Assembly (NCBI GenBank): GCA_002368735.1 | Contig: DFEQ01000006.1 | Coordinates: 1 to 45,637 of the forward strand | Direction: 5' to 3' | Length of the DNA: 45,637 nucleotides | Source of the DNA: Christensenella sp. UBA3798 | GTDB taxonomy: Bacteria; Bacillota; Clostridia; Christensenellales; CAG-1252 | In this document: one piece after another, positions 1 through 45,637 of the stretch | Layout: each line of letters opens with the position of its first letter | Numbering within the stretch: position 1 is the stretch's first letter | Program-made: the position numbers and the translations under genes | The notes under the pieces: generated by a model | The model's database searches: none | Told to the model about the DNA's origin: nothing | What the model saw: only the letters and a program-made list of their open reading frames with translations

Positions 1-37
1 CGTCGCTTCGCTCCTCGCGAATCCCTGAGGGCACACC

Positions 38-72
38 AAAAAACTGCTCGGCAAACACCGAGCAGTTTTTTT
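38..72 (+). terminator. Rho-independent terminator of the upstream transcription unit (looks bidirectional)
   Basis: CTGCTCGG (44-51) pairs with CCGAGCAG (58-65) around the 6-nt loop CAAACA. The stem is followed by T7 (66-72) and preceded by A6 (38-43), which can extend it. Confidence 0.7.
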
Positions 73-99
73 ATCCAAACCGAAGCTAAGCGAGGTTTG

Positions 100-161
100 G
101 TATATCATCAAGCACTTTGCGCTTGTATATCATCACGGTAAAACGGTGCATATCATCACGG
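100..161. repeat. Three direct repeats with core ATATCATCA (candidate regulator binding sites or iteron-like array)
   Basis: ATATCATCA occurs at 102-110, 127-135 and 150-158, giving spacings of 25 and 23 bp. Copies 1 and 2 share GTATATCATCA. Copies 2 and 3 share ATATCATCACGG. The array is non-coding, between the upstream terminator and the promoter of the 299 gene. Confidence 0.5.
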
Positions 162-179
162 CTAAGTCGTGTATTAATG

Positions 180-208
180 CTCGGTTAATGCCGAGGTTTT
201 TTCTTTTT
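180..208 (+). terminator. Weak terminator-like or attenuator-like hairpin
   Basis: CTCGG (180-184) pairs with CCGAG (191-195) around the loop TTAATG, followed by GTTTTTTCTTTTT (196-208). The stem is only 5 bp, so this is a weak call. Confidence 0.3.
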
Positions 209-262
209 CGTCCCGCATTTTCTTTCGATGGCTCTTTAATGACATCATTCTCGCGGATATCC

Positions 263-291
263 TTGATATACGATGCGGAACGTGATATAAT
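263..291 (+). promoter_or_regulatory. Sigma-70/SigA-type promoter with extended -10, placed for a leaderless or near-leaderless transcript
   Basis: TTGATA (263-268), a 17-nt spacer, then TGATATAAT (283-291, i.e. TGn + TATAAT). The ATG at 299 lies 7 nt after the -10 element and no SD-like purine run lies between them. Confidence 0.55.
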
Positions 292-298
292 ATCCTCT

Positions 299-1141
299 AT
301 GAAAAAGACAATTTGCACCCTTTTGATACTTTTACTCGTAATGGGAGCGTGCGTCGGTGCCTTTGCCTGCAAGGCAAGCATTCAGACGGACAAAGCGTAT
401 CAACGCTACGTCTACGACGCCCGCACCGACAGCTTTGTGAAGATGGGCACCTCCATCGTATTCACCGACGACTTCAAAGGCTTCGAATACTCCTTTGGGG
501 GGGACGCCATCACCATCTACGGCACGGTGGAGCACACCGACACGCCCGAAAGCTATATCATCACTTGCAACGAGGAGGCGATCTCGGTGGTGAGCAAGCG
601 CTACCGCGAGACTCTCATCGCAGGGGGCGCCGACCAAACGCAAATCGACTTTTACGACGCCGTCGCCGCGAATCTGACACCAAAGACGCAATACTACGTC
701 TATGACGGCAAGCTCTTTACGGCGGACGCCATAGAGCTTTTCCGCGAAGCGGAAGATGGCTCGGACGCCTTTGAAGGGCTGTATCGCATGAGTTCTTCCG
801 AAGACCTCGTTCGTCTGCGCGGCGGCTATGCTTATACCAAGGACGAAGATGGTGAATACACCTACAAAAACGGCAGATATACCGTTTCGCGCGGGATATT
901 GACCCTTATCACCTTGGACGAAAACGGCAAGGACAAATATCAAGACGGCGTGCTGATGCGTAAGCGCTATTTGATGGCGAAGGTCACCGTTCCGAGCGAC
1001 GGAGAACTCGTGGAGACCTCGCTGGAAGAGCAGCTGCAGACCTCAGCCTTCGTTTCCAAGATAACTGCCGATATATCCGCATATTCCGGAAAGACCATCG
1101 CCGTATTGTGCGATGAATTCCTGTCCAAGGATATGGAGTGA
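299..1141 (+). CDS. Putative lipoprotein or secreted protein, 280 aa, family not recognised
   Basis: ATG at 299 to TGA at 1139-1141. The N-terminus MKKTICTLLILLLVMGACVGAFAC-KAS has a basic n-region, a hydrophobic core and a lipobox-like AFAC (Cys24, nt 368-370). The track ORF 146..1141 starts at a GTG. It would add 51 residues that read through the T-run hairpin, so I prefer the 299 start. Confidence 0.8.
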   Translation: MKKTICTLLILLLVMGACVGAFACKASIQTDKAYQRYVYDARTDSFVKMGTSIVFTDDFKGFEYSFGGDAITIYGTVEHTDTPESYIITCNEEAISVVSKRYRETLIAGGADQTQIDFYDAVAANLTPKTQYYVYDGKLFTADAIELFREAEDGSDAFEGLYRMSSSEDLVRLRGGYAYTKDEDGEYTYKNGRYTVSRGILTLITLDENGKDKYQDGVLMRKRYLMAKVTVPSDGELVETSLEEQLQTSAFVSKITADISAYSGKTIAVLCDEFLSKDME

Positions 1142-1155
1142 CGCGTTTACGATAA

Positions 1156-1191
1156 GGGGCTCTCTTCCGAGCGAAGGGGGCCCCTTTTTTT
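1156..1191 (+). terminator. Strong rho-independent terminator after the small lipoprotein gene
   Basis: GGGGCTCTCTTC (1156-1167) pairs with GAAGGGGGCCCC (1173-1184), 12 bp including 2 G-U pairs, around the loop CGAGC. T7 follows at 1185-1191. It starts 15 nt after the stop codon. Confidence 0.8.
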
Positions 1192-1248
1192 ATTTATGTT
1201 TACGCCTATAGGGGCGCATGGAAAATTTATAAGAAAACTTAATAAATA

Positions 1249-1277
1249 TTGACTTCTTCGTGCGTACGCATTAGAAT
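1249..1277 (+). promoter_or_regulatory. Sigma-70/SigA-type promoter of the giant-gene operon
   Basis: TTGACT (1249-1254), a 17-nt spacer, then TAGAAT (1272-1277). An A/T-rich UP-like stretch (ATAAGAAAACTTAATAAATA) lies immediately upstream. The predicted 5' UTR is roughly 55 nt. Confidence 0.6.
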
Positions 1278-1329
1278 ATACCTGTGTTTTTACCTGCGCG
1301 CTATATACGCGTGAGAAAGATGCGGTCTT

Positions 1330-1335
1330 GGAGGA
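1330..1335 (+). promoter_or_regulatory. Shine-Dalgarno site for the giant ORF
   Basis: GGAGGA at 1330-1335, then ATT, then ATG at 1339. Confidence 0.6.
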
Positions 1336-1338
1336 ATT

Positions 1339-1416
1339 ATGACAAAAAATCTTCACACGAAAATTCTGCTTATACTACTGCTTTGCTTCGTGGTCGTGCT
1401 CGTCGCCTTTGCCTGT
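1339..1416 (+). other. Lipoprotein-type signal peptide with AFAC lipobox (Cys26)
   Basis: Basic n-region (K3, H6, K8), a 15-residue hydrophobic core, then V-A-F-A-C with TGT at 1414-1416. This fits the permissive PROSITE-style lipobox pattern. The same AFAC, and the same 11-mer GCCTTTGCCTG, are found in the gene at 299. Confidence 0.6.
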
Positions 1417-4400
1417 GCGCCGAAGTCGTCCACGATCCTCACCGATCCCGATCCGTCGGGAGGGGGAGGCTCCGGCACGTCGGAGACGCGTATAGACGTT
1501 ACGGGAGGTGAGAAGTCGGATTCTTCGGTATCCGAGTTCTTTACATATCTCAAAAAAGCGCTTGCCGTAGACGACGCGAGCGACGCAGTGGCGTTTAAGT
1601 TCGTGACCGAGGACATGACCGTAGTGAAGAGCGAGAAGTCCGTCGATCAGAACGGCAATGAAGTATCCACCCCCAAGACCTTCGATATGTACGCCGAACT
1701 CGCCTGCAAATATGACCGCAGGGACGACTCCAATACCGAATTGCTCTTTGAGCTGCATTCTTCTCTTACGCGCGAGCTCGTGTTTGGCTTCTATTACTAT
1801 ACGGGCGTATTTTACTTGAATATCCCCAACGATGAGGGCGGTGCCGCTACCATCTATATGGACGAGTTCAGCCTGGACGACGTCGTGACCATCCTCGCTA
1901 GCTCGGGCGCCACGGTGTCGGATATCTATAGCGCCGTGATGACCGCCAACGTGCCGATGATCGACGTGAGCGCTATCATCTCGTCTATGCTCAGCGCCGC
2001 GGTCAAGGAGGTCACCAAGACCGAGAAGGATGGCGCCACGCAAATCGTCTTGAAGACCGATTTCAACGCTTCGATCAATGCCTTGCTTGATAAACTCAAA
2101 AGTTTTGACCGAGCCTTGAAGGAGCTCAATATTCGCAGTGCTCTGGAGACCGTGTTCGGCATGTCCTTCACCTCTCTCGTCAATTACAAGTTTGACCAGT
2201 TCACCTGCGACGTGACTTTGAACATCCTGGACGGCAAACTCCTCAGCGTACAGCCCACCCTCGGCTACGGCGGGAAGTTTGCTATGGACCTCTTGATAGA
2301 CAACGTCTACTACGGCGACGACACCAACGCGGTGGGGACCATCGCCTTCCCCGAATTTAACGATTACAGGAAGTTCGGCGTGACCAACCTCGAATTCACC
2401 ATGCACCTCGACCTGGAGAACGCATCGGAAAAGAGCGTTACGATGGATAGCCTGCTCGGCGGCTTCTTCCGCGAGTACTTCGGGCTGACCTCCATGGGCG
2501 CTTTCGGCGAGAGGGTGCTCACTCTCGGCAAGGGCACCATCGGGCTCAACCTCGACGTCAACGCCGAGATCGATTGGAACAAGAACGAAAGGAATTACAT
2601 AGAGATCGAGGTCTTCGAAAGGCTCACTTCGGGCGACAAGCGCCTCGGCACTATCTACTACGTGGGCTCCAAGAGTGCCTTGTACGTGGACTTCTCCGAG
2701 TGCAAACTGCCTAAGTTCGTCTACGAAGGATTGAACCTCGCATCCGTCATCAAACGTTTCGTCGTGGAGACAGTCTCCTCCATGCTCGGCACCGCGGAGG
2801 AAAGCAGCGCCGCGGGCGAAGAGATGCGCGAGGTCATCATCGAGGCGTTTGCTCCGGGCGGCAGTTACCAAGACGCGCTTTCCGCCATCGTGAGAAACGG
2901 CACCTACGAAACAGTCGCCGAAGCAGGCGACGGCGAATACGTCGATCTCACGCTGGACGTCGTCGCTTTGATAAAAAAGCTCGCCAATGCCGTGGCGAAC
3001 AATCTCGAAATGCGCCCCGAGGGCAAGCGTGCGATCGCGCTCACCGTGGATCGTTCGCTCGTTATGGACGTTGTGGGGCACCTTGCCGCGAAGGCAAAGG
3101 AAGGCTTGGATACGGCTGTCAAGAAGCAAACAGAAGCCGCCTCGAACGACGATGAGCTCAAGGAATACGTGTCTACCATCTCCACGCTCGAAGCGGAGAA
3201 ATCTTCGCAAGAAGAAGCGCTCCGAGCCGCTCGCTTGGAGCTGGAAAACGCGAGCAACATGGCGGCGGAGAGAAGGGCGCAGGCGAAGATCGACAACATC
3301 GAAAACGTCCTGCTTCCCAATATCAACATGCAGCTGGAGTATTATCAAAAGCTTTATGACGAGCGCATACAGGCTTTCTCCTCCGACGTGGACGCCGCAC
3401 GCAATAACTTCTATATCTTCGCCTCTCTCTACGACGGGCTAAAGGATAAGTCTTTGACGAGCGGCGACGTCGCTATCCGGAGTATCCGCGTCGAACTGGG
3501 GCTCCTCTCGGTCGGATACGGCATCTACGCCGACGTGGACGTCAAGCTCGCGGAAGACACCCATCTGAAACTGTCGGTGGACCAAGTCTCCATCGGCTAC
3601 GCGCCCGTATTCAACGTGCCCAAGGAGAATTTCGACCCACAAGGCTATTCCACCTTGGAGGAGTTCTCCTCCGTTTCCCTGTCCGCCACCATCGCCCTCG
3701 CGGGTGACAGCGGCTCGCTGAAGGAGCTGAACCTCGGCGACGCGCTCGGCGGCATGATCGGCGAGCTGACCTGCCTCCTCGGCGTAAAGACGGCGAATGA
3801 CGTCGCGCTGTCGGGCGGGATGGATATCAAGGTGGACGCCAACTTGAACTTTGACCCCATCAGCATCTCCGACTATCTGAACGGCGACAACACCAAGCTC
3901 AAACTGAACTCTATCGATCTGGCCGTCAACGTGTACAAGCGTCCCAACGCCACCACCCCCGCCTTGACCGAAGCCAACCGTATGCTCAGCGTGTGGTATT
4001 CGGGCGAGGAGGGCGCTATCTTTGTGGATGCGACGGGCGTATCCATCAGCGATGACGGTGCGACCATCCCCCGCTTTATGTACCGTATGCGCCTCGAAGA
4101 CCTCTTTGCGGGCTCGATCGCCGCGGAGAGCGATATTCCCGCGACCCTTCCCGCCGCCGCTTCGAGCGATTTGTCTATGGAGCAGATCATGGAAGTGGTG
4201 GGCGGAATGTTCGGCGGACTGTACCTCGGCGACGAGATATCGGTCCTGCTTGCGGATAAGCTCATCGCCACCACCCTTTCCATGGTGATGAACGGCAAGA
4301 ATTCGGACAGCGTCATCGACCTCGACTCCTCCAGCAAGGTGTATATCCGCACCGAAGGCGGGCTGGAGATCGGCGCGCATATCGGCTTTGACACCAAGAC

Positions 4401-7400
4401 GTCTGAGGATACCGTCGGATACGTTGACCCCTATATCGAACTGCACGTCGGCGACATCTCCGCCTCGCTCGTCAGGAGGGATATCATTCCCGAAAACGTC
4501 CTCGTGGGCGCCAAGAAGACCTATCCCGACATCACCGAGTTCGACACCGTCTATACGCAGTTTGAGATAGACCTCGGCTACCGCTTTATCAACAACGATT
4601 ACGACTTTACCGACCTCATGGAGGCTTTGTCCGATATGCTCGGCGAGTCTTCTGTCGGCAACCTTTTGGCAAATACCGCGCTGAGCCTCAGCGTCAAAGA
4701 GGAGTTGTTCGGTCATTTCCGCGCGCGTATCAGCGCCAATATGGACTTCTCGGACGGCTTTGAGTTCACCGCGAGGATAGAGCTTTTGAAGGATAACGAC
4801 GTCCTTGCGACCCTCTACTACGAGGGGCTGTACCTCTACGTGGATGCCAGCGGTCTGACCCGCCTTGCTTCGGACGGCGGTCTGAGCGGTCTCAATATTC
4901 CCAAATTCCGCATCCGCGTGTCTAAGCTCGAGTGCGGCTGTACCTGTCCCGACTGCTTGAACGAAGCGTCCTGCGACCACGGCACGAAATGTCTGCCCGG
5001 TTGCGGCTGTGACTGCCACGAAAGCGTCTCCGCTGCGGAGGAGATCTCGGCGGGTAGCTTTATCGGTCTGTTGGATCGCATCGATTTGACAGAGGAAGGC
5101 ATCGCCGTCAAACTTGCGCGCGATAGCTTGTCGAGGGTCTTGACGATCCTCAGCTTTGACGAACTGGGCGAAGCCTTGCCCCATCTGACGCCCTCTTTGA
5201 AGGTGAAGCTCGCGGGCGGCATCGGCATCGGGGCTACCATCGCCTTCGACGACGCGGGTGACAACTATATCGACATCGACATCGGCAAGTTCGGCGTCAA
5301 GTTCGGCAAGGAGAGCCTCGGACTCGTCAAGAGCGAATATCGCGACCTCGACTTTACCATCCTCGATAACGTCTCGGCGGAAGTGTCGGGTCGTATGACC
5401 CTGAATATCGATGCGGGCGCGGCGAATGAAGACGCCGCCGTTGCCGCCGTCGTCAAAGCCCTCGTCAAAGAGGTGGGCTTCGGCGTGCAGGTGGAAAGCG
5501 CCCTCAAGTGGGACCTCTCCTTTGACCTCAAGGCGAACGTCGACCTTTCGCAAGTGGACTTCAACGACGATTCCACCTTTGCCAATATGATCCCGGGTGC
5601 GGAGATATACTTTGCGCTCTACAACAATAACGGCGCGTCGCGAAAGCTGATGCTCCTCATGTATTTTGACGGCAGGACCAAGGACGTGAGCGGCGCTACG
5701 CAGCCCACCGTCTATTTGACCGCTCCCTGGCTCGGCGTGGGCAAGGTCGCTTATAAAGTGGATATCAACGCCCTATCGCAAGACGACGTCTCCGCGGCGG
5801 AGACGGAGGGTGTGGGCGCAGCCGATATCCTCGGCAAGTTCGCCGACCTCATCTTGGACGAAGGGGGCATCGGCGTGGTCTTTACGGGCGAACTGCTCGG
5901 CGAAGTGCTCAACCTCTTGGTGCTTGATGAAGATATCGACTTTGCTTCGATGATAGAGCAGGTAAAGCTCGGCATCGGACTCAACGACGGACTCAGCATC
6001 AACCTCGACGCCTTCCTGACCGGCGCCAAACTCTCCGCCGGCATCACGGGGCTCGGCTTCAATATCGGCGAGAGTATCGACCTCGAAGACCTCGTCTTTG
6101 ACACCGACGACCGCGAGACCGAATACGCGACCGTCGCGTCGGGTACCGACATCAAATTCAACAGTATTTCGGCGGGTATCACCGCTACCTTTGATATCAA
6201 GAGCGCAAGCTTTGAGAACTACGACGCCTCCGAGACCATGAAGAGCATCGTGGACCTCTTTGAACTGGAGGAGGAGGTCAGTTCGCTCGTAGAACAGCTC
6301 TCTCTGTACCTTTCTGCCGACCTGCCCGCGCGCGCTAACGACGCGGCTATGCTCTCGGCGGGCAAACTCATCGTGCGCTTTGACTTCAACTTCTTCGATA
6401 CTTTGGAGTTCGTTTTGCACATCACGACGGGGGATGGTGACGAAGTCGCCACCGTCATGTATCACGGCATAAACGACCTCATCAACGGCGAGGAAGACGT
6501 TCTCTATCTCGAATTGCCCATCATCGGCATCCCCAAGACCAAGGTGGTGGGAACGAAGATCTCCTCTTACGTGGCGAGCTTGACCGAGACCGCCGTCGCT
6601 TCTCAGGAGGAACTCACGAAACTCCCGTGCGGTTGCAGTTGCGACGCGTGTTTGGCGGCGGGTACTTGCGGCAAGAGCGCCGGCAGCCTGACCTGCGCCA
6701 TCTCCTGCGATTGCACCTGCCATCTGCCCGACCTCGATTGCGGCTGTATGAACCCCGCCTGTAAGATCGCGGGCAGCTGCTATCACACCGACGAGACTCT
6801 CGGGGAAGAGGTGCCCAACGAAGGTTGCACCTGTCCCATACATAACGGTGTCACCATCATCGACCGCTTGAACGAGATCGTCGATCACGTGGTGCTGGAC
6901 GGCTCCACGGGTCTCATCGGCGTGGTGACTAAGGGCAACGCCCTCGCGACCATTGCTTCCATGCTCTCGTTGAAAATAGTCCTGCCCGAGCTGGTGATGA
7001 GCGCCAAAGTCAACGTGCGCGATCTCGGCGCGGTGGTGGGCATCACGGGCTTCGAGGACGAAGAGGTCACCTTTGACCTCGCGGTGGACGTGGGCGACCT
7101 CTTGATAGAATTCAAGAAGCGCGACCTCATCTCGGGGACGGAGGCGTACCAAGATTGGCGCACCTTGCAGTTCGGCTTTATGCTCGACGCGGACGTCGCC
7201 TTCAAGATGGACGGCACCTACGCGGAGTATCTGACCGACTATATCTCGGAGAACGTTGCGGGCGAATCCATGAAGGTCGTCGTGGGCAACAATACCACCG
7301 AGGACAAGGTGGAAGTCGCGCTCGGATTGGAAGTTGCGGCAAACGTCGCTTTGGACTACGACGATACCGTCAAGAACTTTGTGCATCCCGGGGTGGAACT

Positions 7401-10400
7401 GTGGCTCTCCTTCTATGCCAAGACGGGGGAGGACGAGCTGTACGACAGGACGTCCAGCCTGATCTCCATCTACTATAATTCGAGCGAAGTGACCGACGGC
7501 GCCTCTCACGAAGTGCTCTATTTTGCGGGCGCGGCGTACGGCGCGGAAAGTGCGGTCAAGATAACCGATATCGGCGTGTACGACCTCGTGATGGAGCTCT
7601 TGCTCCCGATGATACCGAGGGCGGGCATCGTTTCCGCGGCGGAAGCGGACGACGCGGAGGCGCAAGCGGTCGGCGGATTGCTCTCGGGCATCCTCGGACT
7701 TACCGTCACGCGCGAAGACGGGCTCTTGATCTCGGCGGACGGCGGCGCTTTGAAACTGGCGCTTTCCTTGCTGAATAAGGAGCTTGGGGATATCTTCCCC
7801 GCGACCGAAGGCGTGCGCGTGGCGTTTGGCGAGGAGGGTCTCAGCGCAAAACTCGTATTCAACGAAGCGTCTATGCTCACCGTAGAGGTCGCCGACGCGG
7901 ATATCTTCTTCAACAAGTCCTTTGTCGAGTTTGAGCCGATGAGGGATAAGATAGCGGGAGAAAACGGCATCACCGTGGGCGCTGCTCCGATGTCTGCCGA
8001 TGACGCATTCCACCTCTCCGGCAAGTTCAGCGTGGAGGCGGAAACGGGCGTGACCGTGGATGAGAGCGGCAACCCCATCGACGAATTCTTCGGCTCTACC
8101 GAAGGCGGCTATTTGGGCGCGTTGAAGTTCCTCTTGCGCTCCGACGCCGAGAATAAAGTCAACTATACCGTGGAAGCGGACGTTTCGGTCTACGGACTGA
8201 AACTCGACGAAATGAAGCTGAATGCCTTTGACCTTCCGTCGGTCATGGCGCTCGTGGGCAAGGCGCTCGCCGGCGTAAAGGCGGAGGCGACCGTCGTGGT
8301 CAGGGATAACAACGCGGACGACGAAGTCATCTTCGCCATCTACTACACCTTTGATGAGATCGACAGTATGTACGTCGTCGTGCCCGCCTTCGATCTGCGC
8401 CTCAGGGTGGAGGAGGTTCTCCCGCTGAAGTCTCTGCTTGCAAGCATCGTGAGCGACAGGGTGGATTCGGGCGAGACCGCCGCTTCCGAGGCGGTGGAAA
8501 GCGCCGCTGTCGGCGGCTTCCAAGCCAAAGATATATTTAAGCTGGTGGACAAGATAGCGCTCTCCAACGAGGCGCTCACCATCGACCTCTCCGAGCAGAT
8601 ACTCTCAAGGTTGCTCCTGATGGAAGGCATCGAGATAACCCTTCCCGAAGTGAGGACCACCCTCACCCTCGGTCAACTTGTCGCCGCGACGGGCGGGGTG
8701 GATCAGGGCTTGTCCGTCAAGGTGATATCCTCCTTGATACCGCAGTTCAATGCGGAGATTCGCTTGGGCGACTTTGACATCACGCTTGAGAAGGGCTCTT
8801 TGGACCTCTTGGCGCCGCACGCCGCGGTCTTCGGCAGGATGGATACCTACTCCACCCTCGACTCGTTGCAGGCGAAAGTGGAGTTCGAAGCGGACCTGTA
8901 TTACGGCTTCGGCGAGAACCAGACCAACTCCGACGGCAACGCGTGGGCGTTTGAGAAGCTCCTCGAAGACATCGACCTCAACTTGAATATCGGCATCATC
9001 GACCAGCTGAAAGGACACTACAAACTCACCGTCAGCGCGACCGCGAACGTGGCGGAAGGGGCGGACAGCCTGTACGGCTTGGAGATATATATCGTGCTCT
9101 ACTCCGTCAGCAAGGACGGCGAGGATAACGACGTTTACGCCAAGCAATTCAGCGTCTATTACGGCAAGGGCGTGCTCGGCTTGAACTTCTACGACCTCCT
9201 CGGCGTAGAGCCCTTCGAGCTTGAGCTTGACCTCGGCTCCATGATATCGGGCGCCGGATCTTCGGCGGAGCAAGAGGACGCGGGCGAAGAGGCGCAAAGC
9301 GTCACCAAGAAGCTCGAGGGCTTTATCTCCGAGCTTTCGGGCATCATCAAACTCTACGTTAAAGAGAAGTCCGCCGTCTTGGAGCTCAGCGGCAACGTTT
9401 TGCACACCGCGCTCGTCGCTCTTGGTTACGACAACTATTTCCCCATCACGGCAGAGGGGGTCACGAACCTCAATACCGCCGCGATGAACGGGCTTACGGA
9501 GGGCGACTACACCGTCGTCTTGACCTACGATGGTCTGACGAGCGAGTCCGAGTCCTTTACCTATCATCACGCCTATCGTCGCGACCTTTACGACCTCAGG
9601 GCGCTCAATCTGACGGGCGGTGACGTCTATGCCATCGGCTATCAGGGCGAGGGCGTCAGCGGCGTATTCTACAGCGAGGCGAAGTGGAGCGACCTCTTCG
9701 ACCTCGATCTGAAGGCGCAGACCATCACCTGGGTCTCTGCGGATAAGCACAGCGAGCTCTTTGAGAGCTTGCCGCTCGGCGAATACGAGATAACCATCAT
9801 CAAGACGGGCGGCAGGGCAAGCGCCGGCTTCAAGATGGAGAAGAGGCTCTCTTCCTATACCTCCAAGGACGGCTTGCACCTGACGGGACGCACAGTTTCC
9901 ATGATAGAGATAAAGAGGGACGGCGTCACCCTCCATACCCTTGTCCCCACCGAGGTCGAGCTCACGCCGGGCAAGGAGCTTATCGGCGATTACTTTGCCA
10001 TCAATGCTTACGGCGGTCTCCTTGATCTGGAGCTCGGCACGGAGGGCATCCTTGCCAAGGTACGCCTCAAGGACGACACCTATCTCAACCTTTCCATCAC
10101 CGACCTCGATATCGATATGTCGGGCGGCACCGTGGATAGGATAGATAAGAACGGCGAGGCAGAGCAGTATACCTCCAATATCCGCTCGCTCTACTTCGAC
10201 TTCTCGGTAGACCTCTCGGTGAATACGAGCAAGGGGTATAAGCTGGATGTCGACGAATCCATCGGCAACCTCCTCGACAACGTGCTCGGCGGCATCTTTG
10301 AGGGACGCGATATCAACTTCTATTCCGAAAAAGACTCCGAACTCACCTACACCCTCGACGTGCAGGCAAACGTCAAGCTTGCGGGCAAAGCCATCGACCT

Positions 10401-13400
10401 TGCCCACAGCGAACTTGCCGTCACCGTGAAAGAGGGCACGAGGGAGATATTGACCGTATACTACGTGGGCACGCAGGGCGCTAACGGCGTTTTGTATATC
10501 GCCATCCCCTATTTTGATTTGAGGCTCAAGGTGGACGAAGTGGACTTCGTCTCCAAGATACGCTCCCTCCTCGGCGAGAACAGCGTTTCTGCGGCAGAGG
10601 AGGACGACGCGGAGAGCGGTCCCTCCGTCACCAAGATGATCGCCTCGATGCTGCTTGGCGTCAACGTGTACGACGCCTATCTCGACACAGCGGTCGAGCA
10701 CGGCGAGAGTCGCTTCTACGGCATGCAGGCGCTCTTTGCCAAGAAGGCTTTGAACGTGCTGTTGGAGCTTGCGGGCTTTAGCGGCTTTACCCTTCCCGAG
10801 CTGGAAGAAGGGGACGAAACCTCCTATCTCAAGCTGTATATCGACAAGGCGGAGGATAAGCTCCTCGAGGCGCGCCTTGCCTTTGACATTTCCAAGGCGA
10901 CCTCTATGACCTTGACCGTCTATCAGCCCAAAGTGCAGCTCAACGGCAAGATGCGTTACGACAATAATCTCGGCACCTTTATGAGTATCAGCGAGGCGGG
11001 CTCCTTGACCTTGGGTCTCTCGGCGAGCTTTATCCTCGACAACGACAAGGATAACAATATCGACGTGGCGTCCATCGTCAATATGCTCGTGGAGGACGCG
11101 CACGCGGATAAACTCATCGTCAAGACGGAGGCGTCCACCGCCATCTATACCTTCAAGGTCTCCTTGAACTTCTCTTTGCAGGGCGTGACCGAGAGCCTCC
11201 TCGGGGAAGAGGGCGGTATGAGCGTCAATCAGATGCTCCGCTCCATGCTCAAGAACCTCTACGCCCACATCACTCTCGACCGCACCCTCGAAGGTGTGGA
11301 CGACAGACTTGTGGAGGCGTATTTCTACAACAGCTGTTTGTACCTCGACCTCTCCTCCATCGGTATGCCCAAGGCGGCTATCCCCATGGATATCTCCGCC
11401 CTCATTCCCGCGGACGAAGAGCCCGCCGCGGCGGAGCAAGAGAGCCCCTTGGTGTGCGGTTGTTTGAACCCCGACTGCATAGCGCACGCCGATAGTCATC
11501 CCGACGCCACCCATCCCTGCCGCAACGGCATCGGCGGGATGTACGACGGATGCGAGTGCCGCTACTGCGACCCCGACCCCGATCCCAAGTTTGTGGAAGC
11601 CTTCAACGTCTTCTACACTTCGCGCGGTATCCTCGCAAAGATGGAGACCGAGCTCTTCGCCGCCACCTTACAGGCGCTCGGCATCAAGGCGACCTTGGAC
11701 GTCAGCCTCAACGCGCGCTTGAGCCTGGACGACGGTTTATCCGCTACGGCGGTCTTCTACGGCGTGGATAAGGACGGCGAGAAGGCGCACACCTCCGTCA
11801 CCCTCTCGGTGGCCAAGCCCACCGTGGTCCTCGGCGGCGTCATCGAAGAGATGATAGAGGATACCTCCGACTACGGCTATCTGAACGACCTCAGAAACGT
11901 CAACGTCGATTTCACGATAGAGATCGACACCGCGCTCAACGGTTCTTCCGTTGCGGGGCGTTACTTGATCGACGGCTTTATCGCAGACCTCTTCCGCTAC
12001 GGAGCGGGCGATAAGCAGTCCGAGCTCCCCGTCAACTTGATGCACGATATCAAGGGCAAGATCAGCATCCACGTAGCCGCCAATATCGACTTTGCGGACG
12101 TCAATCGCTCCGAGATACTCCTTCAGGTGTATCATCGTCGCGAGGGCGAGGCTGCGGAAGAATGGATCACCGTCTTCTACGGCGGAGCATACGACCTCAT
12201 CGTATGCCTCCCCATCGTGGACGAAGCATTCAATATGACCTTTAACGTCAATCTCGCCAAGTTCCTCGGGGACGACACCGCAAAGATGATCCGCGATCTG
12301 CCCACCACCTTGTCCGACCTCATCTATGGGGCGCTGGGTTCGGAGGCAGGCGCCGTGGCGGCGGCGGAAGGGAGCACGCCCGATTCGATGCTCGGTTTGG
12401 CATTCTCCGCTATCCAAAACATCGGCTTCCAAGCGGCGGGCAAGATAACGGTGAATGCGGCGCGCACGGTCGTGGAGGACTTCTCCGAGTATATGCTCGG
12501 CAGCATCGTCACCCTTGGCGATATGCAGTACTTCGAGGTGTTCGCCGACCTTCTCAGCCGTGAGATAGGTCTCAAAGCGGGCATCAAGAATAACGCCGAA
12601 GGGCCCACCAATACCTTCGCGCTTACCTTGAAGGACTATTCCTTCTCGCTGGTGAAGAAGGACCTTGAATTCGATAAGACGCAGTATAATACGCTCGAAG
12701 ACTACGAATTCCTTTACGTCAAGGCGTCGGGCAAGATCGATTACGACCTGCCGGACGGCGTCTACGACATCGGCGGACTCATCAGGAGCATCGCCGAAGG
12801 GGTGGAGATCCCCGTCACCTTCGAGGGCCTCACCGGCGAGTTCGAGGTAGTCGTCCAGATGAATATCTGCGTGGAGGAGCTCAAACGCAGCGAGCTGCGC
12901 GTGGACGTTATCTGGAACGATAACTACGTGCTCCAAGCGTATATGGACGTCCTGCGTCAGGAGATATATATCTCGATGCCGTGGTTCGACGTGCAGAAGT
13001 TCCTGATAAAGGGCGTGGATACCTCCTTCCTCTTTGACCTCTTGCCTTCGGCTAAGGGCGACGAGGTGAGCGAGGCGGCAGGCTCCTTGGGCTTTGACCT
13101 TGCTTCTTCCGCCGCGGCGAAGTACGTGACTTTGCTCGGCAAGGTGGTGGACGGCATCTTGATAACCAACGACGAGTCTTCGAGGGGCTTGACGATGACC
13201 ATCAACAGCAACTTCGTCGAGACCTTGCTCTCCGAATTCGCCTCTTCCTTGAAACTCGAATTACCCATCGCTTTCGATACTTCTTTCATCAGTGTGGAGA
13301 GGAACACGCTGGACTTCACCTTTAACCTCAAGAACCCCTATCACGCCGCGTCCGCAAGCGCGCCCGTAGGGTATATCAAGGGAAAGCTCGCCTTGGAGAA

Positions 13401-16400
13401 TTGCGGCTTTACCAACGTCAATATCCGTCCCGATAATACCCAAAACGTGACGGAATTCACCCCCCTCCTCGACTACGAAGAGGACGACCCGCTGATACTT
13501 GAGAATATCAGCGTGAAGACGGAGCTCTTCTTCGACGCGCACCTCCTTGAGCAGCAGCTCAACATGAACGACCTCATGATGTACATCTTCGGCGACGGCT
13601 TTGACCTCAAGACCGAGAAGGTGGACGCCATCTTCCGCTTGGAAGTGCAGGGCACCTTCAACATTCGTCGTATCGCAAGGAGCGAACTCTTGGTCAATCT
13701 GTATATGAATTCGCCCGATCCCGCTCAGCCCGGCAAGTATATCGAAAGGCTCTTTATCCGCGGCTACTACGTGGGTCTTGACCAGGCGGTTTATATCGAC
13801 GCGCCCCTCCTCGGCTTGTACGGTATCAAGGCTACCGGTCTGAACCTCGAGTCCCTGATAGGCGGCGCTTCCTCGGGCGAAGAGTCGGGCGAGAGCCTGA
13901 CCGAGCTCGACTGTGGCTGCAAGTGCGCTTCGTGCTTGGATGGCGGCAAGTGTTACGGGCTGGTGGACGGCGTATTGACACGCCTCTGCGCCTCCGACTG
14001 CACCTGCTCGCATTGCCAAGTGCCGGGATGCACCTGCCGCAACGCGGTGTGCGTGGCTACCGGCAGTTGCTACGACGAAGGCGGCGTCAAGCGTTGCGCT
14101 TCCGAGTGCGGTTGCCACTTGCTTTCTTGCGGATGCGATAACGAGGAATGCTTCTTTAACCGCGGTTGCGTGGGCGCTATCAAGCATTGCGAAGAAGATT
14201 GTCTGTGCTCTTGCTGCACGGTGCCTTCCTGCCACTGCACAAACGTTGAATGTGTGGAAAACGGCAGTTGCTACCGCGCGGACGGCAGTAAAATATGCGC
14301 TCTCGATTGCGCTTGTTCCTGCTCCGTTTTGAAGTGCGGCTGCTCCGACGTCGATTGTCAGGCGAGGGGTACTTGCTACGTTGACGGATCGCGTACCTGC
14401 GACGGCAAGGAATGCTCTTGCGCCTGCACCGCGCTTTCGGACGGCTGTAACTGCAAGACCTGCGCCGATAAGGGCGGATGCGTCGCCCAGGACGGCTCTG
14501 TCCGTTGCGAGAAAGGCTGCACCTGCGAGCATTGCACCTTGCCGTGCGGTTGCACAGACCCCTACTGCGTGGCGGCGGGCGGCTGTGGCTTGAACGGTAT
14601 GTACTGCACGGATAACTGCACTTGCACCTGCCATGGGATAGCGCCTTGCGATTGCAATAATCCCGAGTGCGTGGAGAAGGGTTGTATCGTTTCTTATAGG
14701 AACGCCTATAAGGTACAAGCGAGCGGCGCCAAGGCTTATTACGACATTGCGCGCAAAGTTTATTACCTCGCGGAGAATGCGGACGTGATCGTGGACGAAG
14801 ATGCCCTCGTCATCGAAACGGCAACCTCCCGACCCAAGGTGGTCGCCATCGACGCCATCCACAGAGAGGGCTGCGACCTTGATAAATGCACCTGCTATAC
14901 CGATACCTATCGGTTCAATTGCTTCTGCAAGGACCCCGTGTGTATCAAGAACGGCAAGTGCGTCAAGTGCTATCGCTTGATAAAGGACGAGAAGGGCAAC
15001 GACAAGGTCATATCCATCTGCTATTGCGATAAGAATTTCGTCAAGAAAATCGAAGGTCTCAAAGCCGCGGAGGTCACTTCCGTCGTGTTTAAGAACGGCG
15101 AAACTCCCGTTGCCACTTTGCCGAGCAAGGCGGAGTGGAGCGCTTATATGACCATTGTGGACGGTCTCGTATCTCTGAACGACGCCAATGACAACATCCT
15201 TGCCCTCGAAGGCTACAAGTGGACGGTGTACGTCGAAACGACCTCGGGTACCTATGACTTTGAGTATAAGCTTGGCAGCGGTCCCGTCACGAACGACTCC
15301 TGCAAGTGCCATTACAACGTGCTCGCCTGCTTCTGCACTGATCCGGAGCATATCCGCAGCGGCGTCTGTCCCGGGGACTGCGAATACTGCAACGGCGATT
15401 GCCACAAGTATCGTAGCGACAAGTACGCAGAGGCGTTCGCACAGATGAAGATAACGCCGGCGGGCATCTCTTTCCGCACGACCAACAGCTTCCTCTCCAC
15501 CATCTTCTACGTCTTCTCGGGCAATACCATCAGCAACGTGGACGTGCCGCGCATCAGCGTGGACTTCGCGCTCAACTATATCACGAGGCGCGCCGTGTTT
15601 GACCTTGAAAACGTCAACCAAAGCAGCGTCAAGAAGGTGGTCTTCCAAGGCAAGCACGAGATCGGCGGTCTGTACGAGTCGCTGACCTTGACCACGGCGG
15701 AGGAGATCGCCTCCTATATGGAGATAGGGGAGGGCACCGTCACCTTCTACGATTCCAACGTCAACCTCGGCGAGCTGAAGGACTACGCCTGGTTCGTCAC
15801 CTTCTACGGCGACCTTGACCAAAATCTCGGCACGGTGGATTACGCGATGTACACGGGCGAAACGCAGGGCTTCCTTTCGCATCTCGCCTTGCGCGCGGAC
15901 GTGGTGGTCGAACAATATAAGGACGGCGCGTACACGGGCGAGGAATCCACCTTCGGCGTGTCCTTCGGAGGCATCGAGCTGACGAGCGGCAAGAGCACCT
16001 TTACCATCCTTGACGCGCAGGGAAGGACTGACCCCGTATCGGGCGATCCTCTCCCCGCCGACTTCGCGACCTATCAGACCTTTGAAAAACTGCAAAAGAT
16101 AACGGTGCAGACCGACCTCCACATCGAGATCCATCCCGAGGATACTAACGTTGAGCTCGGGCCCATGCTCAATACCTTGTTCCCCGGTATCGATACCTTG
16201 ATGCAGATCATCGTGGATACTGCAGATTGGACGGAGAATACCGAGATAACCTTTGCGGTGCAAGTCGCCCTCGACCTCAACGACCTTGAGAAGACCCAGC
16301 TCATGCTCACCGTCACCGAGACGAGAGCCATTGGGGATAAACTGCTCGCCTTTATCTACTACGACGGCGAGGCGGCGACCCCCACCTTATATATCAATCT

Positions 16401-19400
16401 GCCCATCCTCGGCGTGCAGGGCACTTACTTTGAGAACGTCACCATCTTTGACTTCTACACCGAGGCGCAGCCCGCTTTGGATTGCGGTTGCGGCGAGGAC
16501 AAGAAGTGCAAGAACGTGCTGTGTATCGATAACGGCTCCTGCTACGACGAATACGGCGTCAGGATATGCGACGGCGAGACCTGCGGCTGTGACTGCGCCT
16601 ACTTCAGTTGCGGCTGCAACTGCGGCGACTGCGTCAAAGCCGACGCTTGCGACGGAACGAAGTGCGGCGCAGGCTGCACCTGCTCGCACCACAGCGTGGC
16701 GGCGGCGGACGATGAGACGGCTCTCGTGTGCGGTTGCACCCGGGCTGACTGCATCGCTTACGGCAGTTGCGGTCCCGATTGCACCTATGACTGCGACGGC
16801 AGTTGCCACTACGTCACCACCAGCGCCACACCGCTTCTCTGCGGTTGTACCGACCCCATCTGCTTGATGCGCGGCAGCTGCTACGAGGCGTGTAAGAACT
16901 GCAAGAACGGCAGATGCCACGACAAGGAGAACGCCGCCCTCTTATTCCACAGCGGGCTCTCGGTCTCCGATCGTATTTACGGCTATCTGTCGCACGTTAT
17001 CAGCCTGACGGTTTCCGACGCGGCGGGCTTCCAGATAGAGGCGGAACCCTCCTTGATCACCACCCTTCTCGTGGCGCTCGGCAGGGACGTGGATATCAGC
17101 GCTCTGGACGGCGTGGGCTCTATCCTCGTGGGCTTCAAGGTGGATGCCAACAGCGATATCGCCATCAACGCGCAGGTGGATCTCGGCGACACAGGCGCGC
17201 ACCTCAGATTGACGGCGGATAACATTAAGATAGACCTCAATAAGAACCTGCTCGAAGTGCCCTCGACGGAGGTCGTTGGCTCCTTGCAGAACTATACGAG
17301 GATGAACCTCAAGAGCTATGTGAATATCTCGCTCTCGGGCGAACTCAACATCACCACCCAACAGGCGGTCCTCGACCTCGGCAGGACGGTATCCGCCGTC
17401 CTCGGCGCGCAGAGCGAGTTTGAGCTCTCCTTCGAGGATGGTCCCGTCAGCCTGGGCTATACCATCGCGGCGAACGTGTCTTTGGAGTCGGTGGATATCA
17501 CGGGACTTATCGCGGGCAAGACCTTTGACGCCAAGAAGGTGCTGGAAACCGGCGAGGCTCTCGTGGAGATCATCGACCTCAAGCACAATAAGACCTTCCT
17601 CTCCATCTATCTGAAAGACGGCGTCGCCTACGTCGACCTCGGCATCTTGGCGAGTGCGCCGCCCATGAAGATAGACCTTGCGAACCTCATCAAGTTCACC
17701 GAAGAGGACTACGTCAGTACGGCGGAAGGGGAGGAAAAGAAGGACAGCGTCTACGACGTATCCTATACCCTCGACCTTCCCGAAGTGGTCACTATCGGCA
17801 AGATGTACCACTACGTGGGCGGCTCTTCGCCCGAATTCCTCGTGGCTTTGAAGGGCTACGAAGTGACGAGCGCCATCATCGTGAACGATGCGACGGGCGT
17901 CAAGACCACCATTGCGGACAAGGATGCTCTCGCCAAATACTTCACCTTTGAATACGCGGCGAATAACGCCAACCACCGCTACGTCAACACCATCCTCTCG
18001 ATGGCGGCGACCAAGGAGGTCAGGGAGCTTGCCAGGGACGGCGAGAACTACTACACCGTCTATCTCATCACCGAGGGCGGCGTGGCTTCCTTCTCGCTCA
18101 AGGTAGCTACGGCAGACGCATACGTCACGGGCGGCGACCGCACCATGGCGCTTGTGGCGGGTATGCTGGGCAACGTCACCTTCAAGTTTGACGAATTCAT
18201 GGTGGGCTTGAATAAGAACCTGATGAAGATATTGGAGGAATACCTCGGCATCAGCCTCAACGCGCCCGCAGTGGACGCGGCGATGTTCTTCGGCAAGAAG
18301 GACGCGGAGACCGTCTATATCGGCGCGACCATCGGACTGAAGAACGGCGAAGGCAAGGGCGTCGACGTCGACTTCCGCCTCGGCAACTTCAAGATCGGCA
18401 TCGGCAAGGCGTACCTCTTGGACGAACTTGACGTCAATAATGATTTGATGCGCACGCACGTGACCCTCGTGGACGGGCATAACGAGATCGTTGAGGGGGC
18501 ATACAGCGATATCGAGAGCATCGATACCGCCTACGCTTCTCTTACGGCGGAAGTGACTTTTGCCGCTTCGGGCGACGCCTCTGTCCCCGCAGACCGTAAC
18601 AGCAAGATATTCGACCCCGACGGCGCGGTCTTCACCTTTGGCGATACCTTCCGCGACGCCATCGGCAACGTGCTTGTCAACCTCGGCATCGACAAGTCGC
18701 TGAACGGCACCTATCGCGTGACCTTGAAGGGCTACTTGAAGACTCTCGACTTTGAGATGCTGGGTCTTTCCGACATCGAGGCATACCTCAAGGTGGAGGA
18801 GAAGACGGGCGAAAGCACCTACGGCGAGATATTCACCATCTATTACGCCGACAACTATATCTATCTGAACTTCAACCCCGAGCGCTTCCCCTACATGACC
18901 CTTCCGGCGACCTGTATCAGGCTGGATTCCGCATTGGATTACTGGACGGGCAAGGATGAGGAAGTCGAGGTATCCGCCGCGGAGAGCGACCTTTCGATCG
19001 CATCCTTCGTCCGCTTGATAGGCGGGGCAACGGTGGGCAACGGCATCATCGCCTTGCACCTCAGCGAAAACTTCGTGGGCGGCATCCTTGAACTCGTCAG
19101 CCCCGAATTCAACAATATCTCTCTCCTCATCGACGAGACCAACGTCGCGTTGGACGTCATGCAGGGCGAGATATCCTTCGACCTCAAGACGAGCGGCGAA
19201 TTTAAGCCCGCGGACTACGTCATCTACGGCAGGGACAGCTATGCCAAGGCGGAGAAGGTTTCGAACGATGAAGCGTATATCGCGGTGTATAACAGCGGCG
19301 CCTTCAAGGGTATGGAGGGCGACTATCTCCTCTGCGCCGGCGTGGGCGGCGGAGAAGTGGAAATACCCTTCAACGTCAGCGACCTCAAGCGCGAATACCT

Positions 19401-22400
19401 CTTTACCGACGAAAACGTCTGGAACGTGATGCTCACGGTGGAGGACGGTAGGTTCGCCATCCCGTCGGGTAAGTTCGAGGCGGGCTCCTATCACGTCGTA
19501 TTCACGATGACGGACGGCACGAATGTCACGACGAAAGCGGGCGACGCCATCGCGGGCGGTGCATACGTGGAGCTTGTGGGGCTCGTCGCGGCAAACGTCA
19601 CGTCGGTCAAGGTCACCATGAACTATCTGCGCCTGCCCATCGACGCATCCGGCCTCTCCGGGGCGAACGGATCCTTCACCACCCTCACTTCTCTCACCTT
19701 TAAACAGGTGGAGGCTTCCAAGGTGTCCGGTGGCTTGGAGCTTGCCGACTTTGCAAAAGCGGGCGGGGCGAATGCCGTCACTATCAAGAAAGCGGCGGTC
19801 GGTGCCCTCGGCGGTGAGCATTACTACGCTTACTTCTTCGCCGACGGTGCTCTCGCCGTGGAGAAGGCGTGGCTCTCGGTGAGCGATGACACCACGATAG
19901 AGCTCTCGCATATCTCGATGGATAACTTGCGCAAGATCGTCTTCGTGCGCGACTATTCGGATGAAACGGAGGCTCCCGAATTCGATTCCTACGCCATCCT
20001 GTCCGCGACAGACGAGGCTATCTTCCTCGACTACAAGGGCAACGTGTATACCAACTACACCGCGCAGCAGAGCTTTGATATGTCCTTCACCGTTAGGGAC
20101 CTGGTCTTCGCCGTCGCGCAGCCCGACGTCGGTCTGTATCAAAAGAATAAGGAAACCACCTATTCCTATAACTATTCGACGGGCGCCGTAACTGCGACCG
20201 CGGGGCTCGACCTGGCGAATTACGCGAATTGGCAGGAGCAGGTCTTCTATCTGGCGACCTCTCTTGAGATCTCCGCCGACTTCGCCACGACCGGCGAGGA
20301 GCTTGCGGGCGGCTATGAACTCTTCGGCAACGACAGCGTGGGTCTCGGCTCGGTCATCGACCAGGTCATCGGCATCCTCAGAATGCAGGAAGGACTGAAC
20401 GAAGTCATCACCTTGAAGGTGGAGATTAAGATATTCGCGGAGGACCCCTACCTGTCCGAGGCGCTCTTTACCTTCTCCGTCAAGACGACCGATAAGTACG
20501 GCGCTGACCCGCAGACGGTCAATAAGCCCTCCATCACCGTTTACTATAAGGGTATGGGCGAGGGCAATAAGAGCTATCTGTATATCGACGCCTCGCGCTA
20601 CTTCCTCGGCAACTTTAAGGTAGAGGCAGATATCGTCACACCCATCCTCGACCTGTTTGACATCGGCTCGAAAAACGACAACTACTCCTCCCTCGACCAA
20701 GAGGTATTGCTGTGCGGTTGTACAAACCCCGAGTGCGTCCTCTACGGTTGCATCAAGGCGGAGAACGGCAGATACGTCGTGCGTTGTAAGGGTACGGGCT
20801 GCACCTGTAAGCATTGCGTGCTCTCCTGCGGTTGCGTGGATGAAAAGTGCCTTTTGAACGGCGGCTGCTACGACGCGGACGGCGTAAGAATATGCGACGG
20901 CGAGACCTGCTCGTGTGATTGCAGCCTCTTGGAATGCGGCTGTACCAACCCCGGCTGTATCGAGCATAAGAGCTGCTACGATGAGGAAGGCAACTTGATG
21001 TGTTTGGTGTGTAACAGCGTCTATTGCCAGCTTGCGGGTCGCTGCTTGTTCGACGACGATTGCGAATTCAGAGAGCAAGGTTACCGCGACCCCTGTACCT
21101 GCTCGCACTGCCGTTTGAAGTGCGGCTGTACCGACAAAGCCTGTTTGGATAACCACAGCTGTTATCGTGACGGCGTACTCCTTTGCGACGCGAATTGCGA
21201 TTGCGACTGCTCCGATAACGCCGTTATCGTCGAGCCCGAGAAGGAGTCGGTTCCTTTCTCCAAGTATCTGCCCTATATGGACAATATCCTCTCCGCGGTG
21301 CAGATAGGCAATAAGATGAGCACCATCGTCTTGAACCCCAACGTCTTCAATAACATATTGCTGATGCTTGGCTATAAGACCTACCTCTGCGATGAGAACC
21401 TCGCCTATATCCGCGCCGAAGTGCACGCCACGACGGCGGAGGGTATGAAGGATACCTTCATCAAGATAGCCGCTAAGAAGGACGACGTATACGACGTCTC
21501 TGTAAAGCTCACGGGCTTCAAGGCGCAGGCGGTGGTCAAGAAGGACGCTACGCAGTTTGCGAGCTTTACCTCTGCATATAACTTTGCTTCGAGCGTGCCG
21601 AACTATGAAAGCTACCCGCTCGTTGAGGAGATGGAGCTGCACTTCGCCACCACCGTCGATATTTCGCTTTCGGGCGGCACCGAAACTCTGCCCATCGGGC
21701 TCAACGACCTCTTGGGTTCCATGCTCGGCTTGGAGGCGGAAGACGTCGCCACCCTCACGGTGGATAACGGCACGGTGCAGACGGGGCTTGACCTCCGCAT
21801 CCATATGGAGATGTTCCTCAACCTGCAGCACAGCAGGCAGACCGAGCTCCTCCTCGAGATATCGCAGGTCAATAAGGCTACGGGTGCGACCACCTTGTCC
21901 CTCGGCGTATACTATCTCAACGCGGAGGAAACCGCATACGTAACCTTGCCTGTCTTCGGACTGTCGGGTCTAAAGATAACGGGGCTCGACCTCTCCGACA
22001 TCCTTGCCAACGTCTTTGAGATAAGGTTGTGGAGCGATATCCGCAACGGCACGAGAGAGAGTGCTTCGGCGGCGGAAGAGGAGACCTCCATCAAGAACGC
22101 CCTGTGGCAACTCATGGGTATGGACCTCGGCGACGACGAGTCCCTCCCCAACGTGATACTCGACTATATCCGCGCTATCAACGAGAGCGGCGAAGAGTAT
22201 GAAGAAAAGTACGACCATAAAGCCAAGTTCGTGCTCTCTATGGGGAATTCCAAGGCGGGCGTCGGCTTGAACCTCTCCTTCATCATGCTCCTGATGGATA
22301 TGCTCAAGGTGGACCTCCCCTCGCAGCTCGTATCCATCTTTGAGACCTATCCGGGCGGCTTCACCGCCGAGGCGTATTACGACGGTGCAGACAACGCCTC

Positions 22401-25400
22401 CTTGACGGGCTGGTCTATCGGCGCCAATATCTACTTCAAGAAGAACGAGGCATCCGAGCGCGACGAGATCGGCACGAGCGCGGACAATAAAGAGTGGATG
22501 GGCTTGACCCTCAAGATACACGACCTCGAAGCCTTCGTGGGTGAAAATGAGAGTTTGACCCGTTATGCGCGCACCGACGCCGAAAAGAGCGCCGTCATCG
22601 TGATGCCCGACGCCGTGAAAGCGTCGGAAAACGACGCCAAGGCGAACTATAAGTTCACGCCCAAGCGTTACAGAGGCTACGCCAACACTAATTACGATAC
22701 CTATAAGTCTCTCACGCGTTACAGCAATATCATGGAGATAGACGTCCTGAACGTCAACCTCGTGGGCGAGATGGTCTTTGACCTCAAGAATCAGACGGAT
22801 TCCGAGTACAAGTCCAATCAGACCTTGAAGTTCTTCAACGCCTTGATAGAGGAGATGCTCGGCTTGGAAGCGGGCTCCTTCAACGTGGTGCGTCACGTGG
22901 AGAATACCTGGACCTTCACCGTCAACTTGGATCTCAACTTGAACTTTGAGGACTTCTCCAAGACCCAGCTGAAATTCCAGCTCATCATGAACGACGGCAT
23001 CAGTAGCGACCTCACGCTGGCGGCGATCTATTACGACGGCGCCTCCCTTAGCGAGGACGGCGGTAAGCTGTATCTCGACGTGGCGGACCTCGGCCTCATC
23101 AAGGTGCGCGCCACCGGCGTAAACCTCGAGCAGGCGCTCTCGCAGGTCCTCGACGTGGACCTCTCGAGCGGCAACCTCTCTATCTTGAAGGACGCCTTTG
23201 GCGTGCAGTCTCTCGGCGAACTTATCACCAATAAAATAAAGGAGAGCAAGAACGTCACCGCGCAGGAAGAAAACGAGCAAGAAGAGGAGGAAACCGCGGG
23301 CGCGGCGTCCATCGATTACGCCGCCGACCTCAAGATCGTCCTCGAAGCGCTCGCCTTGCAGGGTAGGACGCAGACCCCCTACAAGCTCAGCATGAAGGTC
23401 AACGGCGCCCTCATCGAGCGCTTGGTCGGTGCCTTCGGCTGGGATGAGAACATCGTGGGCAAGGCGATGGAGCGCGTGGGACTCCCTGAGGACTTCTCGG
23501 CGACTATCGGCTTTACGCTTGACGAAGGACTGAAGGATATCGGCGTCGATATCGTCGCCCCCGACACCTTGTCCGGCGGCGGCTCGAGGAGTAACGACAT
23601 CTCGGTCAAGCTGACCACGTTCAAGTACGACTATACCTCTTCGGCGGAGTCGATGTTTGCGGCAAATCAGTTCGACGATTACAGCGCCCTCCCGATGGGC
23701 GGCTCTATCGGACTCGCCAACCACAACGGCGAGAGCTGGGTCGGCATGCTCGTGGAGAGCGTATTGAACGGCTTGTATCCGCCCGCTGCGTCAGTCGATT
23801 CGGGCGGCAATGAGACTTTGACGGCGGACGCCTTACGCGTAAAGCTCACCCATAATACCCACTATACCGACAAGAACGCCGTCCTCGTCACCGATCAAAA
23901 GAGGAATATCGTCATTCAACTCTCGCGTGACGACTCCGAGGGCAAGTTCCCGCACTCTTTGAGGGGCACGGTATTCGACGTTATGACCGACTTTACCGAA
24001 ACCCCCGGTCTTACCGACATCGCTCAGAACGCCGTGGAGATCTACAGCGAAAACTACTTAGCCATCGCCGACCTTTTGAAGAACATCGCACAAATGTTTG
24101 TCGGACACATCGACAGGATATCGGTCTACTACGTGGACGGCAATCTCAAGTTGCGCGTCGGCTTTAAGATCTCCATCTTCGGCTTGTCGTTATTGACTTG
24201 GGACGAGAATGACGGACTGGACTTCACCTTTAACGTCTATCACATGGATATCTCCGATATGATGTCGGGCAAGGCGAAGAAGAGCAAATACGACGAACCC
24301 GATGAGATCAAGAGCGATGGTGACGACGACGAGACCATTACCCTCGAAGATATCGAAGCAGCCAAGGAGCATCCCGTCACCAAGGTGACGCTTAACCTCG
24401 GCTACGGGCACATAGACGATACGACGGGCACGACGATGGAGAAGTCCAAGCAGGACACCGCGGAAGGACTCGCAGGTGAAAATCCCGCGACTGTCAGCAA
24501 CCTGCGCATTGACTTTGACGCGCTCGTGATCAGAGAGCTCACGCAGATGCTCAACTCCGCGGCGCTCAGCCTCGGCAAATCGCATAGTACCGTCGCGTCG
24601 CGCGCAACCTACGGCACCTATCAGATGATGCTCGGCATGATAAAAGACGCCATCAAAGGACTCATCAAAAAGCTCGGCGATAACACCGTGGTCAATGCGC
24701 TCGCCAGCGTAGCGGGTTCGGCTGCGGCGGCGCTTGCCGATAATGTTCTCGGCGACCAGGTCATCCACTTGCTGGCAAAACTCCTCCCCTTCGTGGAACC
24801 CGCCAAGGGCGACAGCTGCTACTTGATGGTGGAATTCGATACCAACAATAAGGGAAGCGGCAAAGTGCTTATCCGTAAAGCCCTCTTCCGCGCCTGCAAC
24901 GCCAAGACGGGCGAGTATTCGCAGATCGTGCTCACCAACGCGGGCATCCGCCTCGGCGTGGTGGACGAAACGCGCGTGACGATAGAGTTCAACGGCAAGA
25001 CCGAGCGCACCTTGACCGACGTCTTCAATGTCGACCTCGACGGCAACGGCGTGGCGGATTATCTGCAAGACCTGCCCAAGGAGGCGTCCGTCTACTATAA
25101 GCCCGGCACCACCAATGCGGACGACAAGCCCGACGACGTCAACATCGTCTGGACGGACAGCACCTTCGTCATCGACCCGACGGGCGGCGTCACCACCCCC
25201 ATCGCGAGACCCAAGGACGGCAGTGATAAGATAGCCACCAGCTACAATATCATCGGCACTATCCTCAATTACAATAAGTACGTGCCGCTCAACGTGCCGT
25301 ACAGCGCAGTGCGCCTTGTCAAATACGCCACGGTCGCGGGCGAGACCACGCCGCTTATCAAGGGCGAGCATATCGAACTGCCCATGCGCATCACCCCCGA

Positions 25401-28400
25401 TATGGTAAAGACGCTCGACACATATCTTCCCAAGGTCATTATGGTCTATATGACCGACGGCTACGGCGAGAACGGTCTGTACTATACCTTCGACGGCAGG
25501 GAGGAAGGCGGCAACGTGGTCAAGTGGGATTACAGCGGCGTGTCGGATAGTTACGACGGCGGCTCCTACATCCTCAACCTGACCTTTGGCGACGGCAACA
25601 CCAAGAACTATCATATCGAGGTGCCCATCGAGGTCATCCCGCAGAAACTCTCCGCCATCAACGCCTTTGCCTATTCCGATGACGAGAATAACAAGATCAT
25701 CGGCAACAGCCTGACCTACGAAGCGGGCGAGAAGCCCACCTTGCCCGACCGCGTATACGCCGAGTTCGGCACCTTGGGCAGCAAGCTGTACGAGATACGC
25801 TGGGTGGAGAGCGAGTTTACCTCCAAGTACGCGGGCGCTACCTATTATACGAGCGCGTATATAGGAAACAGCGAGATAGGCTACCACCTATACGAGAATA
25901 TCCCCATCGTCTTCAAGAGCAAGGTCATCGCGGGCTATAAGTTCGTGTGGCAGACCGAAGACGGCTATACCGAGGAAGGTCAAGACCTCGTATTCGACCC
26001 CTATGAGATAAACGAGAAGGACGGTAAGCCCGCCGCTCTCAGCCTGCACAGCTATCCGCGCTACGTCAGGTTCTGTTTCGAGGGCAACGTAGACGCCACG
26101 GGCGCACCCATCTATGAAGACGACTATAGTATCGTCGAGTGGAACGTCGAAAACGTCGTCAACAGCTACACGGGCAACAACAGTTCCTACGCCATCTTCC
26201 GCTACGGCGACGAGAATATCGGATATCAATACGTCAAGGTGCTCGTCACCATCAAGGAGATGATATTCACCTCCTCGATGCTCAAGAACAGCGAGATGAA
26301 GATCATCACCGACGTAGACCCGATGTATCTGTACGTGGATAGGGAAAAGGGCGAAAACCGCGTGATGGTGGTGGGTCTCGGCTCGAGCAAAGTGTATAAT
26401 TACGACCCCACCGACCTCAAGAACTATCCCACCTCGGTCACCGTGTACTACGGCACCGAGGAAAATGAGAAGCGCACCTTCTCGGGCGATGACGTCAGCT
26501 GGGATACCTCGGGCATCGTGGTCAGCTACAAGGGCGGCGTGCAATACGCTAAACTCCGCATCGGTAACGAGGCGGGCGGCTATCAGGTGATAAACGTGCC
26601 CATCACCATCGAGGATAGGACCATCAGCGCCATCGACCTCTCGATGATAAGGGATAAGTACGAATTCGACCCCTACCTTGAGGACGTCGGCGACAGCAAG
26701 TTCTATCCGACCAACCCCTACGGCGCCACCAAGACGGCGATAGTGGTCTTCTCGGCGCAGACGGCGCAGGCATACCCGATGACTTGGGACTTGTCGGGCC
26801 TTGAGCAGAGCTACAAGGGCGGCACCTCCACGGTGTACGCTCGCGTGGGCAGCGACGTGGCAGGCTGGCAGATGGTGCCCTTTACCGTCGTCGTGAAGGA
26901 GAGGATCATCGATAAGATGCAGATCGAGGCGTTCGTCTTTGACCCCTACGACTCTTCCGTCGACCCCTTGGTCGTGGACAGCGAGGATTCTCCCTATCCC
27001 ACGAGCGCCATCGCGGTGTTCAAGGACGATTCCACCCACCGCTTCAGCAACTTGAAGTGGGATATCTCCGAGGTCTATAAGATATGGAACTACAAGGGCG
27101 GCGAAGGCTTTGTGGTCGTCAAGTTCGGCAACGAATACGGCGGCTATCAGACCTACAAGGTGCCCGTCAAGGTGGAGTGCCGCGAGATAGCCACGGTGGA
27201 TATCAACGAGGGCAATATCATCACCTTTGACCCCTACGGCGGCATCGACCCGCGCCTCGAAGAGAACTACTATAAGAAGGTCAACGTGACCTTTAGTAGC
27301 GGCGAGAAGGGCGTTGTGGACGTCATCTGGGACCTCAGCAACGTCATCAATAACTACCGCGGCTACAAGGGCGGCGAACACTCCGTATCCATCCGCGTTG
27401 GCAACAGCGTGTGCGGCTATCAGAATATCGGCGGCATCACCGTGAAGATACTCAATCGCGAGATCGTCCGCGAGATCATCGGGTCTTCCATTGGCACGCA
27501 GAAGATAGACGTCTATGCCGATATCGACCTCGCGACGACCGTGACGGTCACCTTCTCGGACGGCTCGCAGCGCACCATGCCTGTCACCTGGATCAACGAG
27601 AACTACCGCACCGACATCAACGCCCCGGACTTCCCGAACTGGAACGAGGAGAAGGATATCGACGAACAGACCGACTTCACCGCGGACGCGCGTATCGGCG
27701 ACTCCATCGGCGGATATCAGATCGTGCCCGGGGTGCCTGTCAGGGTGTATAAGAGGGTGGCGCAAAAGCTCTTTATCGACAACGTGCAATGGTCTAAGAC
27801 AGAGGACGGCAAGATGGTCATTGACTACGCCAACCACTACTTCGTATTCGACCCGTACGACGGCAAGATGGAGCTCCCCTCCACGGTGCAGATCTTCTTT
27901 GACGACGGCACCGATACCTACATGAAGGCGGTGTGGGATACTTCAAACGTCAAGATGGACCTCGCGGGCGGGGTGTACGGCGGCTTCAACTCCGAGACCA
28001 CGGGTGCTATCCTCCGCCTCGGTAACGCGCGCACCGGTCACATCGAGATAGAATTCATGGTGGTGGTCAAGAACCGCGAAGTGGTCGTCAAAGGCAGCGA
28101 CACCGCGCATCCCGTCGCGCAGATATTCACCTACGACACCACGACGGGCGAGAAGGGCGAACTCTTGTCCTCCATCGTCAACGATCCTTACCTCGGCTCG
28201 GGATTCCCGAACACCGTGTATCTGGAATTCAAGAGCACCGGCATCCCGGCGCTCACCCGTTCGGAAGGCATGGCGAAGACCATCGGCAACTGGAATATCG
28301 AGTACGTATTGGATGCCGATGGCAATAACGTGCCTGTCCGCGCATCCATCAAGCTCGGTAGTGCCAAGGCGGGCTACGAGATCTACTACTTCGACGTGAC

Positions 28401-31400
28401 CACGGTCTATCGCAAGATAACCGTACCCGACGACGTCGTCGTGGAGGTGAATCCCTATCAAGTATCGCTCCCCGCTACCTTGACGGTGAACGTGGGCGGC
28501 GCAGTCAAGTATAATTCCGCGACGGGCAAGTACGAGGCTCTGCCCGTATCCGTCTGCGGCTGCGAGAGCTGCGTTGGCTACTGCGGTACCGTTGACCCCG
28601 TCACGGGAGAACTCACCTTGACCGACGATAACTGCACCTGCGCAAAGTGCAAGTCTTACCTCGTCACCTTGAAGGCGGATTGGAGCAAGACGACCATCGA
28701 CTACTCCTATCCCGTCGTGAATCAGCTTGAAGGCAACTACATGGTCGTTGCGGAAAGGGTCAGCATCGGCAACCGGAACTGCGGCTATCAGGAGTGCAAC
28801 GTGAAGGTGGTCGTCCTCAATAAGAGGGTGCAGTCCATCTCGGTAGAGGAATTCGACATCGACCCGTACGACTATCGCACGCTCCCCTCGTCCACCAACG
28901 TGACCTTCCTTGACAATACCTCGGGCGAACTGCCTCTCGCGGCGAATATCGCAAGCGCCGTCAAGGACGCCTCCAATACCAATACCAGCTTCTACCAAGG
29001 CGGCAAATATACCGTCAAGGCATACCTCGGCGATAGGGTGGGCGGCTATCAAGAATTCAACATCACCTTGAACGTCAAGGATAGGACGATAGCGAAACTC
29101 GAGATAGACGGCGCCATCGTGGCGGGCGAAGAGGACGCTACGATGGATATCAAGCCCTACGCTGACGGCGGCGTGACCAAGCGTCCCGACAAGATGATAA
29201 CGGCGGTATTTACAGACGGCTCCAAGGCGGAACTCAAGGCGCTGTGGAACAGCATCCACATCGAGTACACCTTCGAGGGCGGCTATCAAGAGGCGCTCGT
29301 GCTGCTCGTAGGCAACGCCGAGGGCGGATACCAGAAGGTGCCCGTAAACGTCAGGAACCTCAAAGCCGTGGCGACTTCCGCCACCGCAGAGGATGGCTTC
29401 CTCTACAATACCTTTATGGAAAGGAGCGGTCTCCCTGACAAGGTGGTCGTGACCTTTACCGAGGACAGTTACCTGTCCGTTATGACTCTCGCAGTCGTCG
29501 AATGGGCGGAGAGCGGCGTCATCGACGACGAGACCCGCACCTACGTGACGATGGCAAAGATTGGCGACGACGTCGCGGGCTATCAATGGGTCAAGGTGGT
29601 ATTGCCACTTGCCGAGATAGAGCTGCGCGCGGTGCTCGGCGCGAAGTATGAGATAGACGCCTACGACGACCTTGCCTTCTCGGAGGACGGCAGGTTGCTC
29701 AGCGCAAGCGGCGGCTACTTCACCGTAAGCGGACAGATCGGCGAAGAACTCACGCAGTCCTTGTACGTCAAGCTGCTCGAAACCCCTGTCTATACCTTTG
29801 AGGGCGCCGAGGGCGAAAATGCGCTCTTTATCAAGATCGCGGTGGGCAACGCGCTCACGGGATACTTCTCCGAGACCTCTACGGGCGAAGAGATAAAGCT
29901 CACCTTGACTGTCAGACCTCGCGTCGTCAGGGCGCTCATCGCACCCGACGGCGAGACCGAGCTCAAGGAGTACTTCACGGGGCTCAAACTCGATCCCTAC
30001 GATATGCCGAATATCGTGACGGGCGGCAAGATAGCCGCGCTCATCGACGGCGGCGCCGTAGTGGATATCGACATATTCTCGGTAAGCTACAAGAAGGCGG
30101 GAGACAGTGACTACAAGAACTACGTCTCCTTCACGGGCGGCAGCTACGATATGAAGATAGTTGTGGGCAACGCCCTGCATGGCACGCAGGAGATGATATA
30201 CTCTATCACCGTCGCGCCCAAGATCATCGCCTCGGTGGACGAACTCACCGACAAGGTGGTAGACCCCTACGAATATCGCCTGCCCAAGGAGGTCAACGTG
30301 ACCTTCACTGACGGCGGCAGGGCTAAGCTCTCGGTGGTGTATAGGACCTTGAACGAGGCGGGCAAGAAGGTGCCCTTCGGCGATGAGAACATCGTGTATT
30401 CGGGCGGCTCCTTCGACGTCTATGCCATCTTTGACCTCCACGGCTTCCAGCAGGAATACTTGTTTAAGCTCGTGGTCAATCAGAGCTTCGTGGATTCTAT
30501 CGGTCCCGGCATGCTCATCGAGATAGACCAGCTGGACGGCACCCTCACCTTGCTTGACGAGATAGAGCTCATCATCTCGGGCGAATCTGTCCGCAAGAGC
30601 GCCGATAAGGGCGATTGGACGATCACCTCCGGCGCGGACGGCAAGTATCACATCACCCTCCCCGAGGGTGGCGACCCGGGCAGTTGGGACCTCTCCGAGG
30701 TGGACCTCGGCTATATGGGCGGCACCTATTACGCCTACTACAGATACGGCAATGCCGCGGCGGGATATCAGCTCGTGCAGGTGCCTGTGGTCGTATCCGA
30801 AAAGGTCATCGACTACGACAAACTGCAATACGTCGCTTCCTCGAGTGCGGGCAGTATGACCCTCGCATCCTTCGGCAATCCGAGGGAGATAACGGCTGCC
30901 GTGGGCGAATACTTCGAGCTCCCGACGGATCTGTGGGTGGTCTTTAAAGACGGCACGCGCATGCAGAAGCACGTCGAGTGGGACGGCTCCAAGGTGGACC
31001 TCACGAGGACGGGAAGGTACGAGATCACCACCACCGTGCTCGAGCAGACCATCACCGCTTACCTCACCATCACGGAGAGCAGGAAGGTGATGGGCGACGA
31101 CGTCTTGGACGTCGTGGTCGCTTCGCGCGGCGGAGTATACAGCTTGCCCACGACCATCCGTCAGAATATCTACCTGCGCACTACGTCGGGCAGCTACAAC
31201 CTCGCGCCCGAACCTGCGCCCGCCAAGGCGATCGTTTGGGATAGAAAGCCCTCCACCGCGGTGGAAGATAAGTACTACTTGGTGGGTACCGTATCCAACG
31301 GAACCTTCTCCTGGACGAGGACCATCACCCTCTACGTGTACAGCACTTACGTGAGCTACGTCGTATCGACGTGCGAAAGCAGGGCTCTCGGCACCGCGGC

Positions 31401-32457
31401 AGGTGCGACCGAGGCGACGGTGGAGGTGGACGCCATTCTCTCGCCGTCAAGTCTCCCCGAGATCAACGTGATGGTCTACGAGGGCGAGGCGGCTACGATG
31501 AGAAGGACGGCGGCAAGGTGGTACTACGTGAACGGTGAAGGCGAACGCTTGGAGCTCTCCGCCATAGATACCACCATCGCGGGCGCGAAATACGTGCTCG
31601 TAGGCGTAATAGTGGATCGCGCGGGCAATGAGATAACCTATTCGAGCGGCGAAGCGCTCCGCTTCACCATCACGATAGACGAGAACGTGGACCTCAAAGA
31701 GAAGTATCACGTGGAGGAAGGCGCCAATGTCTACAGCTATCAGGACGAAGATCTGACCCACGTCAAGCTCACCGTCGACCGCGGCGTAAGTATCACCGCC
31801 ATCGAATACTTTGACGAAAAGGGTTCGCGCGTAGCCGGCGTTACGTACGTGAACGGCGAAGTGCCGCCCCTTGCGGAGAATACCTATCCCGTTGACGCAG
31901 GCGTCTATACCGCCCGCGTGACCCTCTCGGGCTACGGCAAGGAGGAAAGGGTGGAGGTAGCCTATATCGTGAAGCAAAAGGAGATCGCCGCGAACGAAAT
32001 AGTGGTCATCAACTTGAAGCAAGCCTACAAGGAGGATGCGACCTACGTCGTCAGCTACGGCACCAAGTACGGAGTGCCTCTTGAGGCGACCTACGAGGTC
32101 TTGGAAGGCGAAGGAGCCCAACTCCGAGACGGTATCCCGGCAGCGGTCGGCAAGTACCTCGTCACCATCCGCGTGGTGAGCAAGAACTACAAGAATGCGG
32201 TGGACGAAAACGGGGAGGAGATGCTCCGCACCGCGATACTCGAAGTGGTGAATTATTACACCGTGACCTTTAAGAAGGGCGAGAACGTCATCGGCTCCGA
32301 AAGGGTAGAGGAGGGCGACACCGTCAAGTCGCCGCAAGAGATGGGCGATGGCTTCCTCTACTGGTACGAGGAAGGCGGGGACGACAGCGAAAGCTTCAAT
32401 CTGAACCGGGCGATCACGAAGAACTACGTGCTCGTGGCAAAGTACCAAAGCGAATGA
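1339..32457 (+). CDS. Giant surface lipoprotein, 10,372 aa. Order: novel repeat-module rod with Cys-knot arrays, ~20 Big_4-like Ig repeats, MBG-like segments and a Flg_new-like C-terminus.
   Basis: A single ATG-to-TGA frame of 31,119 nt, as given in the ORF track. Sequence character is coherent throughout and an SD site and promoter lie upstream. The signal peptide MTKNLHTKILLILLLCFVVVLVAFAC-APKSS is followed by a Gly/Ser/Pro tether (DPDPSGGGGSGTSE). All other frames here contain only short or low-complexity ORFs. Confidence 0.95.
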   Translation: MTKNLHTKILLILLLCFVVVLVAFACAPKSSTILTDPDPSGGGGSGTSETRIDVTGGEKSDSSVSEFFTYLKKALAVDDASDAVAFKFVTEDMTVVKSEKSVDQNGNEVSTPKTFDMYAELACKYDRRDDSNTELLFELHSSLTRELVFGFYYYTGVFYLNIPNDEGGAATIYMDEFSLDDVVTILASSGATVSDIYSAVMTANVPMIDVSAIISSMLSAAVKEVTKTEKDGATQIVLKTDFNASINALLDKLKSFDRALKELNIRSALETVFGMSFTSLVNYKFDQFTCDVTLNILDGKLLSVQPTLGYGGKFAMDLLIDNVYYGDDTNAVGTIAFPEFNDYRKFGVTNLEFTMHLDLENASEKSVTMDSLLGGFFREYFGLTSMGAFGERVLTLGKGTIGLNLDVNAEIDWNKNERNYIEIEVFERLTSGDKRLGTIYYVGSKSALYVDFSECKLPKFVYEGLNLASVIKRFVVETVSSMLGTAEESSAAGEEMREVIIEAFAPGGSYQDALSAIVRNGTYETVAEAGDGEYVDLTLDVVALIKKLANAVANNLEMRPEGKRAIALTVDRSLVMDVVGHLAAKAKEGLDTAVKKQTEAASNDDELKEYVSTISTLEAEKSSQEEALRAARLELENASNMAAERRAQAKIDNIENVLLPNINMQLEYYQKLYDERIQAFSSDVDAARNNFYIFASLYDGLKDKSLTSGDVAIRSIRVELGLLSVGYGIYADVDVKLAEDTHLKLSVDQVSIGYAPVFNVPKENFDPQGYSTLEEFSSVSLSATIALAGDSGSLKELNLGDALGGMIGELTCLLGVKTANDVALSGGMDIKVDANLNFDPISISDYLNGDNTKLKLNSIDLAVNVYKRPNATTPALTEANRMLSVWYSGEEGAIFVDATGVSISDDGATIPRFMYRMRLEDLFAGSIAAESDIPATLPAAASSDLSMEQIMEVVGGMFGGLYLGDEISVLLADKLIATTLSMVMNGKNSDSVIDLDSSSKVYIRTEGGLEIGAHIGFDTKTSEDTVGYVDPYIELHVGDISASLVRRDIIPENVLVGAKKTYPDITEFDTVYTQFEIDLGYRFINNDYDFTDLMEALSDMLGESSVGNLLANTALSLSVKEELFGHFRARISANMDFSDGFEFTARIELLKDNDVLATLYYEGLYLYVDASGLTRLASDGGLSGLNIPKFRIRVSKLECGCTCPDCLNEASCDHGTKCLPGCGCDCHESVSAAEEISAGSFIGLLDRIDLTEEGIAVKLARDSLSRVLTILSFDELGEALPHLTPSLKVKLAGGIGIGATIAFDDAGDNYIDIDIGKFGVKFGKESLGLVKSEYRDLDFTILDNVSAEVSGRMTLNIDAGAANEDAAVAAVVKALVKEVGFGVQVESALKWDLSFDLKANVDLSQVDFNDDSTFANMIPGAEIYFALYNNNGASRKLMLLMYFDGRTKDVSGATQPTVYLTAPWLGVGKVAYKVDINALSQDDVSAAETEGVGAADILGKFADLILDEGGIGVVFTGELLGEVLNLLVLDEDIDFASMIEQVKLGIGLNDGLSINLDAFLTGAKLSAGITGLGFNIGESIDLEDLVFDTDDRETEYATVASGTDIKFNSISAGITATFDIKSASFENYDASETMKSIVDLFELEEEVSSLVEQLSLYLSADLPARANDAAMLSAGKLIVRFDFNFFDTLEFVLHITTGDGDEVATVMYHGINDLINGEEDVLYLELPIIGIPKTKVVGTKISSYVASLTETAVASQEELTKLPCGCSCDACLAAGTCGKSAGSLTCAISCDCTCHLPDLDCGCMNPACKIAGSCYHTDETLGEEVPNEGCTCPIHNGVTIIDRLNEIVDHVVLDGSTGLIGVVTKGNALATIASMLSLKIVLPELVMSAKVNVRDLGAVVGITGFEDEEVTFDLAVDVGDLLIEFKKRDLISGTEAYQDWRTLQFGFMLDADVAFKMDGTYAEYLTDYISENVAGESMKVVVGNNTTEDKVEVALGLEVAANVALDYDDTVKNFVHPGVELWLSFYAKTGEDELYDRTSSLISIYYNSSEVTDGASHEVLYFAGAAYGAESAVKITDIGVYDLVMELLLPMIPRAGIVSAAEADDAEAQAVGGLLSGILGLTVTREDGLLISADGGALKLALSLLNKELGDIFPATEGVRVAFGEEGLSAKLVFNEASMLTVEVADADIFFNKSFVEFEPMRDKIAGENGITVGAAPMSADDAFHLSGKFSVEAETGVTVDESGNPIDEFFGSTEGGYLGALKFLLRSDAENKVNYTVEADVSVYGLKLDEMKLNAFDLPSVMALVGKALAGVKAEATVVVRDNNADDEVIFAIYYTFDEIDSMYVVVPAFDLRLRVEEVLPLKSLLASIVSDRVDSGETAASEAVESAAVGGFQAKDIFKLVDKIALSNEALTIDLSEQILSRLLLMEGIEITLPEVRTTLTLGQLVAATGGVDQGLSVKVISSLIPQFNAEIRLGDFDITLEKGSLDLLAPHAAVFGRMDTYSTLDSLQAKVEFEADLYYGFGENQTNSDGNAWAFEKLLEDIDLNLNIGIIDQLKGHYKLTVSATANVAEGADSLYGLEIYIVLYSVSKDGEDNDVYAKQFSVYYGKGVLGLNFYDLLGVEPFELELDLGSMISGAGSSAEQEDAGEEAQSVTKKLEGFISELSGIIKLYVKEKSAVLELSGNVLHTALVALGYDNYFPITAEGVTNLNTAAMNGLTEGDYTVVLTYDGLTSESESFTYHHAYRRDLYDLRALNLTGGDVYAIGYQGEGVSGVFYSEAKWSDLFDLDLKAQTITWVSADKHSELFESLPLGEYEITIIKTGGRASAGFKMEKRLSSYTSKDGLHLTGRTVSMIEIKRDGVTLHTLVPTEVELTPGKELIGDYFAINAYGGLLDLELGTEGILAKVRLKDDTYLNLSITDLDIDMSGGTVDRIDKNGEAEQYTSNIRSLYFDFSVDLSVNTSKGYKLDVDESIGNLLDNVLGGIFEGRDINFYSEKDSELTYTLDVQANVKLAGKAIDLAHSELAVTVKEGTREILTVYYVGTQGANGVLYIAIPYFDLRLKVDEVDFVSKIRSLLGENSVSAAEEDDAESGPSVTKMIASMLLGVNVYDAYLDTAVEHGESRFYGMQALFAKKALNVLLELAGFSGFTLPELEEGDETSYLKLYIDKAEDKLLEARLAFDISKATSMTLTVYQPKVQLNGKMRYDNNLGTFMSISEAGSLTLGLSASFILDNDKDNNIDVASIVNMLVEDAHADKLIVKTEASTAIYTFKVSLNFSLQGVTESLLGEEGGMSVNQMLRSMLKNLYAHITLDRTLEGVDDRLVEAYFYNSCLYLDLSSIGMPKAAIPMDISALIPADEEPAAAEQESPLVCGCLNPDCIAHADSHPDATHPCRNGIGGMYDGCECRYCDPDPDPKFVEAFNVFYTSRGILAKMETELFAATLQALGIKATLDVSLNARLSLDDGLSATAVFYGVDKDGEKAHTSVTLSVAKPTVVLGGVIEEMIEDTSDYGYLNDLRNVNVDFTIEIDTALNGSSVAGRYLIDGFIADLFRYGAGDKQSELPVNLMHDIKGKISIHVAANIDFADVNRSEILLQVYHRREGEAAEEWITVFYGGAYDLIVCLPIVDEAFNMTFNVNLAKFLGDDTAKMIRDLPTTLSDLIYGALGSEAGAVAAAEGSTPDSMLGLAFSAIQNIGFQAAGKITVNAARTVVEDFSEYMLGSIVTLGDMQYFEVFADLLSREIGLKAGIKNNAEGPTNTFALTLKDYSFSLVKKDLEFDKTQYNTLEDYEFLYVKASGKIDYDLPDGVYDIGGLIRSIAEGVEIPVTFEGLTGEFEVVVQMNICVEELKRSELRVDVIWNDNYVLQAYMDVLRQEIYISMPWFDVQKFLIKGVDTSFLFDLLPSAKGDEVSEAAGSLGFDLASSAAAKYVTLLGKVVDGILITNDESSRGLTMTINSNFVETLLSEFASSLKLELPIAFDTSFISVERNTLDFTFNLKNPYHAASASAPVGYIKGKLALENCGFTNVNIRPDNTQNVTEFTPLLDYEEDDPLILENISVKTELFFDAHLLEQQLNMNDLMMYIFGDGFDLKTEKVDAIFRLEVQGTFNIRRIARSELLVNLYMNSPDPAQPGKYIERLFIRGYYVGLDQAVYIDAPLLGLYGIKATGLNLESLIGGASSGEESGESLTELDCGCKCASCLDGGKCYGLVDGVLTRLCASDCTCSHCQVPGCTCRNAVCVATGSCYDEGGVKRCASECGCHLLSCGCDNEECFFNRGCVGAIKHCEEDCLCSCCTVPSCHCTNVECVENGSCYRADGSKICALDCACSCSVLKCGCSDVDCQARGTCYVDGSRTCDGKECSCACTALSDGCNCKTCADKGGCVAQDGSVRCEKGCTCEHCTLPCGCTDPYCVAAGGCGLNGMYCTDNCTCTCHGIAPCDCNNPECVEKGCIVSYRNAYKVQASGAKAYYDIARKVYYLAENADVIVDEDALVIETATSRPKVVAIDAIHREGCDLDKCTCYTDTYRFNCFCKDPVCIKNGKCVKCYRLIKDEKGNDKVISICYCDKNFVKKIEGLKAAEVTSVVFKNGETPVATLPSKAEWSAYMTIVDGLVSLNDANDNILALEGYKWTVYVETTSGTYDFEYKLGSGPVTNDSCKCHYNVLACFCTDPEHIRSGVCPGDCEYCNGDCHKYRSDKYAEAFAQMKITPAGISFRTTNSFLSTIFYVFSGNTISNVDVPRISVDFALNYITRRAVFDLENVNQSSVKKVVFQGKHEIGGLYESLTLTTAEEIASYMEIGEGTVTFYDSNVNLGELKDYAWFVTFYGDLDQNLGTVDYAMYTGETQGFLSHLALRADVVVEQYKDGAYTGEESTFGVSFGGIELTSGKSTFTILDAQGRTDPVSGDPLPADFATYQTFEKLQKITVQTDLHIEIHPEDTNVELGPMLNTLFPGIDTLMQIIVDTADWTENTEITFAVQVALDLNDLEKTQLMLTVTETRAIGDKLLAFIYYDGEAATPTLYINLPILGVQGTYFENVTIFDFYTEAQPALDCGCGEDKKCKNVLCIDNGSCYDEYGVRICDGETCGCDCAYFSCGCNCGDCVKADACDGTKCGAGCTCSHHSVAAADDETALVCGCTRADCIAYGSCGPDCTYDCDGSCHYVTTSATPLLCGCTDPICLMRGSCYEACKNCKNGRCHDKENAALLFHSGLSVSDRIYGYLSHVISLTVSDAAGFQIEAEPSLITTLLVALGRDVDISALDGVGSILVGFKVDANSDIAINAQVDLGDTGAHLRLTADNIKIDLNKNLLEVPSTEVVGSLQNYTRMNLKSYVNISLSGELNITTQQAVLDLGRTVSAVLGAQSEFELSFEDGPVSLGYTIAANVSLESVDITGLIAGKTFDAKKVLETGEALVEIIDLKHNKTFLSIYLKDGVAYVDLGILASAPPMKIDLANLIKFTEEDYVSTAEGEEKKDSVYDVSYTLDLPEVVTIGKMYHYVGGSSPEFLVALKGYEVTSAIIVNDATGVKTTIADKDALAKYFTFEYAANNANHRYVNTILSMAATKEVRELARDGENYYTVYLITEGGVASFSLKVATADAYVTGGDRTMALVAGMLGNVTFKFDEFMVGLNKNLMKILEEYLGISLNAPAVDAAMFFGKKDAETVYIGATIGLKNGEGKGVDVDFRLGNFKIGIGKAYLLDELDVNNDLMRTHVTLVDGHNEIVEGAYSDIESIDTAYASLTAEVTFAASGDASVPADRNSKIFDPDGAVFTFGDTFRDAIGNVLVNLGIDKSLNGTYRVTLKGYLKTLDFEMLGLSDIEAYLKVEEKTGESTYGEIFTIYYADNYIYLNFNPERFPYMTLPATCIRLDSALDYWTGKDEEVEVSAAESDLSIASFVRLIGGATVGNGIIALHLSENFVGGILELVSPEFNNISLLIDETNVALDVMQGEISFDLKTSGEFKPADYVIYGRDSYAKAEKVSNDEAYIAVYNSGAFKGMEGDYLLCAGVGGGEVEIPFNVSDLKREYLFTDENVWNVMLTVEDGRFAIPSGKFEAGSYHVVFTMTDGTNVTTKAGDAIAGGAYVELVGLVAANVTSVKVTMNYLRLPIDASGLSGANGSFTTLTSLTFKQVEASKVSGGLELADFAKAGGANAVTIKKAAVGALGGEHYYAYFFADGALAVEKAWLSVSDDTTIELSHISMDNLRKIVFVRDYSDETEAPEFDSYAILSATDEAIFLDYKGNVYTNYTAQQSFDMSFTVRDLVFAVAQPDVGLYQKNKETTYSYNYSTGAVTATAGLDLANYANWQEQVFYLATSLEISADFATTGEELAGGYELFGNDSVGLGSVIDQVIGILRMQEGLNEVITLKVEIKIFAEDPYLSEALFTFSVKTTDKYGADPQTVNKPSITVYYKGMGEGNKSYLYIDASRYFLGNFKVEADIVTPILDLFDIGSKNDNYSSLDQEVLLCGCTNPECVLYGCIKAENGRYVVRCKGTGCTCKHCVLSCGCVDEKCLLNGGCYDADGVRICDGETCSCDCSLLECGCTNPGCIEHKSCYDEEGNLMCLVCNSVYCQLAGRCLFDDDCEFREQGYRDPCTCSHCRLKCGCTDKACLDNHSCYRDGVLLCDANCDCDCSDNAVIVEPEKESVPFSKYLPYMDNILSAVQIGNKMSTIVLNPNVFNNILLMLGYKTYLCDENLAYIRAEVHATTAEGMKDTFIKIAAKKDDVYDVSVKLTGFKAQAVVKKDATQFASFTSAYNFASSVPNYESYPLVEEMELHFATTVDISLSGGTETLPIGLNDLLGSMLGLEAEDVATLTVDNGTVQTGLDLRIHMEMFLNLQHSRQTELLLEISQVNKATGATTLSLGVYYLNAEETAYVTLPVFGLSGLKITGLDLSDILANVFEIRLWSDIRNGTRESASAAEEETSIKNALWQLMGMDLGDDESLPNVILDYIRAINESGEEYEEKYDHKAKFVLSMGNSKAGVGLNLSFIMLLMDMLKVDLPSQLVSIFETYPGGFTAEAYYDGADNASLTGWSIGANIYFKKNEASERDEIGTSADNKEWMGLTLKIHDLEAFVGENESLTRYARTDAEKSAVIVMPDAVKASENDAKANYKFTPKRYRGYANTNYDTYKSLTRYSNIMEIDVLNVNLVGEMVFDLKNQTDSEYKSNQTLKFFNALIEEMLGLEAGSFNVVRHVENTWTFTVNLDLNLNFEDFSKTQLKFQLIMNDGISSDLTLAAIYYDGASLSEDGGKLYLDVADLGLIKVRATGVNLEQALSQVLDVDLSSGNLSILKDAFGVQSLGELITNKIKESKNVTAQEENEQEEEETAGAASIDYAADLKIVLEALALQGRTQTPYKLSMKVNGALIERLVGAFGWDENIVGKAMERVGLPEDFSATIGFTLDEGLKDIGVDIVAPDTLSGGGSRSNDISVKLTTFKYDYTSSAESMFAANQFDDYSALPMGGSIGLANHNGESWVGMLVESVLNGLYPPAASVDSGGNETLTADALRVKLTHNTHYTDKNAVLVTDQKRNIVIQLSRDDSEGKFPHSLRGTVFDVMTDFTETPGLTDIAQNAVEIYSENYLAIADLLKNIAQMFVGHIDRISVYYVDGNLKLRVGFKISIFGLSLLTWDENDGLDFTFNVYHMDISDMMSGKAKKSKYDEPDEIKSDGDDDETITLEDIEAAKEHPVTKVTLNLGYGHIDDTTGTTMEKSKQDTAEGLAGENPATVSNLRIDFDALVIRELTQMLNSAALSLGKSHSTVASRATYGTYQMMLGMIKDAIKGLIKKLGDNTVVNALASVAGSAAAALADNVLGDQVIHLLAKLLPFVEPAKGDSCYLMVEFDTNNKGSGKVLIRKALFRACNAKTGEYSQIVLTNAGIRLGVVDETRVTIEFNGKTERTLTDVFNVDLDGNGVADYLQDLPKEASVYYKPGTTNADDKPDDVNIVWTDSTFVIDPTGGVTTPIARPKDGSDKIATSYNIIGTILNYNKYVPLNVPYSAVRLVKYATVAGETTPLIKGEHIELPMRITPDMVKTLDTYLPKVIMVYMTDGYGENGLYYTFDGREEGGNVVKWDYSGVSDSYDGGSYILNLTFGDGNTKNYHIEVPIEVIPQKLSAINAFAYSDDENNKIIGNSLTYEAGEKPTLPDRVYAEFGTLGSKLYEIRWVESEFTSKYAGATYYTSAYIGNSEIGYHLYENIPIVFKSKVIAGYKFVWQTEDGYTEEGQDLVFDPYEINEKDGKPAALSLHSYPRYVRFCFEGNVDATGAPIYEDDYSIVEWNVENVVNSYTGNNSSYAIFRYGDENIGYQYVKVLVTIKEMIFTSSMLKNSEMKIITDVDPMYLYVDREKGENRVMVVGLGSSKVYNYDPTDLKNYPTSVTVYYGTEENEKRTFSGDDVSWDTSGIVVSYKGGVQYAKLRIGNEAGGYQVINVPITIEDRTISAIDLSMIRDKYEFDPYLEDVGDSKFYPTNPYGATKTAIVVFSAQTAQAYPMTWDLSGLEQSYKGGTSTVYARVGSDVAGWQMVPFTVVVKERIIDKMQIEAFVFDPYDSSVDPLVVDSEDSPYPTSAIAVFKDDSTHRFSNLKWDISEVYKIWNYKGGEGFVVVKFGNEYGGYQTYKVPVKVECREIATVDINEGNIITFDPYGGIDPRLEENYYKKVNVTFSSGEKGVVDVIWDLSNVINNYRGYKGGEHSVSIRVGNSVCGYQNIGGITVKILNREIVREIIGSSIGTQKIDVYADIDLATTVTVTFSDGSQRTMPVTWINENYRTDINAPDFPNWNEEKDIDEQTDFTADARIGDSIGGYQIVPGVPVRVYKRVAQKLFIDNVQWSKTEDGKMVIDYANHYFVFDPYDGKMELPSTVQIFFDDGTDTYMKAVWDTSNVKMDLAGGVYGGFNSETTGAILRLGNARTGHIEIEFMVVVKNREVVVKGSDTAHPVAQIFTYDTTTGEKGELLSSIVNDPYLGSGFPNTVYLEFKSTGIPALTRSEGMAKTIGNWNIEYVLDADGNNVPVRASIKLGSAKAGYEIYYFDVTTVYRKITVPDDVVVEVNPYQVSLPATLTVNVGGAVKYNSATGKYEALPVSVCGCESCVGYCGTVDPVTGELTLTDDNCTCAKCKSYLVTLKADWSKTTIDYSYPVVNQLEGNYMVVAERVSIGNRNCGYQECNVKVVVLNKRVQSISVEEFDIDPYDYRTLPSSTNVTFLDNTSGELPLAANIASAVKDASNTNTSFYQGGKYTVKAYLGDRVGGYQEFNITLNVKDRTIAKLEIDGAIVAGEEDATMDIKPYADGGVTKRPDKMITAVFTDGSKAELKALWNSIHIEYTFEGGYQEALVLLVGNAEGGYQKVPVNVRNLKAVATSATAEDGFLYNTFMERSGLPDKVVVTFTEDSYLSVMTLAVVEWAESGVIDDETRTYVTMAKIGDDVAGYQWVKVVLPLAEIELRAVLGAKYEIDAYDDLAFSEDGRLLSASGGYFTVSGQIGEELTQSLYVKLLETPVYTFEGAEGENALFIKIAVGNALTGYFSETSTGEEIKLTLTVRPRVVRALIAPDGETELKEYFTGLKLDPYDMPNIVTGGKIAALIDGGAVVDIDIFSVSYKKAGDSDYKNYVSFTGGSYDMKIVVGNALHGTQEMIYSITVAPKIIASVDELTDKVVDPYEYRLPKEVNVTFTDGGRAKLSVVYRTLNEAGKKVPFGDENIVYSGGSFDVYAIFDLHGFQQEYLFKLVVNQSFVDSIGPGMLIEIDQLDGTLTLLDEIELIISGESVRKSADKGDWTITSGADGKYHITLPEGGDPGSWDLSEVDLGYMGGTYYAYYRYGNAAAGYQLVQVPVVVSEKVIDYDKLQYVASSSAGSMTLASFGNPREITAAVGEYFELPTDLWVVFKDGTRMQKHVEWDGSKVDLTRTGRYEITTTVLEQTITAYLTITESRKVMGDDVLDVVVASRGGVYSLPTTIRQNIYLRTTSGSYNLAPEPAPAKAIVWDRKPSTAVEDKYYLVGTVSNGTFSWTRTITLYVYSTYVSYVVSTCESRALGTAAGATEATVEVDAILSPSSLPEINVMVYEGEAATMRRTAARWYYVNGEGERLELSAIDTTIAGAKYVLVGVIVDRAGNEITYSSGEALRFTITIDENVDLKEKYHVEEGANVYSYQDEDLTHVKLTVDRGVSITAIEYFDEKGSRVAGVTYVNGEVPPLAENTYPVDAGVYTARVTLSGYGKEERVEVAYIVKQKEIAANEIVVINLKQAYKEDATYVVSYGTKYGVPLEATYEVLEGEGAQLRDGIPAAVGKYLVTIRVVSKNYKNAVDENGEEMLRTAILEVVNYYTVTFKKGENVIGSERVEEGDTVKSPQEMGDGFLYWYEEGGDDSESFNLNRAITKNYVLVAKYQSE
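3085..3411 (+). other. Charged alpha-helical, coiled-coil-like insertion (~110 aa)
   Basis: AAKAKEGLDTAVKKQTEAASNDDELKEYVSTISTLEAEKSSQEEALRAARLELENASNMAAERRAQAKIDNIENVLLPNINMQLEYYQKLYDERIQAF. It is rich in E, A, K, R and L, has no Pro or Gly, and is unlike the flanking beta-type sequence. Confidence 0.5.
4933..5019 (+). repeat. Cys knot 1 (9 Cys in 28 aa)
   Basis: CGCTCPDCLNEASCDHGTKCLPGCGCDCH, beginning 39 aa after the YY anchor at 4816. Confidence 0.8.
6628..6843 (+). repeat. Cys knot 2 (two units plus a CTCPIH tail)
   Basis: CGCSCDACLAAGTCGKSAGSLTCAISCDCTCH-LPDLD-CGCMNPACKIAGSCYHTDETLGEEVPNEGCTCPIH, beginning 56 aa after the anchor at 6460. Confidence 0.8.
11455..11568 (+). repeat. Cys knot 3 (His-rich variant)
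   Basis: CGCLNPDCIAHADSHPDATHPCRNGIGGMYDGCECRYC, beginning 45 aa after the anchor at 11320. Confidence 0.75.
13912..14685 (+). repeat. Major tandem array: 7.5 units of a ~33-aa 8-Cys repeat
   Basis: Unit pattern is C.C.(2-4)C.(4-5)C.(5-8)C.(3)C.C.(1-2)C. An example unit is CHCTNVECVENGSCYRADGSKICALDCACSCSVLK. The array covers aa 4192-4449, about one residue in four is Cys, and His recurs at unit ends. Two further Cys clusters follow at 14872-15027 and 15301-15405. Confidence 0.85.
16483..16920 (+). repeat. Cys knot array 5 (about 4 units)
   Basis: CGCGEDKKCKNVLCIDNGSCYDEYGVRICDGETCGCDCAYFSCGCNCGDCVKADACDGTKCGAGCTCSHH ... CGCTRADCIAYGSCGPDCTYDCDGSCH ... CGCTDPICLMRGSCYEACKNCKNGRCH, beginning 42 aa after the anchor at 16357. 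Confidence 0.8.
20713..21210 (+). repeat. Cys knot array 6 (about 5 units)
   Basis: CGCTNPECVLYGC...CTCKHCVLSCGCVDEKCLLNGGCYDADGVRICDGETCSCDCSLLECGCTNPGCIEHKSCYDEEGNLMC...CTCSHCRLKCGCTDKACLDNHSCYRDGVLLCDANCDCDC, beginning 57 aa after the anchor at 20542. Confidence 0.8.
24960..31700 (+). repeat. About 20 tandem Ig-like repeats of Big_4 flavour with a G[ND]..GGYQ signature
   Basis: The repeat reads FDPY...YP..V.V.F.DG.......W(D/N).S.V...Y.GG.Y.......GN..GGYQ...V.V.V..R.I. I located GYQ-type anchors at 25882, 26224, 26581, 26866, 27145, 27418, 27715, 28039, 28375, 28786, 29047, 29329, 29581, 29863, 30184, 30445 and 30766, a period of 84-137 aa. The 'LP..V.V...DG......V.W' theme matches my memory of Pfam Big_4 (PF07532). 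No HMM was run. Confidence 0.65.
28555..28650 (+). repeat. Small Cys knot inserted inside one Ig-like repeat
   Basis: CGCESCVGYCGTVDPVTGELTLTDDNCTCAKC. It sits in the longest Ig-repeat interval (137 aa). Confidence 0.7.
32254..32454 (+). other. Listeria-Bacteroides repeat (Flg_new)-like C-terminal domain
   Basis: YYTVTFKKGENVIGSERVEEGDTVKSPQEMGDGFLYWYEEGGDDSESFNLNRAITKNYVLVAKYQSE. This fits the remembered pattern YTVTF...G......V..G.....P.....GY.F.GWY........F.....I......LYAKW. The stop codon follows directly. There is no LPXTG motif, TM segment or cell-wall-binding tail. Confidence 0.55.
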
Positions 32458-32521
32458 GTCGATAGCGTATAGCGGCAGAGATAAACATGACAGACGCACC
32501 CCGAGGTGCGGAAAACAAATA

Positions 32522-32530
32522 GAGGTAGGA
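32522..32530 (+). promoter_or_regulatory. Shine-Dalgarno region for the second giant ORF
   Basis: GAGGTAGGA at 32522-32530. The GAGG ends 7 nt before the ATG at 32533. Confidence 0.55.
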
Positions 32531-32532
32531 CT

Positions 32533-32640
32533 ATGACTGTAACACAAAGACGGACAAAATGGAAGGCAGGACTCATCATCGCACTGGCGGCGATAATCTT
32601 GTTGACGCTGCTTGCGGTGTCGCTTTCGATAGCGACCGAC
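32533..32640 (+). other. N-terminal signal anchor or uncleaved signal peptide
   Basis: A basic n-region (RRTKWK) is followed by a ~23-residue hydrophobic stretch, AGLIIALAAIILLTLLAVSLSIA. There is no lipobox Cys. Confidence 0.6.
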
Positions 32641-35600
32641 CATTCGGCAACGGCGGAGGAAGAGAAGATAACCTTCGGCGATAGAGTGGCGAAAGGGCAG
32701 CGTTACGAGCTGGTCAGCGGCAGCGTGAGCAACTTGGAAGACTATGCGCCGGGCGAGGACGGGCTGATATCGACAGCGGGTCAGCTGTACTATATCTTCT
32801 TCTCCGAAAATGCCACCGGCAGCTATACTCTGACCACGAACTTCAAGATAAACTACCTCGGTTGGGCTATCTCGGGTCCTACCCTCCGAGGCAATCTCAA
32901 CGGCGCAGGTTACGAGATCTGGAATGCAGCCGTTCCCGCAAATAACGAGTCCGTTCCTACCAATACCAAGGACTACGTCGGCGGCTTAGCGGGCGAGATA
33001 AGCAAGGATAAGAAAGTCGAGAACCTCTATTACTATTTCACCGGCAGCATCACCGCAAAGAAGGTCGCGGCGGCTTCCTACCTCGCCGTCGGCGGCATGG
33101 TGGGCGTCAATAACGGCAAGATAAACTCTTGCTACATCAACGTCGCGGGCGACATCGAGACCGAGGCGGATACCGCAGAGATGACCAGCTACGTCGGCGG
33201 CGTGGTGGGCTATATGGCGGCGGGGCAGATCTATCAGTGCCCCTACGTCGTATCCAGCGCCTCCGTCAACGCCTACACCGACAAGGAGACCGGCTCCTCT
33301 ACCGCCAAGCACAATATCGTCTACGCGGGCGGCATCGTGGGCAAGCTTGACGGCGGCAACGTCAGCAAGTGTACCATCAAAGCCGCGGGCGCGACCATGG
33401 CGGCGGATAATACCGACAAGTGGGAAGAGGAGAATATCGTCGGGACCATCCTGGATATTTTAGGTAACATTACGGGTTACAAAATAGAGTTGAAGACCGC
33501 CTATAACGACGCGCAGCACGTCCACCCTGCGGGGGTGGTGTTCGGCGGTCTCGGCAACGGCGGCGAGATAAGCTATAACGTGGTCGAGGCGTCGGGCGGC
33601 GCCATATCGTACGGCACGGGCGGCGCCAGCAACGTCGGCTCCATCGCGGGCGGCTTTATCGGCGAGATAAAGGGCGCGGGGACGGTGCAGAGCAATTCCG
33701 TCAAGCTCAAGTGCTCGCTGAGCGCCTTCATCGTGCAGGACTTCTCTTTGACGGACACGGTTGCGAGTTGGTTCGCCGAAAGGGACCTCGACATCTACGT
33801 CGGCGGCGTGGTGGGCAGGTACAACGGCGGCAGCCCCAATATCTCCAATAACTATTTCGCCGTTGAGACCGACGACGACATCATCGAAAGCGCCTACGGC
33901 ACGAAGGGCGACCTCGGATACGAGTGCAATACCGGTCTTATCTGCGGTAACTCCGACTTGATGGGTAAGCTGGGCGCTAACAACTGGCTCGCTCGCAACC
34001 TCTCCGAATCGGATACGGGGCGCATCGCGGGTAACAAGACCCCATCGTCAAATACCAACCTGCATCACCTCGTCATCTTCGGCGACGGCGAGGTCAAGGT
34101 AAAGGGCACGATGACCGACTCCACGATGAATGTCGAAGTCAAGCCCATCTGCTCGCCTTTCTACGCCTGGATGACCGCCGATGAACTGCTCACGGGCTCG
34201 ATATCTTCGGAATCGAAGAAAAAGACCAAGACCCTGACGCAAAGCGAATCCAACGTACTGTTTGCGGTGTTTATCGACACCGAGATAGAGAGTTCGGGCG
34301 AACTCACCCAGCTTGCGCGCGATATCAATCAAATCAAGCTGAAAGTGTATCAAAATATCGGCTCGGGGGTGAATGACTCCGACGGCAATCTGCTGATGAG
34401 CTTCAGCGGCGTTTCCACGCCCACCCTGTCTTGGCTCAACGTGACGCTCAAGAAGGATATCCTCGTGCGCGACGGCACCCCCGTCATAGAGGATTTCTAC
34501 GGCACCTTCAACGGCAACGGTCACACCATCTCCTTCGCCGCGGGCAGTTCGATATCGCACGAGTTTGAGAAAGACCCCGATAAGAAGGACGAATATTCCA
34601 AGGAGGACGACCCCAATGCCGACATCACCGACTTTAAGGAATACACTACCGGTCTGTTCGGCGTCATCAAGTCGGGCGCAAGGGTCACCGACCTCAAGAT
34701 CGTCTTCGGCGGCGCCATCGACGAGAGCGGCGGCATCACCTATCGCGCTCTGAAAGACGCAAGCGATAAGGTAAAGGCGAAGAGAAAGCATAAGATAGAA
34801 GGGGATAGCCGGGAGGCAGACGCCAACAGCGTATTCAACAATAGCTTTGCGATGGCGGATTTCTCCTTCCCCGCCTATTCCACCTTTGACGAAGCCTATT
34901 TCTACGGCTTGAAGGGTGACGATTACGATGCCGGTCGCGCCTACAACCCCGGCTATATCGAGGTAGTACCCTATACGGTGGATATCGTGGTGGAGACTTT
35001 CTACGTGGGCATCCTCGCGGGAAAGAACGAAGGCACCATTCAGAACGTGGAGGTGGAAGCCACCAAGTCCGCCTTCGTGACCTGCGCGGCGGATAACAGC
35101 GTCTTCGGCACCCTCTGCGGACTCAACGTGGGACAGATAAACAACGTCAAAGTCACCCTGACGGGCAAGGCGACCATCAGCGGGCGCACTTCCGCTGTCG
35201 CGGGCGGCATGATCGGCGTCAGTCAGGCGGTGAGCGGCGCGCAGTTCAACGGGCTCAACGCTTACGTATCGGGCGAGATCAAGCTGGAATCCTTATACAA
35301 CTTCCACGCCGTGAACATCACGATGTATAAGCATGCGAAGCTCAAGGACGGCAGCAGCGAGGACGACGGGTACGGCGTCATCGGGTGGGACTCCACGAAT
35401 GACTCCCAGGATAAAGCGGTCGATATCTTTGAGGTCAAGGAATTGATGGGCACCTCATCCTACCGCTTGTACGGCAACGACCACACCGTGGTGGAGCAGT
35501 CCATCGGCACTCTCGTCGGGCGCTATGACGCAAACCAGGCTACCTTCAATAACGTAGCGGCGGTCTCGGGCAGCAAGGGCACCTTCAATACCACCATCTA

Positions 35601-38600
35601 TCAGACCGATTCCACGAGCTCGAACGTGGGCGCGATGGTCGGATCTCTGACCACCAGCAAACCCACCTTTAACAATTCTTGGGCGGTCATGTCCTACGAC
35701 GAATACGCCAAGGAGGACGCTTCCTTACGTCGTCGTCCCATCGCTACGGAAGACGTGAACGTGGAGACGGGCATCAACGTGGTCTACGTGCAAAAGACCG
35801 TTGCCATCGCCGAGGTGGATATCTCCTCCTCGACCCCCGTCAGCTTCACCCTCGCTTCGCAGGAAGGGATGGTTTTCTCGGGGTGGTACGACTATACGTC
35901 GGGCGAAAGGTCGGTCATCACCGAGGGGCTCGTGGGCAATCGGTTCACGCCGCAAAATCAGGTGTTAAGCAATAGGATATTCGTTGCGGAACTGTTGAAC
36001 CTGCAATTCTTCACCGCAGAGGACCTCAATGTCCTATCCGCTTCCACGGGCGAGGGCAGAGGTTACCAAGGGGTGACCTTCACGCTCGGCACCAATATCG
36101 CGGTGAGCGGGTTTACCCCCATCGGTACGACGGACAGACCCTTCCTGGGCTCCTTGGACGGCAACGGACTCACCATCACCGTGGAGTCCAACCGCGCGGG
36201 CTTGGACTACGTGGGGCTCTTCGGTTGCGTAGGCTCCACCGGCACCATCAAAAATCTCACCGTGCGCGTTACGGGGGCGCTGGGCAACGCTTCCACCCTC
36301 TACGGCGGCGCGGTCGCCGCGGTCAACTACGGCGTCATCGGTCAGGATACTTCGACGGGTAAGGTCATCGCCGAGATCGACGGTTGGATCAGCGCAAACA
36401 CCGTGGGTGGCTTGGTGGGCGTCAACCACCGCATCGTCAAGAACGCGGAGGTGTATTTCCGCTACGCCACCGAGTATGATTACGGCAAGATAGAGGCGAC
36501 CACTGCGGGCTCCGGTAAGGTCTACGCGGGCGGCGCCATCGGATATAACGAGTACGAGAACGAAGCGGTCATCGCCAAGAATATCATCGTCTACTATGAC
36601 AATACCGACGTCAATTCCCCCATCATCAGCACAAAGGCGAATTACGCCGCGGGCGGTGTATTGGGCGAGAACGGCAACGGTGCGGCGGCGTACAGCTTGG
36701 TATCCGTCTTTAACCACGCCACCATCTTCGGCGGCGACTTCACGGGGAGCAACGGCGAGCAGTCGCAGTATCGCGGCTTGATCGTGGGTCACAACGCCTC
36801 CAAGAATAATACCGATTCCTTGTGGGCGCTGTGCTTGTCCAAGAGCAAGACCTCGGACGTCTATTACGACCCCGCACTCGGTGCGCCCCTCGCGGTATAT
36901 CAGGGGAGTGATGAGAACGTTACCACCGGTCAAGCGGTGCTCATGAGCGGCGAAGACCACGGAAGCGCCAATATCCTCATCAAGTACGGCTGGGGCGACG
37001 TGACCGTCACGATAAACGGCGCGGAGAGCGTCAAGGGCGGTCAAATCACCTTCCTTGCTTCCAAACTTCCCGTCCAGGATAAGAATGGAGACGACATCCC
37101 CGAAGTGAAGAGGGTGGCGTTCTACGACTACGTGGCTTCCTTCGAGCACGGCACCAGGGTGCCCGTCTCCGAGGGCAATACGGGCTTTACCTTCTCCCCG
37201 ACGGTGGGCGGCGCAAACGGCGCGGGCTTGTCGGGCAAGGTATATTATGCGGGCTTCTGCAATACGACCATCGCTTCACAGGAGGATTATATTGCGGTAG
37301 CTGAAAATATCGCGGGCGATTACAGATTGTACGTGGAGTACAATATCAACAACAATTTCACCATCGACGAGAATTCGACGGCAGCCATCGGCATGGCGGA
37401 GAAGCCCTTCGTCGGCTGTATCAACGGCAACGCTTATACCGTAACGATGAGCTCCTCGTCCACCCTGCATCCCTTCGTGGGCGTGCTTGGCGCGGAAGGG
37501 GATGCGCGGCATTCCTCCCGCATCAAGAACCTCTTTATCGACGTGCGTTCTGGCAATTCTTCCGTGACTACGGGCGACGTGGCAAGGGGCATATTGACCG
37601 ACGTCAACTACGGCACGATATCGGGCGTGAACATCGCGCTGCACGGCTACTTGAAGACGGGCGGCTCGGCAGGCGCCGTCGCGGGTATCAACTACGGCAA
37701 GATAGAGTCCGCCGTCGTCACCGTCGAATACGCCAAGGCATTCGGTAGGAACGGATTCGGCGCCATCGTGGGTAAGAACGCGGGCGGTATCGCGGGTGAG
37801 AACTACGGCGAGATAGGCGGCTCTATGGCAAACTCCATCGAAGTGACCGTCTCCAGAGAAGGCAGCTACTTCGGCGTGCTCTATGCTTCCGAGAGCGTGG
37901 GCGCCATTGCGGGCGTCAATAAGACGGGCGGCGTCGTCCGCTCGGCGTTCGTCTCGGTTTCGGGTACCATCGCGGGCAAATACGCTTCCGCACTCGTCGG
38001 CACCAATGAAGGGCGCATCGAGAGCGCCTTCGTGAACGTCGAAGCGAAGGCAGCCTACGCGGGCAGCGAAGCCTTCGGCGCCATCGCGGGCGTCAACAGA
38101 GGGCTCGTTGGTTACGAGGAAGTCAATTACGATAGTTACCAAAAGGACGTCTTGGCATTTATCTACGCCGCACCCACCGAGTGGAGGACAAATACCAACG
38201 TGGATCTGACCATCACCGTGGGCAGCGAGTCCGAGACAGTCACCGTGTGCACCATTCCCGCGATGGCTACCGCCGCGATGGGCGGCGTCATCGGTATCAA
38301 CGAGGTCGATGGCGTCGTCAACGCCGTCATAGCGGAGACGCACGCCCTTATTGCCCTCGCCACCTTCGACGCGGAGGAAGAGGTCGTGAGCTATGTGGGC
38401 GGCATCGTCGGTAAGAACTATGGCACGCTGTCTTGCTCTACCTTGACCACGGCGGCGGGCTCAGCCATCCATGCGGATATCGCGGGCGGCGTGGCGGCTC
38501 TCAACGAGGGCTATATCGACCGCGTGATAGTTACTCTCCGCGGCGCGGTGGGCAAGGAAAGCACCATCTATGCGGGCGGCGTCGTCGGCAAGAATATCGG

Positions 38601-41600
38601 GGCTGTCTCTAATACCGCAGTTGCCCTCTACGAGGACGTGTACGGCACGTATGTCGGTCTCGCGGCAGGCGATACCACTGCTTCTTGCGCCACCAATACC
38701 TGGGTGCAGATATGCAATAGCTCCCTCAGCAAGGTGGTGGGTACGAACGTCGAGGAGACGGGATTCAACGTCATCCGAGTGCTCAACGAAACGCTTTTGA
38801 GCGTTAGTTTGAACGAGAGAATGGGGCGCTTCAGCTTTACCTCGTCGATATCGGGTGTCAAAAACTGGTATACCGACATCTCGGCTTGGACGGAGAATGA
38901 AGGCTACCTCAAGACCATGACCAATCGCTCGGTGTACGTGTCGGACGGCATGGAAACCAACGTGACCTATTACGTCTGCTACGACGACCTTCTCATCACC
39001 GATTACACCTCCTTCAACGCCCTCGCGACCAAGATAAACAGCCATTCCTACTATAACAACGTCCTCTTCCGTCTGGACGGCGATATCGTGGTGGACGCGG
39101 GCAAAGTCTTGCGCCCCATCGGCACGGAGGATCATCCCTTCAACGCCATCTTTGACGGCGCTCTTTATACCATAACGATGGAGAAGGACTCCTCTATCAG
39201 CGGCCAGGAGTACACGGGTCTCTTCGGCTACACCGCCCCCAACAGCGTGATAAAGAGTTTCGTCTTTATCGTGGAGGAGGGCGCTTCGATAGGTAGCGTA
39301 AACAGCAACGTCATCGGCTCTCTCGTGGGCTATAACCAAGGCGTCATCGAGAATGTCTTCGTCAACCTTTCCATCAATCTGACCTATAAGTCGGATAAGA
39401 GGAGCGCGGGCGAGATCATCGGCGAGCAGGCGTCGGATGCGCCGAACGTGCGGAACGTGTGGATCAGCGTGCTCAATGGCAAGGACCGCGTGGTGGGCAA
39501 TATGACCACCTCTCAATTCGGCGTCAACCAGCTCGGTGTGCTCGGCAACGGTATGACCACCGCGGAGATATATACGGGCGAAGGCAAACTCAGCGACCTC
39601 CGCAAGAGATATCTCGCGGGAGAGTCGCCCGAGCTTTCCGTGCGCTATAAAGCCGTCAAGGGCTTTAGCTCTTTCGATAACGGTTGGTATAAGGATATCA
39701 CCAAGGAGGCGGGCTTCAATTCGGCAAACCTCACGGGGATAGGCTCCTTCGTCGGCAATAGCGACAACGACGATATCCGCATGGTCACCGATCCCGATGC
39801 GGTAAACTGCAGCGTTACTTTGTCCTTCATCAAGCTGGGTATCAAGACCGCCGCCGACTTTGCCGAGTTCGCCGAGAATATCAAGAATTACGGCGACCAA
39901 GGCGCGGTGTTTAGGCTGGAGGCAGATATCATCGTCAGTTATCCCTCCGTCATCGCGGTAGGTACTCCCGACCGTCCCTTCACGGGTACCTTTGACGGAC
40001 AGGGTCATACCATCACCGTCACGGGCAAAGCCATCAAGAGGGCGTACGCCGGTGTGTTCGGCTACGTCGGGACGGGCGGCACCATCCGCAACCTCCTCAT
40101 CGAAACGGGCGAGAACGTGCGCTTCGGTGACAACGACGCCCTGTATTCGGGCGTGGCGGTCGCGCTCCTTTACGGCAGCATCAAGAACGTGGTCGTGCGC
40201 GTGCACGCCGATACCGTTGTCTACACCACGCAGGGCACCCCCTCATCGGGCGGCATCGTAGGCAGGGCGGGCAAGCTCGCCGAGGACGGTTCGGTCTTCT
40301 ACGACTACACCATCGACAACTGCTGGCTCATTTTGGAGGAGAATGCCACCGTTACCGAGCCGATGGGTCGGCAGGAGGGCGAGGCGTATCCCGCATTCTA
40401 CGAGCTGAACGGCGTGGGCAGAAAGATGCGCATGGTGGGCAGTATATACCTTGAAGACGACCCCCTGGAGACCAATCCCTTCAATAAGGGTGCGCTCCGC
40501 GTGTCCATCACGGCGGACGGCGCCATCCTCTTCGATACGACGGAGGTCGACAGCGCCTTCTACGGCTTTATCGACAATACGACGACCGAGGAGGATATGA
40601 TCAAGCCCATCTCGGACGTTGCTACCAGCCTCTATCGTTGGACGGTGCGCGAGGGAGGCGTATACGGCAGTACTGCGTCGCCCAAGGTGGCAAGCAACGA
40701 TATGCTGTGCGTCATCATCAATAAATATATTTCCACCGTGGACGACTTCTTGATGATATCGGAGAACGTGCGTCTCGGCAGGAACTATCGCGGTATCGAG
40801 TATCAGCTCGCTAACGACCTTATCATCACGGCTGCGGACCTTGAAAACGGCGTCTATCAGCCCATCGGCGGCGAAGTGAAAGTGCAGTCGGGCGCAGGCT
40901 TTGACAGCTATATCGAGCGCAACTTTATCGGCAGCTTCAGCGGCAATAAGCACACCATTACCCTCGCCGCGGACGTCGTCATCGACGCGCGTTACGCAGG
41001 GCTCTTCGGCAGAGTGGGCGAAGGCGCCAGGATACGCGACCTTATCATCAAGGCGTACTGCCCCATCGGCAGAGACAGCGCGGATAATACCACGCGCACC
41101 ATCTATGCGGGCGTACTTGCGGGATATGCCTTCGGCGGCTCGTACAATAATATCGCCATCGTACTGGACACCAACGCCTCTCTCTTCGGTTCGGTTGGGA
41201 CGGGACGCGCCTTCGGCTATCTCGACGTGGAAGGTGACGTGGCGAAGAATTCGTGGGTCATCAGCTACAACAGCAAGGCGAACTACGAGCTGGGCGAGAG
41301 CGAACTCTCCTACAATAACGGCGGGGAGGGCATCGACCAGGGCGGCTTCAACAGCTTGATGGTCATCGCCGCGGGCGTTGTGAACGTACGCTTCAATCAG
41401 AACGACAGCAACTTTAACTTCACCTATTCCGTGCCCAATACATCTGAGAATTCGCAGGAGGTAGTCGCGCCCTACTGGTATGACAGATATAGGAATTCCG
41501 AGTCGAATAAAGACGACTATTTCCACAGCCGTACCGATAAGACGGGCGATTGGGATGATACCTTCAACGCAATGGTCAACGACACGGAGGTTTACGGCTA

Positions 41601-44600
41601 TTATCCCGACGGCAACGAGAAGCGCCGCTTGTATAACGTCAGCTTCCTCAACAGCCGCATCGAAAGCGCCGACGACCTAATGAAGTACGCCGCCAACGTC
41701 AACGCGGGCTACGACTTCTACATGTTGACCTTTACCTTGGAGAATGATATCGCCATCGATAACGGCTTTAAGGCGATAGGTACCGCCCTGAACGGCATGA
41801 ACGGCACCTTCGACGGCAATAAGCACACCATCACCCTTCCCAAGGATATCTCGGTGGAAGGGGAATACGCGGGCATCTTCGGATACGTGGCGGCGGACGG
41901 CGCTATCGTCGACCTTCGCATCGTCGTCGAGGGGACCCTCGGCAAGAGCGACTATACGCAGGACGATATAGACGCCTTAAAGGTAAAGAATACGCGCTAC
42001 GCGGGCGCTATCGCCTATAATAACGGCGCCCTCTCCAACGTCATCGTGATATCCAAGGGGGCGCGCCTCAACGCCTTGACCACCGCGAGCGTGCAGGGGG
42101 TCAAGGGGCTTGCCATCGGCTATGACGCCACCAACCTCCTCGAGAACGTCTGGGCGCTCGTGGACGCCTCTTCCTACGTCGACGCCATCGGCGTCTGCGC
42201 CGTGGGTGATACCCGCGTCAACGTGATGACCGTCATCGGTATCGGCGTCATCGACGCGAACTTCGCTTCCGATTCCTATAAAGTGAAGTTCACCAACGAA
42301 CTGCTCCATTACGATTCGGAGGACGCGGGCGTCCATATCCCCGTCATGGGCTGGTACAAGTCCTTTGAGAAAAATCAGCAGATATCCAAAGCGATGCTTT
42401 CGTCGGGCGACGAAGAAAAGTCGGGCGACCTGTCCAACGGGGAAGAAGGCTACCTCCTCGCCCCCATCGACTATACGGGTGTTCATTACGAGGTAGCGGT
42501 CATCAAGACGACCCTCACCCAAGTGGCGGACCTCATGGCGATAGCCGAGGACGTCAACGTGGGCGGATATACCTTTGAAAACATCACCTTTAACCTCGGC
42601 GCGACCATCACGCTCTCCTCCGAGTCCTACTTTATGCCCATCGGCAATGCGGAGCATCGCTTCAAGGGCACCTTCAGCGGCAAGGCGGAGGATAGTTATC
42701 ATACCATCCGCATATCCGATACTTGCGTAAGTGAGTTTGTCTCGCAGGGCATCTTCGGCGTTAGCGCGGGCACCGTCACCGACCTCGGCGTAGAGGTGTA
42801 CGGCACGGTGGGCAGAGCTTCGGGCTCTGTGGATAATATCTACGGCGCCGTCGTGAACGTAAACTACGGCACCGTCAAGCGCAGCTATGTGGACGTCAAG
42901 GCGGGCGGCATCGTCACGGGGTATACGGTAGGCGGCATCGTCGGCGCGAACCACGGCACGGTATCCGACTGTCTGGCATTCGTGCGTGAAGGCGGCACGG
43001 TAAGAGCCACCACCAAGCTCAGAAACGTGGTCAACGCGGGCGCTATGGTGGGTATCAACTACGGCACCGTGGAAGGCGCTACCGACTTTACCTATTGGGG
43101 TAAGGATGGTCGCGACCTCTTGCCCAAGGACGACGGGCGTATCGCCAAGGCGGGAAACGGCGCTGAAGCCAACGTCTTTATCTACGGCACGGTATCCGCG
43201 CGTTCGGCGGCTGAGGTATCCGCTCCCACCAATGCGGGCGGTGCGGTAGGCTACCACAGCGAAGGATACATGAATTACCTCATCGTATATCTCGCAGACC
43301 AAGGCGAGGTCACGTCGGAGGCTACGGGCGCAGGCTCCACCCGCGCGGGCGGCTTCGTCGGCTATGCCAAGGCGGCGATGAACCATAGCGTCACCTTCCT
43401 CTTCGGGTCTGTCGTGGCGGAGGAATACCTCGGCGGCACGGCAGGCTACTTGGACGGCGTCATCGCGATGAACGTCTGGCAGGTCACCTTGAACCGCGAG
43501 GTAGAGGGCGCGGGCGAGGGCGCAAAGACCGTCAACTATCTCAATATCAAGGGCAACGGCAAGGTCATGGCGGGTATAGACCTCTTCACCAAGAGGATCA
43601 TCTTTACCAACGTGACGGATGACGAGGGCACCGACCTCGACTATTGGTATACCGCCGCGTCGGTCCAGGTGGACGACAAGACGGGTAACGTGGGCGAGAA
43701 CGGCAATACCTTCCTGCCCCTCAATACCATCCAGAACAAGCACGTGATGGTCATCTTCGTCAATACGCGCATCTATTCCGTCGCCGACCTCAACGATATG
43801 GCTTCCTCCGTCAGCGGCGGCTTGTCGGGTAGCGCCATCGTCTTTACACTCATGAACGACGTCACGGTGGAGGCGGGCGAACTTACCGCCCTCATCGGTA
43901 CGGAGGAATATCCCTTCAATAACGTCTTTGACGGCGGCGGCTACACGATAACCTTGAAGGGCGGCTCGCTTGTCGGCACGGACTACACGGCGCTCTTCGG
44001 CTATAGCGGAGCGACTGCCGTTATCCGCGACCTCACCGTTGAGGCGGAGGCCGGTGATTACGGCTCTGTATCCTCGCAGAAGACCGCCATCCTCACGGCA
44101 GTGAACGAAGGCACCGTCTCGGGCGTGAACGTTACCCTTAAGCAAGGCGCAGCGCTCCTCGGACAGACGGTGGGCGCCGTGACAGCCACCAACTTCGGCG
44201 TCGTCAAGGATATCGTCCTCACTGTAGAGGGTAGCGTGACGGCAAGCGCTGAGAATACCGCCATCGCGGGCGGCCTCGTCGGCGCCAACGACGGCACGAT
44301 AGAAAGAGTATCTGCAAGCGTCGGCGCTACCTCTATGGTCAAGGCGATGGGCGCAGCCACTTCCTATGCGGGCGTCATCGTGGGCGAGAACTATAAGACA
44401 ATCTCGGTCGTGGACGTCCTCTTCCGCGGCGAACTCCTTGCGAGCGGCAGTATGGTGTCCTACTCGGGCACCCTCGCGGGCATCAACCTCGGCAACGTCT
44501 ATCGCGTCTATGCCGACGTCACGGGGGCGGTATTCGGCGCCAACGATAAGGATAGAAGCGGCGGCTTGATAGGTAATAACGTCAACGCGCTTACCACTTC

Positions 44601-45637
44601 GCTCGTCAAGGTGGTGGGCGAGGTCTTCGGCGGCACGGACAGCGCCATCGGCTACACCAAGGCGAAGGATCCCACAAAAGTGCACAACGTGTGGGTGTAT
44701 TCCGATAAGTCAGAGAACGTATCTTCCGCCGCGTGTGTGAACAGCATGACCTTCGACTCCGAATGGGCTATCTCCTGCCCGACGGCGGCAGAGGTCACGG
44801 CGGGTAAGATATCCTTCAGTCGCGATATCACCTCTCTTGACGACTCGATAGCCCTCTTTGCGGGCGTCACGGCAGATGGCAGTTACGACGTGGGCAGCGG
44901 CGCGGCGATGGATAACGTCGTGTATGGTACGGTCGGCGACAACGCCTATATCACCTATGTCACTTACGACGTCGTGGCGGAAAACGCCGTCTCGCGCATG
45001 ATCTCGGACGTTCGCGTGCGTTTGGTGACGAGGTCGGCTATCGGTAGCGGCAGCGAGCTGTATGCCTTTGCTCTTGCCTTGAACAGCGGGGTGTATCACC
45101 TTGCGGACGCCACCTTTACCTTGACCGCGGACATCACCCTCCCCGAGAGGGCGTTCCCCGCGATGCTGATCCCCGCATCCCTCACTTTTGACGGCGGACA
45201 TCACGTCGTCACGGTGGGAGGCGCCACCTTGACGGATGGCTTTGTAGCAGAAAACAACGGCATTATCCAAAAGCTGGGTCTCCGCCTCACCAAAGCGGAA
45301 ACGGCGGCATACCTTATAAAACTCAATAACGGCAACGTCAATAACGCGGCTATCTATTTAGAGAAGGGCGCAAGCCTCGCGGGCGAATTATTCACCCTCA
45401 CGAATAACGGCGTTTCCGATAACCTGTGGGTCGTGGCAAGGGAGCAGGTGACGACCACCTATCCCACCATCCGCATCAACGGCGTAGGCACCCTCACGCA
45501 GGGCGGCGACAACGGCTTGACCTTCAGCGCCGACCCCGCCGACGATATCATCTTTATCGGTTACACGAATAAGGGGGTGGGCGGCAGGAGCATCTTCTCA
45601 GCCGATGCGCTCTTTGATACGGCGGGCGGCTACGTTA
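32533..45637 (+). CDS. Second giant surface protein, more than 4,368 aa, 3'-partial: signal anchor plus GLUG-motif beta-helix modules
   Basis: The frame of ATG 32533 stays open to the window edge. My hand translations at 33001, 36001, 39001, 42001 and 45001 are all in this frame and all give the same repeat type. The ORF track lists no + strand ORF in this frame, which is expected if no stop codon is reached. The N-terminus is MTVTQRRTKWKAGLIIALAAIILLTLLAVSLSIATDH. GLUG-like rungs include YVGGIVGKNYGTLS, VGGLVGVNHRIVKN, AGGLVGANDGTIER and VGGIVGANHGTVSD. Confidence 0.9.
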   Translation, partial: MTVTQRRTKWKAGLIIALAAIILLTLLAVSLSIATDHSATAEEEKITFGDRVAKGQRYELVSGSVSNLEDYAPGEDGLISTAGQLYYIFFSENATGSYTLTTNFKINYLGWAISGPTLRGNLNGAGYEIWNAAVPANNESVPTNTKDYVGGLAGEISKDKKVENLYYYFTGSITAKKVAAASYLAVGGMVGVNNGKINSCYINVAGDIETEADTAEMTSYVGGVVGYMAAGQIYQCPYVVSSASVNAYTDKETGSSTAKHNIVYAGGIVGKLDGGNVSKCTIKAAGATMAADNTDKWEEENIVGTILDILGNITGYKIELKTAYNDAQHVHPAGVVFGGLGNGGEISYNVVEASGGAISYGTGGASNVGSIAGGFIGEIKGAGTVQSNSVKLKCSLSAFIVQDFSLTDTVASWFAERDLDIYVGGVVGRYNGGSPNISNNYFAVETDDDIIESAYGTKGDLGYECNTGLICGNSDLMGKLGANNWLARNLSESDTGRIAGNKTPSSNTNLHHLVIFGDGEVKVKGTMTDSTMNVEVKPICSPFYAWMTADELLTGSISSESKKKTKTLTQSESNVLFAVFIDTEIESSGELTQLARDINQIKLKVYQNIGSGVNDSDGNLLMSFSGVSTPTLSWLNVTLKKDILVRDGTPVIEDFYGTFNGNGHTISFAAGSSISHEFEKDPDKKDEYSKEDDPNADITDFKEYTTGLFGVIKSGARVTDLKIVFGGAIDESGGITYRALKDASDKVKAKRKHKIEGDSREADANSVFNNSFAMADFSFPAYSTFDEAYFYGLKGDDYDAGRAYNPGYIEVVPYTVDIVVETFYVGILAGKNEGTIQNVEVEATKSAFVTCAADNSVFGTLCGLNVGQINNVKVTLTGKATISGRTSAVAGGMIGVSQAVSGAQFNGLNAYVSGEIKLESLYNFHAVNITMYKHAKLKDGSSEDDGYGVIGWDSTNDSQDKAVDIFEVKELMGTSSYRLYGNDHTVVEQSIGTLVGRYDANQATFNNVAAVSGSKGTFNTTIYQTDSTSSNVGAMVGSLTTSKPTFNNSWAVMSYDEYAKEDASLRRRPIATEDVNVETGINVVYVQKTVAIAEVDISSSTPVSFTLASQEGMVFSGWYDYTSGERSVITEGLVGNRFTPQNQVLSNRIFVAELLNLQFFTAEDLNVLSASTGEGRGYQGVTFTLGTNIAVSGFTPIGTTDRPFLGSLDGNGLTITVESNRAGLDYVGLFGCVGSTGTIKNLTVRVTGALGNASTLYGGAVAAVNYGVIGQDTSTGKVIAEIDGWISANTVGGLVGVNHRIVKNAEVYFRYATEYDYGKIEATTAGSGKVYAGGAIGYNEYENEAVIAKNIIVYYDNTDVNSPIISTKANYAAGGVLGENGNGAAAYSLVSVFNHATIFGGDFTGSNGEQSQYRGLIVGHNASKNNTDSLWALCLSKSKTSDVYYDPALGAPLAVYQGSDENVTTGQAVLMSGEDHGSANILIKYGWGDVTVTINGAESVKGGQITFLASKLPVQDKNGDDIPEVKRVAFYDYVASFEHGTRVPVSEGNTGFTFSPTVGGANGAGLSGKVYYAGFCNTTIASQEDYIAVAENIAGDYRLYVEYNINNNFTIDENSTAAIGMAEKPFVGCINGNAYTVTMSSSSTLHPFVGVLGAEGDARHSSRIKNLFIDVRSGNSSVTTGDVARGILTDVNYGTISGVNIALHGYLKTGGSAGAVAGINYGKIESAVVTVEYAKAFGRNGFGAIVGKNAGGIAGENYGEIGGSMANSIEVTVSREGSYFGVLYASESVGAIAGVNKTGGVVRSAFVSVSGTIAGKYASALVGTNEGRIESAFVNVEAKAAYAGSEAFGAIAGVNRGLVGYEEVNYDSYQKDVLAFIYAAPTEWRTNTNVDLTITVGSESETVTVCTIPAMATAAMGGVIGINEVDGVVNAVIAETHALIALATFDAEEEVVSYVGGIVGKNYGTLSCSTLTTAAGSAIHADIAGGVAALNEGYIDRVIVTLRGAVGKESTIYAGGVVGKNIGAVSNTAVALYEDVYGTYVGLAAGDTTASCATNTWVQICNSSLSKVVGTNVEETGFNVIRVLNETLLSVSLNERMGRFSFTSSISGVKNWYTDISAWTENEGYLKTMTNRSVYVSDGMETNVTYYVCYDDLLITDYTSFNALATKINSHSYYNNVLFRLDGDIVVDAGKVLRPIGTEDHPFNAIFDGALYTITMEKDSSISGQEYTGLFGYTAPNSVIKSFVFIVEEGASIGSVNSNVIGSLVGYNQGVIENVFVNLSINLTYKSDKRSAGEIIGEQASDAPNVRNVWISVLNGKDRVVGNMTTSQFGVNQLGVLGNGMTTAEIYTGEGKLSDLRKRYLAGESPELSVRYKAVKGFSSFDNGWYKDITKEAGFNSANLTGIGSFVGNSDNDDIRMVTDPDAVNCSVTLSFIKLGIKTAADFAEFAENIKNYGDQGAVFRLEADIIVSYPSVIAVGTPDRPFTGTFDGQGHTITVTGKAIKRAYAGVFGYVGTGGTIRNLLIETGENVRFGDNDALYSGVAVALLYGSIKNVVVRVHADTVVYTTQGTPSSGGIVGRAGKLAEDGSVFYDYTIDNCWLILEENATVTEPMGRQEGEAYPAFYELNGVGRKMRMVGSIYLEDDPLETNPFNKGALRVSITADGAILFDTTEVDSAFYGFIDNTTTEEDMIKPISDVATSLYRWTVREGGVYGSTASPKVASNDMLCVIINKYISTVDDFLMISENVRLGRNYRGIEYQLANDLIITAADLENGVYQPIGGEVKVQSGAGFDSYIERNFIGSFSGNKHTITLAADVVIDARYAGLFGRVGEGARIRDLIIKAYCPIGRDSADNTTRTIYAGVLAGYAFGGSYNNIAIVLDTNASLFGSVGTGRAFGYLDVEGDVAKNSWVISYNSKANYELGESELSYNNGGEGIDQGGFNSLMVIAAGVVNVRFNQNDSNFNFTYSVPNTSENSQEVVAPYWYDRYRNSESNKDDYFHSRTDKTGDWDDTFNAMVNDTEVYGYYPDGNEKRRLYNVSFLNSRIESADDLMKYAANVNAGYDFYMLTFTLENDIAIDNGFKAIGTALNGMNGTFDGNKHTITLPKDISVEGEYAGIFGYVAADGAIVDLRIVVEGTLGKSDYTQDDIDALKVKNTRYAGAIAYNNGALSNVIVISKGARLNALTTASVQGVKGLAIGYDATNLLENVWALVDASSYVDAIGVCAVGDTRVNVMTVIGIGVIDANFASDSYKVKFTNELLHYDSEDAGVHIPVMGWYKSFEKNQQISKAMLSSGDEEKSGDLSNGEEGYLLAPIDYTGVHYEVAVIKTTLTQVADLMAIAEDVNVGGYTFENITFNLGATITLSSESYFMPIGNAEHRFKGTFSGKAEDSYHTIRISDTCVSEFVSQGIFGVSAGTVTDLGVEVYGTVGRASGSVDNIYGAVVNVNYGTVKRSYVDVKAGGIVTGYTVGGIVGANHGTVSDCLAFVREGGTVRATTKLRNVVNAGAMVGINYGTVEGATDFTYWGKDGRDLLPKDDGRIAKAGNGAEANVFIYGTVSARSAAEVSAPTNAGGAVGYHSEGYMNYLIVYLADQGEVTSEATGAGSTRAGGFVGYAKAAMNHSVTFLFGSVVAEEYLGGTAGYLDGVIAMNVWQVTLNREVEGAGEGAKTVNYLNIKGNGKVMAGIDLFTKRIIFTNVTDDEGTDLDYWYTAASVQVDDKTGNVGENGNTFLPLNTIQNKHVMVIFVNTRIYSVADLNDMASSVSGGLSGSAIVFTLMNDVTVEAGELTALIGTEEYPFNNVFDGGGYTITLKGGSLVGTDYTALFGYSGATAVIRDLTVEAEAGDYGSVSSQKTAILTAVNEGTVSGVNVTLKQGAALLGQTVGAVTATNFGVVKDIVLTVEGSVTASAENTAIAGGLVGANDGTIERVSASVGATSMVKAMGAATSYAGVIVGENYKTISVVDVLFRGELLASGSMVSYSGTLAGINLGNVYRVYADVTGAVFGANDKDRSGGLIGNNVNALTTSLVKVVGEVFGGTDSAIGYTKAKDPTKVHNVWVYSDKSENVSSAACVNSMTFDSEWAISCPTAAEVTAGKISFSRDITSLDDSIALFAGVTADGSYDVGSGAAMDNVVYGTVGDNAYITYVTYDVVAENAVSRMISDVRVRLVTRSAIGSGSELYAFALALNSGVYHLADATFTLTADITLPERAFPAMLIPASLTFDGGHHVVTVGGATLTDGFVAENNGIIQKLGLRLTKAETAAYLIKLNNGNVNNAAIYLEKGASLAGELFTLTNNGVSDNLWVVAREQVTTTYPTIRINGVGTLTQGGDNGLTFSADPADDIIFIGYTNKGVGGRSIFSADALFDTAGGYV
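34495..45216 (+). repeat. At least 10 module-head cassettes ([IV]..a.dL..[fl]a..vn......f.L..DI......PIG....F.G.FDG.GHTI....Y.GLFG.....I..L.V)
   Basis: FDGNGHTI-type cores are at nt 34495, 36139, 37405, 39136, 39976, 40921, 41797, 42661, 43912 and 45181, giving spacings of 280-577 aa. An example is IKTAADFAEFAENIKNYGDQGAVFRLEADIIVSYPSVIAVGTPDRPFTGTFDGQGHTITVTGKAIKRAYAGVFGYVGTGGTIRNLLIE. Confidence 0.8.

Follow-up and report, generated by a model that had tools for sequence, protein, structure and literature searches.

A clade-specific locus predicted to encode giant N-terminally anchored surface proteins in an uncultured Clostridia bacterium

Several kinds of very large surface proteins have been described in Gram-positive bacteria. 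S. aureus Ebh, S. epidermidis Embp and the SasG/Aap-type rods are megadalton, Sec-exported, non-enzymatic proteins in which tandem small domains (FIVAR/GA, G5-E or similar known modules) form a rod presumed to reach beyond the wall; their anchor is a C-terminal transmembrane segment or sortase linkage through an LPXTG motif. Big_4 repeats form stalks in Firmicutes surface proteins, and GLUG motifs (PF07581) are found in the streptococcal IgA1 metalloprotease family and in putative adhesins. Tandem Ig stalks and GLUG-type repeats are typical adhesin features, and an N-terminal lipid as the sole anchor of a wall-crossing fibre is unusual among Gram-positive adhesins. In giant genes of Clostridia recovered from mammalian gut metagenomes, West-Roberts et al. 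(preprint, 10.1101/2023.11.21.568195) describe repeats of the RCC1, Listeria-Bacteroides, YG, dockerin or LRR type.

Here we analysed a window of 45,637 nucleotides from an uncultured rumen/gut Clostridia bacterium (Christensenellales-like), in which 45 kb is given to three proteins predicted to be exported and tethered to the membrane. On balance, we consider it probable that this is a clade-specific three-gene surface-structure locus with ORF2 as its core, encoding N-terminally anchored fibres that most likely serve attachment. The three genes lie on one strand and occupy 45,067 of the 45,637 bases (98.75%), in line with the 98-99%, the coordinates and the sizes of the original prediction. 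The genes and their transcription signals are as follows.

263..291, + strand: promoter-like site for ORF1, TTGATA-17-TATAAT, TG-extended, ending 7 nt before the ATG
299..1141, + strand: ORF1, predicted lipoprotein of 280 aa with a signal peptide and lipobox VGAFAC (Cys24 at nt 368-370)
1154..1196, + strand: intrinsic-terminator-like hairpin after ORF1, 14 pairs and a T-run (sequence signal)
1249..1277, + strand: promoter-like site for ORF2, TTGACT-17-TAGAAT (sequence signal)
1339..32457, + strand: ORF2, giant predicted lipoprotein of 10,372 aa, net charge -702 (ORF and lipobox)
32533..45637, + strand: ORF3, more than 4,368 aa, starting 75 nt after ORF2, no stop before the window end

The ORF tool listed a GTG at 146 as the start of ORF1, upstream of the likely ATG. 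Because the promoter-like site ends so close to this ATG and no Shine-Dalgarno sequence precedes the gene, the ORF1 mRNA may be leaderless. ORF2 has a GGAGG ribosome-binding site at about 1330. The gap between ORF2 and ORF3 contains neither a promoter nor a terminator, suggesting that these two genes are co-transcribed. Family and domain searches matched ORF1 to no known family, and at each orthologous locus that extends that far it is the gene immediately before the giant one. No further credible genes were found in the window; its long antisense ORFs are explained by codon bias, as 17 of 10,373 codons are TTA, CTA or TCA.

ORF1, ORF2 and ORF3 each contain exactly one hydrophobic segment, always N-terminal, as expected from the export signal or tether proposed for each protein. 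The AFAC lipobox attributed to two of them was found at the start of ORF1 (MKKTICTLLILLLVMGACVGAFAC) and of ORF2 (MTKNLHTKILLILLLCFVVVLVAFAC), both with '...AFAC', and the lipobox Cys of both is invariant among orthologues. The locus had also been described as lacking enzymes, transporters and regulators. Consistent with this, domain searches of the window and of homologous giants returned only β-sandwich domains (Big_4, and CarboxypepD_reg in distant relatives), with no catalytic, transport or regulatory domain in ORF1-3 as far as the window, which ends inside ORF3, extends.

The two giants differ in repeat architecture, as originally proposed: ORF2 consists of a module rod and Ig repeats, and ORF3 of GLUG-like supermodules. 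The following features were identified in ORF2.

1339..1416, + strand: signal peptide and lipobox, MTKNLHTK...LVAFAC, Cys26; n-region and Cys invariant in 12 orthologues
2131..23175, + strand: module rod, 19 divergent α/β module copies of about 236-255 aa each (iterative HMM)
aa 265-493, 681-942, 964-1198, 1251-1496, 1507-1759, 1856-2102, 2125-2385, 2409-2654, 2850-3087, 3126-3369, + strand: module copies 1-10
aa 3427-3677, 3699-3914, 3950-4189, 4888-5048, 5227-5465, 5616-5882, 6210-6451, 6658-6913, 7097-7279, + strand: module copies 11-19
13894..14691, + strand: largest Cys-rich knot array, aa 4186-4451, 61 Cys, unit of about 35 aa, CGCxxPxCxxxGxCY...CxxxxCxCxC
aa 1193-1232, 1758-1823, 3386-3400, 4511-4555, 4658-4686, 5049-5195, 6464-6628, 9080-9098, + strand: smaller Cys-rich arrays
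23575..25476, + strand: hub joining the rod to the Ig tract, aa 7413-8046, conserved in the closer relatives P0080, P0059, P0117 and P0069
25435..31065, + strand: Ig-like tract, at least 15-17 repeats of about 90 aa, FDPY...W...GG...GN..GGYQ
31066..32454, + strand: C-terminal about 460 aa, further β-rich domains, 57% identity to the L014 orthologue

The module rod of the original prediction was recovered with an iteratively built HMM, which found the 19 copies at aa 265-7279 with E-values of 1e-16 to 1e-60. The copies share about 15-25% identity, and a '..YY.G...LYVD.P.LG' strand pair closes each of them, with an 'SAAE'-type linker after it. This main building block had been called unfamiliar, and indeed Pfam, NCBIfam and a PDB sequence search gave no match, and Foldseek against the PDB no significant one. 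A single-module AlphaFold2 model of moderate confidence (pLDDT 74.8, pTM 0.66) has about 11-12 β-strands and 3-4 short helices, and its comparison with the PDB and BFVD by Foldseek returned nothing at E <= 0.001; a di-module model was poor (pLDDT 62.6). We assume that the modules act as a stalk. The Cys-rich arrays are clade-specific and positioned at module boundaries. The hub has no Pfam match, and the predicted Ig repeats, which score above the Pfam threshold for Big_4, lie at aa 8033-9909. No Pfam hit, sorting signal or transmembrane segment was found in the C-terminal about 460 aa, presumed to be the distal tip. ORF2 as a whole contains no LPXTG motif, no C-terminal transmembrane segment and no recognised ligand-binding, lectin or adhesin tip domain.

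A search with the module profile retrieved 114 protein clusters among 1.84 billion representatives. Forty-one of these matched at E <= 1e-30, most of them giants with 12-16 module stretches each. The clusters are mostly 'hypothetical' lipoproteins of 5,500-7,900 aa from Clostridia, Eubacteriales or Bacillota MAGs, and all matches but one (named for CarboxypepD_reg) are annotated 'hypothetical protein'. Every full-length distant relative (5,500-7,900 aa) keeps the lipobox Cys; the C-terminal halves of these relatives contain only CarboxypepD_reg, Big_4 and SdrD_B-like β-sandwiches, and the Big_4-type repeat is present in all of them. Judged by sequence, ORF2 is a member of an undescribed family of giant predicted lipoproteins, and it is the largest among those found here. 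One copy of the giant gene was present per genome seen.

Collinear copies of the ORF2 gene occur in independently assembled MAGs of about 10 Clostridia/'Christensenella'-like species; three other MAGs are collinear over aa 1-4,500 at 40-78% identity, and module order is strictly collinear between species, with no shuffling. Synteny of the three genes in relatives was conserved within the clade: ORF1 precedes ORF2 in L001, L002, L004 and L007, and the ORF2 C-terminus precedes ORF3 in one other contig (L014, 57-60% identity). Distant relatives have the giant gene by itself amid housekeeping genes in conserved neighbourhoods, with no ORF1-like or ORF3-like partners beside it. The three-gene locus is therefore clade-specific and not family-defining.

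Two features were identified within ORF3.

32566..32634, + strand: sole hydrophobic segment, aa 12-34, 23 residues, after MTVTQRRTKWK, conserved in P0007
34360..45636, + strand: at least nine supermodules of about 290-570 aa, pairwise identity 21-38%

The hydrophobic segment may serve as a signal anchor, or it may be a long Sec signal peptide with a possible ATA|E cleavage site near aa 41. Each supermodule starts with 'F.L..DI.V....PIG....PF.G.FDGNGHTIT...GLFG', followed by GLUG-like G-G-x-V-G-x-N turns. The proposed GLUG beta-helix was upheld in part: ORF3 has about 23 GLUG-like G-G-x-[VIA]-G-x-N motifs, but all Pfam Glug hits (12.8, 13.7 and 12.1 bits, best E-value 0.0013) fall below the cut-off of 20.5 bits. 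The ORF3 match P0145 does carry Pfam GLUG. The portion of ORF3 in the window has a net charge of -177.

From their architecture, the best reading of ORF2 and ORF3 is a surface fibre or adhesin pair, in which ORF2 is most likely a cell-surface fibre of great length. We infer lipid anchoring of ORF2 because the lipobox is invariant family-wide. Sec would export the protein and Lgt/Lsp would act on Cys26 (diacylglycerol), tethering the N-terminus at the outer face of the cytoplasmic membrane. About 19 tandem modules of ~250 aa would then make up an elongated, strongly acidic stalk that crosses the wall and extends past it, braced at module junctions in this clade by Cys-rich knots that probably bind metal. 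The hub and Ig repeats would lengthen the fibre, and the C-terminal about 460 residues may be the distal end that contacts ligand. ORF3, apparently co-transcribed and N-terminally anchored, could form a second fibre of probably β-helical supermodules. The small, conserved predicted lipoprotein ORF1, which has a putative promoter and terminator of its own, is a likely membrane-proximal partner or assembly factor. Attachment might be to plant particles, host glycans or partner microbes, or from cell to cell in flocculation.

Because ORF2 is very long and repeat-rich, and orthologues are split by frameshifts in L001 (1,728 + 3,340 aa), L014 (1,544 + 3,791 aa) and L016, we considered whether it is an assembly artefact or a decaying pseudogene read as a single ORF. 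Mis-assembly had been named as grounds for abandoning the prediction. We find this highly improbable: the frame is open without interruption for 31,119 nt with strong coding bias (GC3 0.79), and long near-identical DNA repeats are absent from the window, where the longest repeat measures 101 nt at 74% identity. Over the stretches that were compared, ORF2 was also collinear with L004, L007 and L013 (aa 1-4,500), P0009 (to aa 4,432), P0048 (aa 6,123-7,076) and L014 (about aa 9,018-10,372). ORF3, alone or with ORF2, might instead be a delivery scaffold for a toxin or enzyme, as in GLUG-containing IgA1 proteases or polymorphic-toxin fibres. ORF3 runs past the window end, its L014 orthologue is itself still open after at least 5,335 aa, and P0145, the only non-orthologous match of the ORF3 tail, joins GLUG to GDSL-lipase domains; an enzyme or toxin could lie in the ORF3 C-terminus beyond the window or in downstream genes. 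However, no catalytic domain is present in the more than 4,368 aa of ORF3 nor, by BLAST only, in ~510 further aa of L014, and the complete C-terminus of ORF2 is non-enzymatic, making this quite improbable.

Some weight, though well short of favour, goes to the two giants being a non-adhesive envelope scaffold: a layer, sheath or spacer that is S-layer-like, organises a capsule or sets spacing in chains or flocs. Their extreme acidity, the lack of a recognised tip or lectin domain in ORF2 and the strictly collinear module order are consistent with this, and a single gene in conserved housekeeping neighbourhoods of distant relatives suggests a constitutive envelope role. However, Pfam/NCBIfam-type domain searches found no SLH, CWB2 or other wall-binding modules in the window proteins, the Ig stalks and GLUG-type repeats point to adhesins, and single-copy genes of this size would be costly for a bulk layer protein. 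It is improbable that ORF2 is an envelope-spanning conduit whose modules, as LolA-like open β-barrels with a hydrophobic cavity, would pass lipids, lipoproteins or other hydrophobic cargo along a chain of about 19 between the membrane and the outside or an outer layer, a functional analogue of AsmA/TamB/YhdP or VPS13-type bridges in diderms and eukaryotes. LolA has about 11 strands and 3 short helices, the element count of the module, and the N-terminus of ORF2 would be membrane-embedded. LolA-family structures ranked first for the di-module model in Foldseek (9tp6, E 1.8e-3, prob 0.89; 2w7q, E 2.6e-3, prob 0.97; 9azz, 4mxt, 3bk5 and RseB 2p4b), and the lipid-binding barrel Osh6 was the best 'prob' match of the single-module model. 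However, the LolA-type matches, all at E > 0.001 with TM-scores of 0.25-0.38 and rmsd above 9.7 Å, came from the low-confidence model; the better single-module model had none among its best 50 hits, and aligning the module profile with E. coli LolA in hhalign gave a null result. TamB, AsmA, VPS13 and Lpt structures were absent from the hits of both models, about 2,300 aa of Ig repeats after the rod would make no sense in a conduit, and relatives occur in sporulating Firmicutes contexts (SpoIIID), expected to be monoderm.

The preferred reading, a pair of attachment fibres, places ORF2 and ORF3 beside several known systems. With the open β-barrels of LolA, LolB and RseB the ORF2 module shares antiparallel strands and short helices, but without significance in Foldseek (E >= 1.8e-3, TM <= 0.38) or a sequence signal, and the members known so far consist of one carrier domain of about 200 aa rather than a 19-mer array. 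ORF3 resembles GLUG-motif proteins in its many G-G-x-V-G-x-N-x-G-x-I turns and in the 'FDGNGHTI...GLFG' module starts typical of GLUG-bearing repeats; it differs in its sub-threshold Pfam scores, in showing no peptidase or other catalytic domain, and in its unusual size (over 5,300 aa) and supermodule number. The ORF2 module family is not mentioned in the preprint on Clostridia giants (10.1101/2023.11.21.568195), which resemble ORF2 in exceeding 10,000 aa, in their gut metagenome source and in presumed surface binding. Like Ebh, Embp, SasG and Aap, ORF2 appears to be a megadalton, Sec-exported, highly repetitive and non-enzymatic rod of tandem small domains that would reach beyond the wall, but it carries an N-terminal lipobox and a stalk module of no known family. 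Its Big_4 tract is of the same repeat type as Firmicutes surface-protein stalks and forms the distal third of the lipoprotein, whereas the proximal two-thirds are built from a new module type.

ORF2 encodes a giant predicted lipoprotein, the longest that we saw in a protein family not described before. It lies between the gene for a small predicted lipoprotein (ORF1) and a second giant gene that is cut by the window end (ORF3):

299-1141, + strand, ORF1, 280 aa
1339-32457, + strand, ORF2, 10,372 aa
32533 to window end, + strand, ORF3, more than 4,368 aa, no stop codon

Together the three genes occupy 98.75% of the window bases, in agreement with the 98-99% coding content estimated in the original prediction. 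The GC content is about 57%, and Rfam and tRNA scans of the whole window were empty. The first bases (window 1-60) end in ...CACCA and are followed by a terminator-like hairpin, possibly marking the 3' end of a tRNA; ARAGORN made zero tRNA calls in the window, including at this CACCA end. Minus-strand ORFs of up to 1,629 aa (window 1375-44685) traverse both giant genes. We rejected these as genes and regard them as a shadow of ORF2 codon bias, since TTA, CTA and TCA account for 17 of its 10,373 codons and GC3 is 0.79.

A promoter-like site near consensus precedes ORF1 (window 263-301, ATG included). Because its -10 element ends 7 nt 5' of the ATG and a Shine-Dalgarno sequence is absent before this ATG, the ORF1 mRNA may be leaderless when translated. 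A strong terminator lies 3' of ORF1, and a separate promoter-like site and a GGAGG ribosome-binding site precede ORF2. In the 75-nt spacer between ORF2 and ORF3 we saw no promoter and no convincing terminator, so these two genes are probably transcribed as a single mRNA, as judged from the sequence.

All three proteins had been proposed to be exported and tethered at the N-terminus, two of them through a shared AFAC lipobox, and the N-termini bear this out. ORF1-3 each contain exactly one hydrophobic segment, and it is N-terminal. We defined a lipoprotein signal peptide as a positive n-region, a hydrophobic h-region and a lipobox [LVI][ASTVI][GAS]C with an invariant Cys. ORF1 (MKKTICTLLILLLVMGACVGAFAC, ending ...GAFAC with Cys24) and ORF2 (MTKNLHTKILLILLLCFVVVLVAFAC, ending ...VAFAC with Cys26) both begin with a classic signal peptide of this type, with an atypical Phe at the -2 position of the lipobox. 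The ORF2 lipobox Cys and n-region (MTKNLHTK) are invariant across 12 orthologues, and a lipobox is present in all ORF1 orthologues. ORF3 instead starts with RRTKWK followed by a 23-residue hydrophobic stretch. No C-terminal anchor was found in ORF1, ORF2 or ORF3 as seen in the window. An LPXTG signal (motif, hydrophobic segment and positive tail) was sought in ORF2, as the ORF3 C-terminus lies outside the window; ORF2 ends in ...NYVLVAKYQSE with no C-terminal hydrophobic segment. Its signal peptide predicts export through Sec and Lgt/Lsp lipidation at Cys26.

A self-BLAST of whole ORF2 returned the identity match only, and chunked self-BLAST revealed weak internal similarity of about 25%. Using an iterated HMM seeded with a 4-species alignment, alongside profile-profile comparison, we identified 19 copies of a module of ~236-255 aa between aa 265 and 7279. 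The modules all share one pattern of alternating β-strands and short helices, and the C-terminal end of the module is a conserved strand pair (..hYY.G....LYhD.P.hG...h) followed by an acidic 'SAAE'-type linker. This inter-module motif, [SV]-[SA]-A-E, occurs at aa 1241, 1495, 2109, 3094, 3373, 3684, 5889 and 6920 (for example, nt 5059-5070) and is mirrored by ATAD, STAE or NAE in distant family members. Between modules 1 and 2, aa 590-690 (nt 3106-3408; KEYVSTISTLEAEKSSQEEALRAARLELENA...) are acidic and predicted to form a long helix resembling a coiled coil; at 34-50% identity, no other stretch is less well conserved across orthologues. The protein as a whole is extremely acidic, with a net charge of -702.

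In the ORF2 clade many module junctions carry Cys-rich inserts built on a unit of ~35 aa, CGCxxPxCxxxGxCY...CxxxxCxCxC, which had no match in a Pfam search. In ORF2 itself they lie on the + strand at the following window positions:

4906-5058, Cys-rich units
6601-6843, Cys-rich units
11446-11613, Cys-rich units
13876-15498, Cys-rich units
16456-16938, Cys-rich units
20701-21243, Cys-rich units
28516-28668, Cys-rich units

ORF2 contains 205 Cys residues, 61 of them in aa 4186-4451. In a strict anaerobe, metal binding by these units would be more likely than disulfide formation. The units are missing from distant relatives, some of which (P0013, P0017, P0022 and P0045) carry CxxC...CxxC zinc-ribbon-like inserts. 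After the rod comes a hub (aa 7413-8046), which is conserved among the closer relatives and had no match in Pfam, and then at least 15-17 Ig-like repeats of ~90 aa each (FDPY...W...GN..GGYQ). The Ig repeats called in the original prediction were upheld by Pfam Big_4 (PF07532), which matched within aa 8050-9900 at 89.4, 50.6, 45.9 and 23.3 bits (cut-off 22.1 bits). The protein closes with ~460 β-rich residues.

ORF3 has a different repeat architecture. Chunked self-BLAST and motif searching identified at least nine supermodules of ~290-570 aa with 21-38% identity, each starting with F.L..DI.V....PIG....PF.G.FDGNGHTIT...GLFG and continuing with G-G-x-V-G-x-N turns. The proposed GLUG β-helix is partly borne out at the level of motifs: about 23 GLUG-type motifs are present, and a homologous segment occurs in the GLUG-annotated protein P0145, but every Pfam GLUG (PF07581) match fell below threshold (12.8, 13.7 and 12.1 bits against a 20.5-bit gathering threshold; best per-module E 0.0013). 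The supermodule profile retrieved nothing from the PDB. Homologues of ORF3 are very rare, namely an orthologue (P0007), an orthologous fragment (P0144) and P0145, a GLUG and GDSL-lipase protein with one short segment in common. The ORF3 orthologue on contig L014 is at least 5,335 aa long and runs off the contig. It reads on past an apparent stop at the contig end in L016. A search with the ORF3 tail found only a 5.9-kb contig, in which a frameshift at the contig end probably accounts for the apparent stop, and JGI metagenome scans gave no match to the tail.

Close relatives of ORF2 are few. Its N-terminal 1,200 aa retrieved six homologues only among 5.8 billion clustered proteins, all of them partial and from Clostridia MAGs, and a scan of GTDB species representatives found 10 loci with 43-64% identity in 'Clostridia bacterium' MAGs (goat, buffalo and yak rumen) and in 'Christensenella sp.' UBA1252, UBA3770 and UBA4247. 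MAG contigs that carry the locus include DBVY01000036.1 (86,992 bp, UBA1252), DGWX01000062.1 (58,982 bp, UBA4247) and CAMOTC010000004.1 (40,062 bp). The first 4,500 aa are collinear, with few gaps, with three of the related loci (L004, L007 and L013; 40-78% identity); collinearity with P0009 reaches aa 4,432, and P0048 covers aa 6,123-7,076. On L014 the last ~1,350 aa of ORF2 (57% identity) are followed by the ORF3 orthologue (56-60%). An ORF1 orthologue lies directly upstream of the ORF2 orthologue wherever the contig reaches. The proposed locus is thus conserved within the clade, with the order ORF1-ORF2 kept in relatives and ORF2-ORF3 in L014. Just upstream of the ORF1 orthologue, relatives carry a tRNA cluster (Lys, Leu, Gly, Lys, Gln), which explains why most contigs break there:

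L002, 7365-7974, tRNA cluster
L001, 123-198, tRNA cluster
L004, 7-82, tRNA cluster
L007, 205-278, tRNA cluster

Farther upstream, L002 encodes SpoIIID and aminoacyl-tRNA synthetases. Several assemblies split the orthologous giants into at least two called genes (L001 at 7180; L014 at 8736-8758; L016 at 3198), probably through frameshift errors. As a result, the family is larger than database protein counts suggest, and few full lengths are on record.

The module itself is more widespread. In a search of 1.84 billion cluster representatives (clusters at 50% identity) that used no word index, the module profile matched 114 proteins at E ≤ 1e-3 and 41 at E ≤ 1e-30, mostly of 5,500-7,900 aa with 12-16 module stretches. 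Of the matches that have a name, a single one is called after a CarboxypepD_reg domain; the others are labelled 'hypothetical protein' and come from MAGs of Eubacteriales, Clostridia or Bacillota. Full-length members all have a signal peptide with a lipobox Cys at position 19-28, and GGYQ/Big_4-type repeats are common to family members. The C-terminal halves of these relatives contain CarboxypepD_reg, Big_4 and SdrD_B-like β-sandwich domains only; no enzyme was found in them. We therefore propose to define the family by a lipobox, then at least nine tandem modules of ~250 aa, then C-terminal GGYQ/Big_4-type repeats. ORF2 has 19 modules and 15-17 repeats, and P0010-P0033 have 9-13 modules (by module HMM) and 1-6 repeats. 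Since other members hold at most 25 Cys, the Cys-rich knots are specific to the ORF2 clade. The three-gene arrangement is likewise clade-specific, because no ORF1-like or ORF3-like neighbour was found beside the giants of distant relatives; in four such genomes housekeeping genes surround a solitary giant gene. Two distant loci, L017 and L019 (encoding P0013 and P0021), have a common, conserved housekeeping neighbourhood, with PhosphMutase and HGSNAT_cat upstream and Mem_trans, DUF1858, Gate and MetRS downstream, which points to vertical inheritance and not to a mobile island. In the P0011/P0012 subfamily a lipoprotein of ~510 aa is encoded immediately downstream of the giant (L015, 33758-35308; L018, 32235-33755). 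The two are 36% identical to each other and unrelated to ORF1. A small lipoprotein may repeatedly accompany a giant in this way. We found no description of the module family in the literature.

The main building block of ORF2 had seemed unfamiliar, and database searches agreed. Pfam-A and NCBIfam searches of the rod gave nothing, nor did Pfam, NCBIfam and PDB sequence searches of ORF1, ORF2 aa 1-8000 and ORF3, or phmmer and module-profile searches against all PDB sequences. An AlphaFold2 model of a single module (aa 1236-1500; 30-row alignment of paralogues and orthologues) was moderately confident (pLDDT 74.8, pTM 0.66), with ~11-12 strands and 3-4 short helices. Foldseek matched it to no structure at E ≤ 0.001 in the PDB (best E 0.17; best TM 0.31, Osh6) or in the viral structure library BFVD. 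Three candidate new domain families emerge from the locus: the module, the Cys-knot insert and ORF1.

We think it fairly probable that the locus serves to attach the cell to particles, to host glycans or to partner cells. The module rod of ORF2 would carry the protein through and beyond the wall, and the ORF2 C-terminus would be the distal end that binds; ORF3 would form a co-expressed fibre of β-helical type, and ORF1 would be a partner close to the membrane. If a module spans ~4-5 nm and an Ig domain ~4 nm, as estimated from typical domain sizes, ORF2 could reach roughly 150 nm. A non-adhesive envelope scaffold is unlikely. We give a slim chance to a scaffold for effector delivery whose business end lies beyond the window; as the original prediction stated, ORF1-3 as seen in the window contain no recognisable catalytic, transport or regulatory domain. 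That the locus is an artefact is scarcely credible: the window holds no long near-identical DNA repeats, which makes mis-assembly unlikely, and the collinearity check of ORF2 covered aa 1-4,432, 6,123-7,076 and about 9,018-10,372.

A very improbable further reading is that the modules are LolA-like open barrels, making ORF2 a lipid-anchored chain of ~19 cavities, a bridge over which lipids or other hydrophobic molecules would leave the cytoplasmic membrane and cross the wall of a Christensenellales-type cell. LolA-family structures head the Foldseek list for a di-module model, and this ranking is suggestive because LolA likewise has 11 strands and 3 helices, a count that the module resembles. 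However, the matches are below significance (E 1.8e-3 to 7e-2; TM 0.25-0.38, where a superposition would need more than 0.5) and come from the weaker model (pLDDT 62.6); Foldseek did not reproduce them with the better single-module model, and hhalign of the module profile against E. coli LolA was null (prob 0.1), a weak test in which the template was a single sequence. We treat the likeness as a suggestive lead rather than a finding. If true, such a chain would be a Gram-positive counterpart, with a different fold, of the AsmA/TamB/VPS13 bridge-like transfer proteins. The module had no Pfam or NCBIfam match to the domains of AsmA/TamB/YhdP/VPS13 proteins (β-taco or β-groove fold; DUF490, AsmA, Chorein_N), and structures of this type were absent among the Foldseek matches of both models.

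ORF2 defines a previously unannotated family of 114 clusters, nearly all 'hypothetical', comprising lipoproteins of 5,500-10,400 aa from uncultured rumen and gut Clostridia. There is interest in Christensenellales-like bacteria because of host health and syntrophic flocculation. Given this interest, and because the single gene makes up ~1-2% of a small genome, ORF2 is a prime candidate for cell attachment to particles or partners. The locus is also an example of giant genes being obscured by fragmentation, as most orthologues are interrupted or cut short in MAG assemblies.

Very large surface proteins made of repeats are already known, and in functional terms the ORF1-3 locus is similar to giant Gram-positive adhesins of the Ebh/Embp type and to surface proteins that bear GLUG motifs. 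It differs from them in that the main module of ORF2 is uncatalogued and ORF3 stays below the Pfam GLUG threshold. Unlike LPXTG adhesins and MSCRAMMs, ORF2 has no LPXTG signal, and its predicted N-terminal lipid anchor reverses the usual topology of Gram-positive adhesins. Its module also fails the fold tests for LolA-like and AsmA/TamB-like proteins. A survey of giant genes described giants of Clostridia whose building blocks are RCC1, Listeria-Bacteroides repeats and dockerins, and the ORF2 module family is not described there (West-Roberts et al., 10.1101/2023.11.21.568195). We rate the locus as a probable giant surface fibre whose building block is new and whose anchoring topology is reversed.

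Follow-up and report, generated by a model that had tools for sequence, protein, structure and literature searches.

The 31-kb open reading frame (ORF) found in the 45,637-nt stretch of Christensenella sp. UBA3798 DNA analysed here (the window) is a real, evolutionarily maintained and intact chromosomal gene of an uncultured rumen or gut Clostridia bacterium. The role that we consider most likely for its predicted product, with some reserve, is that of an extended surface fibre or adhesin anchored by lipid at its N terminus. The gene is followed by a second giant gene, ORF2, and features of the window are listed in Table 1.

The giant gene opens with ATG at 1339 and closes with TGA at 32455-32457 (+). 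It contains no internal stop in 10,372 codons, exactly as a preliminary description of this DNA had reported, and codon periodicity is uniform from end to end: GC at codon positions 1, 2 and 3 is 0.51-0.58, 0.36-0.43 and 0.76-0.82, respectively, evenly along the entire ORF. The other two forward frames over the same span hold 381 and 318 stops. Chance is an implausible origin for the ORF, because the probability of reading 10,372 codons without a stop, given the gene's own base composition, is about 1e-166. The predicted mature product has 10,347 aa, a mass of 1,127 kDa and a pI of 4.44.

Repeat collapse was considered as a route to mis-assembly and rejected, as TRF found no tandem repeats in the giant gene and there are no long DNA repeats, the longest inside the gene being 87 nt at 80% identity. 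Repeats at the protein level are only 10-50% identical. Two independent assemblies, at about 99% identity, match aa 7,476-10,372 together with the junction to the next gene. Judged from these sequences, repeat-driven mis-assembly of the giant gene is very unlikely.

Table 1. Features of the 45,637-nt window, in order of position (nt; aa numbers refer to the giant protein unless stated otherwise).
Feature	Position	Strand	Basis or remark
Small lipoprotein gene (predicted), about 280 aa	299..1141	+	Translation; synteny in L001, L002/L003, L004 and L012
Intrinsic terminator of the upstream gene	1154..1196	+	14-bp stem, then T run; strong terminator at 1154-1186
Promoter-like site TTGACT-17-TAGAAT, sigma-70-like	1249..1277	+	Consensus match only, 10/12
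Shine-Dalgarno site GGAGG	1330..1334	+	4 nt ahead of ATG 1339
Giant gene	1339..32457	+	10,372 codons plus TGA; ORF scan, orthologue frames, dN/dS
Predicted lipoprotein signal peptide, aa 1-26	1339..1416	+	Lipobox A-F-A-C, invariant Cys26
About 20 diverged copies of the new, about 250-aa alpha+beta module M, aa 207-7,274	1957..23160	+	Iterated profiles
Helix-rich, poorly conserved insert, aa about 480-680	2779..3375	+	Lowest orthologue identity, 32-42%
Cys cluster 1, 9 Cys	4933..5016	+	Cys count along sequence
Cys cluster 2, 15 Cys	6628..6834	+	Cys count along sequence
Cys cluster 3, 7 Cys	11455..11568	+	Cys count along sequence
Largest Cys-rich region, three clusters (61, 10 and 8 Cys)	13912..15402	+	Tandem units, up to 8 Cys
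Cys cluster, 31 Cys	16483..16917	+	Cys count and orthologue alignment
Cys cluster, 36 Cys	20713..21210	+	Cys count along sequence
Unassigned region of about 755 aa, aa 7,275-8,029	23161..25425	+	No family or PDB match
Sixteen tandem Big_4-like Ig repeats of about 85-105 aa, aa 8,030-9,834	25426..30840	+	Shared motif, Pfam Big_4
C-terminal end, aa 9,850-10,372: Big_4 domain, then weakly MBG_3-like region	30886..32454	+	Pfam
Second giant gene (ORF2), N-terminal signal or anchor, at least 4,368 aa, exits window	32533..45636	+	Translation

The preliminary description had also held the gene to be intact and under selection rather than a pseudogene, and had suggested comparing frames among orthologues. 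The comparison was made and agrees with that view. Five orthologues at 46-67% identity together span aa 1-10,360, collinearly and each in a single open frame. Open frames span aa 1-5,450 in L004 (67% identity) and aa 1-5,400 in both L007 and L013 (47-48%). L014 covers aa 1,457-8,494 at 46-51% in 7,198 open codons. In L016 the coverage is aa 4,632-10,360 (52-53% identity), and both the position of its stop and the gene that comes next are as in the window. Purifying selection is evident over the last 6.4 kb of the gene, where comparison with an independent contig at 99.0% identity gives 35 synonymous, 20 missense and 1 nonsense change (dN/dS about 0.18). The sole indel in the 14.8-kb alignment to that contig is 3 nt long and lies within ORF2.

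It remains to ask whether the ORF could stem from faulty assembly, be a pseudogene in decay or join several genes by mistake, all of which we regard as very improbable. Two public contigs do carry lesions, a single frameshift near aa 1,770 in L001 and a single nonsense codon (TCG to TAG) at aa 8,366 in L017, and the region is split up in public gene calls. The two lesions lie at different sites and are unshared, and at aa 8,366 P0008 (98.7% identity) keeps a Ser. The split in L016 stems from a 100-N scaffold gap and spurious antisense calls; an apparent stand-alone homologue of 2,333 aa in this contig was rejected as an artefact of the same gap and antisense gene calls. The single frames kept in five orthologues, the low dN/dS and the lack of long DNA repeats likewise speak against decay or error.

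A promoter, a Shine-Dalgarno site and a lipoprotein signal had also been claimed for the gene, and all are present in the sequence. The gene upstream encodes a putative lipoprotein whose N terminus reads MKKTICTLLILLLVMGACVGAFAC, then K, and which shares the 'AFAC' lipobox with the giant. Its start at ATG 299 is our own reading, the mechanical ORF beginning at GTG 146, and searches of Pfam and NCBIfam found no family for it. RNA families and tRNAs were searched across the window and none was found.

The giant protein begins with MTKNLHTKILLILLLCFVVVLVAFAC, then APK, with predicted cleavage before Cys26. Its signal peptide consists of a basic n-region, MTKNLHTK, and a hydrophobic stretch, ILLILLLCFVVVLVAF. 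The lipobox matches a PROSITE PS51257-type regular expression, the match ending ...LVAFAC26; we take this pattern to be the lipobox rule with an invariant Cys at +1. Cys26 is kept in six of six aligned homologues and in L004, L007 and L013. Apart from one marginal stretch, the signal peptide is the only clearly hydrophobic segment of the protein (19-residue Kyte-Doolittle mean above 1.8). Acidic residues predominate in the giant (1,534 D+E vs 832 K+R), giving a net charge of about -700. An LPxTG-type motif is absent from the whole protein, and the Pfam search returned no anchor domain of the LPxTG, SLH, choline-binding, LysM or similar types. We infer that the product is a lipidated, membrane-anchored lipoprotein.

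The array of M modules is the largest part of the protein. A partial copy at aa 50-190 or so precedes the full ones, and the copies, which mostly abut directly, share only 10-20% identity as paralogues and a conserved end, 'YY.G...LY.D....G'. Iterated profiles detect them at E 1e-20 to 1e-70, with negative controls at E 0.28 or above. The number and order of the modules are fixed: orthologues at 47% identity have 15, 15 and 14 modules vs 15 in the same span of the giant. Each module is 45-70% identical between orthologues, vs 10-20% between paralogues. An AF2 run on aa 1,100-1,900 with only 4 orthologues gave a pLDDT of 34, and an M-module model built from a paralogue alignment gave 76.9, with long antiparallel strands; the paralogue-enriched alignment rescued the predicted structure (pLDDT 34 to 77). 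Foldseek searches with this model found nothing at E <= 0.001 in PDB or BFVD. The best PDB match had E 0.33 and TM <= 0.2, and the non-significant neighbours included LBP, Osh6 and BamA. The M-module profile likewise gave nothing significant against PDB sequences. On these profile and model comparisons, the M module is an undescribed sequence family with no fold match in PDB or BFVD. The poorly conserved insert at aa 480-680 or so looks coiled-coil-like by eye. Downstream of the array, the unassigned region is, towards its C terminus, one of the best-conserved parts of the giant; identity to L014 and L016 is 68-72% at aa 7,800-8,300 or thereabouts.

Cysteine is concentrated in nine clusters, which hold 184 of the 205 Cys of the protein. 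Eight of them (aa 1,199-6,624) fall between neighbouring M modules or reach across a module boundary, and the ninth is a 7-Cys insert inside one Ig repeat (nt 28555-28650). In the largest Cys-rich region the tandem unit follows L.CGC(T)NP.C...G.CY...G...C...C.C.C, with up to 8 Cys. One stretch, aa 4,600-5,150, was aligned with orthologues at 52-73% identity, and every Cys in it (aa 4,655-5,148, the 8-Cys cluster and most of the 31-Cys cluster) is invariant. The CGCTNPxC motif is retained in relatives at 28-30% identity. A profile of the Cys unit found nothing significant among PDB sequences (the pre-SET Zn-cluster region of SUV39H2 scored E 0.36), and an AF2 model of the unit was of low confidence. 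By sequence comparison, the 'CGCTNPxC...GxCY' unit of up to 8 Cys is an undescribed sequence family.

Long amphipathic antiparallel strands in the M model, the weak and non-significant resemblance to LBP, Osh6 and BamA, and invariant Cys clusters spaced along the protein could together suggest that the M array is a conduit or wire. It would then form either a lipid-transfer groove of the AsmA/TamB/VPS13 kind or a chain of metal clusters that would serve extracellular electron transfer, or H2-linked transfer, to partner cells. We find this highly improbable. No significant AsmA, TamB or TULIP match in fold or sequence was found, nor any Fe-S or cytochrome motif, and hundreds of residues separate the Cys clusters. 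AsmA/TamB-like bridge proteins are also set apart from the giant by its lack of any AsmA or DUF490-type Pfam match and of a PDB fold match for the M model. The host lineage is one of spore-formers, with SpoIIID in L002, and shows no sign of an outer membrane to bridge.

The distal part of the giant is the only part with a recognised family. The Ig repeats share the motif 'YP..V.V...W D.S...Y.GG...GN..GGYQ', and searches of Pfam (strict and lenient), NCBIfam and PHROGs with the whole protein returned only Big_4 (E 9.6e-26, in 5 stretches, of which aa 9,850-9,900 scores best). Sub-threshold matches in the family searches were to Big_3, MBG_3, RibLong and Invasin_D3. The MBG_3 match is weak (E 0.38; 11.3 bits vs a cut-off of 25), and in P0009, a relative at 28% identity, the corresponding part of the C terminus matches MBG_3 significantly. 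The last 65 or so aa resemble a Listeria-Bacteroides repeat by eye; this assignment was dropped, as neither Pfam nor NCBIfam supports it. PDB sequence searches with aa 1-5,000 and aa 5,373-10,372 gave nothing significant, a palladin Ig domain scoring E 0.15. About 95% of the giant thus matches no Pfam, NCBIfam, PHROGs or PDB family, so its function has to be read from its architecture.

Giant size, a surface location and a long stalk are also features of contact-dependent polymorphic toxins and effector-delivery proteins. That the giant belongs with them seems to us improbable in the extreme. Toxin, LXG, Rhs and pre-toxin domains were searched for and none was found. Identity to the orthologue declines only gradually towards the C terminus, from 52 to 42 to 30%. 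The gene downstream is a conserved giant, not a small immunity gene.

That downstream giant, ORF2, makes the gene one of a pair, a point that the preliminary description had overlooked. ORF2 is rich in Gly, Val, Ala, Thr, Ser and Asn and has diverged repeats of about 280 aa at its aa 1,000-4,000 or so. Its dN/dS is about 0.15, and a search against PDB sequences gave nothing significant. Paralogy between the two giants was considered and set aside, as BLASTP finds no match between them. In L016 the gene after the giant is an orthologue of ORF2 (45% identity; 6,394 aa as called), and an ORF2 orthologue takes the same place in L017. The 75-nt gap between the two genes contains no terminator and no promoter, and the genes are probably co-transcribed. 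The conservation of the pair suggests that both products probably act together at the surface.

From this architecture the following model can be proposed for a fibre or adhesin. The protein would leave the cell through Sec, and signal peptidase II would cleave it ahead of Cys26, so that a lipid at the N terminus holds it in the cytoplasmic membrane. The remaining 10,346 residues, a very acidic chain with no further hydrophobic segment, would cross the wall and project past it in the form of a long modular fibre, some 0.2 micrometre by rough estimate. The membrane-proximal two-thirds consist of about 20 M modules in fixed order, each conserved by position, and the Cys units between them are probably metal-binding (Zn) or disulfide knots that would stiffen or join the modules. 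The distal fifth would form a stalk of 16 Big_4-like Ig domains, with the Big_4/MBG-like tip as the most likely binding end. The giant and the unrelated ORF2 product probably work as a pair on the cell surface; they might, for instance, attach the cell to particles or to other cells, or help to build a surface layer.

Several observations sit less easily with a fibre or adhesin. No adhesive domain in the giant passes its curated threshold, the conservation of modules by position is unlike that of a mere spacer stalk, and the polarity is opposite to that of the usual Gram-positive fibrillar adhesins (PMC8286594). The frameshift in L001 and the nonsense codon in L017 also count here, and the model of the Cys unit is of low confidence. 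The first of these observations, together with the great length and the net charge, would also suit a steric shield or spacer, a long acidic polymer that holds off cells, phages and host factors. Such a role has been proposed for giant S. aureus surface proteins that inhibit clumping, and two papers treat Ebh and further giant surface proteins in the context of clumping control (PMC4856396, PMC6548404). We consider a shield quite improbable here, as spacers usually gain and lose near-identical repeats fast and the repeats of the giant are ancient and fixed; the 40-70% conservation of its distal end, with the Ig, Big_4 and MBG-like parts, argues in the same direction.

Position-specific conservation would suit a scaffold that is not an adhesin, in which each of the 20 or so modules or Cys knots would be a docking site for secreted proteins. 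The candidate partners could include the ORF2 giant or the small upstream lipoprotein, and the analogy would be to a cellulosomal scaffoldin or a surface-layer organiser. Besides the gap between orthologous and paralogous identity and the fixed number and order of modules, synteny with two other exported proteins is conserved and the source habitat, the rumen, is fibre-degrading. Against it, cohesin, dockerin, CBM and SLH domains are absent at lenient thresholds; a scaffold and a fibre or adhesin do not exclude each other, however. On balance we think a pure scaffold unlikely, and continue to prefer the fibre or adhesin.

The family is tiny. Only 8 of 1.84 billion representatives belong to it, it occurs only in Clostridia MAGs, and all named members are 'hypothetical', from MAGs labelled 'Clostridia bacterium' or 'Christensenella sp.' Searching with aa 5,401-6,900 turned up not a single protein, though two public contigs encode orthologues of this region, and a first metagenome scan, run with a single-sequence query, gave no match. 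Literature searches turned up no account of the family. Such giants are hidden from protein databases for two reasons. First, codon usage rich in GC3 opens long ORFs on the antisense strand, and gene callers annotate these instead. Second, contig breaks fragment the remainder.

The giant can be compared with several known systems. Ebh, the ECM-binding protein homologue of Staphylococcus, has about 10,500 aa and a mass of 1.1 MDa. It is nearly identical in size to the giant and is likewise a single-polypeptide Firmicute surface protein of many repeated modules. Unlike Ebh, the giant has no FIVAR/GA repeats, in line with the preliminary description (0 Pfam matches, even at E <= 5); its repeats are 10-20% identical with an unmatched fold. 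The giant is anchored, as predicted, by an N-terminal lipobox and Ebh by a C-terminal membrane or wall anchor, and the Cys-rich inserts of the giant have no known counterpart in Ebh. The earlier claim about size stands where it equates the two proteins and is overstated where it places the giant in the range of the largest bacterial proteins: its size is no record, because West-Roberts et al. (2023, bioRxiv 10.1101/2023.11.21.568195) report predicted bacterial proteins as long as 85,804 aa. The same study describes predicted proteins of 10,000-30,000 aa in mammalian-gut Clostridia as a class. These resemble the giant in bacterial class, type of habitat, size class and presumed surface-binding role. 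They are described as consisting of repeats that can be recognised (RCC1, Listeria-Bacteroides repeat, YG repeat, dockerin and LRR), whereas only Big_4 is recognised here. The full-length Omnitrophota giants of that study differ in their many TM regions and their divergent SecA DEAD helicase domains, neither of which occurs in the giant.

Fibrillar adhesins of the SiiE, Bap and Rib types share with the giant a tandem Ig-like stalk that joins a surface anchor to a candidate binding region at the opposite end. Those of Gram-positive bacteria normally carry the adhesive domain at the N terminus, with LPxTG at the C terminus (Monzon et al. 2021, PMC8286594). In the giant this polarity is inverted, LPxTG is missing, no curated adhesive domain exceeds its threshold, and two-thirds of the length is taken up by the novel M module. 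The scaffoldins of cellulosomes in rumen and soil Clostridia are similar in being very large, modular secreted proteins with distinct modules in fixed order; their cohesin, dockerin, CBM and SLH domains are undetected in the giant by Pfam.

A bolder possibility is a new class of Gram-positive appendage. The locus would be a two-gene operon of more than 50 kb, and its first product would take the form of a fibre of about 0.2 micrometre, anchored by lipid at its N terminus. The fibre would have a fold that lacks any solved or viral-predicted counterpart, new metal-binding 8-Cys knots and some 20 ancient modules with roles of their own by position (for example, docking the ORF2 product or other partners), making it a new sort of extracellular scaffold in these rumen Clostridia and not just an adhesin. 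We put this forward tentatively and think it less than likely as a whole. More than 50 kb of a small genome is spent on two conserved proteins that are nearly blank in current databases. With two new sequence families and a defined architecture in hand, both can be modelled, expressed and searched for. If the giant mediates attachment or aggregation in the rumen, it would bear on fibre colonisation and on Christensenellales-like partnerships.

The giant gene is read on the forward strand from an ATG at 1339 to a TGA at 32455-32457, 10,372 codons without an internal stop. The preliminary description had singled out this uninterrupted frame, and it holds up: the probability of zero stops in 10,372 codons, computed with the gene's own base composition, is about 1e-166, and the remaining two forward frames across the gene contain 381 and 318 stops. 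GC content at codon positions 1, 2 and 3 is 0.51-0.58, 0.36-0.43 and 0.76-0.82 in each 3-kb bin along the whole ORF. The promoter, SD site and lipoprotein signal reported earlier are also present, with the N-terminus MTKNLHTKILLILLLCFVVVLVAFAC followed by APK satisfying the lipobox rule. At the extreme window start (~35-75), the sequence AAAAAACTGCTCGG-CAAACA-CCGAGCAGTTTTTTT, a hairpin with a T run behind it, looks like the terminator of a gene located upstream of the window.

Features of the giant gene, its product, its neighbours and its orthologues (nt, window position; aa, residue of the giant protein)
Feature	Location	Strand	Details
Small lipoprotein gene	nt 299-1141	+	~280 aa; directly precedes giant gene
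Terminator of preceding gene	nt 1154-1186		strong
TTGACT-17-TAGAAT site	nt 1249-1277		
GGAGG	nt 1330-1334		4 nt 5' of ATG
ORF2, second giant gene	nt 32533-45636, off window end	+	at least 4,368 aa; N-terminal signal or anchor sequence
M modules, alpha+beta repeats	aa ~50-7,274		20-21 copies of ~240-260 aa each; iterated profiles
Region without assigned family	aa 7,275-8,029		C-terminal part among best-conserved stretches
Sixteen Big_4-like Ig repeats	aa 8,030-9,834		~85-105 aa; GN..GGYQ motif
C-terminal end	aa 9,850-10,372		Big_4 domain, then weakly MBG_3-like region
Orthologue L004	aa 1-5,450		67% identity; one open frame
Orthologue L007	aa 1-5,333		47% identity; one open frame
Orthologue L013	aa 157-5,413		48% identity; one open frame
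Orthologue L014	aa 1,457-8,494		46-51% identity; 7,198 open codons
Orthologue L016	aa 4,632-10,360		52-53% identity; one open frame up to stop

An ORF of this length could be an artefact or a pseudogene, a reading that our data largely exclude. Mis-assembly through repeats is very unlikely because TRF found no tandem repeats within the gene, the longest DNA repeat inside it spans 87 nt at 80% identity, the protein repeats share 10-50% identity among copies, and independent assemblies match. The metagenome contig L017 (ENA ERZ1029115) is 99.0% identical to window 26037-40866, and P0008, a separately assembled protein, is 98.7% identical to aa 7,476-9,377. Orthologues came from ten species-representative genomes, each a Clostridia or 'Christensenella sp.' MAG, and from ENA and JGI metagenomes; the names of four of the ten refer to the rumen of goat, yak or water buffalo. 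The preliminary description had proposed frame conservation as a check, and the five orthologues in the table keep open frames; L016 has the stop at the homologous position, followed by a homologue of the neighbouring gene. Orthologue identity is even over the full length (40-75% per 250-aa bin). L017 differs from the giant gene by 35 synonymous, 20 missense and 1 nonsense changes (dS ~0.024, dN ~0.004, ratio ~0.18), and the one indel in the 14.8-kb alignment, of 3 nt, lies in ORF2. The giant gene is intact and constrained, as first proposed.

Two lesions were seen in relatives. L001, a 59-65%-identical orthologue, has a single frameshift (L001 7129-7141) near giant aa 1,770, within cysteine cluster 2, after which homology resumes in another frame for 3,390 aa. 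At window 26435 (aa 8,366), the window has TCG (Ser) and L017 has TAG (its position 399). The TAG allele would remove the last 2,006 aa; the near-identical P0008 has Ser. The lesions are at different places and the nonsense change is not found in P0008. Each is an assembly error or a variant of one strain, and they do not mark a conserved split.

Very few members of this family appear in protein databases. Among 5.8 billion proteins, aa 1-1,500 had five relatives, the last 1,500 aa had four, and aa 5,401-6,900 had none; an exhaustive HMMER scan with aa 1,100-2,099 against 1.84 billion representatives returned eight. Named members are all 'hypothetical protein, partial [Clostridia bacterium]'. 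Failed gene calling at these loci, not absence, accounts for the empty result with aa 5,401-6,900, since both L014 and L016 code for this stretch. In one antisense frame of the giant gene (window 1375-32643, reverse strand) there are only 17 stops, which gives rise to spurious ORFs as long as 1,629 aa; antisense ORFs of 400-1,600 aa are by-products of GC3-rich codon usage, not genes. The public L016 record in ENA (1-7660, reverse strand) carries eight antisense 'genes' annotated over the true reading frame. P0007, a candidate stand-alone protein of 2,333 aa, was rejected as an artefact of a 100-N scaffold gap that cuts the ORF and of antisense gene calls. Together, antisense calls and the gap artefact likely explain why the family is so rarely seen.

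The mature protein has 10,347 aa (1,127 kDa, pI 4.44), with 1,534 acidic versus 832 basic residues. The N-terminal lipoprotein signal is its only membrane-interacting element; no hydrophobic segment was found along the protein besides the signal peptide, and no LPxTG motif. What follows is a fixed module series plus a distal Ig array. M-module profiles, derived from alignments of the orthologues and then iterated inside the family, detected the copies at E 1e-20 to 1e-70, and negative controls (shuffled or reversed sequence, ORF2) gave E >= 0.28. Adjoining modules are mostly directly contiguous (gaps of -17 to +3 aa). Paralogous copies share 10-20% identity and orthologous copies 45-70%, with module count and order identical in orthologues at 47% identity; the array is therefore ancient and fixed, in contrast to typical adhesin stalks, whose repeats evolve fast and are nearly identical. 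AF2 with four orthologues gave low confidence (pLDDT 34), whereas an MSA of 56 modules, both paralogous and orthologous, gave a mean pLDDT of 76.9 (pTM 0.66) and a predicted alpha+beta fold with antiparallel strands of 10-16 residues. The module as modelled is without structural counterpart in PDB and BFVD by Foldseek (best PDB E 0.33, TM <= 0.2), and its profile had no match among PDB sequences. Between the first and second full modules lies a helix-rich, Ala/Glu/Lys/Leu-rich insert (window 2779-3375, aa ~480-680). Identity to orthologues, 32-42%, is lower here than anywhere else in the N-terminal half, and the insert may be a coiled coil, which, if true, could point to oligomerisation. In the distal part, Pfam scored five stretches as Big_4 (E 9.6e-26); the MBG_3 match is weak in the giant protein (E 0.38) and significant in its relative P0009.

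Nine clusters contain 184 of the 205 cysteines. Eight lie within aa 1,199-6,624, between M modules or overlapping a module edge, and the ninth (aa 9,073-9,104) is inside an Ig repeat. The repeating unit of ~33-40 aa, with up to 8 Cys (L.CGC(T)NP.C...G.CY...G...C...C.C.C), had no family match in Pfam, NCBIfam or PDB and is undescribed. Over the one stretch aligned, aa 4,600-5,150, all cysteines are invariant in orthologues at 52-73% identity. Cysteine tends to be excluded from exported proteins in most Firmicutes, less strictly in anaerobes (PMC2823432). In the reducing rumen, we infer that coordination of a metal is no less plausible than disulfides for these units. The most distant relatives (28-30% identity), P0011 (MBO4535304.1) and P0015 (NCBI MEG1509328.1), one of them from a low-GC Clostridia MAG, retain the CGCTNPxC...GSCY motif and M modules, so the module-plus-knot architecture predates the rumen clade of close orthologues.

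The pairing of the giant gene with a second giant secreted protein is conserved. ORF2 homologues lie 3' of the giant gene in L016 (called product 6,394 aa) and L017, and the ORF2 dN/dS of ~0.15 against L017 indicates constraint similar to that of the giant gene. No terminator or promoter was found in the 75-nt gap between the giant stop and ORF2. The ORF2 product is rich in Gly, Val, Ala, Thr, Ser and Asn, contains diverged ~280-aa repeats, is unrelated to the giant protein and had no match in Pfam, NCBIfam or PDB sequences. Upstream, the small lipoprotein shares the unusual AFAC lipobox with the giant protein, matches no known family, and has its gene conserved directly before the giant gene in L001, L002/L003, L004 and L012. 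In L002 the upstream neighbours are housekeeping genes plus SpoIIID, so the locus lies on the chromosome of a spore-former lineage.

We suggest that the giant protein would be lipid-anchored via Cys26 and project as a long acidic fibre, its polarity reversed compared with typical Gram-positive fibrillar adhesins (PMC8286594). Allowing ~5 nm for each module and ~4 nm for each Ig domain, its length would be very roughly 0.2 micrometre. The Cys units may act as rigid knots, and the far C-terminal Ig/Big_4/MBG-like end may touch a ligand. Since each M module is conserved according to its position, the protein could also serve as a scaffold. Readings as a shield or, more exotically, a conduit have less support, and a toxin is largely excluded.

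The preliminary description placed the protein among the largest in bacteria. It does equal Ebh in size, but proteins of up to 85,804 aa have been predicted and 10,000-30,000-aa ones reported in gut Clostridia (bioRxiv 10.1101/2023.11.21.568195), so its size is not exceptional. What is new is that ~95% of the protein falls in no described family. It belongs with the known giant modular surface proteins, and its novelty is one of content, not size.

Follow-up and report, generated by a model that had tools for sequence, protein, structure and literature searches.

A module of about 250 residues, repeated 21 times in a giant predicted lipoprotein, represents a new domain family and a candidate stalk of a bacterial surface fibre

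The giant adhesins and fibres of bacteria, such as Ebh and SasG/Aap and the Big-domain proteins SiiE, LapA and BapA, are acidic surface proteins of megadalton or near-megadalton mass, in which tens of ancient stalk domains are arranged in tandem and Ig-like domains are part of the chain; the protein that we describe here resembles them in these respects, with a predicted location at the surface and with Ig-like domains of the Big_4 type. It differs from them in its putative stalk domain, which has ~250 aa, is of the alpha+beta type and is unrelated to Ig, Rib, G5/E and helical-bundle repeats; in its N-terminal lipobox, where those proteins have an LPXTG motif at the C terminus or a retention module for type 1 secretion; and in its linkers, which carry Cys-rich inserts. 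A second group, the AsmA-like, TamB and VPS13 (RBG) proteins, are also very long and N-terminally membrane-anchored, with repeated long, amphipathic antiparallel strands and helices, but neither a sequence-profile match nor a structural match connects them with the present protein: the RBG unit has five strands and is part of a continuous groove, whereas the present module forms a closed domain with flexible linkers and large inserts, and the anchor is a TM helix in that group but a lipoprotein signal here, in hosts that are labelled Clostridia. A third group, comprising LolA/LolB/LppX, TULIP/BPI and the Mycoplasma protein P116, consists of alpha+beta proteins, some of them lipoproteins, whose curved antiparallel sheet carries helices on its hydrophobic face; the likeness is one of secondary-structure composition only, with no Foldseek match in the PDB at E<=0.001 and no sequence match, and these carriers are one- or two-domain proteins, as opposed to an array of 21 copies.

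The whole stretch of DNA that we have analysed, here called the window, comprises 45,637 nucleotides from Christensenella sp. UBA3798. A single ORF, uninterrupted over 31 kb, encloses the entire module array and encodes a protein of 10,372 aa (~1,130 kDa, i.e. 1.13 MDa; pI 4.4). The ORF, its main parts and its flanks are the following:

299..1141, + strand: small lipoprotein of 280 aa, upstream of the giant ORF
1156-1184: terminator-like hairpin with a T-run, upstream of the promoter-like site (sequence inspection)
1249..1277, + strand: putative promoter-like site, TTGACT-17 nt-TAGAAT (sequence inspection)
1330-1334: predicted RBS, GGAGG, before the giant ORF (sequence inspection)
1339..32457, + strand: giant ORF (ORF call; colinear orthologues of 43-65% identity)
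1339..1416, + strand: predicted lipoprotein-type signal peptide, MTKNLHTKILLILLLCFVVVLVAFA followed by C, the cysteine being C26 (translation)
24163..25413, + strand: connector that links the modules to the Ig-like array, with no assigned family
25414..31080, + strand: Ig-like array at the C terminus, with at least 17 repeats of the Big_4 type, ~90-100 aa each (Pfam, jackhmmer)
32533..45636, + strand: second giant ORF, >4,368 aa, continuing past the end of the window

The signal peptide is the sole strongly hydrophobic, TM-like segment of the 10,372 residues, and it ends in a lipobox cysteine, as is the case for the bacterial lipoproteins that are substrates of Lgt and Lsp; on this sequence basis, the giant protein is predicted to be lipidated and lipid-anchored, and would be located at the cell surface. 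Pfam matches to Big_4 (E 5e-25) and Big_3 are limited to aa ~8026-9914, with none on the 21 modules. The second giant ORF begins 75 nt beyond the stop codon of the first, and its product carries a membrane anchor at the N terminus and long repeats rich in Gly; no family was matched by this product or by the 280-aa lipoprotein.

The 21 module copies fill aa ~60-7608, i.e. three quarters of the protein, and 19 of them are complete, the two end copies being partial or degenerate. The original prediction, a module of ~255-290 aa repeated about 21 times between 1789 and 24141, is borne out in the count and in the basic spacing of the signatures (256-292 aa, larger spacings being due to inserts), and the three example strings that it quoted are all found in the protein; its range is correct from the first to the last signature, but the full array is wider (~1516-24162). 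In nearly every copy, the module ends with a YYxG...LYxD signature, which is followed by a K..G.dL strand and then by an acidic Ala/Glu linker. The signatures end at aa 163, 453, 899, 1171, 1463, 1727, 2065, 2349, 2618, 3057 and 3339 in copies 1-11, and at aa 3625, 3881, 4156, 5022, 5435, 5846, 6419, 6871, 7249 and 7608 in copies 12-21. The copies are listed below from signature end to signature end, with the method of assignment in parentheses:

1516..1827, + strand: module 1, partial; the profile matches the C-terminal signature half only (aa 113-163)
1828..2697, + strand: module 2 (family HMM)
2698..4035, + strand: module 3, with a coiled-coil-like insert at ~3106-3438 (HMM)
4036..4851, + strand: module 4, with the AlphaFold2 target at aa 946-1195 (4174-4923) (family HMM)
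4852..5727, + strand: module 5, with a Cys-rich unit in the leading linker, 4933-5016 (family HMM)
5728..6519, + strand: module 6 (HMM)
6520..7533, + strand: module 7, with Cys-rich units in the leading linker, 6628-6834 (HMM)
7534..8385, + strand: module 8 (HMM)
8386..9192, + strand: module 9 (HMM)
9193..10509, + strand: module 10, interrupted by a small beta-rich insert at ~9436-10008 (HMM)
10510..11355, + strand: module 11 (HMM)
11356..12213, + strand: module 12, with a Cys-rich unit in the leading linker, 11455-11568 (HMM)
12214..12981, + strand: module 13, the shortest copy, 256 aa (HMM)
12982..13806, + strand: module 14 (HMM)
13807..16404, + strand: module 15, preceded by the largest insert, with Cys-rich units at 13912-14685, 14872-15027 and 15301-15402 and duplicated small beta-rich domains (family HMM)
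16405..17643, + strand: module 16, with Cys-rich units at 16483-16917 (family HMM)
17644..18876, + strand: module 17, with a beta-rich insert at aa ~5470-5600 (HMM)
18877..20595, + strand: module 18, interrupted by a ~250-aa insert at aa ~5950-6200 (HMM)
20596..21951, + strand: module 19, with Cys-rich units at 20713-21210 (family HMM, hhalign)
21952..23085, + strand: module 20 (HMM)
23086..24162, + strand: module 21, degenerate, with a weak signature; the profile fits the N-terminal two thirds (aa 7300-7491)

The relationship between the copies has been established by profile comparison. An HMM built from 10 insert-free copies recovered the 9 held-out copies with domain E values of 1e-11 to 1e-2, against E 0.05 for a shuffled sequence and about 1 for the neighbouring ORF, and the family-wide HMM matched all 21 copies, including the partial first and the degenerate last. 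A profile from distant relatives only, which left out all sequences of the window's lineage, was aligned with single modules of the window at hhalign probabilities of 97-98.5% (E 1e-10 to 3e-15), against 0.1% for the shuffled control. Paralogous copies share a mean identity of 15.7% and a maximum of 25.6%, whereas the position-matched copies of orthologues are 52-77% (P0001) or 32-51% (P0004) identical; TRF found no tandem DNA repeats in the giant ORF, and a direct-repeat search found none inside the modules. As judged from these sequence comparisons, the copies are homologous and were duplicated long ago, in agreement with the earlier view of the array as old rather than recently amplified.

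Searches against described families and structures indicate that the module is a previously undescribed domain, unmatched in Pfam, NCBIfam and the PDB, as had been anticipated. Over aa 1-7700, Pfam returned 0 families at E<=0.1, and over 59 single modules at E<=1 no family was matched by more than one module and none was AsmA-like; NCBIfam and a sequence-profile search of the PDB returned 0 matches each, and Foldseek of the module model against the PDB (350,542 chains) and BFVD returned nothing at E<=0.001. The best PDB row had E 0.5, with TM <=0.27; the best rows, all insignificant, were long curved antiparallel sheets, e.g. FadL, BamA and porins, and RBG/TamB were absent from the top 50. The PDB as a whole holds entries for TamB, VPS13/ATG2, LolA, LppX and P116, which the searched library may include.

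The fold of the module has been predicted with AlphaFold2 for one copy (aa 946-1195), using a family alignment of 59 rows, with pLDDT 79.7 and pTM 0.67; this predicted single-domain model is a confident one and is now open to experiment. It shows an alpha+beta domain that combines five helices with an antiparallel meander sheet, in the order H-E-E-H-E-E-E-E-H-H-E-E-E-E-H-E, and its strands are long (10-16 residues) and, in our reading of the family consensus and of the model target, strongly amphipathic, with alternating hydrophobic and polar residues. Mean-field DCA on 301 modules, which is independent of the model, reproduces both the E6-E7-E8-E9-E10-E11 meander and the contacts by which H2 and H3 pack against the sheet. 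The register that had been proposed for the module, from the signature through K..G.dL to the linker, is supported by co-variation, which pairs the K..G.dL strand with the final strand of the signature before it, and by the rise in pLDDT from 45 to 80 when the target was cut from linker to linker, although the alignment grew at the same time from 10 to 59 rows. According to the model, with its five helices, the module is neither purely beta nor a beta-solenoid, and the original idea of a solenoid is not supported. Aromatic residues occupy the most conserved positions: YY, LY and the Y of 'EYTDL'.

The linkers between the modules are variable and acidic and accept inserts of ~30 to >500 aa, which are Cys-rich units and small beta-rich domains, while the strand after the signature co-varies, within one and the same module, with the final strand of the signature; because of these properties, the module is supported as an autonomous domain.

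As had been recommended at the outset, protein catalogues were also searched for the family: an exhaustive search of 1.84 billion (1.84e9) representative proteins gave only 66 clusters at E<=1e-3. The family is rare and taxonomically restricted, and it appears to be limited to uncultured Clostridia/Eubacteriales, the named relatives being 'hypothetical protein' entries from MAGs of Clostridia, Clostridiales or Eubacteriales. It is characterised by a domain of ~230-260 aa with a full-length profile match, carrying YYxG..LYxD and K..G.dL, in tandem behind a lipoprotein signal; full-length members have 5,595-7,881 aa with 10-18 modules, and nearly all Met-starting, full-length-looking members have a signal peptide with a lipobox cysteine (e.g. 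LIGC, VACG, LSCT, AACS). Distant members have the same layout, with the modules first and an Ig-like array at the C terminus, jackhmmer finding 17 Ig-like copies in the window protein and 2-15 copies in 12 relatives; around the family gene of one distant relative (L002), there are no conserved partner genes. With the profile, ~440 more domain copies can be annotated across the 66 clusters, in a family whose lipoproteins are among the largest on record (5,600 to 10,400 aa) and that offers a candidate for fibres of great length at the surface of these uncultured bacteria.

We consider it somewhat probable that the module is a new autonomous domain and forms the stalk, on the membrane-proximal side, of a surface fibre or adhesin with a lipid anchor, a function that we infer solely from the architecture of the giant protein. 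Each copy would begin after an acidic Ala/Glu-rich linker, proceed through a helix, a hairpin and a helix to long antiparallel strands with two packed helices, and close with the three-strand YYxG/LYxD signature and the additional edge strand (K..G.dL). Behind the lipoprotein signal peptide, the 21 domains would follow one another like beads and make up the membrane-proximal three quarters of an acidic surface protein, with the Ig-like array as the distal quarter; by our rough estimate, the stalk could be of the order of 100 nm long, and would hold the presumably adhesive Ig-like end off the cell, while lineage-specific Cys-rich and small beta-rich domains would have been grafted into the linkers. 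Both the rod-like arrangement and the adhesive function are likewise read from this architecture, and the neighbouring gene, which encodes another giant membrane-anchored repeat protein, counts in favour of a surface fibre; the L002 locus, with its lack of conserved partner genes, counts against it.

It is unlikely that the modules instead bind or transfer lipids or other hydrophobic molecules, either as half-barrel carriers (LolA-, TULIP- or P116-like) or as an AsmA/TamB/VPS13-like groove. A hydrophobic-ligand function is given weight because of the amphipathic strands of the model and the curved sheets of the insignificant Foldseek rows, which include the lipid channel FadL; the packing of H2 and H3 over a sheet face, in both the model and the DCA, and the predicted lipid anchor at the membrane also fit it. 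However, Pfam detects no AsmA, AsmA_2, TamB/DUF490, Chorein_N or related DUF in the array or in the 59 single modules, and the 443-module profile aligns with E. coli K-12 TamB (a single-sequence template) at an hhalign probability of 0.17% (E 0.35), compared with 97-98.5% for true modules; as no solved structure was matched by Foldseek either, the suggested AsmA/TamB-like resemblance is not upheld. Flexible acidic linkers with inserts of up to hundreds of residues are hard to square with a continuous groove, and since the relatives carry the label Clostridia, a usually monoderm group, there may be no second membrane to be bridged.

The modules could themselves be ligand-binding, e.g. multivalent binders of polysaccharides or host glycans through a YG-like aromatic hairpin, a reading that we hold to be improbable. 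The aromatic character of the most conserved positions is in line with it, the signature presumably resembling a single YG or choline-binding hairpin, and the ~16% identity between paralogues could mirror differing specificities. Against this, Pfam finds neither CW_binding_1 (PF01473) nor related YG repeats, nor any other repeat family, and there is just one YYxG hairpin per ~250-aa module; moreover, the strands that carry the conserved aromatic residues show the co-variation of a hairpin, and this points to a part in the structure rather than in binding. If the modules were to bind lipids or glycans instead of serving as spacers, they would constitute a novel way in which Gram-positive-type cells achieve transport or surface presentation over a long range.

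A bolder and very unlikely reading is that the module is a new fold and that its 21 copies lie edge to edge in a continuous amphipathic sheet or groove of the order of 100 nm, which would be a conduit for lipids or hydrophobic molecules that arose in Clostridia independently of AsmA/VPS13. A conduit of that length could possibly span a thick wall, or make contact with a partner cell or a host cell.

We find it highly improbable that the protein is a polyprotein, with the V-S-A-A-E linker motif as a processing site at which modules, singly or in groups, would be set free as building blocks of a surface layer or matrix. At least 12 linkers contain a SAAE-like motif, the linker of the family consensus is rich in Ala and Glu, and S-A-A fits a signal-peptidase-like cleavage pattern (the -3/-1 small-residue rule); however, the window contains no protease gene near the giant ORF, the motif varies and the linkers have low complexity, Ala/Glu-rich linkers being common as unprocessed spacers.

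That the gene is a product of misassembly or a frame left open by chance is barely credible: the orthologue in L001 is called as two ORFs (1,728 and 3,340 aa), the first of which ends in frameshifted-looking sequence at a Cys-rich insert, but the open frame of 31 kb, the colinear orthologues with module-by-module orthology, the promoter-like and RBS-like sites before the start and the giant relatives present independently in dozens of assemblies all speak against it. The giant gene's orthologue in L001 likewise has the 280-aa lipoprotein gene upstream of it.

The signature YYxG…LYxD has been located 21 times in the first giant open reading frame (ORF) of the window, with a basic signature-to-signature spacing of 256-292 aa, the longer spacings containing inserts. 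The whole module array sits within this ORF, which is one of three same-strand genes:

299-1141, + strand: small lipoprotein of 280 aa (MKKTICTLLILLLVMGACVGAFAC…), 5' of the giant ORF
5' of the giant ORF: terminator-like hairpin, TTGACT-17-TAGAAT promoter-like site and GGAGG ribosome-binding site, read from the sequence
1339-32457, + strand: giant ORF, 10,372 aa, uninterrupted
aa 8026-9914 of the giant protein: Big_4-type Ig-like array, at least 17 repeats, C-terminal to the modules and a connector
32533-45636, + strand: second giant ORF, >4,368 aa, running off the window end

That the module copies are homologous rests on firm statistical ground: an HMM made from 10 insert-free copies picks up 9 held-out copies at domain E-values of 1e-11 to 1e-2 (controls: shuffled sequence 0.05, neighbouring giant ORF ~1), and a family-wide profile recovers 21 of 21 copies, with module 1 being a C-terminal fragment only and module 21 being degenerate. 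A profile made from distant relatives alone aligns with single window modules over their full length at an hhalign probability of 97-98.5%, against 0.1% for a shuffled control. Single-module phmmer and whole-protein self-BLAST are nearly blind to these repeats, and chunked BLAST and profiles were needed. The repeated module with a three-strand signature, as described in the original prediction, is thereby confirmed, and its three example strings are all present, as is the K..G.dL strand with the acidic Ala/Glu linker behind it.

The module array is old, as had also been proposed from the divergence of the copies at the DNA level: paralogous copies share a mean identity of 15.7%, while position-matched modules are 52-77% and 32-51% identical to those of two orthologues (P0001 and P0004, respectively), and no DNA-level repetition is detectable within the modules. 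Recent amplification is rejected on these grounds.

Our initial AlphaFold2 model, obtained from a 10-row alignment in a register that begins directly after the signature, had a pLDDT of 45 and was discarded. With the unit re-cut from linker to linker and an alignment of 12 window copies and 47 copies from relatives, the model of aa 946-1195 reaches a pLDDT of 79.7 (above 84 in its C-terminal half) and a pTM of 0.67. The modelled chain starts with a helix, a beta-hairpin and a second helix, then has two short and two long strands, two further helices, four strands and a short helix, and closes with an edge strand, the K..G.dL segment; the signature corresponds to the last three strands of the four-strand group that follows the paired helices. 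Independently, mean-field direct coupling analysis (DCA) of 301 aligned modules (Meff 297) places its top couplings in the antiparallel ladders E6-E7, E7-E8, E8-E9 and E10-E11, in agreement with the model, and brings helices H2 and H3 into contact with the sheet. From the AlphaFold2 model and the DCA couplings, the module is an alpha+beta domain whose sheet is an antiparallel meander, and not a solenoid, and the post-signature strand belongs to its own module; the beta-solenoid that had been suggested is rejected on both lines of evidence.

Within the reach of the searches that we have run, the module does not belong to a described family, and the original prediction could not assign it to one either. 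Residues 1-7700 match no Pfam family at E<=0.1, and 59 individual modules at E<=1 give scattered single weak matches, with no family matched twice; there is no match to the modules in NCBIfam, and none at E<=10 in PDB sequence profiles. Foldseek comparison of the module model with 350,542 PDB chains returns nothing at E<=0.001 (best E 0.5, TM <=0.27), and likewise nothing at E<=0.001 in BFVD.

When 1.84 billion representative proteins are searched exhaustively with HMMER, the family amounts to just 66 clusters at E<=1e-3, with 46 of them reaching E<=1e-10. The full-length relatives are 5,595-7,881 aa long and carry 10-18 modules each, and nearly all of them start with a signal peptide and a lipobox cysteine. 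The relatives that a source names are annotated 'hypothetical protein' and come from metagenome-assembled genomes (MAGs) of Clostridia, Clostridiales or Eubacteriales. A word-indexed protein search with two module profiles gave no relatives, against the 66 clusters of the exhaustive search, overlooking every giant relative, including a 65% identical orthologue of 3,340 aa that was recovered exhaustively; since the index apparently misses giant, diverged proteins, we have not counted this null as absence. Window pieces compared with genome contigs and metagenome contigs found no relatives; the sole relative that can be placed in a genome is the distant member P0010, from a Clostridia MAG. In the literature on giant genes and proteins, a survey of giant bacterial genes does not describe the module family, and the Clostridia giants of that survey are of other types (RCC1, Listeria-Bacteroides repeats, dockerin). 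The domain family is new; the type of protein that carries it, the giant repetitive surface protein, is familiar.

The giant protein (pI 4.4, ~1.13 MDa) begins with a lipoprotein-type signal peptide (…LVAFA-C26), besides which no transmembrane-like segments are seen in the whole protein; module 21 is followed by a connector of ~400 aa and then by the Ig-like array. This order, from lipoprotein signal through modules to Ig-like array, is common to distant family members. On the best-supported reading, the giant protein would be a lipid-anchored surface fibre: the new domain would build a long stalk next to the membrane, with a length in the 100 nm range as roughly estimated from the size of the domain, and the Ig-like array would be the outer part, which is probably adhesive. 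That the protein lies at the surface, is lipidated, is arranged as a rod and adheres is inferred from the architecture.

As an alternative to the fibre, a lipid-binding or lipid-bridging device is unlikely, even though the module strands are strongly amphipathic. The resemblance to AsmA/TamB proteins that had been raised fails the tests that we have run: Pfam AsmA, TamB and Chorein have no match in the array or in single modules, hhalign of the family profile with E. coli TamB gives a probability of 0.17%, and no solved RBG or TamB structure is among the Foldseek matches listed. In addition, the variable acidic linkers tolerate inserts, which argues for autonomous domains and against a single continuous groove; AsmA/TamB membership is thus rejected. 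Because of the amphipathic strands, the modules may still be functionally analogous in handling hydrophobic cargo, and the importance of the finding would rise sharply if they formed a continuous conduit. That the modules are multivalent glycan binders is similarly improbable. A polyprotein processed through the recurrent VSAAE linker motif is very unlikely, and the giant ORF being an artefact is barely credible.

The upstream 280-aa lipoprotein has no family match, and exact look-up gave no record; it is conserved, at 946-1767 of the related metagenome contig L001, directly 5' of the orthologous giant gene. Two ORFs are called there for the giant gene, at 1997-7183 (1,728 aa) and 7180-17183 (3,340 aa); the break between them coincides with the Cys-rich insert that follows module 6 and may reflect a frameshift, a misassembly or a true split. 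Upstream of the distant relative P0010 lie unrelated housekeeping and glycan-degradation genes, and therefore no conserved operon has emerged. The second giant ORF, which begins 75 nt downstream of the first and has no match in Pfam at E<=0.01 or in PDB sequences, combines an N-terminal membrane anchor with units of ~600 aa, rich in 'G..GG.VG.N.G.I' motifs, that resemble beta-helix or GLUG-type repeats.

The inter-module linkers are variable and acidic (Ala/Glu-rich in the family consensus), and the inserts range from one Cys-rich unit of ~30 aa to >500 aa. The linker and insert elements are the following:

aa 1228-1236, 1480-1492, 2097-2110, 3079-3092, 5878-5885 and 6909-6916: examples of the V-S-A-A-E(E) motif
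window 4933-5016, 6628-6834, 11455-11568, 13912-14685, 14872-15027, 15301-15402, 16483-16917, 20713-21210 and 28555-28650: Cys-rich units
window 3106-3438 (aa ~590-700): charged heptad-like (coiled-coil-like) insert in module 3
window ~9436-10008, ~14990-15890, ~17740-18140 and ~19190-19940: small beta-rich domains, inserted within or between modules and assigned to no family

The V-S-A-A-E(E) motif is repeated in at least 12 inter-module linkers, where it may form a short helix or a flexible spacer, or mark a site of processing. The Cys-rich units (~30-35 aa, pattern CGCxxxxCxxxGxCYxxxGxxxCxxxCxCxC(H), at least 13 copies by regex) occupy between-module linker stretches in the module array, while the 28555-28650 cluster is located in the Ig-like array; the complete giant protein has 205 Cys. 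These units have no Pfam match and no meaningful PDB sequence match, are restricted to the close lineage of the window (0.9-3.8% Cys, against 0.1-0.3% in distant members), and, as the host is anaerobic, may bind metal. Lastly, aa 4558-4630 and aa 4743-4820 form a beta-rich internal duplicate pair with 29% identity.

Follow-up and report, generated by a model that had tools for sequence, protein, structure and literature searches.

An acidic, alanine-rich linker with optional Cys/His inserts as the probable common junction of a giant modular protein from an uncultured Clostridia bacterium

The giant protein and its modules

The window analysed is the whole stretch of 45,637 nucleotides. Within it, a single open reading frame on the forward strand (1339..32457, +) encodes a protein of 10,372 amino acids. 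The protein is comprised of an N-terminal signal with a cysteine, 21 modules of ~270 aa each (module region, aa 1 to about 7660), and Ig-like repeats. The N-terminus reads LVAFAC/AP, in which the Phe at -2 is atypical relative to the lipobox [LVI][ASTVI][GAS]C; relatives in the family have canonical lipobox ends (LVAC, IAAC, LLSC, LVGC). From about aa 7700 onwards, the last ~2,700 aa are made up of Ig-like repeats, each about 100 aa long. Two of the repeats passed the threshold of the Pfam family Big_4 (PF07532; score 82.7 bits, cut-off 22.1); these matches are confined to the C-terminal region and lie outside the junction region. The repeats support a cell-surface, adhesin-like protein. The giant is probably a lipid-anchored cell-surface protein. 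The source organism is of the uncultured rumen-type Clostridia.

The first-pass annotation had counted 21 modules, and we located 21 YY hairpin anchors (overall span 1795..24132, +), at aa 153, 440, 886, 1160, 1442, 1708, 2045, 2335, 2607, 3041 and 3329 (anchors 1-11) and at aa 3613, 3868, 4143, 5007, 5424, 5835, 6402, 6858, 7231 and 7597 (anchors 12-21). An HMM seeded with 10 regular modules recovered 20 of the 21 YY-anchored modules at E<1e-3 and the remaining one weakly. Modules outside the seed were matched with E values of 1e-7 to 1e-13 at first and 1e-25 to 1e-41 once the model was iterated; the modules are therefore true repeats. Each ~270-aa module appears to be beta-rich, and closes with a conserved YY beta-hairpin followed by a short LxxLLGG-type helix.

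Pfam and NCBIfam scans of aa 1-7700 returned zero matches, and no family was found in these databases when one isolated module and the inserted domains were scanned. A PDB fold search of a single-module model with Foldseek gave a best match of E=0.24. A repeating beta-groove or AsmA-TamB-like fold found no support, as TamAB was matched only at E=1.9 in Foldseek against the PDB and there was no Pfam or NCBIfam match. A beta-taco or lipid-transfer fold, suggested by the strand pattern, was unsupported, with no Foldseek match to the PDB at E below 0.2. In the Pfam, NCBIfam and PDB searches, neither the module nor the Cys unit described below had a homologue whose function is known, and a literature search found no relevant publication. 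The module family is absent from Pfam and NCBIfam, and is undescribed.

The junction motif and the Cys/His units

Six exact SAAE tetrapeptides were identified, all at the coordinates given in the first-pass annotation and all in the one 10,372-aa reading frame (+ strand). They lie at 5029..5040 (aa 1231, junction 4, directly behind a Cys unit), 5791..5802 (aa 1485, junction 5), 7633..7644 (aa 2099, junction 7), 10588..10599 (aa 3084, junction 10), 18973..18984 (aa 5879, junction 17) and 22066..22077 (aa 6910, junction 19), and five of the six read VSAAE. When compared with shuffled sequence, as the first-pass annotation had proposed, the tetrapeptide proved non-random; 0.28 copies are expected from the composition of aa 1-7700, and none of 20,000 shuffles reached six. 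A, S, G and E are over-represented in the linkers of the giant, whose own composition predicts 0.10 SAAE, and 0.007 VSAAE against the five observed. Junction windows, defined as 30-75 aa past each YY anchor and making up 12.5% of the sequence, contained 6/6 SAAE (binomial P 4e-6) and 8/8 [SA]AAE (binomial P 6e-8). The SAAE codons show synonymous differences between the sites, which rules out a recent DNA duplication as their source. A helix capping box (S-x-x-E) was likewise ruled out as a full explanation because A, I or L replaces S at many sites.

At least eight relaxed versions had also been reported, and these are real. SAAG is present at aa 489 (nt 2803), IAAE at aa 926 (nt 4114), AASE at aa 2381 (nt 8479), SSAE at aa 2641 (nt 9259), SEAA at aa 3911 (nt 13069) and STAE at aa 5461 (nt 17719). 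AAAE occurs twice, at 11425..11436 (+; aa 3363, 10 aa ahead of the junction 11 Cys unit) and at 12358..12369 (+; aa 3674, junction 12), and AAAD (aa 5121, from nt 16699) lies within an SVAAADDE that starts at aa 5119 in junction 15. Junction 1 has no recognisable linker element.

Counted from the YY anchor, the SAAE sites begin at +43, +54, +43, +44 and +52 aa, and the Cys elements at +39, +56, +44, +49, +42 and +57 aa. These 11 offsets are those of the first-pass annotation, save for the junction 11 Cys, which had been placed at +45. Across the 21 junctions, the linker motif starts at +34 to about +74 from YY. In a module alignment of 35 rows, the motif falls in one column block, with the Cys units as insertions N-terminal to it. 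In a 13-row alignment (A1), the A and E of SAAE are invariant, with 4-5 of the rows being the target's own junction again. An AlphaFold model of the Cys knot, SAAE and module 5 had a mean pLDDT of 69.5, with values >90 in the YY hairpin region; SAAE was predicted as coil (pLDDT <50) just ahead of the first helix of module 5. A two-module model built from A1 had a mean pLDDT of 35 and was unusable.

The Cys elements, described in the first-pass annotation as Cys knots, all start where it had placed them. Junction 4 carries one Cys/His unit (4933..5016, +; aa 1199-1226), junction 6 two units (6628..6834, +; aa 1764-1832), and junction 11 a Cys cluster (11455..11568, +; aa 3373-3410). Larger Cys/His arrays are present at junction 14 (13912..14685, +; aa 4192-4449; 61 Cys, about 8 units), junction 15 (16483..16917, +; aa 5049-5193) and junction 18 (20713..21210, +; aa 6459-6624; about 5 units). 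Two smaller clusters past the junction 14 array (14872-15027 and 15301-15402; aa 4512 and 4655) interleave with small beta domains, and one Cys cluster lies in the C-terminal Ig-like array, outside the modules (28555..28650, +; aa 9073-9104). The clusters at aa 4512, 4655 and 9073 had been missing from the earlier list.

The repeating element is a unit of 30-36 aa that has eight ligand positions, the eighth of which is taken by Cys or His. The pattern C-x-C-x(2-5)-C-x(3-7)-C-x(3-12)-C-x(2-6)-C-x-C-x(1-2)-[C/H] had 12 canonical copies, compared with 0.9 in shuffles. The His content is 3.1% in the Cys segments and 1.0% overall, a threefold enrichment, and the Cys counts in the clusters include the odd numbers 9, 15, 7, 61 and 31. 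The Cys-or-His last ligand and the odd counts argue against an all-disulfide knot. Together with the eight ligand positions, they led us to disfavour a cystine knot or knottin, in which six Cys would form three disulfides of knotted topology, and the Pfam and PDB searches of the Cys arrays given below point the same way. The spacing and the Cys-His exchange are those of zinc or metal mini-domains, and the sequence pattern favours metal binding over a cystine knot. Isolated Cys arrays had no match in Pfam or NCBIfam; against PDB sequences the best match was a 29-aa peptide (E=0.05), judged to be chance, and a word-indexed search of a 5.8-billion-protein set returned nothing. No relative in a known metal-binding family was found in these four collections, and the eight-ligand Cys/His mini-domain is new.

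Motif and Cys unit were found together in four junctions. In junction 4, the Cys unit (aa 1199) is followed by SVSAAEE, which contains the SAAE at aa 1231. In junction 11 the order is PAAAEQES (AAAE at aa 3363), then the Cys element at aa 3373, and in junction 6 AVASQEE precedes the Cys units. In junction 15, SVAAADDE lies between Cys units of the array. The co-occurrence in junctions 4, 6, 11 and 15 shows that these are not two alternative forms.

Orthologues and the wider family

The comparison took in ten loci and four protein fragments orthologous to the giant. The orthologues come from MAGs of rumen Clostridia and of other uncultured Clostridia, some of which bear the label Christensenella sp. 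UBA, and their identities were 41-63%. The GTDB scan for orthologues used the orthologue alignment as query; a GTDB scan with a single-protein query returned nothing, and the module alignment was too diverged for search patterns. Word-indexed homology searches returned close orthologue fragments only. Down to 41% identity, each junction keeps its type, and only the number of Cys units varies (two at junction 6 here, one in the orthologues L005 and L006). Identity among orthologues was 0.51 in the motif columns, 0.41 in the flanks and 0.53 over the whole protein. ALAE is present at some orthologue motif sites, and in some orthologue junctions the motif is register-shifted or absent (e.g., junction 8 in L004 and L010).

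An exhaustive profile search identified 139 representatives of the family among 1.84 billion proteins. Members are mostly 5-8 kaa long with 12-17 modules each, and are putative lipoproteins whose N-terminal signals end in a lipobox-like ..AC or ..GC. CxCx(2-5)C is absent from 118/136 relatives and most are nearly cysteine-free; in most of the wider family the linker motif is present and the Cys units are absent. In other members of the clade, the Cys units always lie 38-65 aa past a YY, and the small Cys insert that other clades carry at this site is of another kind. Wider-family linkers are also enriched in A, S, G and E.

An EM motif search was performed on 458 family linkers, without this protein and its orthologues, using the linkers' own composition as background. 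Before anchoring, the LxxLLGG helix came out first. With the linkers anchored on that helix, the consensus was E-A-[LV]-[ATS]-[ATS]-A-[DE], with a log-likelihood of 371 compared with 109-115 in within-window shuffles. This consensus is what VSAAE looks like across the family. At motif positions 3 and 4, Ala is more frequent than any other residue (0.32 and 0.38). In the family, 58/151 occurrences of [SA][TA]A[ED] fell in junction windows, which represent 9% of the sequence (P=3e-22), at a median offset of +50 from YY that matches the giant. A strict or relaxed pattern was matched by only about 10-25% of far-family junctions.

The first-pass annotation had taken the acidic linkers and the Cys knots for interchangeable forms at one position. 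The shared position stood, as both belong to the same linker past the YY hairpin and LxxLLGG helix; the interchangeability did not, since motif and Cys unit share junctions and orthologous junctions keep their type. The co-occurrence, the fixed junction types and the Cys-free relatives point to the Cys units being optional inserts in a common linker. The two forms are thus probably a single acidic, Ala-rich linker with or without a Cys insert.

Interpretation of the junction

Our best reading, which we consider fairly probable, is a spacer between modules that carries a motif under weak constraint and doubles as an insertion hot spot. There would be one kind of linker between modules, with a high content of Ala, Ser, Gly and acidic residues. 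In this lineage the motif takes the form [V]-[SA]-A-[AS]-E, with acidic residues right after it, and the next module would begin 5-15 residues further on. In this clade the linker may have accepted one to about eight tandem Cys/His mini-domains of 30-36 aa, placed ahead of or behind the motif. We infer that the linker could act as a charged spacer or hinge that keeps neighbouring beta-rich modules apart, with the motif as a boundary mark of the next module, perhaps a short segment for capping or docking. The Cys/His units would be small rigid spacers, probably metal-stabilised, that lengthen particular junctions. Of the three functions proposed in the first-pass annotation (hinge, glycosylation and processing), the hinge, or a spacer role, fits best. 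A 7-residue motif kept across modules with <20% identity is more than would be expected of a pure spacer, and something more specific than spacing may act on it.

The motif could instead be functionless, an Ala/Glu-rich compositional habit from an ancestral module, with any small or acidic sequence sufficing. The richness of the linkers in A, S, G and E here and family-wide, the fuzzy conservation among orthologues and the many far-family junctions without a clear match are consistent with this. However, the log-likelihood of 371 was obtained against a background of linker composition, with shuffles reaching about 112, VSAAE is far in excess of its expectation from that composition, and a hydrophobic [LV] amid a small and acidic stretch is unlike composition alone; we consider a mere habit rather unlikely. 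A modification site, such as O-glycosylation of Ser/Thr, is very improbable. O-glycosylation is common in Firmicutes surface proteins, and Ser/Thr are frequent at motif positions 3-4; however, Ala is commonest at both in the family, which makes an obligatory glycosylation site unlikely, the AAAE, IAAE and orthologue ALAE sites have no hydroxyl residue, and there is no glycosyltransferase gene within the window.

Processing was weighed in the form of an endoproteolytic [SA]-x-A/acidic site, at which cuts in most junctions would split the exported giant into pieces the size of a module, the Cys units marking junctions that are cleaved differently. Type I signal peptidases follow an A-X-A rule, with small residues at -3 and -1, and in Mycoplasma hyopneumoniae surface adhesins are cleaved at a short motif in which an acidic residue comes next to the cut, on its C-terminal side. 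The short motif is found at one position in almost all junctions, persists across a very diverged family, and lies in a low-confidence predicted coil that is likely accessible. Small uncharged residues at -3 and -1 with an acidic one behind them (S-A-A/E, A-A-A/E, A-T-A/D and orthologue A-L-A/E, the slash marking the cut) resemble A-X-A, as a pattern match and a lead only. Against this, the motif columns are no better conserved among orthologues than their surroundings, register shifts and losses occur as at junction 8, and the far-family matches are few. Most sites also have no preceding hydrophobic h-region, which signal peptidase needs to be positioned at the membrane; where about 7-15 such residues were looked for directly upstream of the motif, the segments were mostly polar (e.g., INALSQDDVSAAE and RNGTRESASAAE), junction 7 (LVMELLLPMIPRAGIVSAAE) having the sole hydrophobic one. 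Cuts would furthermore release everything past module 1, the Ig-like array included, from the lipid anchor, and there is no protease gene within the window. We consider processing distinctly unlikely. The fuller proposal is no more probable; here the motif would be a cleavage signal and the family extracellular polyproteins of 5,000-10,000 residues that yield some twenty module-sized surface proteins, with Cys/His inserts modulating the choice of junction and a ~270-aa module fold without a described relative.

The spacer reading has parallels in the linkers of clostridial cellulosomal scaffoldins and of Ebh- and SasG-type adhesins, all giant repetitive surface proteins of Gram-positive bacteria. 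Their linkers, too, are brief stretches of low complexity whose position between the repeated domains of a very large, exported, cell-anchored protein is constant, and they tolerate length variation and insertions. However, the linker of the giant is Ala/Ser/Gly/acidic whereas those of scaffoldins are Pro/Thr-rich, its family keeps the 7-residue motif at <20% identity, and the ~270-aa module has no Pfam, NCBIfam or PDB fold match. A-X-A sites and the M. hyopneumoniae P97/P102 sites have in common with the motif the small -3/-1 residues, the acidic residue behind them and a location in an exposed and probably disordered part of a large surface (lipo)protein, but the motif here is internal, repeated about 20 times, loosely conserved and without a hydrophobic core ahead of it. 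Metallothionein-like or zinc-binding mini-domains and cystine-knot peptides resemble the Cys units in length (30-36 aa), in their 7-8 Cys with C-x-C and C-x(n)-C, and in forming tandem arrays; the Cys units differ in being extracellular, embedded in the linkers of the giant and without a Pfam or PDB relative.

Taken by itself, a conserved linker in which inserts are optional belongs to ordinary protein architecture, and it would stand out only if the motif turned out to signal cleavage or modification. The analysis provides a first anatomy of the giant surface (lipo)protein family of rumen and gut Clostridia and its 139 representatives, with a repeat unit of defined boundaries, a family-wide junction motif and the Cys/His mini-domain. 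The module boundaries are a basis for single-module expression, family models and a metaproteome search for processing. The C-terminal ~100-aa repeats resemble bacterial Ig-like arrays of the Big_4 type, and one Cys cluster is inserted there too.

The giant protein and the motif at its module junctions

The giant protein (10,372 aa) is encoded by a single ORF (1339..32457, +), within which the long minus-strand ORFs are shadow ORFs. A signal-like N-terminus ending in LVAFAC before AP is followed by ~7,660 aa of repeated modules, and then by a ~2,700-aa array of repeats, each roughly 100 aa long. Twenty-one YY anchors, the conserved beta-hairpins near the module ends, were located. A module HMM seeded with ten regular modules matched the remaining ones at E 1e-5 to 1e-13, and two iterations recovered 20 modules at E 1e-25 to 1e-69.

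The first-pass annotation had placed SAAE linkers and Cys clusters at similar distances past the YY anchors, and its coordinates and offsets were correct. SAAE lies at offsets of +43, +54, +43, +44 and +52 from YY, and the Cys clusters at +39, +56, +44, +49, +42 and +57. The recurrence of SAAE was borne out against shuffled sequence, with six copies seen versus 0.28 expected and none of 20,000 shuffles reaching six; it is the most over-represented of the tetrapeptides without Cys. Windows 30-75 aa past YY (12.5% of the sequence) hold all of the SAAE (6/6, P 4e-6) and [SA]AAE (8/8, P 6e-8) occurrences. The composition of the linkers themselves predicts 0.10 SAAE and 0.007 VSAAE, the latter being seen five times. 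The SAAE codons vary from site to site, which rules out a recent DNA copy as the origin of the motif and points to selection on the peptide.

One linker with optional Cys/His inserts

The module junctions contain one type of linker at a fixed place, with a non-random, family-wide and loosely conserved motif, and the Cys/His units are optional, clade-specific and position-stable inserts within that linker. The junctions had initially been described as taking one of two forms at the same position, acidic linkers or cysteine knots. The common linker site stands, but the two forms are not alternatives, as the motif and a Cys cluster can lie in one and the same junction. The knot of junction 4 (aa 1199-1226) runs directly into SVSAAEE; PAAAEQES, AVASQEE and SSGEESGES lie upstream of the knots at junctions 11, 6 and 14, respectively, and SVAAADDE at aa 5119 is flanked by Cys units. 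In a module alignment of 35 rows, the motif forms one column block, and the Cys units are insertions N-terminal to it. A smaller alignment (13 rows, 4-5 of which duplicate the target's own junction) has only four invariant columns, including the A and E of SAAE.

AlphaFold modelling of the knot, SAAE and module 5 (aa 1190-1483) from the 35-row alignment gave a mean pLDDT of 69.5, with values >90 in the YY-hairpin half and 54-74 in the Cys unit. HESVSAAEEIS was modelled as coil (pLDDT <50) immediately upstream of the module's first helix. Foldseek analysis of the single-module model against the PDB identified no fold below E=0.2. A two-module model was unusable, at a pLDDT of 35.

Orthologous junctions for comparison came from four N-terminal protein fragments (35-66% identity) and from ten loci in GTDB genomes. 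All ten loci belong to uncultured Clostridia MAGs; the rumen of goat, yak or water buffalo is the source of four, and three carry the label Christensenella sp. UBA. Cys units were present at junctions 4 and 6 in every orthologue and at junction 11 wherever it was covered, with motif-only linkers elsewhere. The sole change concerned junction 6, with two units in the window and in loci L001, L004 and L010 but a single unit in L005/L006. Among the orthologues compared, no junction switched type, which argues against the interchangeability that the first-pass annotation had read into the two junction types, and for stable position-specific inserts. Orthologue identity was 0.51 in the motif columns, 0.41 in the flanks and 0.53 over the whole protein; by this measure, the motif columns show no clearly higher conservation than the flanks or the whole protein.

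An exhaustive profile search with the 35-row alignment against 1.84 billion representative proteins (cut-off E<=1e-3) identified 139 proteins, of which 46 score E<=1e-30. Lengths of 5,000-7,900 aa, with 12-17 modules and N-terminal signals ending in LVAC, IAAC, LVGC and similar, are found in many of them. The family linkers were searched for a motif with the giant protein and its close orthologues left out, anchored on the LxxLLGG helix, the first find of the EM. ZOOPS EM on 458 linkers returned E-A-[LV]-[ATS]-[ATS]-A-[DE] at an estimated occupancy of 0.5-0.8, with a log-likelihood of 371 (background being the linkers' own composition) versus 109-115 in three within-window shuffles. In the far family, 58/151 occurrences of [SA][TA]A[ED] fall in the junction windows (9% of sequence, P=3e-22), at a median offset of +50, the same as in the giant protein. 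VSAAE aligns with positions 3-7 of the family consensus, which makes SAAE the local version of an ancient junction motif. The family motif is loose, with strict patterns matching only 10-25% of the far junctions.

CxCx(2-5)C is absent from 118/136 new family sequences, most of which have 0.1-0.2% Cys. The Cys units are limited to the clade around the giant protein, where they always start 38-65 aa past YY. A different small Cys insert, C..H.D.DGDG.CD.CG, occurs in a few other members at the same linker site, 47-94 aa past YY (P0024, aa 1413; P0029, aa 2505; P0051, aa 1212 and 1239), which makes the linker a hot spot for insertions. In P0024 and P0051, this insert directly follows the motif (AVTAAE and SEAVTAAGGQ, each before C).

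The Cys/His unit and the role of the linker

Twelve copies of the unit in the giant protein match C-x-C-x(2-5)-C-x(3-7)-C-x(3-12)-C-x(2-6)-C-x-C-x(1-2)-[C/H], whereas shuffles average 0.9 matches and never exceed 4. The core consensus is CGC[T][ND]PxC[IV]xxGSCY. The final ligand position is taken by Cys or His; His is enriched threefold, and Cys counts per cluster are often odd. These features would be easier to reconcile with metal coordination than with a cystine knot held by disulfides throughout. No relatives of the unit were found in Pfam, NCBIfam, PDB or a set of 5.8 billion proteins.

The linker may serve as a charged spacer or hinge in which the motif would mark the module boundary and the Cys/His units would be metal-stabilised rigid spacers. 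A polyprotein reading, in which the giant protein would be cleaved at the motif, is compatible with the pattern small-x-small before an acidic residue and with the exposed location of the motif; however, it is rendered rather improbable by the loose conservation of the motif, the lack of hydrophobic segments upstream of it, and an N-terminal anchor that would retain only the first module after cleavage. Obligatory glycosylation at the motif is unlikely, because Ala predominates at its Ser/Thr positions. Giant repetitive surface proteins with linkers are a familiar type of architecture; the libraries searched contain no description of the module family, the junction motif or the Cys/His unit, and a literature search returned nothing relevant.

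Other features of the giant protein and flanking sequence

The first eight residues of the giant protein, MTKNLHTK (window 1339-1362), are near-invariant in all ten orthologous loci (L001-L010), down to 41% identity, an unusually high conservation for a signal-peptide start. Module 3 contains a coiled-coil-like, E/K/A/L-rich insert of ~110 aa (window about 3100-3440, aa ~590-700), common to the orthologues as well. Extra stretches of roughly 100-450 aa lie within or between modules at module 10 (window about 9300-10000, aa ~2660-2890), 15 (14690-16040, aa ~4450-4900), 17 (17760-18100, aa ~5475-5590), 18 (19120-20060, aa ~5930-6240) and 20 (22120-22700, aa ~6930-7120); a Pfam scan of three of them gave weak hints only (Big_3, E=0.14).

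The C-terminal repeats (window 24300-32457, aa ~7700-10372) follow the pattern FDPY...W...GG...G..GYQ...V.V, in roughly 25 copies by eye. Only two reach the Pfam Big_4 threshold, and the others may form an Ig-like subfamily that is diverged or has yet to be described. This array holds a Cys cluster, CGCESCVGYC...CTCAKC (28555-28650, aa 9073-9104), at a great distance from the module junctions. The family member P0044 has a similar cluster (aa 2725), and a 'DWSKT.IDY.Y' stretch follows in both proteins.

The upstream region (window 1-1338) is lower in G+C, at 0.51 in the first 2 kb versus about 0.57 further on. No Pfam family matches the 331-aa ORF in this region (146-1141), which reads like non-coding sequence. 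Downstream, a second giant ORF (32533-45637, +; >4,368 aa) runs off the window end. This ORF is unrelated to the modules and had no Pfam match at E<0.01; its N-terminus carries a membrane or signal segment, and its repeats are of a different type, GG[LIV]VG.N.G.

Follow-up and report, generated by a model that had tools for sequence, protein, structure and literature searches.

The CXC/pre-SET domains (MSL2 CXC, tesmin/TSO1 CXC, SUV39 pre-SET; Zn3Cys9) are the closest mechanistic analogue of the cysteine-rich repeat described here. Like the repeat unit, they are compact (~35-50 aa), and CxC pairs predominate in them. Their ligands also follow a similar linear order, the unit running C-x-C-x4-C-x5-C-...-C-x3-C-x-C-x-[C/H], and both tolerate Cys/His alternation and a variable number of ligands, as in the SET2 pre-SET variant Zn2Cys7. 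The CXC/pre-SET consensus has been given as CX[C/H]X2-13CX4-7CXCX5-60CX2-4CX1-2CX2-15CXN (PMC3447885). The unit departs from it at the fifth Cys, which is absent (C-Y in place of C-x-C), and at the end, where the C-x-N signature is missing. A regular expression of the consensus, run along the whole protein, matched no single unit and returned one spurious 80-aa match across three units; HMM comparison likewise found no similarity between the unit and the CXC/pre-SET members of Pfam or the PDB. Membership was rejected on the failure of the consensus to match. The settings are also distinct, as CXC/pre-SET domains are eukaryotic, nuclear, DNA-binding and single or paired, whereas the units stand in tandem outside a bacterial cell.

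Metallothioneins, including those of the bacterial SmtA type (Zn4Cys9His2), share with the unit a Cys content of about 20-30%, CxC pairs, occasional His and few hydrophobic residues. For a CxC-rich sequence with ~20-30% Cys, metal-thiolate clusters are plausibly the only workable core. However, metallothioneins are free-standing cytosolic proteins of small size that lack strict repeats, whereas the units form part of a 10,372-aa exported protein, with a conserved Gly/Tyr scaffold and fixed architectural sites. No sequence match links the two.

The best functional analogy is with the variant-specific surface proteins (VSP, PF03302) of Giardia/Entamoeba, which are likewise extracellular and Cys-rich and belong to an anaerobic gut dweller. 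The stability and protease resistance of VSPs are reported to rest on metal coordination and/or disulfides; in the Cys-rich coat proteins of Giardia, chelators or reductants abolish protease resistance and added metal restores it (PMC6341118). VSPs carry CXXC as their motif and contain about 12% Cys, as opposed to the CxC-dominated units at about 24%, and VSPs are eukaryotic; there is no homology between them and the bacterial units and no Pfam VSP match.

EGF-like domains, TNFR CRDs, granulins and cyclotides/knottins are also small, tandem and extracellular with regular Cys spacing. Their Cys counts are even and invariant. An even, invariant number of Cys per unit, the general property of disulfide knots, was not found here: the Cys-rich segments of the present protein, referred to below as knots, often hold an odd number of Cys that varies among orthologues, with His replacing Cys.

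The giant protein and its Cys/His units

All of the knots lie in a single giant ORF within the window, the whole stretch of 45,637 nucleotides that was analysed (Table 1). The protein belongs to an orphan family of rumen Clostridia whose members exceed 10,000 residues and have hardly any recognisable domains. In a whole-protein Pfam scan (E<=0.1), its sole domain was Big_4/Big_3 near the C-terminus, and its full length of 10,372 residues is free of LPxTG motifs. The N-terminal MTKNLHTKILLILLLCFVVVLVAFAC was called a lipoprotein signal by inspection, without a predictor; it is also kept in the orthologue fragment P0006, in support of the earlier note's description of the protein as exported. 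A wrong frame or an artefact was rejected given the 10,372 open codons, the protein-level conservation in several metagenomes and a dN/dS of ~0.2.

Table 1. Coordinates of the giant ORF, its signal, the module next to the main array and the nine knots
Feature	Residues (aa)	Nucleotides	Strand	Content	Basis or setting
Giant ORF		1339..32457	+	10,372 aa; all Cys knots	one stop-free frame
N-terminal signal/lipobox-like sequence		1339..1416	+	MTKNLHTKILLILLLCFVVVLVAFAC	read from translation
Single knot	1199-1231	4933..5031	+	9 Cys + His	after module junction
Two-unit knot	1764-1837	6628..6849	+	15 Cys	after module junction
Degenerate knot	3373-3410	11455..11568	+	7 Cys + 2 conserved His	after module junction
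Repeated module of ~270 aa	3897-4191	13027..13911	+	ends ...YYVGLDQAVYIDAPLLGLYGIKATGLNLESL (junction motif)	directly 5' of main array
Main array	4192-4449	13912..14685	+	7.5 tandem Cys/His units; 61 Cys	translation, unit HMM
Atypical knot	4512-4566	14872..15036	+	10 Cys	
Atypical knot	4655-4692	15301..15414	+	8 Cys, 3 conserved His	
Four-unit array	5049-5198	16483..16932	+	31 Cys; interrupted by SVAAADDE linker	after module junction
Four-unit array	6459-6628	20713..21222	+	36 Cys	after module junction
Outlying degenerate knot	9073-9106	28555..28656	+	7 Cys	

The main array had been noticed earlier as seven and a half copies of a ~33-aa Cys repeat, and both the translation and a unit HMM bear this out. 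The HMM places the unit starts at 4192, 4231, 4264, 4298, 4333, 4369/70, 4403 and 4437, giving seven full units and one half. Cys makes up 23.6% of the array's 258 residues, and CxC outnumbers CxxC by 20 to 5. The unit of ~33 aa reads C-G-C-x-[C/N/D]-x2-C-x3-G-x-C-Y-x(6-9)-C-x3-C-x-C-x-[C/H]-[C/H], with invariant Cys at positions 1, 3, 8, 14, 23, 27 and 29. The 8-Cys pattern originally proposed is retained, apart from a slight change of spacing, as C3 and C4 are separated by x5 and not x4. Tallied over 63 units taken from 11 sequences, the residues at position 5 number C22/N22/D18, those at position 31 C40/H16 and those at position 32 C22/H14/S10. Conservation of the non-ligand positions G2, G12, Y15 and G19 points to a defined fold. 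The His residues that had been placed at unit ends were confirmed: SHC (4224-26), EHC (4397-99) and CTCH (4429-32) lie in the array, while CDCH (1224-27) and KHC (6491-93) belong to knots outside it. Tandem Repeats Finder detected no tandem repeat in the DNA, as the units are too diverged in nucleotides. The units are therefore old and diverged, and an assembly or slippage artefact is ruled out.

Related knots do occur elsewhere in the protein, as the earlier note had stated, although they number eight and not seven, the count depending on how neighbours are grouped. Together, the nine knots contribute 184 Cys per molecule. Cys accounts for 21.6% of knot residues and 0.22% of the remaining 9,522. 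Only one residue is enriched more strongly in the knots than His, which is 3.4-fold over-represented there (p=1.5e-6).

Known families offered no match. With Pfam hmmscan (E<=10), the array with its flanks and four other knot regions returned no relevant family; EGF, TNFR, granulin, VSP (PF03302), tesmin CXC (PF03638), pre-SET (PF05033), metallothioneins and Fer4 were all without a match. NCBIfam (aa 1-10,000, E<=0.1) gave no knot match, only a sub-threshold MiiA-motif outside the knots. Against PDB sequences, phmmer with the array produced a single chance match to a cyclotide (24 residues, E=0.047), and hmmsearch with the unit profile (E<=10) nothing meaningful. The view that the repeat is not EGF, TNFR or a known bacterial Cys-repeat therefore agrees with the Pfam, NCBIfam and PDB sequence searches. 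Judged by its sequence, the unit is a previously undescribed, family-specific Cys/His mini-domain of ~33 residues.

Conservation of the knots

An exhaustive search of 1.84 billion (1.84e9) proteins with the unit profile found six matches, all of them fragments of one giant-protein family in MAGs of uncultured Clostridia/Clostridiales. This rarity, together with the concentration of Cys in the knots, places the array far from chance. Searches for homologous proteins with the array plus flanks, and with the upstream module, gave no matches, although the profile search had found homologues. A pattern scan of metagenome DNA yielded 10 loci, five of which were discarded as chance matches: L002, L006, L008 and L011 for in-frame stops and L003 as a lone unrelated motif. 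In all, ~95 units of the family were gathered.

The ORF of L001, from an uncultured Clostridia MAG of a sheep-rumen (anoxic) metagenome, aligns over 7,106 aa at about 67-68% identity. The 7.5-unit array is also present in L001, P0001/P0008 and L004, while L010 has 6.5 units; the number stays at 7.5 in orthologues at 47-72% identity. The outlying knot (aa 9073-9106) has a counterpart with 9 Cys and a His in L005. The array shows a dN/dS of 0.16 at a dS of about 1.3, and residues 741-7860 as a whole a dN/dS of 0.22.

Between this protein and L001, 182 of 187 Cys are kept. Four of the five that differ are isolated and outside knots; the fifth, in a knot (aa 4324, unit 4), is missing from L001 through a one-residue deletion. 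His is conserved at 22 of 25 knot positions, compared with 34 of 63 outside (p=0.003). Strong purifying selection acts on the knot Cys and His.

Knot Cys columns rarely change among orthologues, and where they do the exchange is usually His<->Cys or Asn<->Cys. The His<->Cys swaps, at aa 1227 and aa 5118 (both His in this protein), fall on the last ligand position of a unit, and the Asn<->Cys swaps on unit position 5 (aa 4302, aa 6463 and a third in unit 3 of L010). The parity of the Cys count also varies between orthologues, unit 4 having 8/7/9 and the knot at aa 1199 having 9/10 (10 in P0008).

Metal or disulfide bonding in the knots

It has been suggested for this array that metal binding is at least as plausible as disulfides, and the sequence comparisons lend this indirect support through the swaps, the C/H positions, Cys parity, His and habitat. 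Metal ligands are favoured by the His<->Cys exchange in homologous columns and by positions 31/32, which accept only C/H. They are also favoured by Cys totals that are odd in five of the nine knots, isolated single-unit knots included (9, 7, 7), and by the parity shifts between orthologues. The enrichment and conservation of His in the knots, the near absence of Cys outside them and the anoxic rumen habitat of L001 point the same way. The knots probably hold metal ions, and they are more likely to be of a metal-thiolate (Zn-type) nature than all-disulfide.

The main competing explanation is that the units are disulfide-knotted mini-domains akin to EGF, granulin or TNFR, in which most Cys would be oxidised after Sec export and rigidity would come without metal. 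The high, regular Cys density, the even number of 8 Cys in the canonical unit, the extracellular location and conserved, small Gly and Tyr positions of a kind typical of knotted mini-domains are in keeping with such a structure, and some clostridia are reported to encode disulfide-forming enzymes (PMC12453122). However, the odd Cys totals, the parity shifts, the His<->Cys exchange, the C/H positions, the enriched and conserved His and the anoxic rumen habitat also argue against disulfides. In addition, no disulfide-rich family was matched in Pfam or the PDB. Exported proteomes that use disulfides have a bias towards even numbers of Cys, a bias that is lacking in the exported proteins of Firmicutes (PMC2823432). 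Fully disulfide-bonded units thus seem doubtful to us, if still a serious candidate. A mixed structure of disulfides and free thiols is possible.

Some observations stand against the metal reading. Putative ligands are lost at the residue following CGC in unit 2, which is H/A/K/T among orthologues, and where His disappears, from SHC to RDC (L004, unit 1) and from KHC to KDC (P0003). The T-[D/N]-P motif may merely be an Asx-Pro turn, and Asn, common at unit position 5, binds Zn poorly. Odd Cys counts would fit one free thiol per knot as well.

Under the metal-thiolate reading, the array would be a tandem expansion of one ~33-residue Cys/His mini-domain. Each unit would offer 7-10 thiolate or imidazole ligands, comprising the invariant Cys, C/N/D at position 5 and C/H at 31-32. 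These are envisaged to wrap two or three divalent metal ions, with Zn(II) the most probable, into compact metal-thiolate knots such as those of metallothionein and CXC/pre-SET domains, in place of a full disulfide set. At two to three metals per unit, a stoichiometry that we infer, the main array would hold roughly 15-25 ions and the whole molecule about 50-70.

Knots at the module junctions

The knots are confined to linkers that join repeated modules of ~270 aa. An iterated HMM gave 17 module matches at a domain E <= 0.1, of which 13 were at E <= 1e-14, and a MAFFT alignment of 12 modules backs their homology. Linkers without knots are short and acidic ('SAAE'). As the knots occur only in inter-module linkers, with 'SAAE' linkers at the other junctions, a structural role is the most likely one.

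The earlier proposal of rigid spacers between rod modules holds with regard to the linker position; its terms 'rod' and 'rigid' gain no backing from two AlphaFold2 models, both of low confidence. Two units modelled with a 14-row paralogue alignment reached a mean pLDDT of 46, and one module plus two units a mean of 52.8, with the knots below 50, a level too low to read any arrangement of the Cys from either model. The C-terminal half of the module forms long beta strands in the model (pLDDT about 80-88). Foldseek found no PDB match at E<=0.001 for the low-confidence module-plus-knot model.

The host family would consist of giant surface proteins, anchored at the N-terminus, in uncultured Clostridia of rumen or gut type. 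Each protein would form a very long fibre on the cell surface in an anoxic habitat rich in proteases, and the knots would act as stiff, protease-resistant spacers where its modules join. Both the rigid spacing and the protection from proteases are suggested by position and by analogy. The full account, in which tandem Cys/His mini-domains of a new kind form metal-thiolate structural spacers at the junctions of a giant surface protein, is given an even chance of being correct.

If the knots are metal-thiolate clusters, the unit would count as a new mini-domain that forms clusters, and the protein a rare Cys-dense, metal-stabilised architecture outside a Gram-positive anaerobe. To our knowledge, the lineage of this organism otherwise avoids Cys in exported proteins. 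Should the knots merely be disulfide or structural spacers, they would still constitute a new domain family worth curating, of local interest. The repeat would provide a first handle on the orphan giant surface proteins of rumen Clostridia; being short, sharply defined and extremely rare, it is a clean family marker and tractable for expression and metal analysis.

A role in metal handling has also been considered, with the knots as a metallothionein-like surface sink or scavenger of Zn, Cu, Cd or Fe for acquisition or detoxification. The CxC-rich, Cys/His-dense, metallothionein-like sequence and the flexible ligand number among orthologues would suit this role. Nevertheless, it appears improbable: the number and positions of the knots are strictly conserved and tied to junctions, which fits architecture better than capacity, the conserved G2, G12, Y15 and G19 indicate a defined fold, and the window contains no metal transporter or regulator gene. 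Equally improbable is the idea that the giant protein presents polynuclear metal-thiolate clusters in an ordered series outside this Gram-positive anaerobe, and that these, beyond stiffening linkers, might serve the capture or exchange of metal in the rumen or form a redox-active thiolate wire. If true, it would be the first extracellular 'metallothionein rod' of a bacterium, and its metal-cluster fold would be new.

Redox cofactors (Fe-S clusters or covalent heme) that turn the arrays into an extracellular electron conduit would be in line with a Cys-dense sequence in an anaerobic host, and with nothing else. The heme motif CxxCH and the cluster motifs CxxCxxC and CxxCxxCxxxCP have zero occurrences in the 10,372 aa, as expected from the initial remark that the repeat is not of the ferredoxin type, and no cytochrome or ferredoxin family was matched. 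Furthermore, the signal is of the Sec/lipoprotein type and not twin-arginine. Sec export cannot carry a cytoplasmically assembled Fe-S cluster, for which Tat is needed. The heme-c and Fe-S readings were rejected on the missing motifs and the Sec-type signal, and such a conduit is considered extremely unlikely.

Apart from the knot-bearing ORF, the window encodes only one small lipoprotein, upstream, and another giant ORF.

A Cys/His repeat in a giant surface protein

The giant protein opens with a signal/lipobox-type N-terminus (MTKNLHTKILLILLLCFVVVLVAFAC, judged by inspection) and contains no LPxTG motif. The tandem Cys-repeat array described in the earlier note is confirmed: its 258 residues contain 61 Cys (23.6%), and a unit HMM resolves seven complete units of approximately 33 residues each, plus half of another. 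Alignment of 17 units of the protein gave the consensus CGCxxxxCxxxGxCYxxxGxxxCxxxCxCxCxxxx. The spacing first given between the third and fourth Cys has been corrected, as has the count of additional Cys-dense sites, or knots, which is eight as opposed to seven. Cys makes up 21.6% of the 850 residues in the array and these knots together, and 0.22% of the other 9,522. No tandem repeat was found at the nucleotide level, and thus the units are old and diverged.

Features of the contig and of the giant protein (~, approximate)
Feature	Contig (nt)	Strand	Giant protein (aa)	Description
Small ORF	299-1141	+		280 aa from MKKTICTLLILLLVMGACVGAFAC; directly upstream of giant gene
Giant ORF	1339-32457	+		Single stop-free frame, 10,372 aa
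Antisense frames	1378-32985	-		Chain of very long open frames over giant gene, up to 1,675 codons (e.g., 16945-21969)
Module region			~380-7265	About 17 homologous modules, typically ~270 aa
Main array	13912-14685		4192-4449	Seven and a half units
Eight further Cys-dense sites		+	1199, 1764-1837, 3373, 4512-4566, 4655-4692, 5049-5198, 6459-6628, 9073	
Second repeat system	~25486-30198		~8050-9620	C-terminal quarter; segments ~105-290 aa
MiiA-type motif	~27538-27582		~8734-8748	Outside knots
Big_4 (three)	~30886-31038		~9850-9900	Near C-terminus
Second giant ORF	32533-45636, continues past window end	+		At least 4,368 aa; begins 76 nt after giant ORF

The view that this is neither a known Cys repeat nor a ferredoxin was supported by the searches. 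Pfam returned no relevant match to the main array and four other knots at E<=10, and NCBIfam matched no knot, its single sub-threshold match elsewhere in the protein being a “MiiA motif-containing surface protein” (E=0.0022; score 17.6 bits, cutoff 24). Among PDB sequences, the main array matched only a cyclotide, by chance and over 24 residues (E=0.047), and the unit profile had no match. CxxCH, CxxCxxC and ferredoxin motifs are absent throughout the protein. The repeat is a new sequence family, genuine, strongly constrained and previously undescribed; in general type it belongs with the Cys-rich structural mini-domains already known.

A HMMER search of 1.84 billion representative proteins with the unit profile matched six at E<=0.001, all fragments of the same giant-protein family; those with a name are annotated “hypothetical protein, partial” and come from Clostridiales/Clostridia MAGs. 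Scanning of GTDB species genomes gave one orthologous locus, L001 (67% identity over 7,106 aa), in an uncultured Clostridia MAG from SRR873603, a sheep-rumen metagenome (PMC4158751). A scan of metagenome DNA with a degenerate pattern for CGCT[DN]PxCxxxGxC gave five true loci, which lie on four long JGI contigs and are 27-57% identical to the window protein. A word-indexed homologue search with two queries returned nothing, although the collection it draws on does contain proteins of 65-75% identity, so a negative there does not signify absence for this family. From the profile, genome and metagenome scans, the repeat is real, extremely rare and restricted to this one orphan family of giant surface proteins from rumen-type Clostridia.

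Constraint on the knots and the nature of their ligands

Comparison of the window with L001 showed 182 of 187 Cys unchanged, at an overall identity of 68%. Of the differing five, four are isolated and lie beyond the knots; the remaining one, a knot Cys (aa 4324, unit u4), is missing from L001 through a one-residue deletion that leaves seven Cys where the window has eight. The non-Cys residues of the knots are 64% identical, which is not above the level outside them. The main array has a dN/dS of 0.16 (dS ~1.3) and holds 7.5 units in the window, L001, L004 and the fragments P0001/P0008, and 6.5 in L010.

The most likely mechanism, held with moderate confidence, is that the knots are metal-thiolate and would serve as stiff, protease-resistant spacers at module junctions. 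Five indirect lines favour metal ligands. Firstly, a comparison of knot Cys columns among three to five orthologues showed His–Cys exchanges at aa 1227 (CDCH vs CSCC) and aa 5118 (SHH vs SHC) and Asn–Cys exchanges at aa 4302 and 6463; the sole other substitution is one change in an atypical unit, and a third Asn–Cys exchange occurs in unit 3 of L010. Secondly, 63 near-full units, drawn from 11 sequences, show only C, N or D at position 5 (22/22/18), C40/H16 at position 31 and C22/H14/S10 at position 32. Thirdly, the knots contain 9, 15, 7, 61, 10, 8, 31, 36 and 7 Cys, and parity differs between orthologous units. Disulfide-using proteomes show an even-Cys bias, which is absent in Firmicutes (PMC2823432). 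The main rival, that the knots are entirely disulfide-bonded, is considered rather unlikely; in its favour, disulfide-forming enzymes are encoded by some clostridia (PMC12453122). Fourthly, His is enriched 3.4-fold in knots (p=1.5e-6) and is kept at 22 of 25 knot positions versus 34 of 63 elsewhere (p=0.003). Finally, at least one orthologue inhabits the anoxic rumen. The earlier suggestion that metal is at least as plausible as disulfide is indirectly supported, with reservations: the His of unit 2 varies as H/A/K/T among orthologues, SHC becomes RDC in unit 1 of L004, Asn is a poor ligand, and T-[DN]-P may form a turn.

In mechanism, the putative metal-thiolate knots stand closest to metallothioneins and to the Zn3Cys9 CXC/pre-SET domains. 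Ligands of the unit follow an order similar to that of the CXC superfamily consensus (PMC3447885), but ligand 5 and the terminal CxN are missing. Membership was rejected, as a single unit fails the consensus regex and there is no HMM similarity. The best functional analogy is the CXXC-rich surface coat of Giardia, which loses its protease resistance when treated with reductants or chelators and recovers it with metal (PMC6341118); it has no homology with the knots, and its dominant motif is CXXC, whereas that of the giant protein is CxC.

Module junctions

The modules were defined by an iterated HMM, with 17 matches at a domain E<=0.1 (13 of them strong), and by aligning 12 segments. Each ends in the motif ...YYxG...LYVDxPxxGxxxxKxxGxNL, followed by a linker that is either short and acidic, typically with SAAE, or knot-bearing. 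Knots come after the junctions at aa 1198, 1744, 3355, 4173, 5038 and 6452. As the distant family members P0005 and L009 carry single, simpler knots at the same junction type, the 7.5-unit array seems to have arisen by a lineage-specific tandem expansion from a junction knot.

AlphaFold2 gave a pLDDT of 46 for two units (14-row paralogue alignment) and 52.8 for one module plus two units, with the knots below 50 and long beta strands in the C-terminal half of the module at ~80-88. Foldseek of this low-confidence module-plus-units model found no PDB match at E<=0.001.

Acidic S-A-A-E or a close variant (e.g., AAES) occurs in nearly every inter-module linker (e.g., aa 1480-1495, 3075-3090, 5870-5880) and directly after several knots (aa 1228-1236, 5119-5127). 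It is kept in orthologues and distant homologue fragments, and may act in processing, flexibility or recognition.

C-terminal region and neighbouring frames

Pfam, run on the whole protein, identified three Big_4 domains (E=8.7e-24) and, on the same stretch, a Big_3 match exactly at the gathering cutoff, with no other clear domain. The position of these bacterial Ig-like domains near the C-terminus is consistent with a distal adhesive tip. The second repeat system (mutual identity 23-30% by self-BLAST) is unrelated to the junction modules and nearly without Cys knots.

The small ORF has a lipobox-like N-terminus similar to that of the giant protein (…GAFAC vs …VAFAC), no Pfam match and no exact copy in the contig index. 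The second giant ORF has an N-terminal TM segment (MTVTQRRTKWKAGLIIALAAIILLTLLAVS), repeated “VGGxVG”-type motifs and only 27 Cys, with no Pfam match at E<=0.01. As it adjoins the first, the window carries a tandem pair of orphan genes for giant surface proteins. Both are shadowed by similar antisense frames, which are read as by-products of sense-frame codon bias and not as genes.

Follow-up and report, generated by a model that had tools for sequence, protein, structure and literature searches.

The window analyzed here, the whole stretch of 45,637 nucleotides, ends inside a giant reading frame, ORF2, which directly follows a second giant gene, ORF1. This raises the question whether ORF2 is a real gene and, if so, whether its beta-helical repeats belong to a protease, a polysaccharide-degrading enzyme, an adhesin or a structural element of the cell envelope.

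ORF2 Is a Real Gene Cut by the Window Edge

The frame starting with the ATG at 32533 is stop-free through 45636, which corresponds to 4,368 codons, and the nearest in-frame stop 5' of this ATG ends at 32490. The sequence-only reading had described exactly such an open frame running off the window edge, and this is borne out. The start of the gene displays the following features:

32533..45637, forward strand: ORF2, partial CDS, 4,368 N-terminal codons, with the rest cut by the window edge
32521..32526, forward strand: Shine-Dalgarno-like AGAGGT, 7 nt 5' of the ORF2 ATG, read from the sequence
32533..32655, forward strand: Sec-type signal, aa 1–41, with a basic n-region, a 23-residue hydrophobic core and no lipobox Cys

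Long ORFs are also present on the antisense strand of the same DNA, which indicates that stop-free frames come easily here, and the frame is broken in two relatives, by a stop at 490 aa in L001 and by a frame break in L004. This would fit an artifact of assembly, or a frame that is open by chance because the DNA is GC-rich or repetitive. Against this, more than 15 divergent clusters conserve the protein sequence across thousands of residues and keep the frame intact for ~6,300 codons, the synteny is conserved, the structure prediction is confident, and the gene has a proper ribosome-binding site, start codon and signal peptide. The conservation data refute a chance frame or artifact, to which we assign a probability close to nil; ORF2 is a real, conserved coding sequence. 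About 69% of the gene, counted from the N-terminus, would lie in the window, and the gene would be chromosomal and single-copy in a Clostridia bacterium that is uncultured and Christensenellales-like.

Orthologs, Estimated Full Length and Probable Membrane Anchor

ORF2 is collinear with orthologs in Christensenellales/Clostridia MAGs at 54–69% identity, with collinear alignments showing 69% over 1,933 aa and 61% over 2,890 aa, and others 59–62%. The complete ortholog P0123 (6,286 aa) matches aa 1–4364 of ORF2 in one HSP with 61% identity, P0126 and P0127 align end-to-end with 38–40% identity, and ~12 further clusters match at 25–30% identity with ~3,500 aa aligned. Every name in the databases is "hypothetical protein."

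Protein length is 6,126–6,518 aa in most close-family clusters (6,256–6,384 in nine), and six independent orthologs extend 1,944–2,023 aa beyond the point where the window ends. This extension suggests a full ORF2 protein of about 6,300–6,400 aa. The true length had been called unknown before; the gene is indeed truncated by the edge, but its length can be estimated from the orthologs.

The complete orthologs end with ~1,000 residues of YDG/MBG Ig-like repeats, one TM helix and an acidic tail. In the extension of L003, YDG scored 35.2 bits and MBG_2 30.2 bits (cutoff 25 for both), and P0123 carries YDG in its precomputed annotation. The TM helix is followed by a Lys/Arg stop-transfer sequence (KKKK) and an acidic tail of 60–110 residues, and LPXTG was not found at the ortholog C-termini. 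This TM anchor is known from the orthologs only and, in ORF2, would lie past the window.

At the N-terminus of ORF2, a single strongly hydrophobic segment is present (aa ~12–34, Kyte-Doolittle 2.86). The signal region contains no Cys and therefore no lipobox, so that the earlier description as a signal anchor without lipobox holds in its second part. With respect to the first, an anchor is indistinguishable from a cleavable signal peptide. Candidate AxA sites are SIA34 and ATA41, and in all family members the hydrophobic core is closely followed by an AxA-type motif and then acidic residues, which favors cleavage over an uncleaved signal anchor. From this pattern, we infer that the signal is cleaved; the lasting anchor is most likely the C-terminal TM helix seen in the orthologs, not the N-terminal segment.

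Module Architecture

The part of ORF2 within the window consists of a GLUG-like N-terminal block followed by 10 capped beta-solenoid modules, and complete orthologs contain 13–14 of them. In each of these diverged units, an alpha-helical cap, which contains a PFxGxFDGxGHTI turn, precedes a GLUG-type beta-solenoid of ~150 residues and a small beta-domain of ~100 residues. The ten modules are complete by HMM and share pairwise identities of 25–45%:

32800..33942, forward strand: N-terminal GLUG-like rung block, aa ~90–470, six GG[LIVMF][LIVA]G rungs, Pfam Glug 13.1–13.2 bits (sub-threshold)
34273..34932, forward strand: module 1, aa 581–800, module HMM 116.8 bits, more rungs at aa 807–915
35995..36549, forward strand: module 2, aa 1155–1339, module HMM 163.8 bits
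37258..37809, forward strand: module 3, aa 1576–1759, module HMM 167.5 bits
37816..38772, forward strand: long rung-only solenoid extension, aa 1762–2080, partial module HMM matches and an abundance of GLUG-like rungs
38986..39549, forward strand: module 4, aa 2152–2339, module HMM 182.2 bits
39829..40398, forward strand: module 5, aa 2433–2622, module HMM 178.7 bits, helix cap and beta-solenoid by AlphaFold2
40420..40716, forward strand: one of the small beta-sheet domains that separate the solenoids, aa ~2630–2728, strands at residues 198–296 of the two-module model
40717..41328, forward strand: module 6, aa 2729–2932, module HMM 159.7 bits, modeled by AlphaFold2
41647..42216, forward strand: module 7, aa 3039–3228, module HMM 169.9 bits
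42502..43035, forward strand: module 8, aa 3324–3501, module HMM 167.1 bits
43759..44271, forward strand: module 9, aa 3743–3913, module HMM 179.1 bits, extra rungs to ~aa 4060
45028..45525, forward strand: module 10, aa 4166–4331, module HMM 111.6 bits, the last complete one before the edge

The N-terminal block shares 50% identity with P0001 and is probably the membrane-distal tip, and module 9 shares 62% identity with P0002. For the small beta-domain at 40420..40716, a Pfam search gave no match.

Family Assignment of the Rungs

The sequence-only reading counted "dozens" of GG[LIV]VG.N.G.[IV] rungs. This number was overstated, since the exact motif occurs 3 times; relaxed forms are present 20–26 times, far above chance (20 vs. 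0.87 expected for GG[LIVMFA][LIVA]G, and at most 4 in any of 500 shuffles, and 26 vs. 3.65 expected for [GA]G[LIVMFA][LIVAMT][GA]). Likewise, Pfam Glug (PF07581) stays under its gathering score of 20.5 bits on ORF2, with 16.8 bits for a 500-aa piece covering the rung-only extension, and 13.1–13.2, 12.0 and 7.4 bits elsewhere. A module profile built from ORF2 only, however, aligned with Glug-annotated proteins in hhalign at 99.6% probability (E 1.9e-24). The module profile gave 135 matches, mostly to proteins carrying PF07581 and some with PF05342 or PF20585, and the combined, wider profile matched 3N6Z (E 8.8e-30) as well as the beta-helices of IgA1 proteases (E ~1e-16). The proposed Glug link of ORF2 rests on profile evidence, not on Pfam itself.

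For the core of module 5 alone, AlphaFold2 predicted a helix cap and beta-solenoid with a pLDDT of ~90. The two-module model (pLDDT 76.7, pTM 0.73) revealed a repeat of cap, solenoid, helix and beta-domain. Using the module 5 model, the best Foldseek match was 3N6Z (prob 0.98); the remaining long matches were all beta-solenoid proteins. The Foldseek E-values are weak, the best being 1.3e-3. The beta-solenoid units anticipated for these modules are confidently predicted, and profile and structure evidence together support GLUG-type beta-helix modules in a large surface protein of the Gram-positive type.

PDB entry 3N6Z (BACOVA_03286 from Bacteroides ovatus, annotated as "putative IgA1 protease") is the solved example of the Glug proteins and shares with the ORF2 modules the helix cap, a PFxGTFDGxGHTI turn and the solenoid of GGxxG...I.N rungs. 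It is a single domain of ~340 residues, whereas ORF2 strings 10 such units together (13–14 in the full orthologs). Furthermore, the ORF2 rungs are degenerate and score under the Pfam Glug gathering score, and its units add the small beta-domain without a family match.

Protease or Polysaccharide-Degrading Enzyme?

The resemblance to IgA1 proteases might suggest an M26-type surface metalloprotease or another protease. Profile matches to the IgA1 proteases 6XJA, 6XJB, 7JGJ, 7UVK and 7UVL were obtained, and some module homologs carry PF05342 (Peptidase_M26_N). Like ORF2, the M26 enzymes (S. pneumoniae ZmpA/IgA1P, 6XJA; G. haemolysans, 7UVK) are giant surface proteins from Bacillota, and their N-terminal beta-helix is homologous to the ORF2 modules. 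However, the matched part is the non-catalytic beta-helix only (chain residues ~106–394, corresponding to residues ~779–1058). In IgA1P, the catalytic HExxH sits in the middle and C-terminal domains, while the beta-helix is non-catalytic, short and without protruding elements (PMC7695701). HExxH is wholly absent from ORF2, P0123, P0126 and P0127, and neither Peptidase_M26_C nor another peptidase family was found. IgA1P uses one beta-helix, which gates the zinc-protease active site, together with G5 domains and an LPXTG-type anchor; ORF2 has many solenoids and no protease domain, and its orthologs are TM-anchored without LPXTG. The link to "IgA1-protease-like" surface proteins, which the sequence-only reading had made through the GLUG motif, is correct for the beta-helix homology and not for the catalytic part. 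A protease is effectively refuted for the sequenced part of ORF2 and the complete orthologs, and its probability is very slight.

Alternatively, the modules could be catalytic domains similar to pectate lyases or glycoside hydrolases, forming a surface-anchored polysaccharide-degrading array. The Foldseek matches include pectin methylesterases, pectate lyases, GH55, GH110, GH136 (LnbX) and phage tailspikes, and one module-profile match carries PF20585 (Pectate_lyase_5). Nevertheless, with E > 0.02 and low TM-scores, these structural matches mirror the generic solenoid fold only, while the homologs that reach significance are 3N6Z and the beta-helix domain of IgA1P, which is non-catalytic. With ~150 residues, the solenoids are short and without the protruding loops in which such enzymes have their active sites, and neither a CAZyme-type family nor any other catalytic domain was detected in ORF2 by Pfam or NCBIfam. 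We regard such an array as improbable.

ORF1 and the Locus

Directly upstream of ORF2, the following features are present:

1339..32457, forward strand: ORF1, 10,372-aa protein with a lipoprotein signal
1249..1277, forward strand: promoter-like TTGACT-17-TAGAAT upstream of ORF1, consensus match only

ORF1 orthologs of 10,246, 10,490 and 10,422 aa sit directly upstream of ORF2 orthologs, in L001 the ORF1 tail is 61% identical, and the two-gene cassette is kept down to ~29% identity. In every case, the gene preceding the ORF2 gene is a lipoprotein gene of ~10,400 aa. No promoter or terminator signal was found in the 75-bp gap between ORF1 and ORF2, and both genes are probably co-transcribed. The site at 1249..1277, which is preceded by a terminator with a 14-bp stem at 1154–1186, is a candidate promoter for this unit. 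The cassette is located directly upstream of the housekeeping genes dgt-dnaG-rpoD; in L007 the downstream neighborhood differs, so that the dnaG linkage is not universal. The anchoring polarity is opposite, with ORF1 held via its N-terminal lipobox and the ORF2 family via the C-terminal TM helix.

Adhesive Fiber or Envelope Superstructure?

Conservation of ORF2 is uniform along its length and a hypervariable tip was not found. Even between deeply diverged relatives, the modules keep their order and length position by position, and the length of the two-module segment is conserved as well. This is less typical of fast-evolving adhesins, and a structural scaffold would fit these data equally well. 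ORF1 and ORF2 might thus form an envelope superstructure of fixed geometry (a sheath, an S-layer substitute or a spacer/ruler) as a core feature of the lineage, and not an adhesin. The deep conservation of the cassette, a protein length held within a few percent, the housekeeping locus and the opposite anchoring polarity are in line with this. However, signatures of self-assembly or of a lattice are absent, as are SLH and other S-layer domains; YDG/MBG and GLUG solenoids are domains typically met in adhesin-like proteins, and the dnaG linkage of the locus is not constant, as L007 demonstrates. We consider a purely structural role rather unlikely, and adhesive and structural roles are mutually compatible.

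The binding region of the L. reuteri SRRP (5NY0/5NXK), Ag43, Hbp and FHA-type proteins are right-handed solenoids for surface binding, and SRRP and other solenoid adhesins appear among the Foldseek matches of ORF2, although weakly (E 0.7–3). They differ in being secreted or anchored by aSec/LPXTG or type V systems, while ORF2 has neither serine-rich repeats nor an autotransporter barrel. In the small Bacillota genome of Apilactobacillus kunkeei, the consecutive genes Giant1–5 encode extracellular proteins of 3,000–8,000 aa, which, like ORF2, begin with a signal peptide and carry a beta-solenoid toward the N-terminus, proposed there as ligand binder (PMC12863079). Giant1–4 have a single SRRP-like solenoid, an alpha-helical rod, a conserved C-terminal (SH3b-like) domain and a loose attachment (PMC12863079), in contrast to the GLUG-type solenoid chain, YDG/MBG repeats and TM anchor of the ORF2 family, a comparison made by description only. 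Giant proteins of 10,000–30,000 aa from gut-metagenome Clostridia, which are thought to bind host or prey glycoproteins, are likewise very large, repetitive predicted surface proteins (bioRxiv 10.1101/2023.11.21.568195). The domains described for them are RCC1, Listeria-Bacteroides repeat, YG-repeat, dockerin and LRR; arrays of GLUG solenoids, the ORF1/ORF2 cassette and the term "Christensenell" are all absent from that survey (bioRxiv 10.1101/2023.11.21.568195).

Taken together, we favor, with some reserve, a membrane-anchored, non-catalytic adhesin or structural surface fiber of ~6,300–6,400 aa, paired with ORF1. As such a fiber, the ORF2 product would be exported by Sec, lose its N-terminal signal and be tethered in the cytoplasmic membrane by the C-terminal helix, and its acidic tail would reside in the cytoplasm. 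The wall would be spanned by the YDG/MBG stalk, and the solenoid chain would project outward as a semi-rigid fiber, measuring on the order of 100 nm and tipped by the GLUG block. The solenoid faces may bind glycans or proteins of other cells, host mucus or particles without catalysis, probably together with the N-terminally lipid-anchored ORF1 product. ORF2 is unusually large, yet bacterial surface proteins of this kind are known.

Reading frame and length of ORF2

At the end of the contig, which has a GC content of 57% over 45,637 bp, the following frame is found:

32533-45637 (+): ORF2, open at the window edge, N-terminal part of a giant GLUG-type surface protein

The frame runs stop-free from the ATG at 32533 through 45636, corresponding to 4,368 codons; the sequence-only reading had stated this, and no in-frame stop was overlooked. 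The last in-frame stop 5' of ORF2 ends at 32490. A Shine-Dalgarno sequence, AGAGGT, is positioned 7 nt 5' of the ATG. The N-terminus (MTVTQRRTKWKAGLIIALAAIILLTLLAVSLSIATDHSATAEEE) displays a basic n-region followed by a hydrophobic core of 23 residues. Here, no cysteine occurs within the first 60 residues, therefore the signal contains no lipobox, as had been read from the sequence before, and lipoprotein anchoring of ORF2 is ruled out.

An exact 56-mer from the window end found no match in the metagenome collection, and the small lipoprotein gene upstream of the giant genes has no exact record in the gene-position index. In protein-level scans the closest relatives share 53-64% identity (genome and metagenome collections) or 53-55% (metagenome collection alone), and for each of two queries, the N-terminal 700 aa and a single module, word-indexed protein searches returned one fragment. 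Since no extension of the UBA3798 contig was found, the length of ORF2 was inferred from its orthologues.

The last 350 residues of ORF2 match three orthologous loci in species-representative genomes (L002, L003 and L004), with which ORF2 is collinear (69% identity over 1,933 aa, 61% over 2,890 aa and 59-62%). The complete orthologue P0123 (6,286 aa) aligns in one HSP, in which its residues 1-4342 correspond to residues 1-4364 of ORF2 at 61% identity. The homologues P0126 and P0127 align end-to-end with ORF2 at 38-40% identity, and about 12 more 50%-identity clusters at 25-30% over approximately 3,500 residues. A profile of the ORF2 modules, searched exhaustively with HMMER, revealed complete proteins of 5,597-7,338 aa with 18-21 module matches each. 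Since the orthologues continue for 1,944-2,023 aa past the window edge, the full ORF2 product would comprise about 6,300-6,400 aa.

Orthologues of ORF2: identity to its last 350 residues and length beyond the window-edge position
L002, uncultured Clostridia MAG: 64%; at least 1,875 aa, frame still open
L003, Christensenella sp. UBA3770 (NCBI lineage Clostridia, Christensenellales): 60%; 1,952 aa
L004, Clostridiales bacterium UBA10307: 54%; 1,955 aa
L010, relative's locus: 1,955 aa
P0123, complete orthologue: 1,944 aa
L008 and L009, relatives' loci: 2,023 aa each

That ORF2 is a real gene with the architecture described here is nearly certain, and the probability of an artefact is vanishingly small. 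As a separate observation, the UBA10307 orthologue consists of two overlapping ORFs that meet (L004 4674-4921) at a position corresponding to about residue 3638 of ORF2, which is a frameshift or an assembly error.

Module architecture

A self-BLAST of the whole ORF2 protein returns the identity match only, so that a windowed BLAST was used for the repeats. This revealed diverged internal repeats of 25-45% identity, each anchored on the turn PFxGxFDGxGHTI. The consensus of ten units reads I.S..DL...A..N.G......FTL..DI.V......PIGT...PF.GTFDGN.HTIT.........Y.GLFG.VG..G.I.DL.I.V, and an HMM built from the alignment of these ten ORF2 units places the modules as follows.

Modules of ORF2 (residues; module HMM unless stated otherwise)
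90-470 (approximate): N-terminal block of GLUG-like rungs (motif list)
581-800: module 1
807-915 and 1762-2080: rung-only extensions
1155-1339: module 2
1576-1759: module 3
2152-2339: module 4
2433-2622: module 5
2729-2932: module 6
3039-3228: module 7
3324-3501: module 8
3743-3913: module 9
4166-4331: module 10

Past the position of the window edge, complete orthologues have 3-4 additional modules. The module coordinates of ORF2 and P0123 are nearly identical, and a two-module segment has a conserved length of 552-663 aa across 16 family members. This argues that the modules are positionally orthologous and not recently amplified repeats. Furthermore, the identity between ORF2 and P0123 is uniform, amounting to 56-83% in 20 of 21 consecutive windows of 200 residues, with 42% in the remaining one (residues 1801-2000); no hypervariable tip is visible in these windows along ORF2.

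With respect to the rungs, the sequence-only reading had claimed dozens of copies of GG[LIV]VG.N.G.[IV], whereas this exact motif occurs just 3 times. The relaxed motif GG[LIVMFA][LIVA]G has 20 occurrences where 0.87 are expected, and the highest count among 500 composition-preserving shuffles was 4; [GA]G[LIVMFA][LIVAMT][GA] is found 26 times against 3.65 expected. With few strict and many relaxed matches, the rung observation is therefore right in substance and its count was overstated.

Predicted structure of the modules

A beta-helix had been proposed for the module that was modeled here with AlphaFold2 (residues 2433-2796, using a 60-row alignment). The pLDDT of about 90 is limited to residues 1-184 of the model, where short, regular strands come after an N-terminal helix. 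A two-module model (residues 2433-3100; 11 orthologous segments included in the input) reached a mean pLDDT of 76.7 and a pTM of 0.73 and displays the order helix cap, beta-solenoid of about 150 aa, short helix, small beta-sheet domain of about 100 aa and next cap. In a Foldseek search against the PDB, 3N6Z is the top match (E 1.3e-3, probability 0.98). All remaining long matches are beta-solenoid proteins, namely ice-binding proteins, pectin methylesterases, pectate lyases, SRRP, IgA1 proteases, tailspikes, Ag43 and Hbp; E-values and TM-scores in this search are weak. The models thus predict a beta-solenoid fold of stacked short-strand rungs, as had been expected for the modules. A right-handed coiling would follow from the homology to 3N6Z and the IgA1 proteases and from the matched solenoid classes.

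The small domains between the solenoids match no Pfam family. For these domains, Listeria-Bacteroides (Flg_new) repeats were considered based on an 'F.GWY' pattern and rejected, as Pfam gives no support even at E <= 1.

Relationship to Glug proteins and IgA1 proteases

The assignment of the rungs to the GLUG motif (PF07581) holds at the level of homology and fails at the level of formal membership. Searches of the whole ORF2 protein against Pfam and NCBIfam returned no match, and on pieces of ORF2 the best PF07581 scores are 16.8, 13.1-13.2, 12.0 and 7.4 bits. All of these lie below the gathering score of 20.5 bits, therefore ORF2 does not formally belong to Pfam Glug. For P0123, the precomputed Pfam annotation contains YDG only. 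Nevertheless, a profile built from ORF2 only (A2) retrieves 135 proteins with E-values down to 7e-18, most of which carry PF07581, several PF05342 (Peptidase_M26_N) and one PF20585. An hhalign comparison of A2 with 28 external Glug-annotated proteins yields a probability of 99.6 and an E-value of 1.9e-24 over 159 columns, and the match extends from the cap through the FDGxGHTI turn to the first GGIVG...I.NC rungs. These profile comparisons make the homology of the ORF2 repeat unit to the Glug family firm.

The sequence-only reading had further stated that the GLUG motif occurs in IgA1-protease-like and other large Gram-positive surface proteins. Against PDB sequences the ORF2-only profile finds nothing significant. 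A broader profile including homologues reaches 3N6Z, a "putative IgA1 protease" of Bacteroides ovatus, at 8.8e-30 and the IgA1 proteases of S. pneumoniae and G. haemolysans at about 1e-16. The matched pneumococcal stretch is the N-terminal beta-helix (chain residues ~106-394 of a construct beginning at residue 665). According to the structure paper (PMC7695701), this small domain serves as a gate without catalytic function, and the HExxH residues belong to other domains. HExxH is absent from ORF2, P0123, P0126 and P0127, and Pfam and NCBIfam searches revealed no peptidase family, including Peptidase_M26_C. What stands of the likeness is the shared non-catalytic beta-helix; the M26 catalytic domain is missing. 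Because the matched helix is non-catalytic and HExxH is absent, the resemblance is limited to the scaffold domain. The reading as an M26 IgA1-specific metalloendopeptidase was rejected on these grounds, and a protease function retains hardly any probability.

The cap-plus-solenoid module was found in 49,727 clusters (50% identity) at E <= 1e-3 and in 1,245 at E <= 1e-30, and many module-bearing proteins in this search have 2,000-7,800 aa with 5-21 copies. This unit is thus widespread yet almost unstudied, with only passing mentions in the literature searched.

C-terminus, export and anchoring

In the UBA3770 orthologue (L003), the C-terminal extension starts with further solenoid-like units and contains YDG (PF18657, 35.2 bits) and MBG_2 (PF18676, 30.2 bits) domains, each against a cutoff of 25 bits. 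Its end is formed by a hydrophobic helix, a KKKK stop-transfer sequence and about 60 residues of acidic tail. By collinear orthology, YDG/MBG domains would also be present in ORF2 beyond the window edge. A transmembrane helix with an acidic tail and without LPXTG is common to nearly all full-length family members, and LP.TG was found within the last 80 residues in none of 20 full-length members. LPXTG sortase anchoring is ruled out in the orthologues, which have the transmembrane helix and long acidic tail instead. Judging by the orthologues, the lasting anchor is most likely the C-terminal helix and not the N-terminal segment originally read as a signal anchor. The N-terminal signal is probably cleaved, because an AxA motif and acidic residues follow the hydrophobic core in all family members.

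A common motif closes the acidic tails encoded by the ORFs in L003, L004 and L010 and those of P0123, P0126 and P0127; it reads DDFDxxDFDIG in close relatives and DDLFSD where the relationship is more distant. An intracellular partner may dock at this motif.

Genomic context

Directly 5' of ORF2, a second giant gene is located, preceded by the following features:

299-1141 (+): gene of a 280-aa putative lipoprotein (MKKTICTLLILLLVMGACVGAFAC...)
1154-1186: strong intrinsic terminator with a 14-bp stem, 5' of ORF1
1249-1277: promoter-like TTGACT-17-TAGAAT, 5' of ORF1
1339-32457 (+): ORF1, 10,372 aa, with a lipoprotein signal (…LVAFAC)

Lipobox-like signals are present in ORF1 and in the small upstream gene, which has no Pfam match. 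In ORF1, Cys-rich clusters of the type 'CGCxxxxC' are numerous; its first 7,000 residues are devoid of Pfam matches, and Big_4 near the C-terminus is the only family that Pfam reports. Modules shared between ORF1 and ORF2 were ruled out, as neither BLAST nor HMM searches found ORF2-type modules in ORF1. Within the 75-bp gap between both genes, no promoter-like or terminator-like signal was detected. Together with the terminator and the promoter-like site before ORF1, this arrangement is consistent with transcription of ORF1 and ORF2 as one unit.

The pairing is found in relatives as well. In the locus L001, a sequence resembling the ORF1 tail (61% identity) precedes one resembling the ORF2 head (50%), and the 5' neighbors directly adjoining the P0123, P0127 and P0132 genes encode 10,246, 10,490 and 10,422 aa, respectively. 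Although P0132 and ORF2 share only about 29% identity, the giant upstream partner is kept.

Downstream of the pair, L003, L005 and L006 contain a membrane protein of about 230 aa, an HD dGTPase-like gene and dnaG, with rpoD after dnaG in L005 and L006, the two of these loci whose sequence reaches there. The order dgt-like gene, dnaG, rpoD and trmK follows the giant pair in two of three long contigs (L005 29784-34243; L006 30463-34900); L007 has different downstream genes. The locus is chromosomal and lies in a housekeeping neighborhood, because its neighbors are the dgt-like gene, dnaG and rpoD.

Membrane protein genes 3' of the ORF2 orthologues
L003 14351-15055; L005 28919-29590; L006 29579-30295: 223-238 aa, directly 3'
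L007 29861-30544: 227 aa, second gene 3', after a 326-aa gene

The downstream membrane protein is conserved, displays a weak, sub-threshold match to an ECF-transporter S-component (25.6 bits against a cutoff of 30.7) and may belong to the ORF1-ORF2 unit.

Two further observations concern single loci. In L001 (1587-3997; Logan SRR12711441), the ORF2 homologue ends after 490 aa and is followed at once by an ORF in another frame with an MBG/YDG-like start (VQSATYVDKNVGTGKNVTVTISNRNYSLDN); candidate explanations are a short natural variant, a frameshift and a chimeric assembly. In the window, minus-strand ORFs of up to 1,629 aa lie opposite both giant genes (for example 16942-21831, 13261-16263, 27943-30972 and 41977-44685), which are probably stop-poor frames resulting from codon and composition bias and not genes.

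Proposed function

We favor, with some reservation, a membrane-tethered, non-catalytic adhesive or structural fiber that probably acts together with ORF1. After cleavage of the Sec signal, the C-terminal helix would keep the protein tethered, leaving the acidic tail inside the cell, and the solenoid chain would point outward, its tip being formed by the N-terminal GLUG block. Whether the product is an 'adhesin' in the specific sense is roughly an even question. No catalytic domain is detectable in ORF2 or its orthologues, and an array of carbohydrate-active enzymes is improbable.

The main rival to the fiber reading is a purely structural role in the cell envelope. In its favor are the fixed length of ORF2, modules that are positionally orthologous, a conservation that is uniform along the protein and the conserved ORF1-ORF2 cassette; we assign it a minor share of the probability. 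More speculatively, and in our view rather unlikely, ORF1 (~10,400 aa, N-terminal lipid) and ORF2 (~6,300 aa, C-terminal transmembrane helix) could form an ancient co-transcribed two-protein machine of ~16,700 residues. This machine would build a defined surface superstructure (sheath, spacer or inter-cell tether) typical of one clade among the uncultured Christensenellales-like Clostridia. Here, the length and module order of ORF2 would be selected as a molecular ruler, and the DFDxxDFDIG acidic tail would dock an intracellular partner.

Conclusions

ORF2 fits a familiar category, the giant modular beta-solenoid surface proteins of Bacillota, and the result is a useful annotation rather than a surprise. 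The GLUG-type unit has already been catalogued (Pfam Glug) and solved (3N6Z, IgA1 proteases). Like ORF1-ORF2, the Giant1-5 genes of Apilactobacillus kunkeei are giant surface-protein genes in succession (PMC12863079), and giant repetitive proteins of Clostridia have been reported in a metagenome survey (bioRxiv 10.1101/2023.11.21.568195). For the ORF2 family itself, no published description was found in the literature searched, and all homologues are named "hypothetical protein" in the databases. Several points left open by the sequence-only reading can be answered: ORF2 is a genuine gene, an estimate of its full size is available, the anchor is most likely C-terminal, as in the orthologues, and the product is not a protease.

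Christensenellales are prominent and poorly cultured Clostridia of the gut and the environment, whose surface biology is, to our knowledge, essentially unknown. About 50 kb are given to two surface proteins, 31.1 kb to ORF1 and about 19 kb to ORF2. Since length, order and module layout are kept across deep divergence, this cassette probably plays a central part in the contact of these cells with their surroundings.
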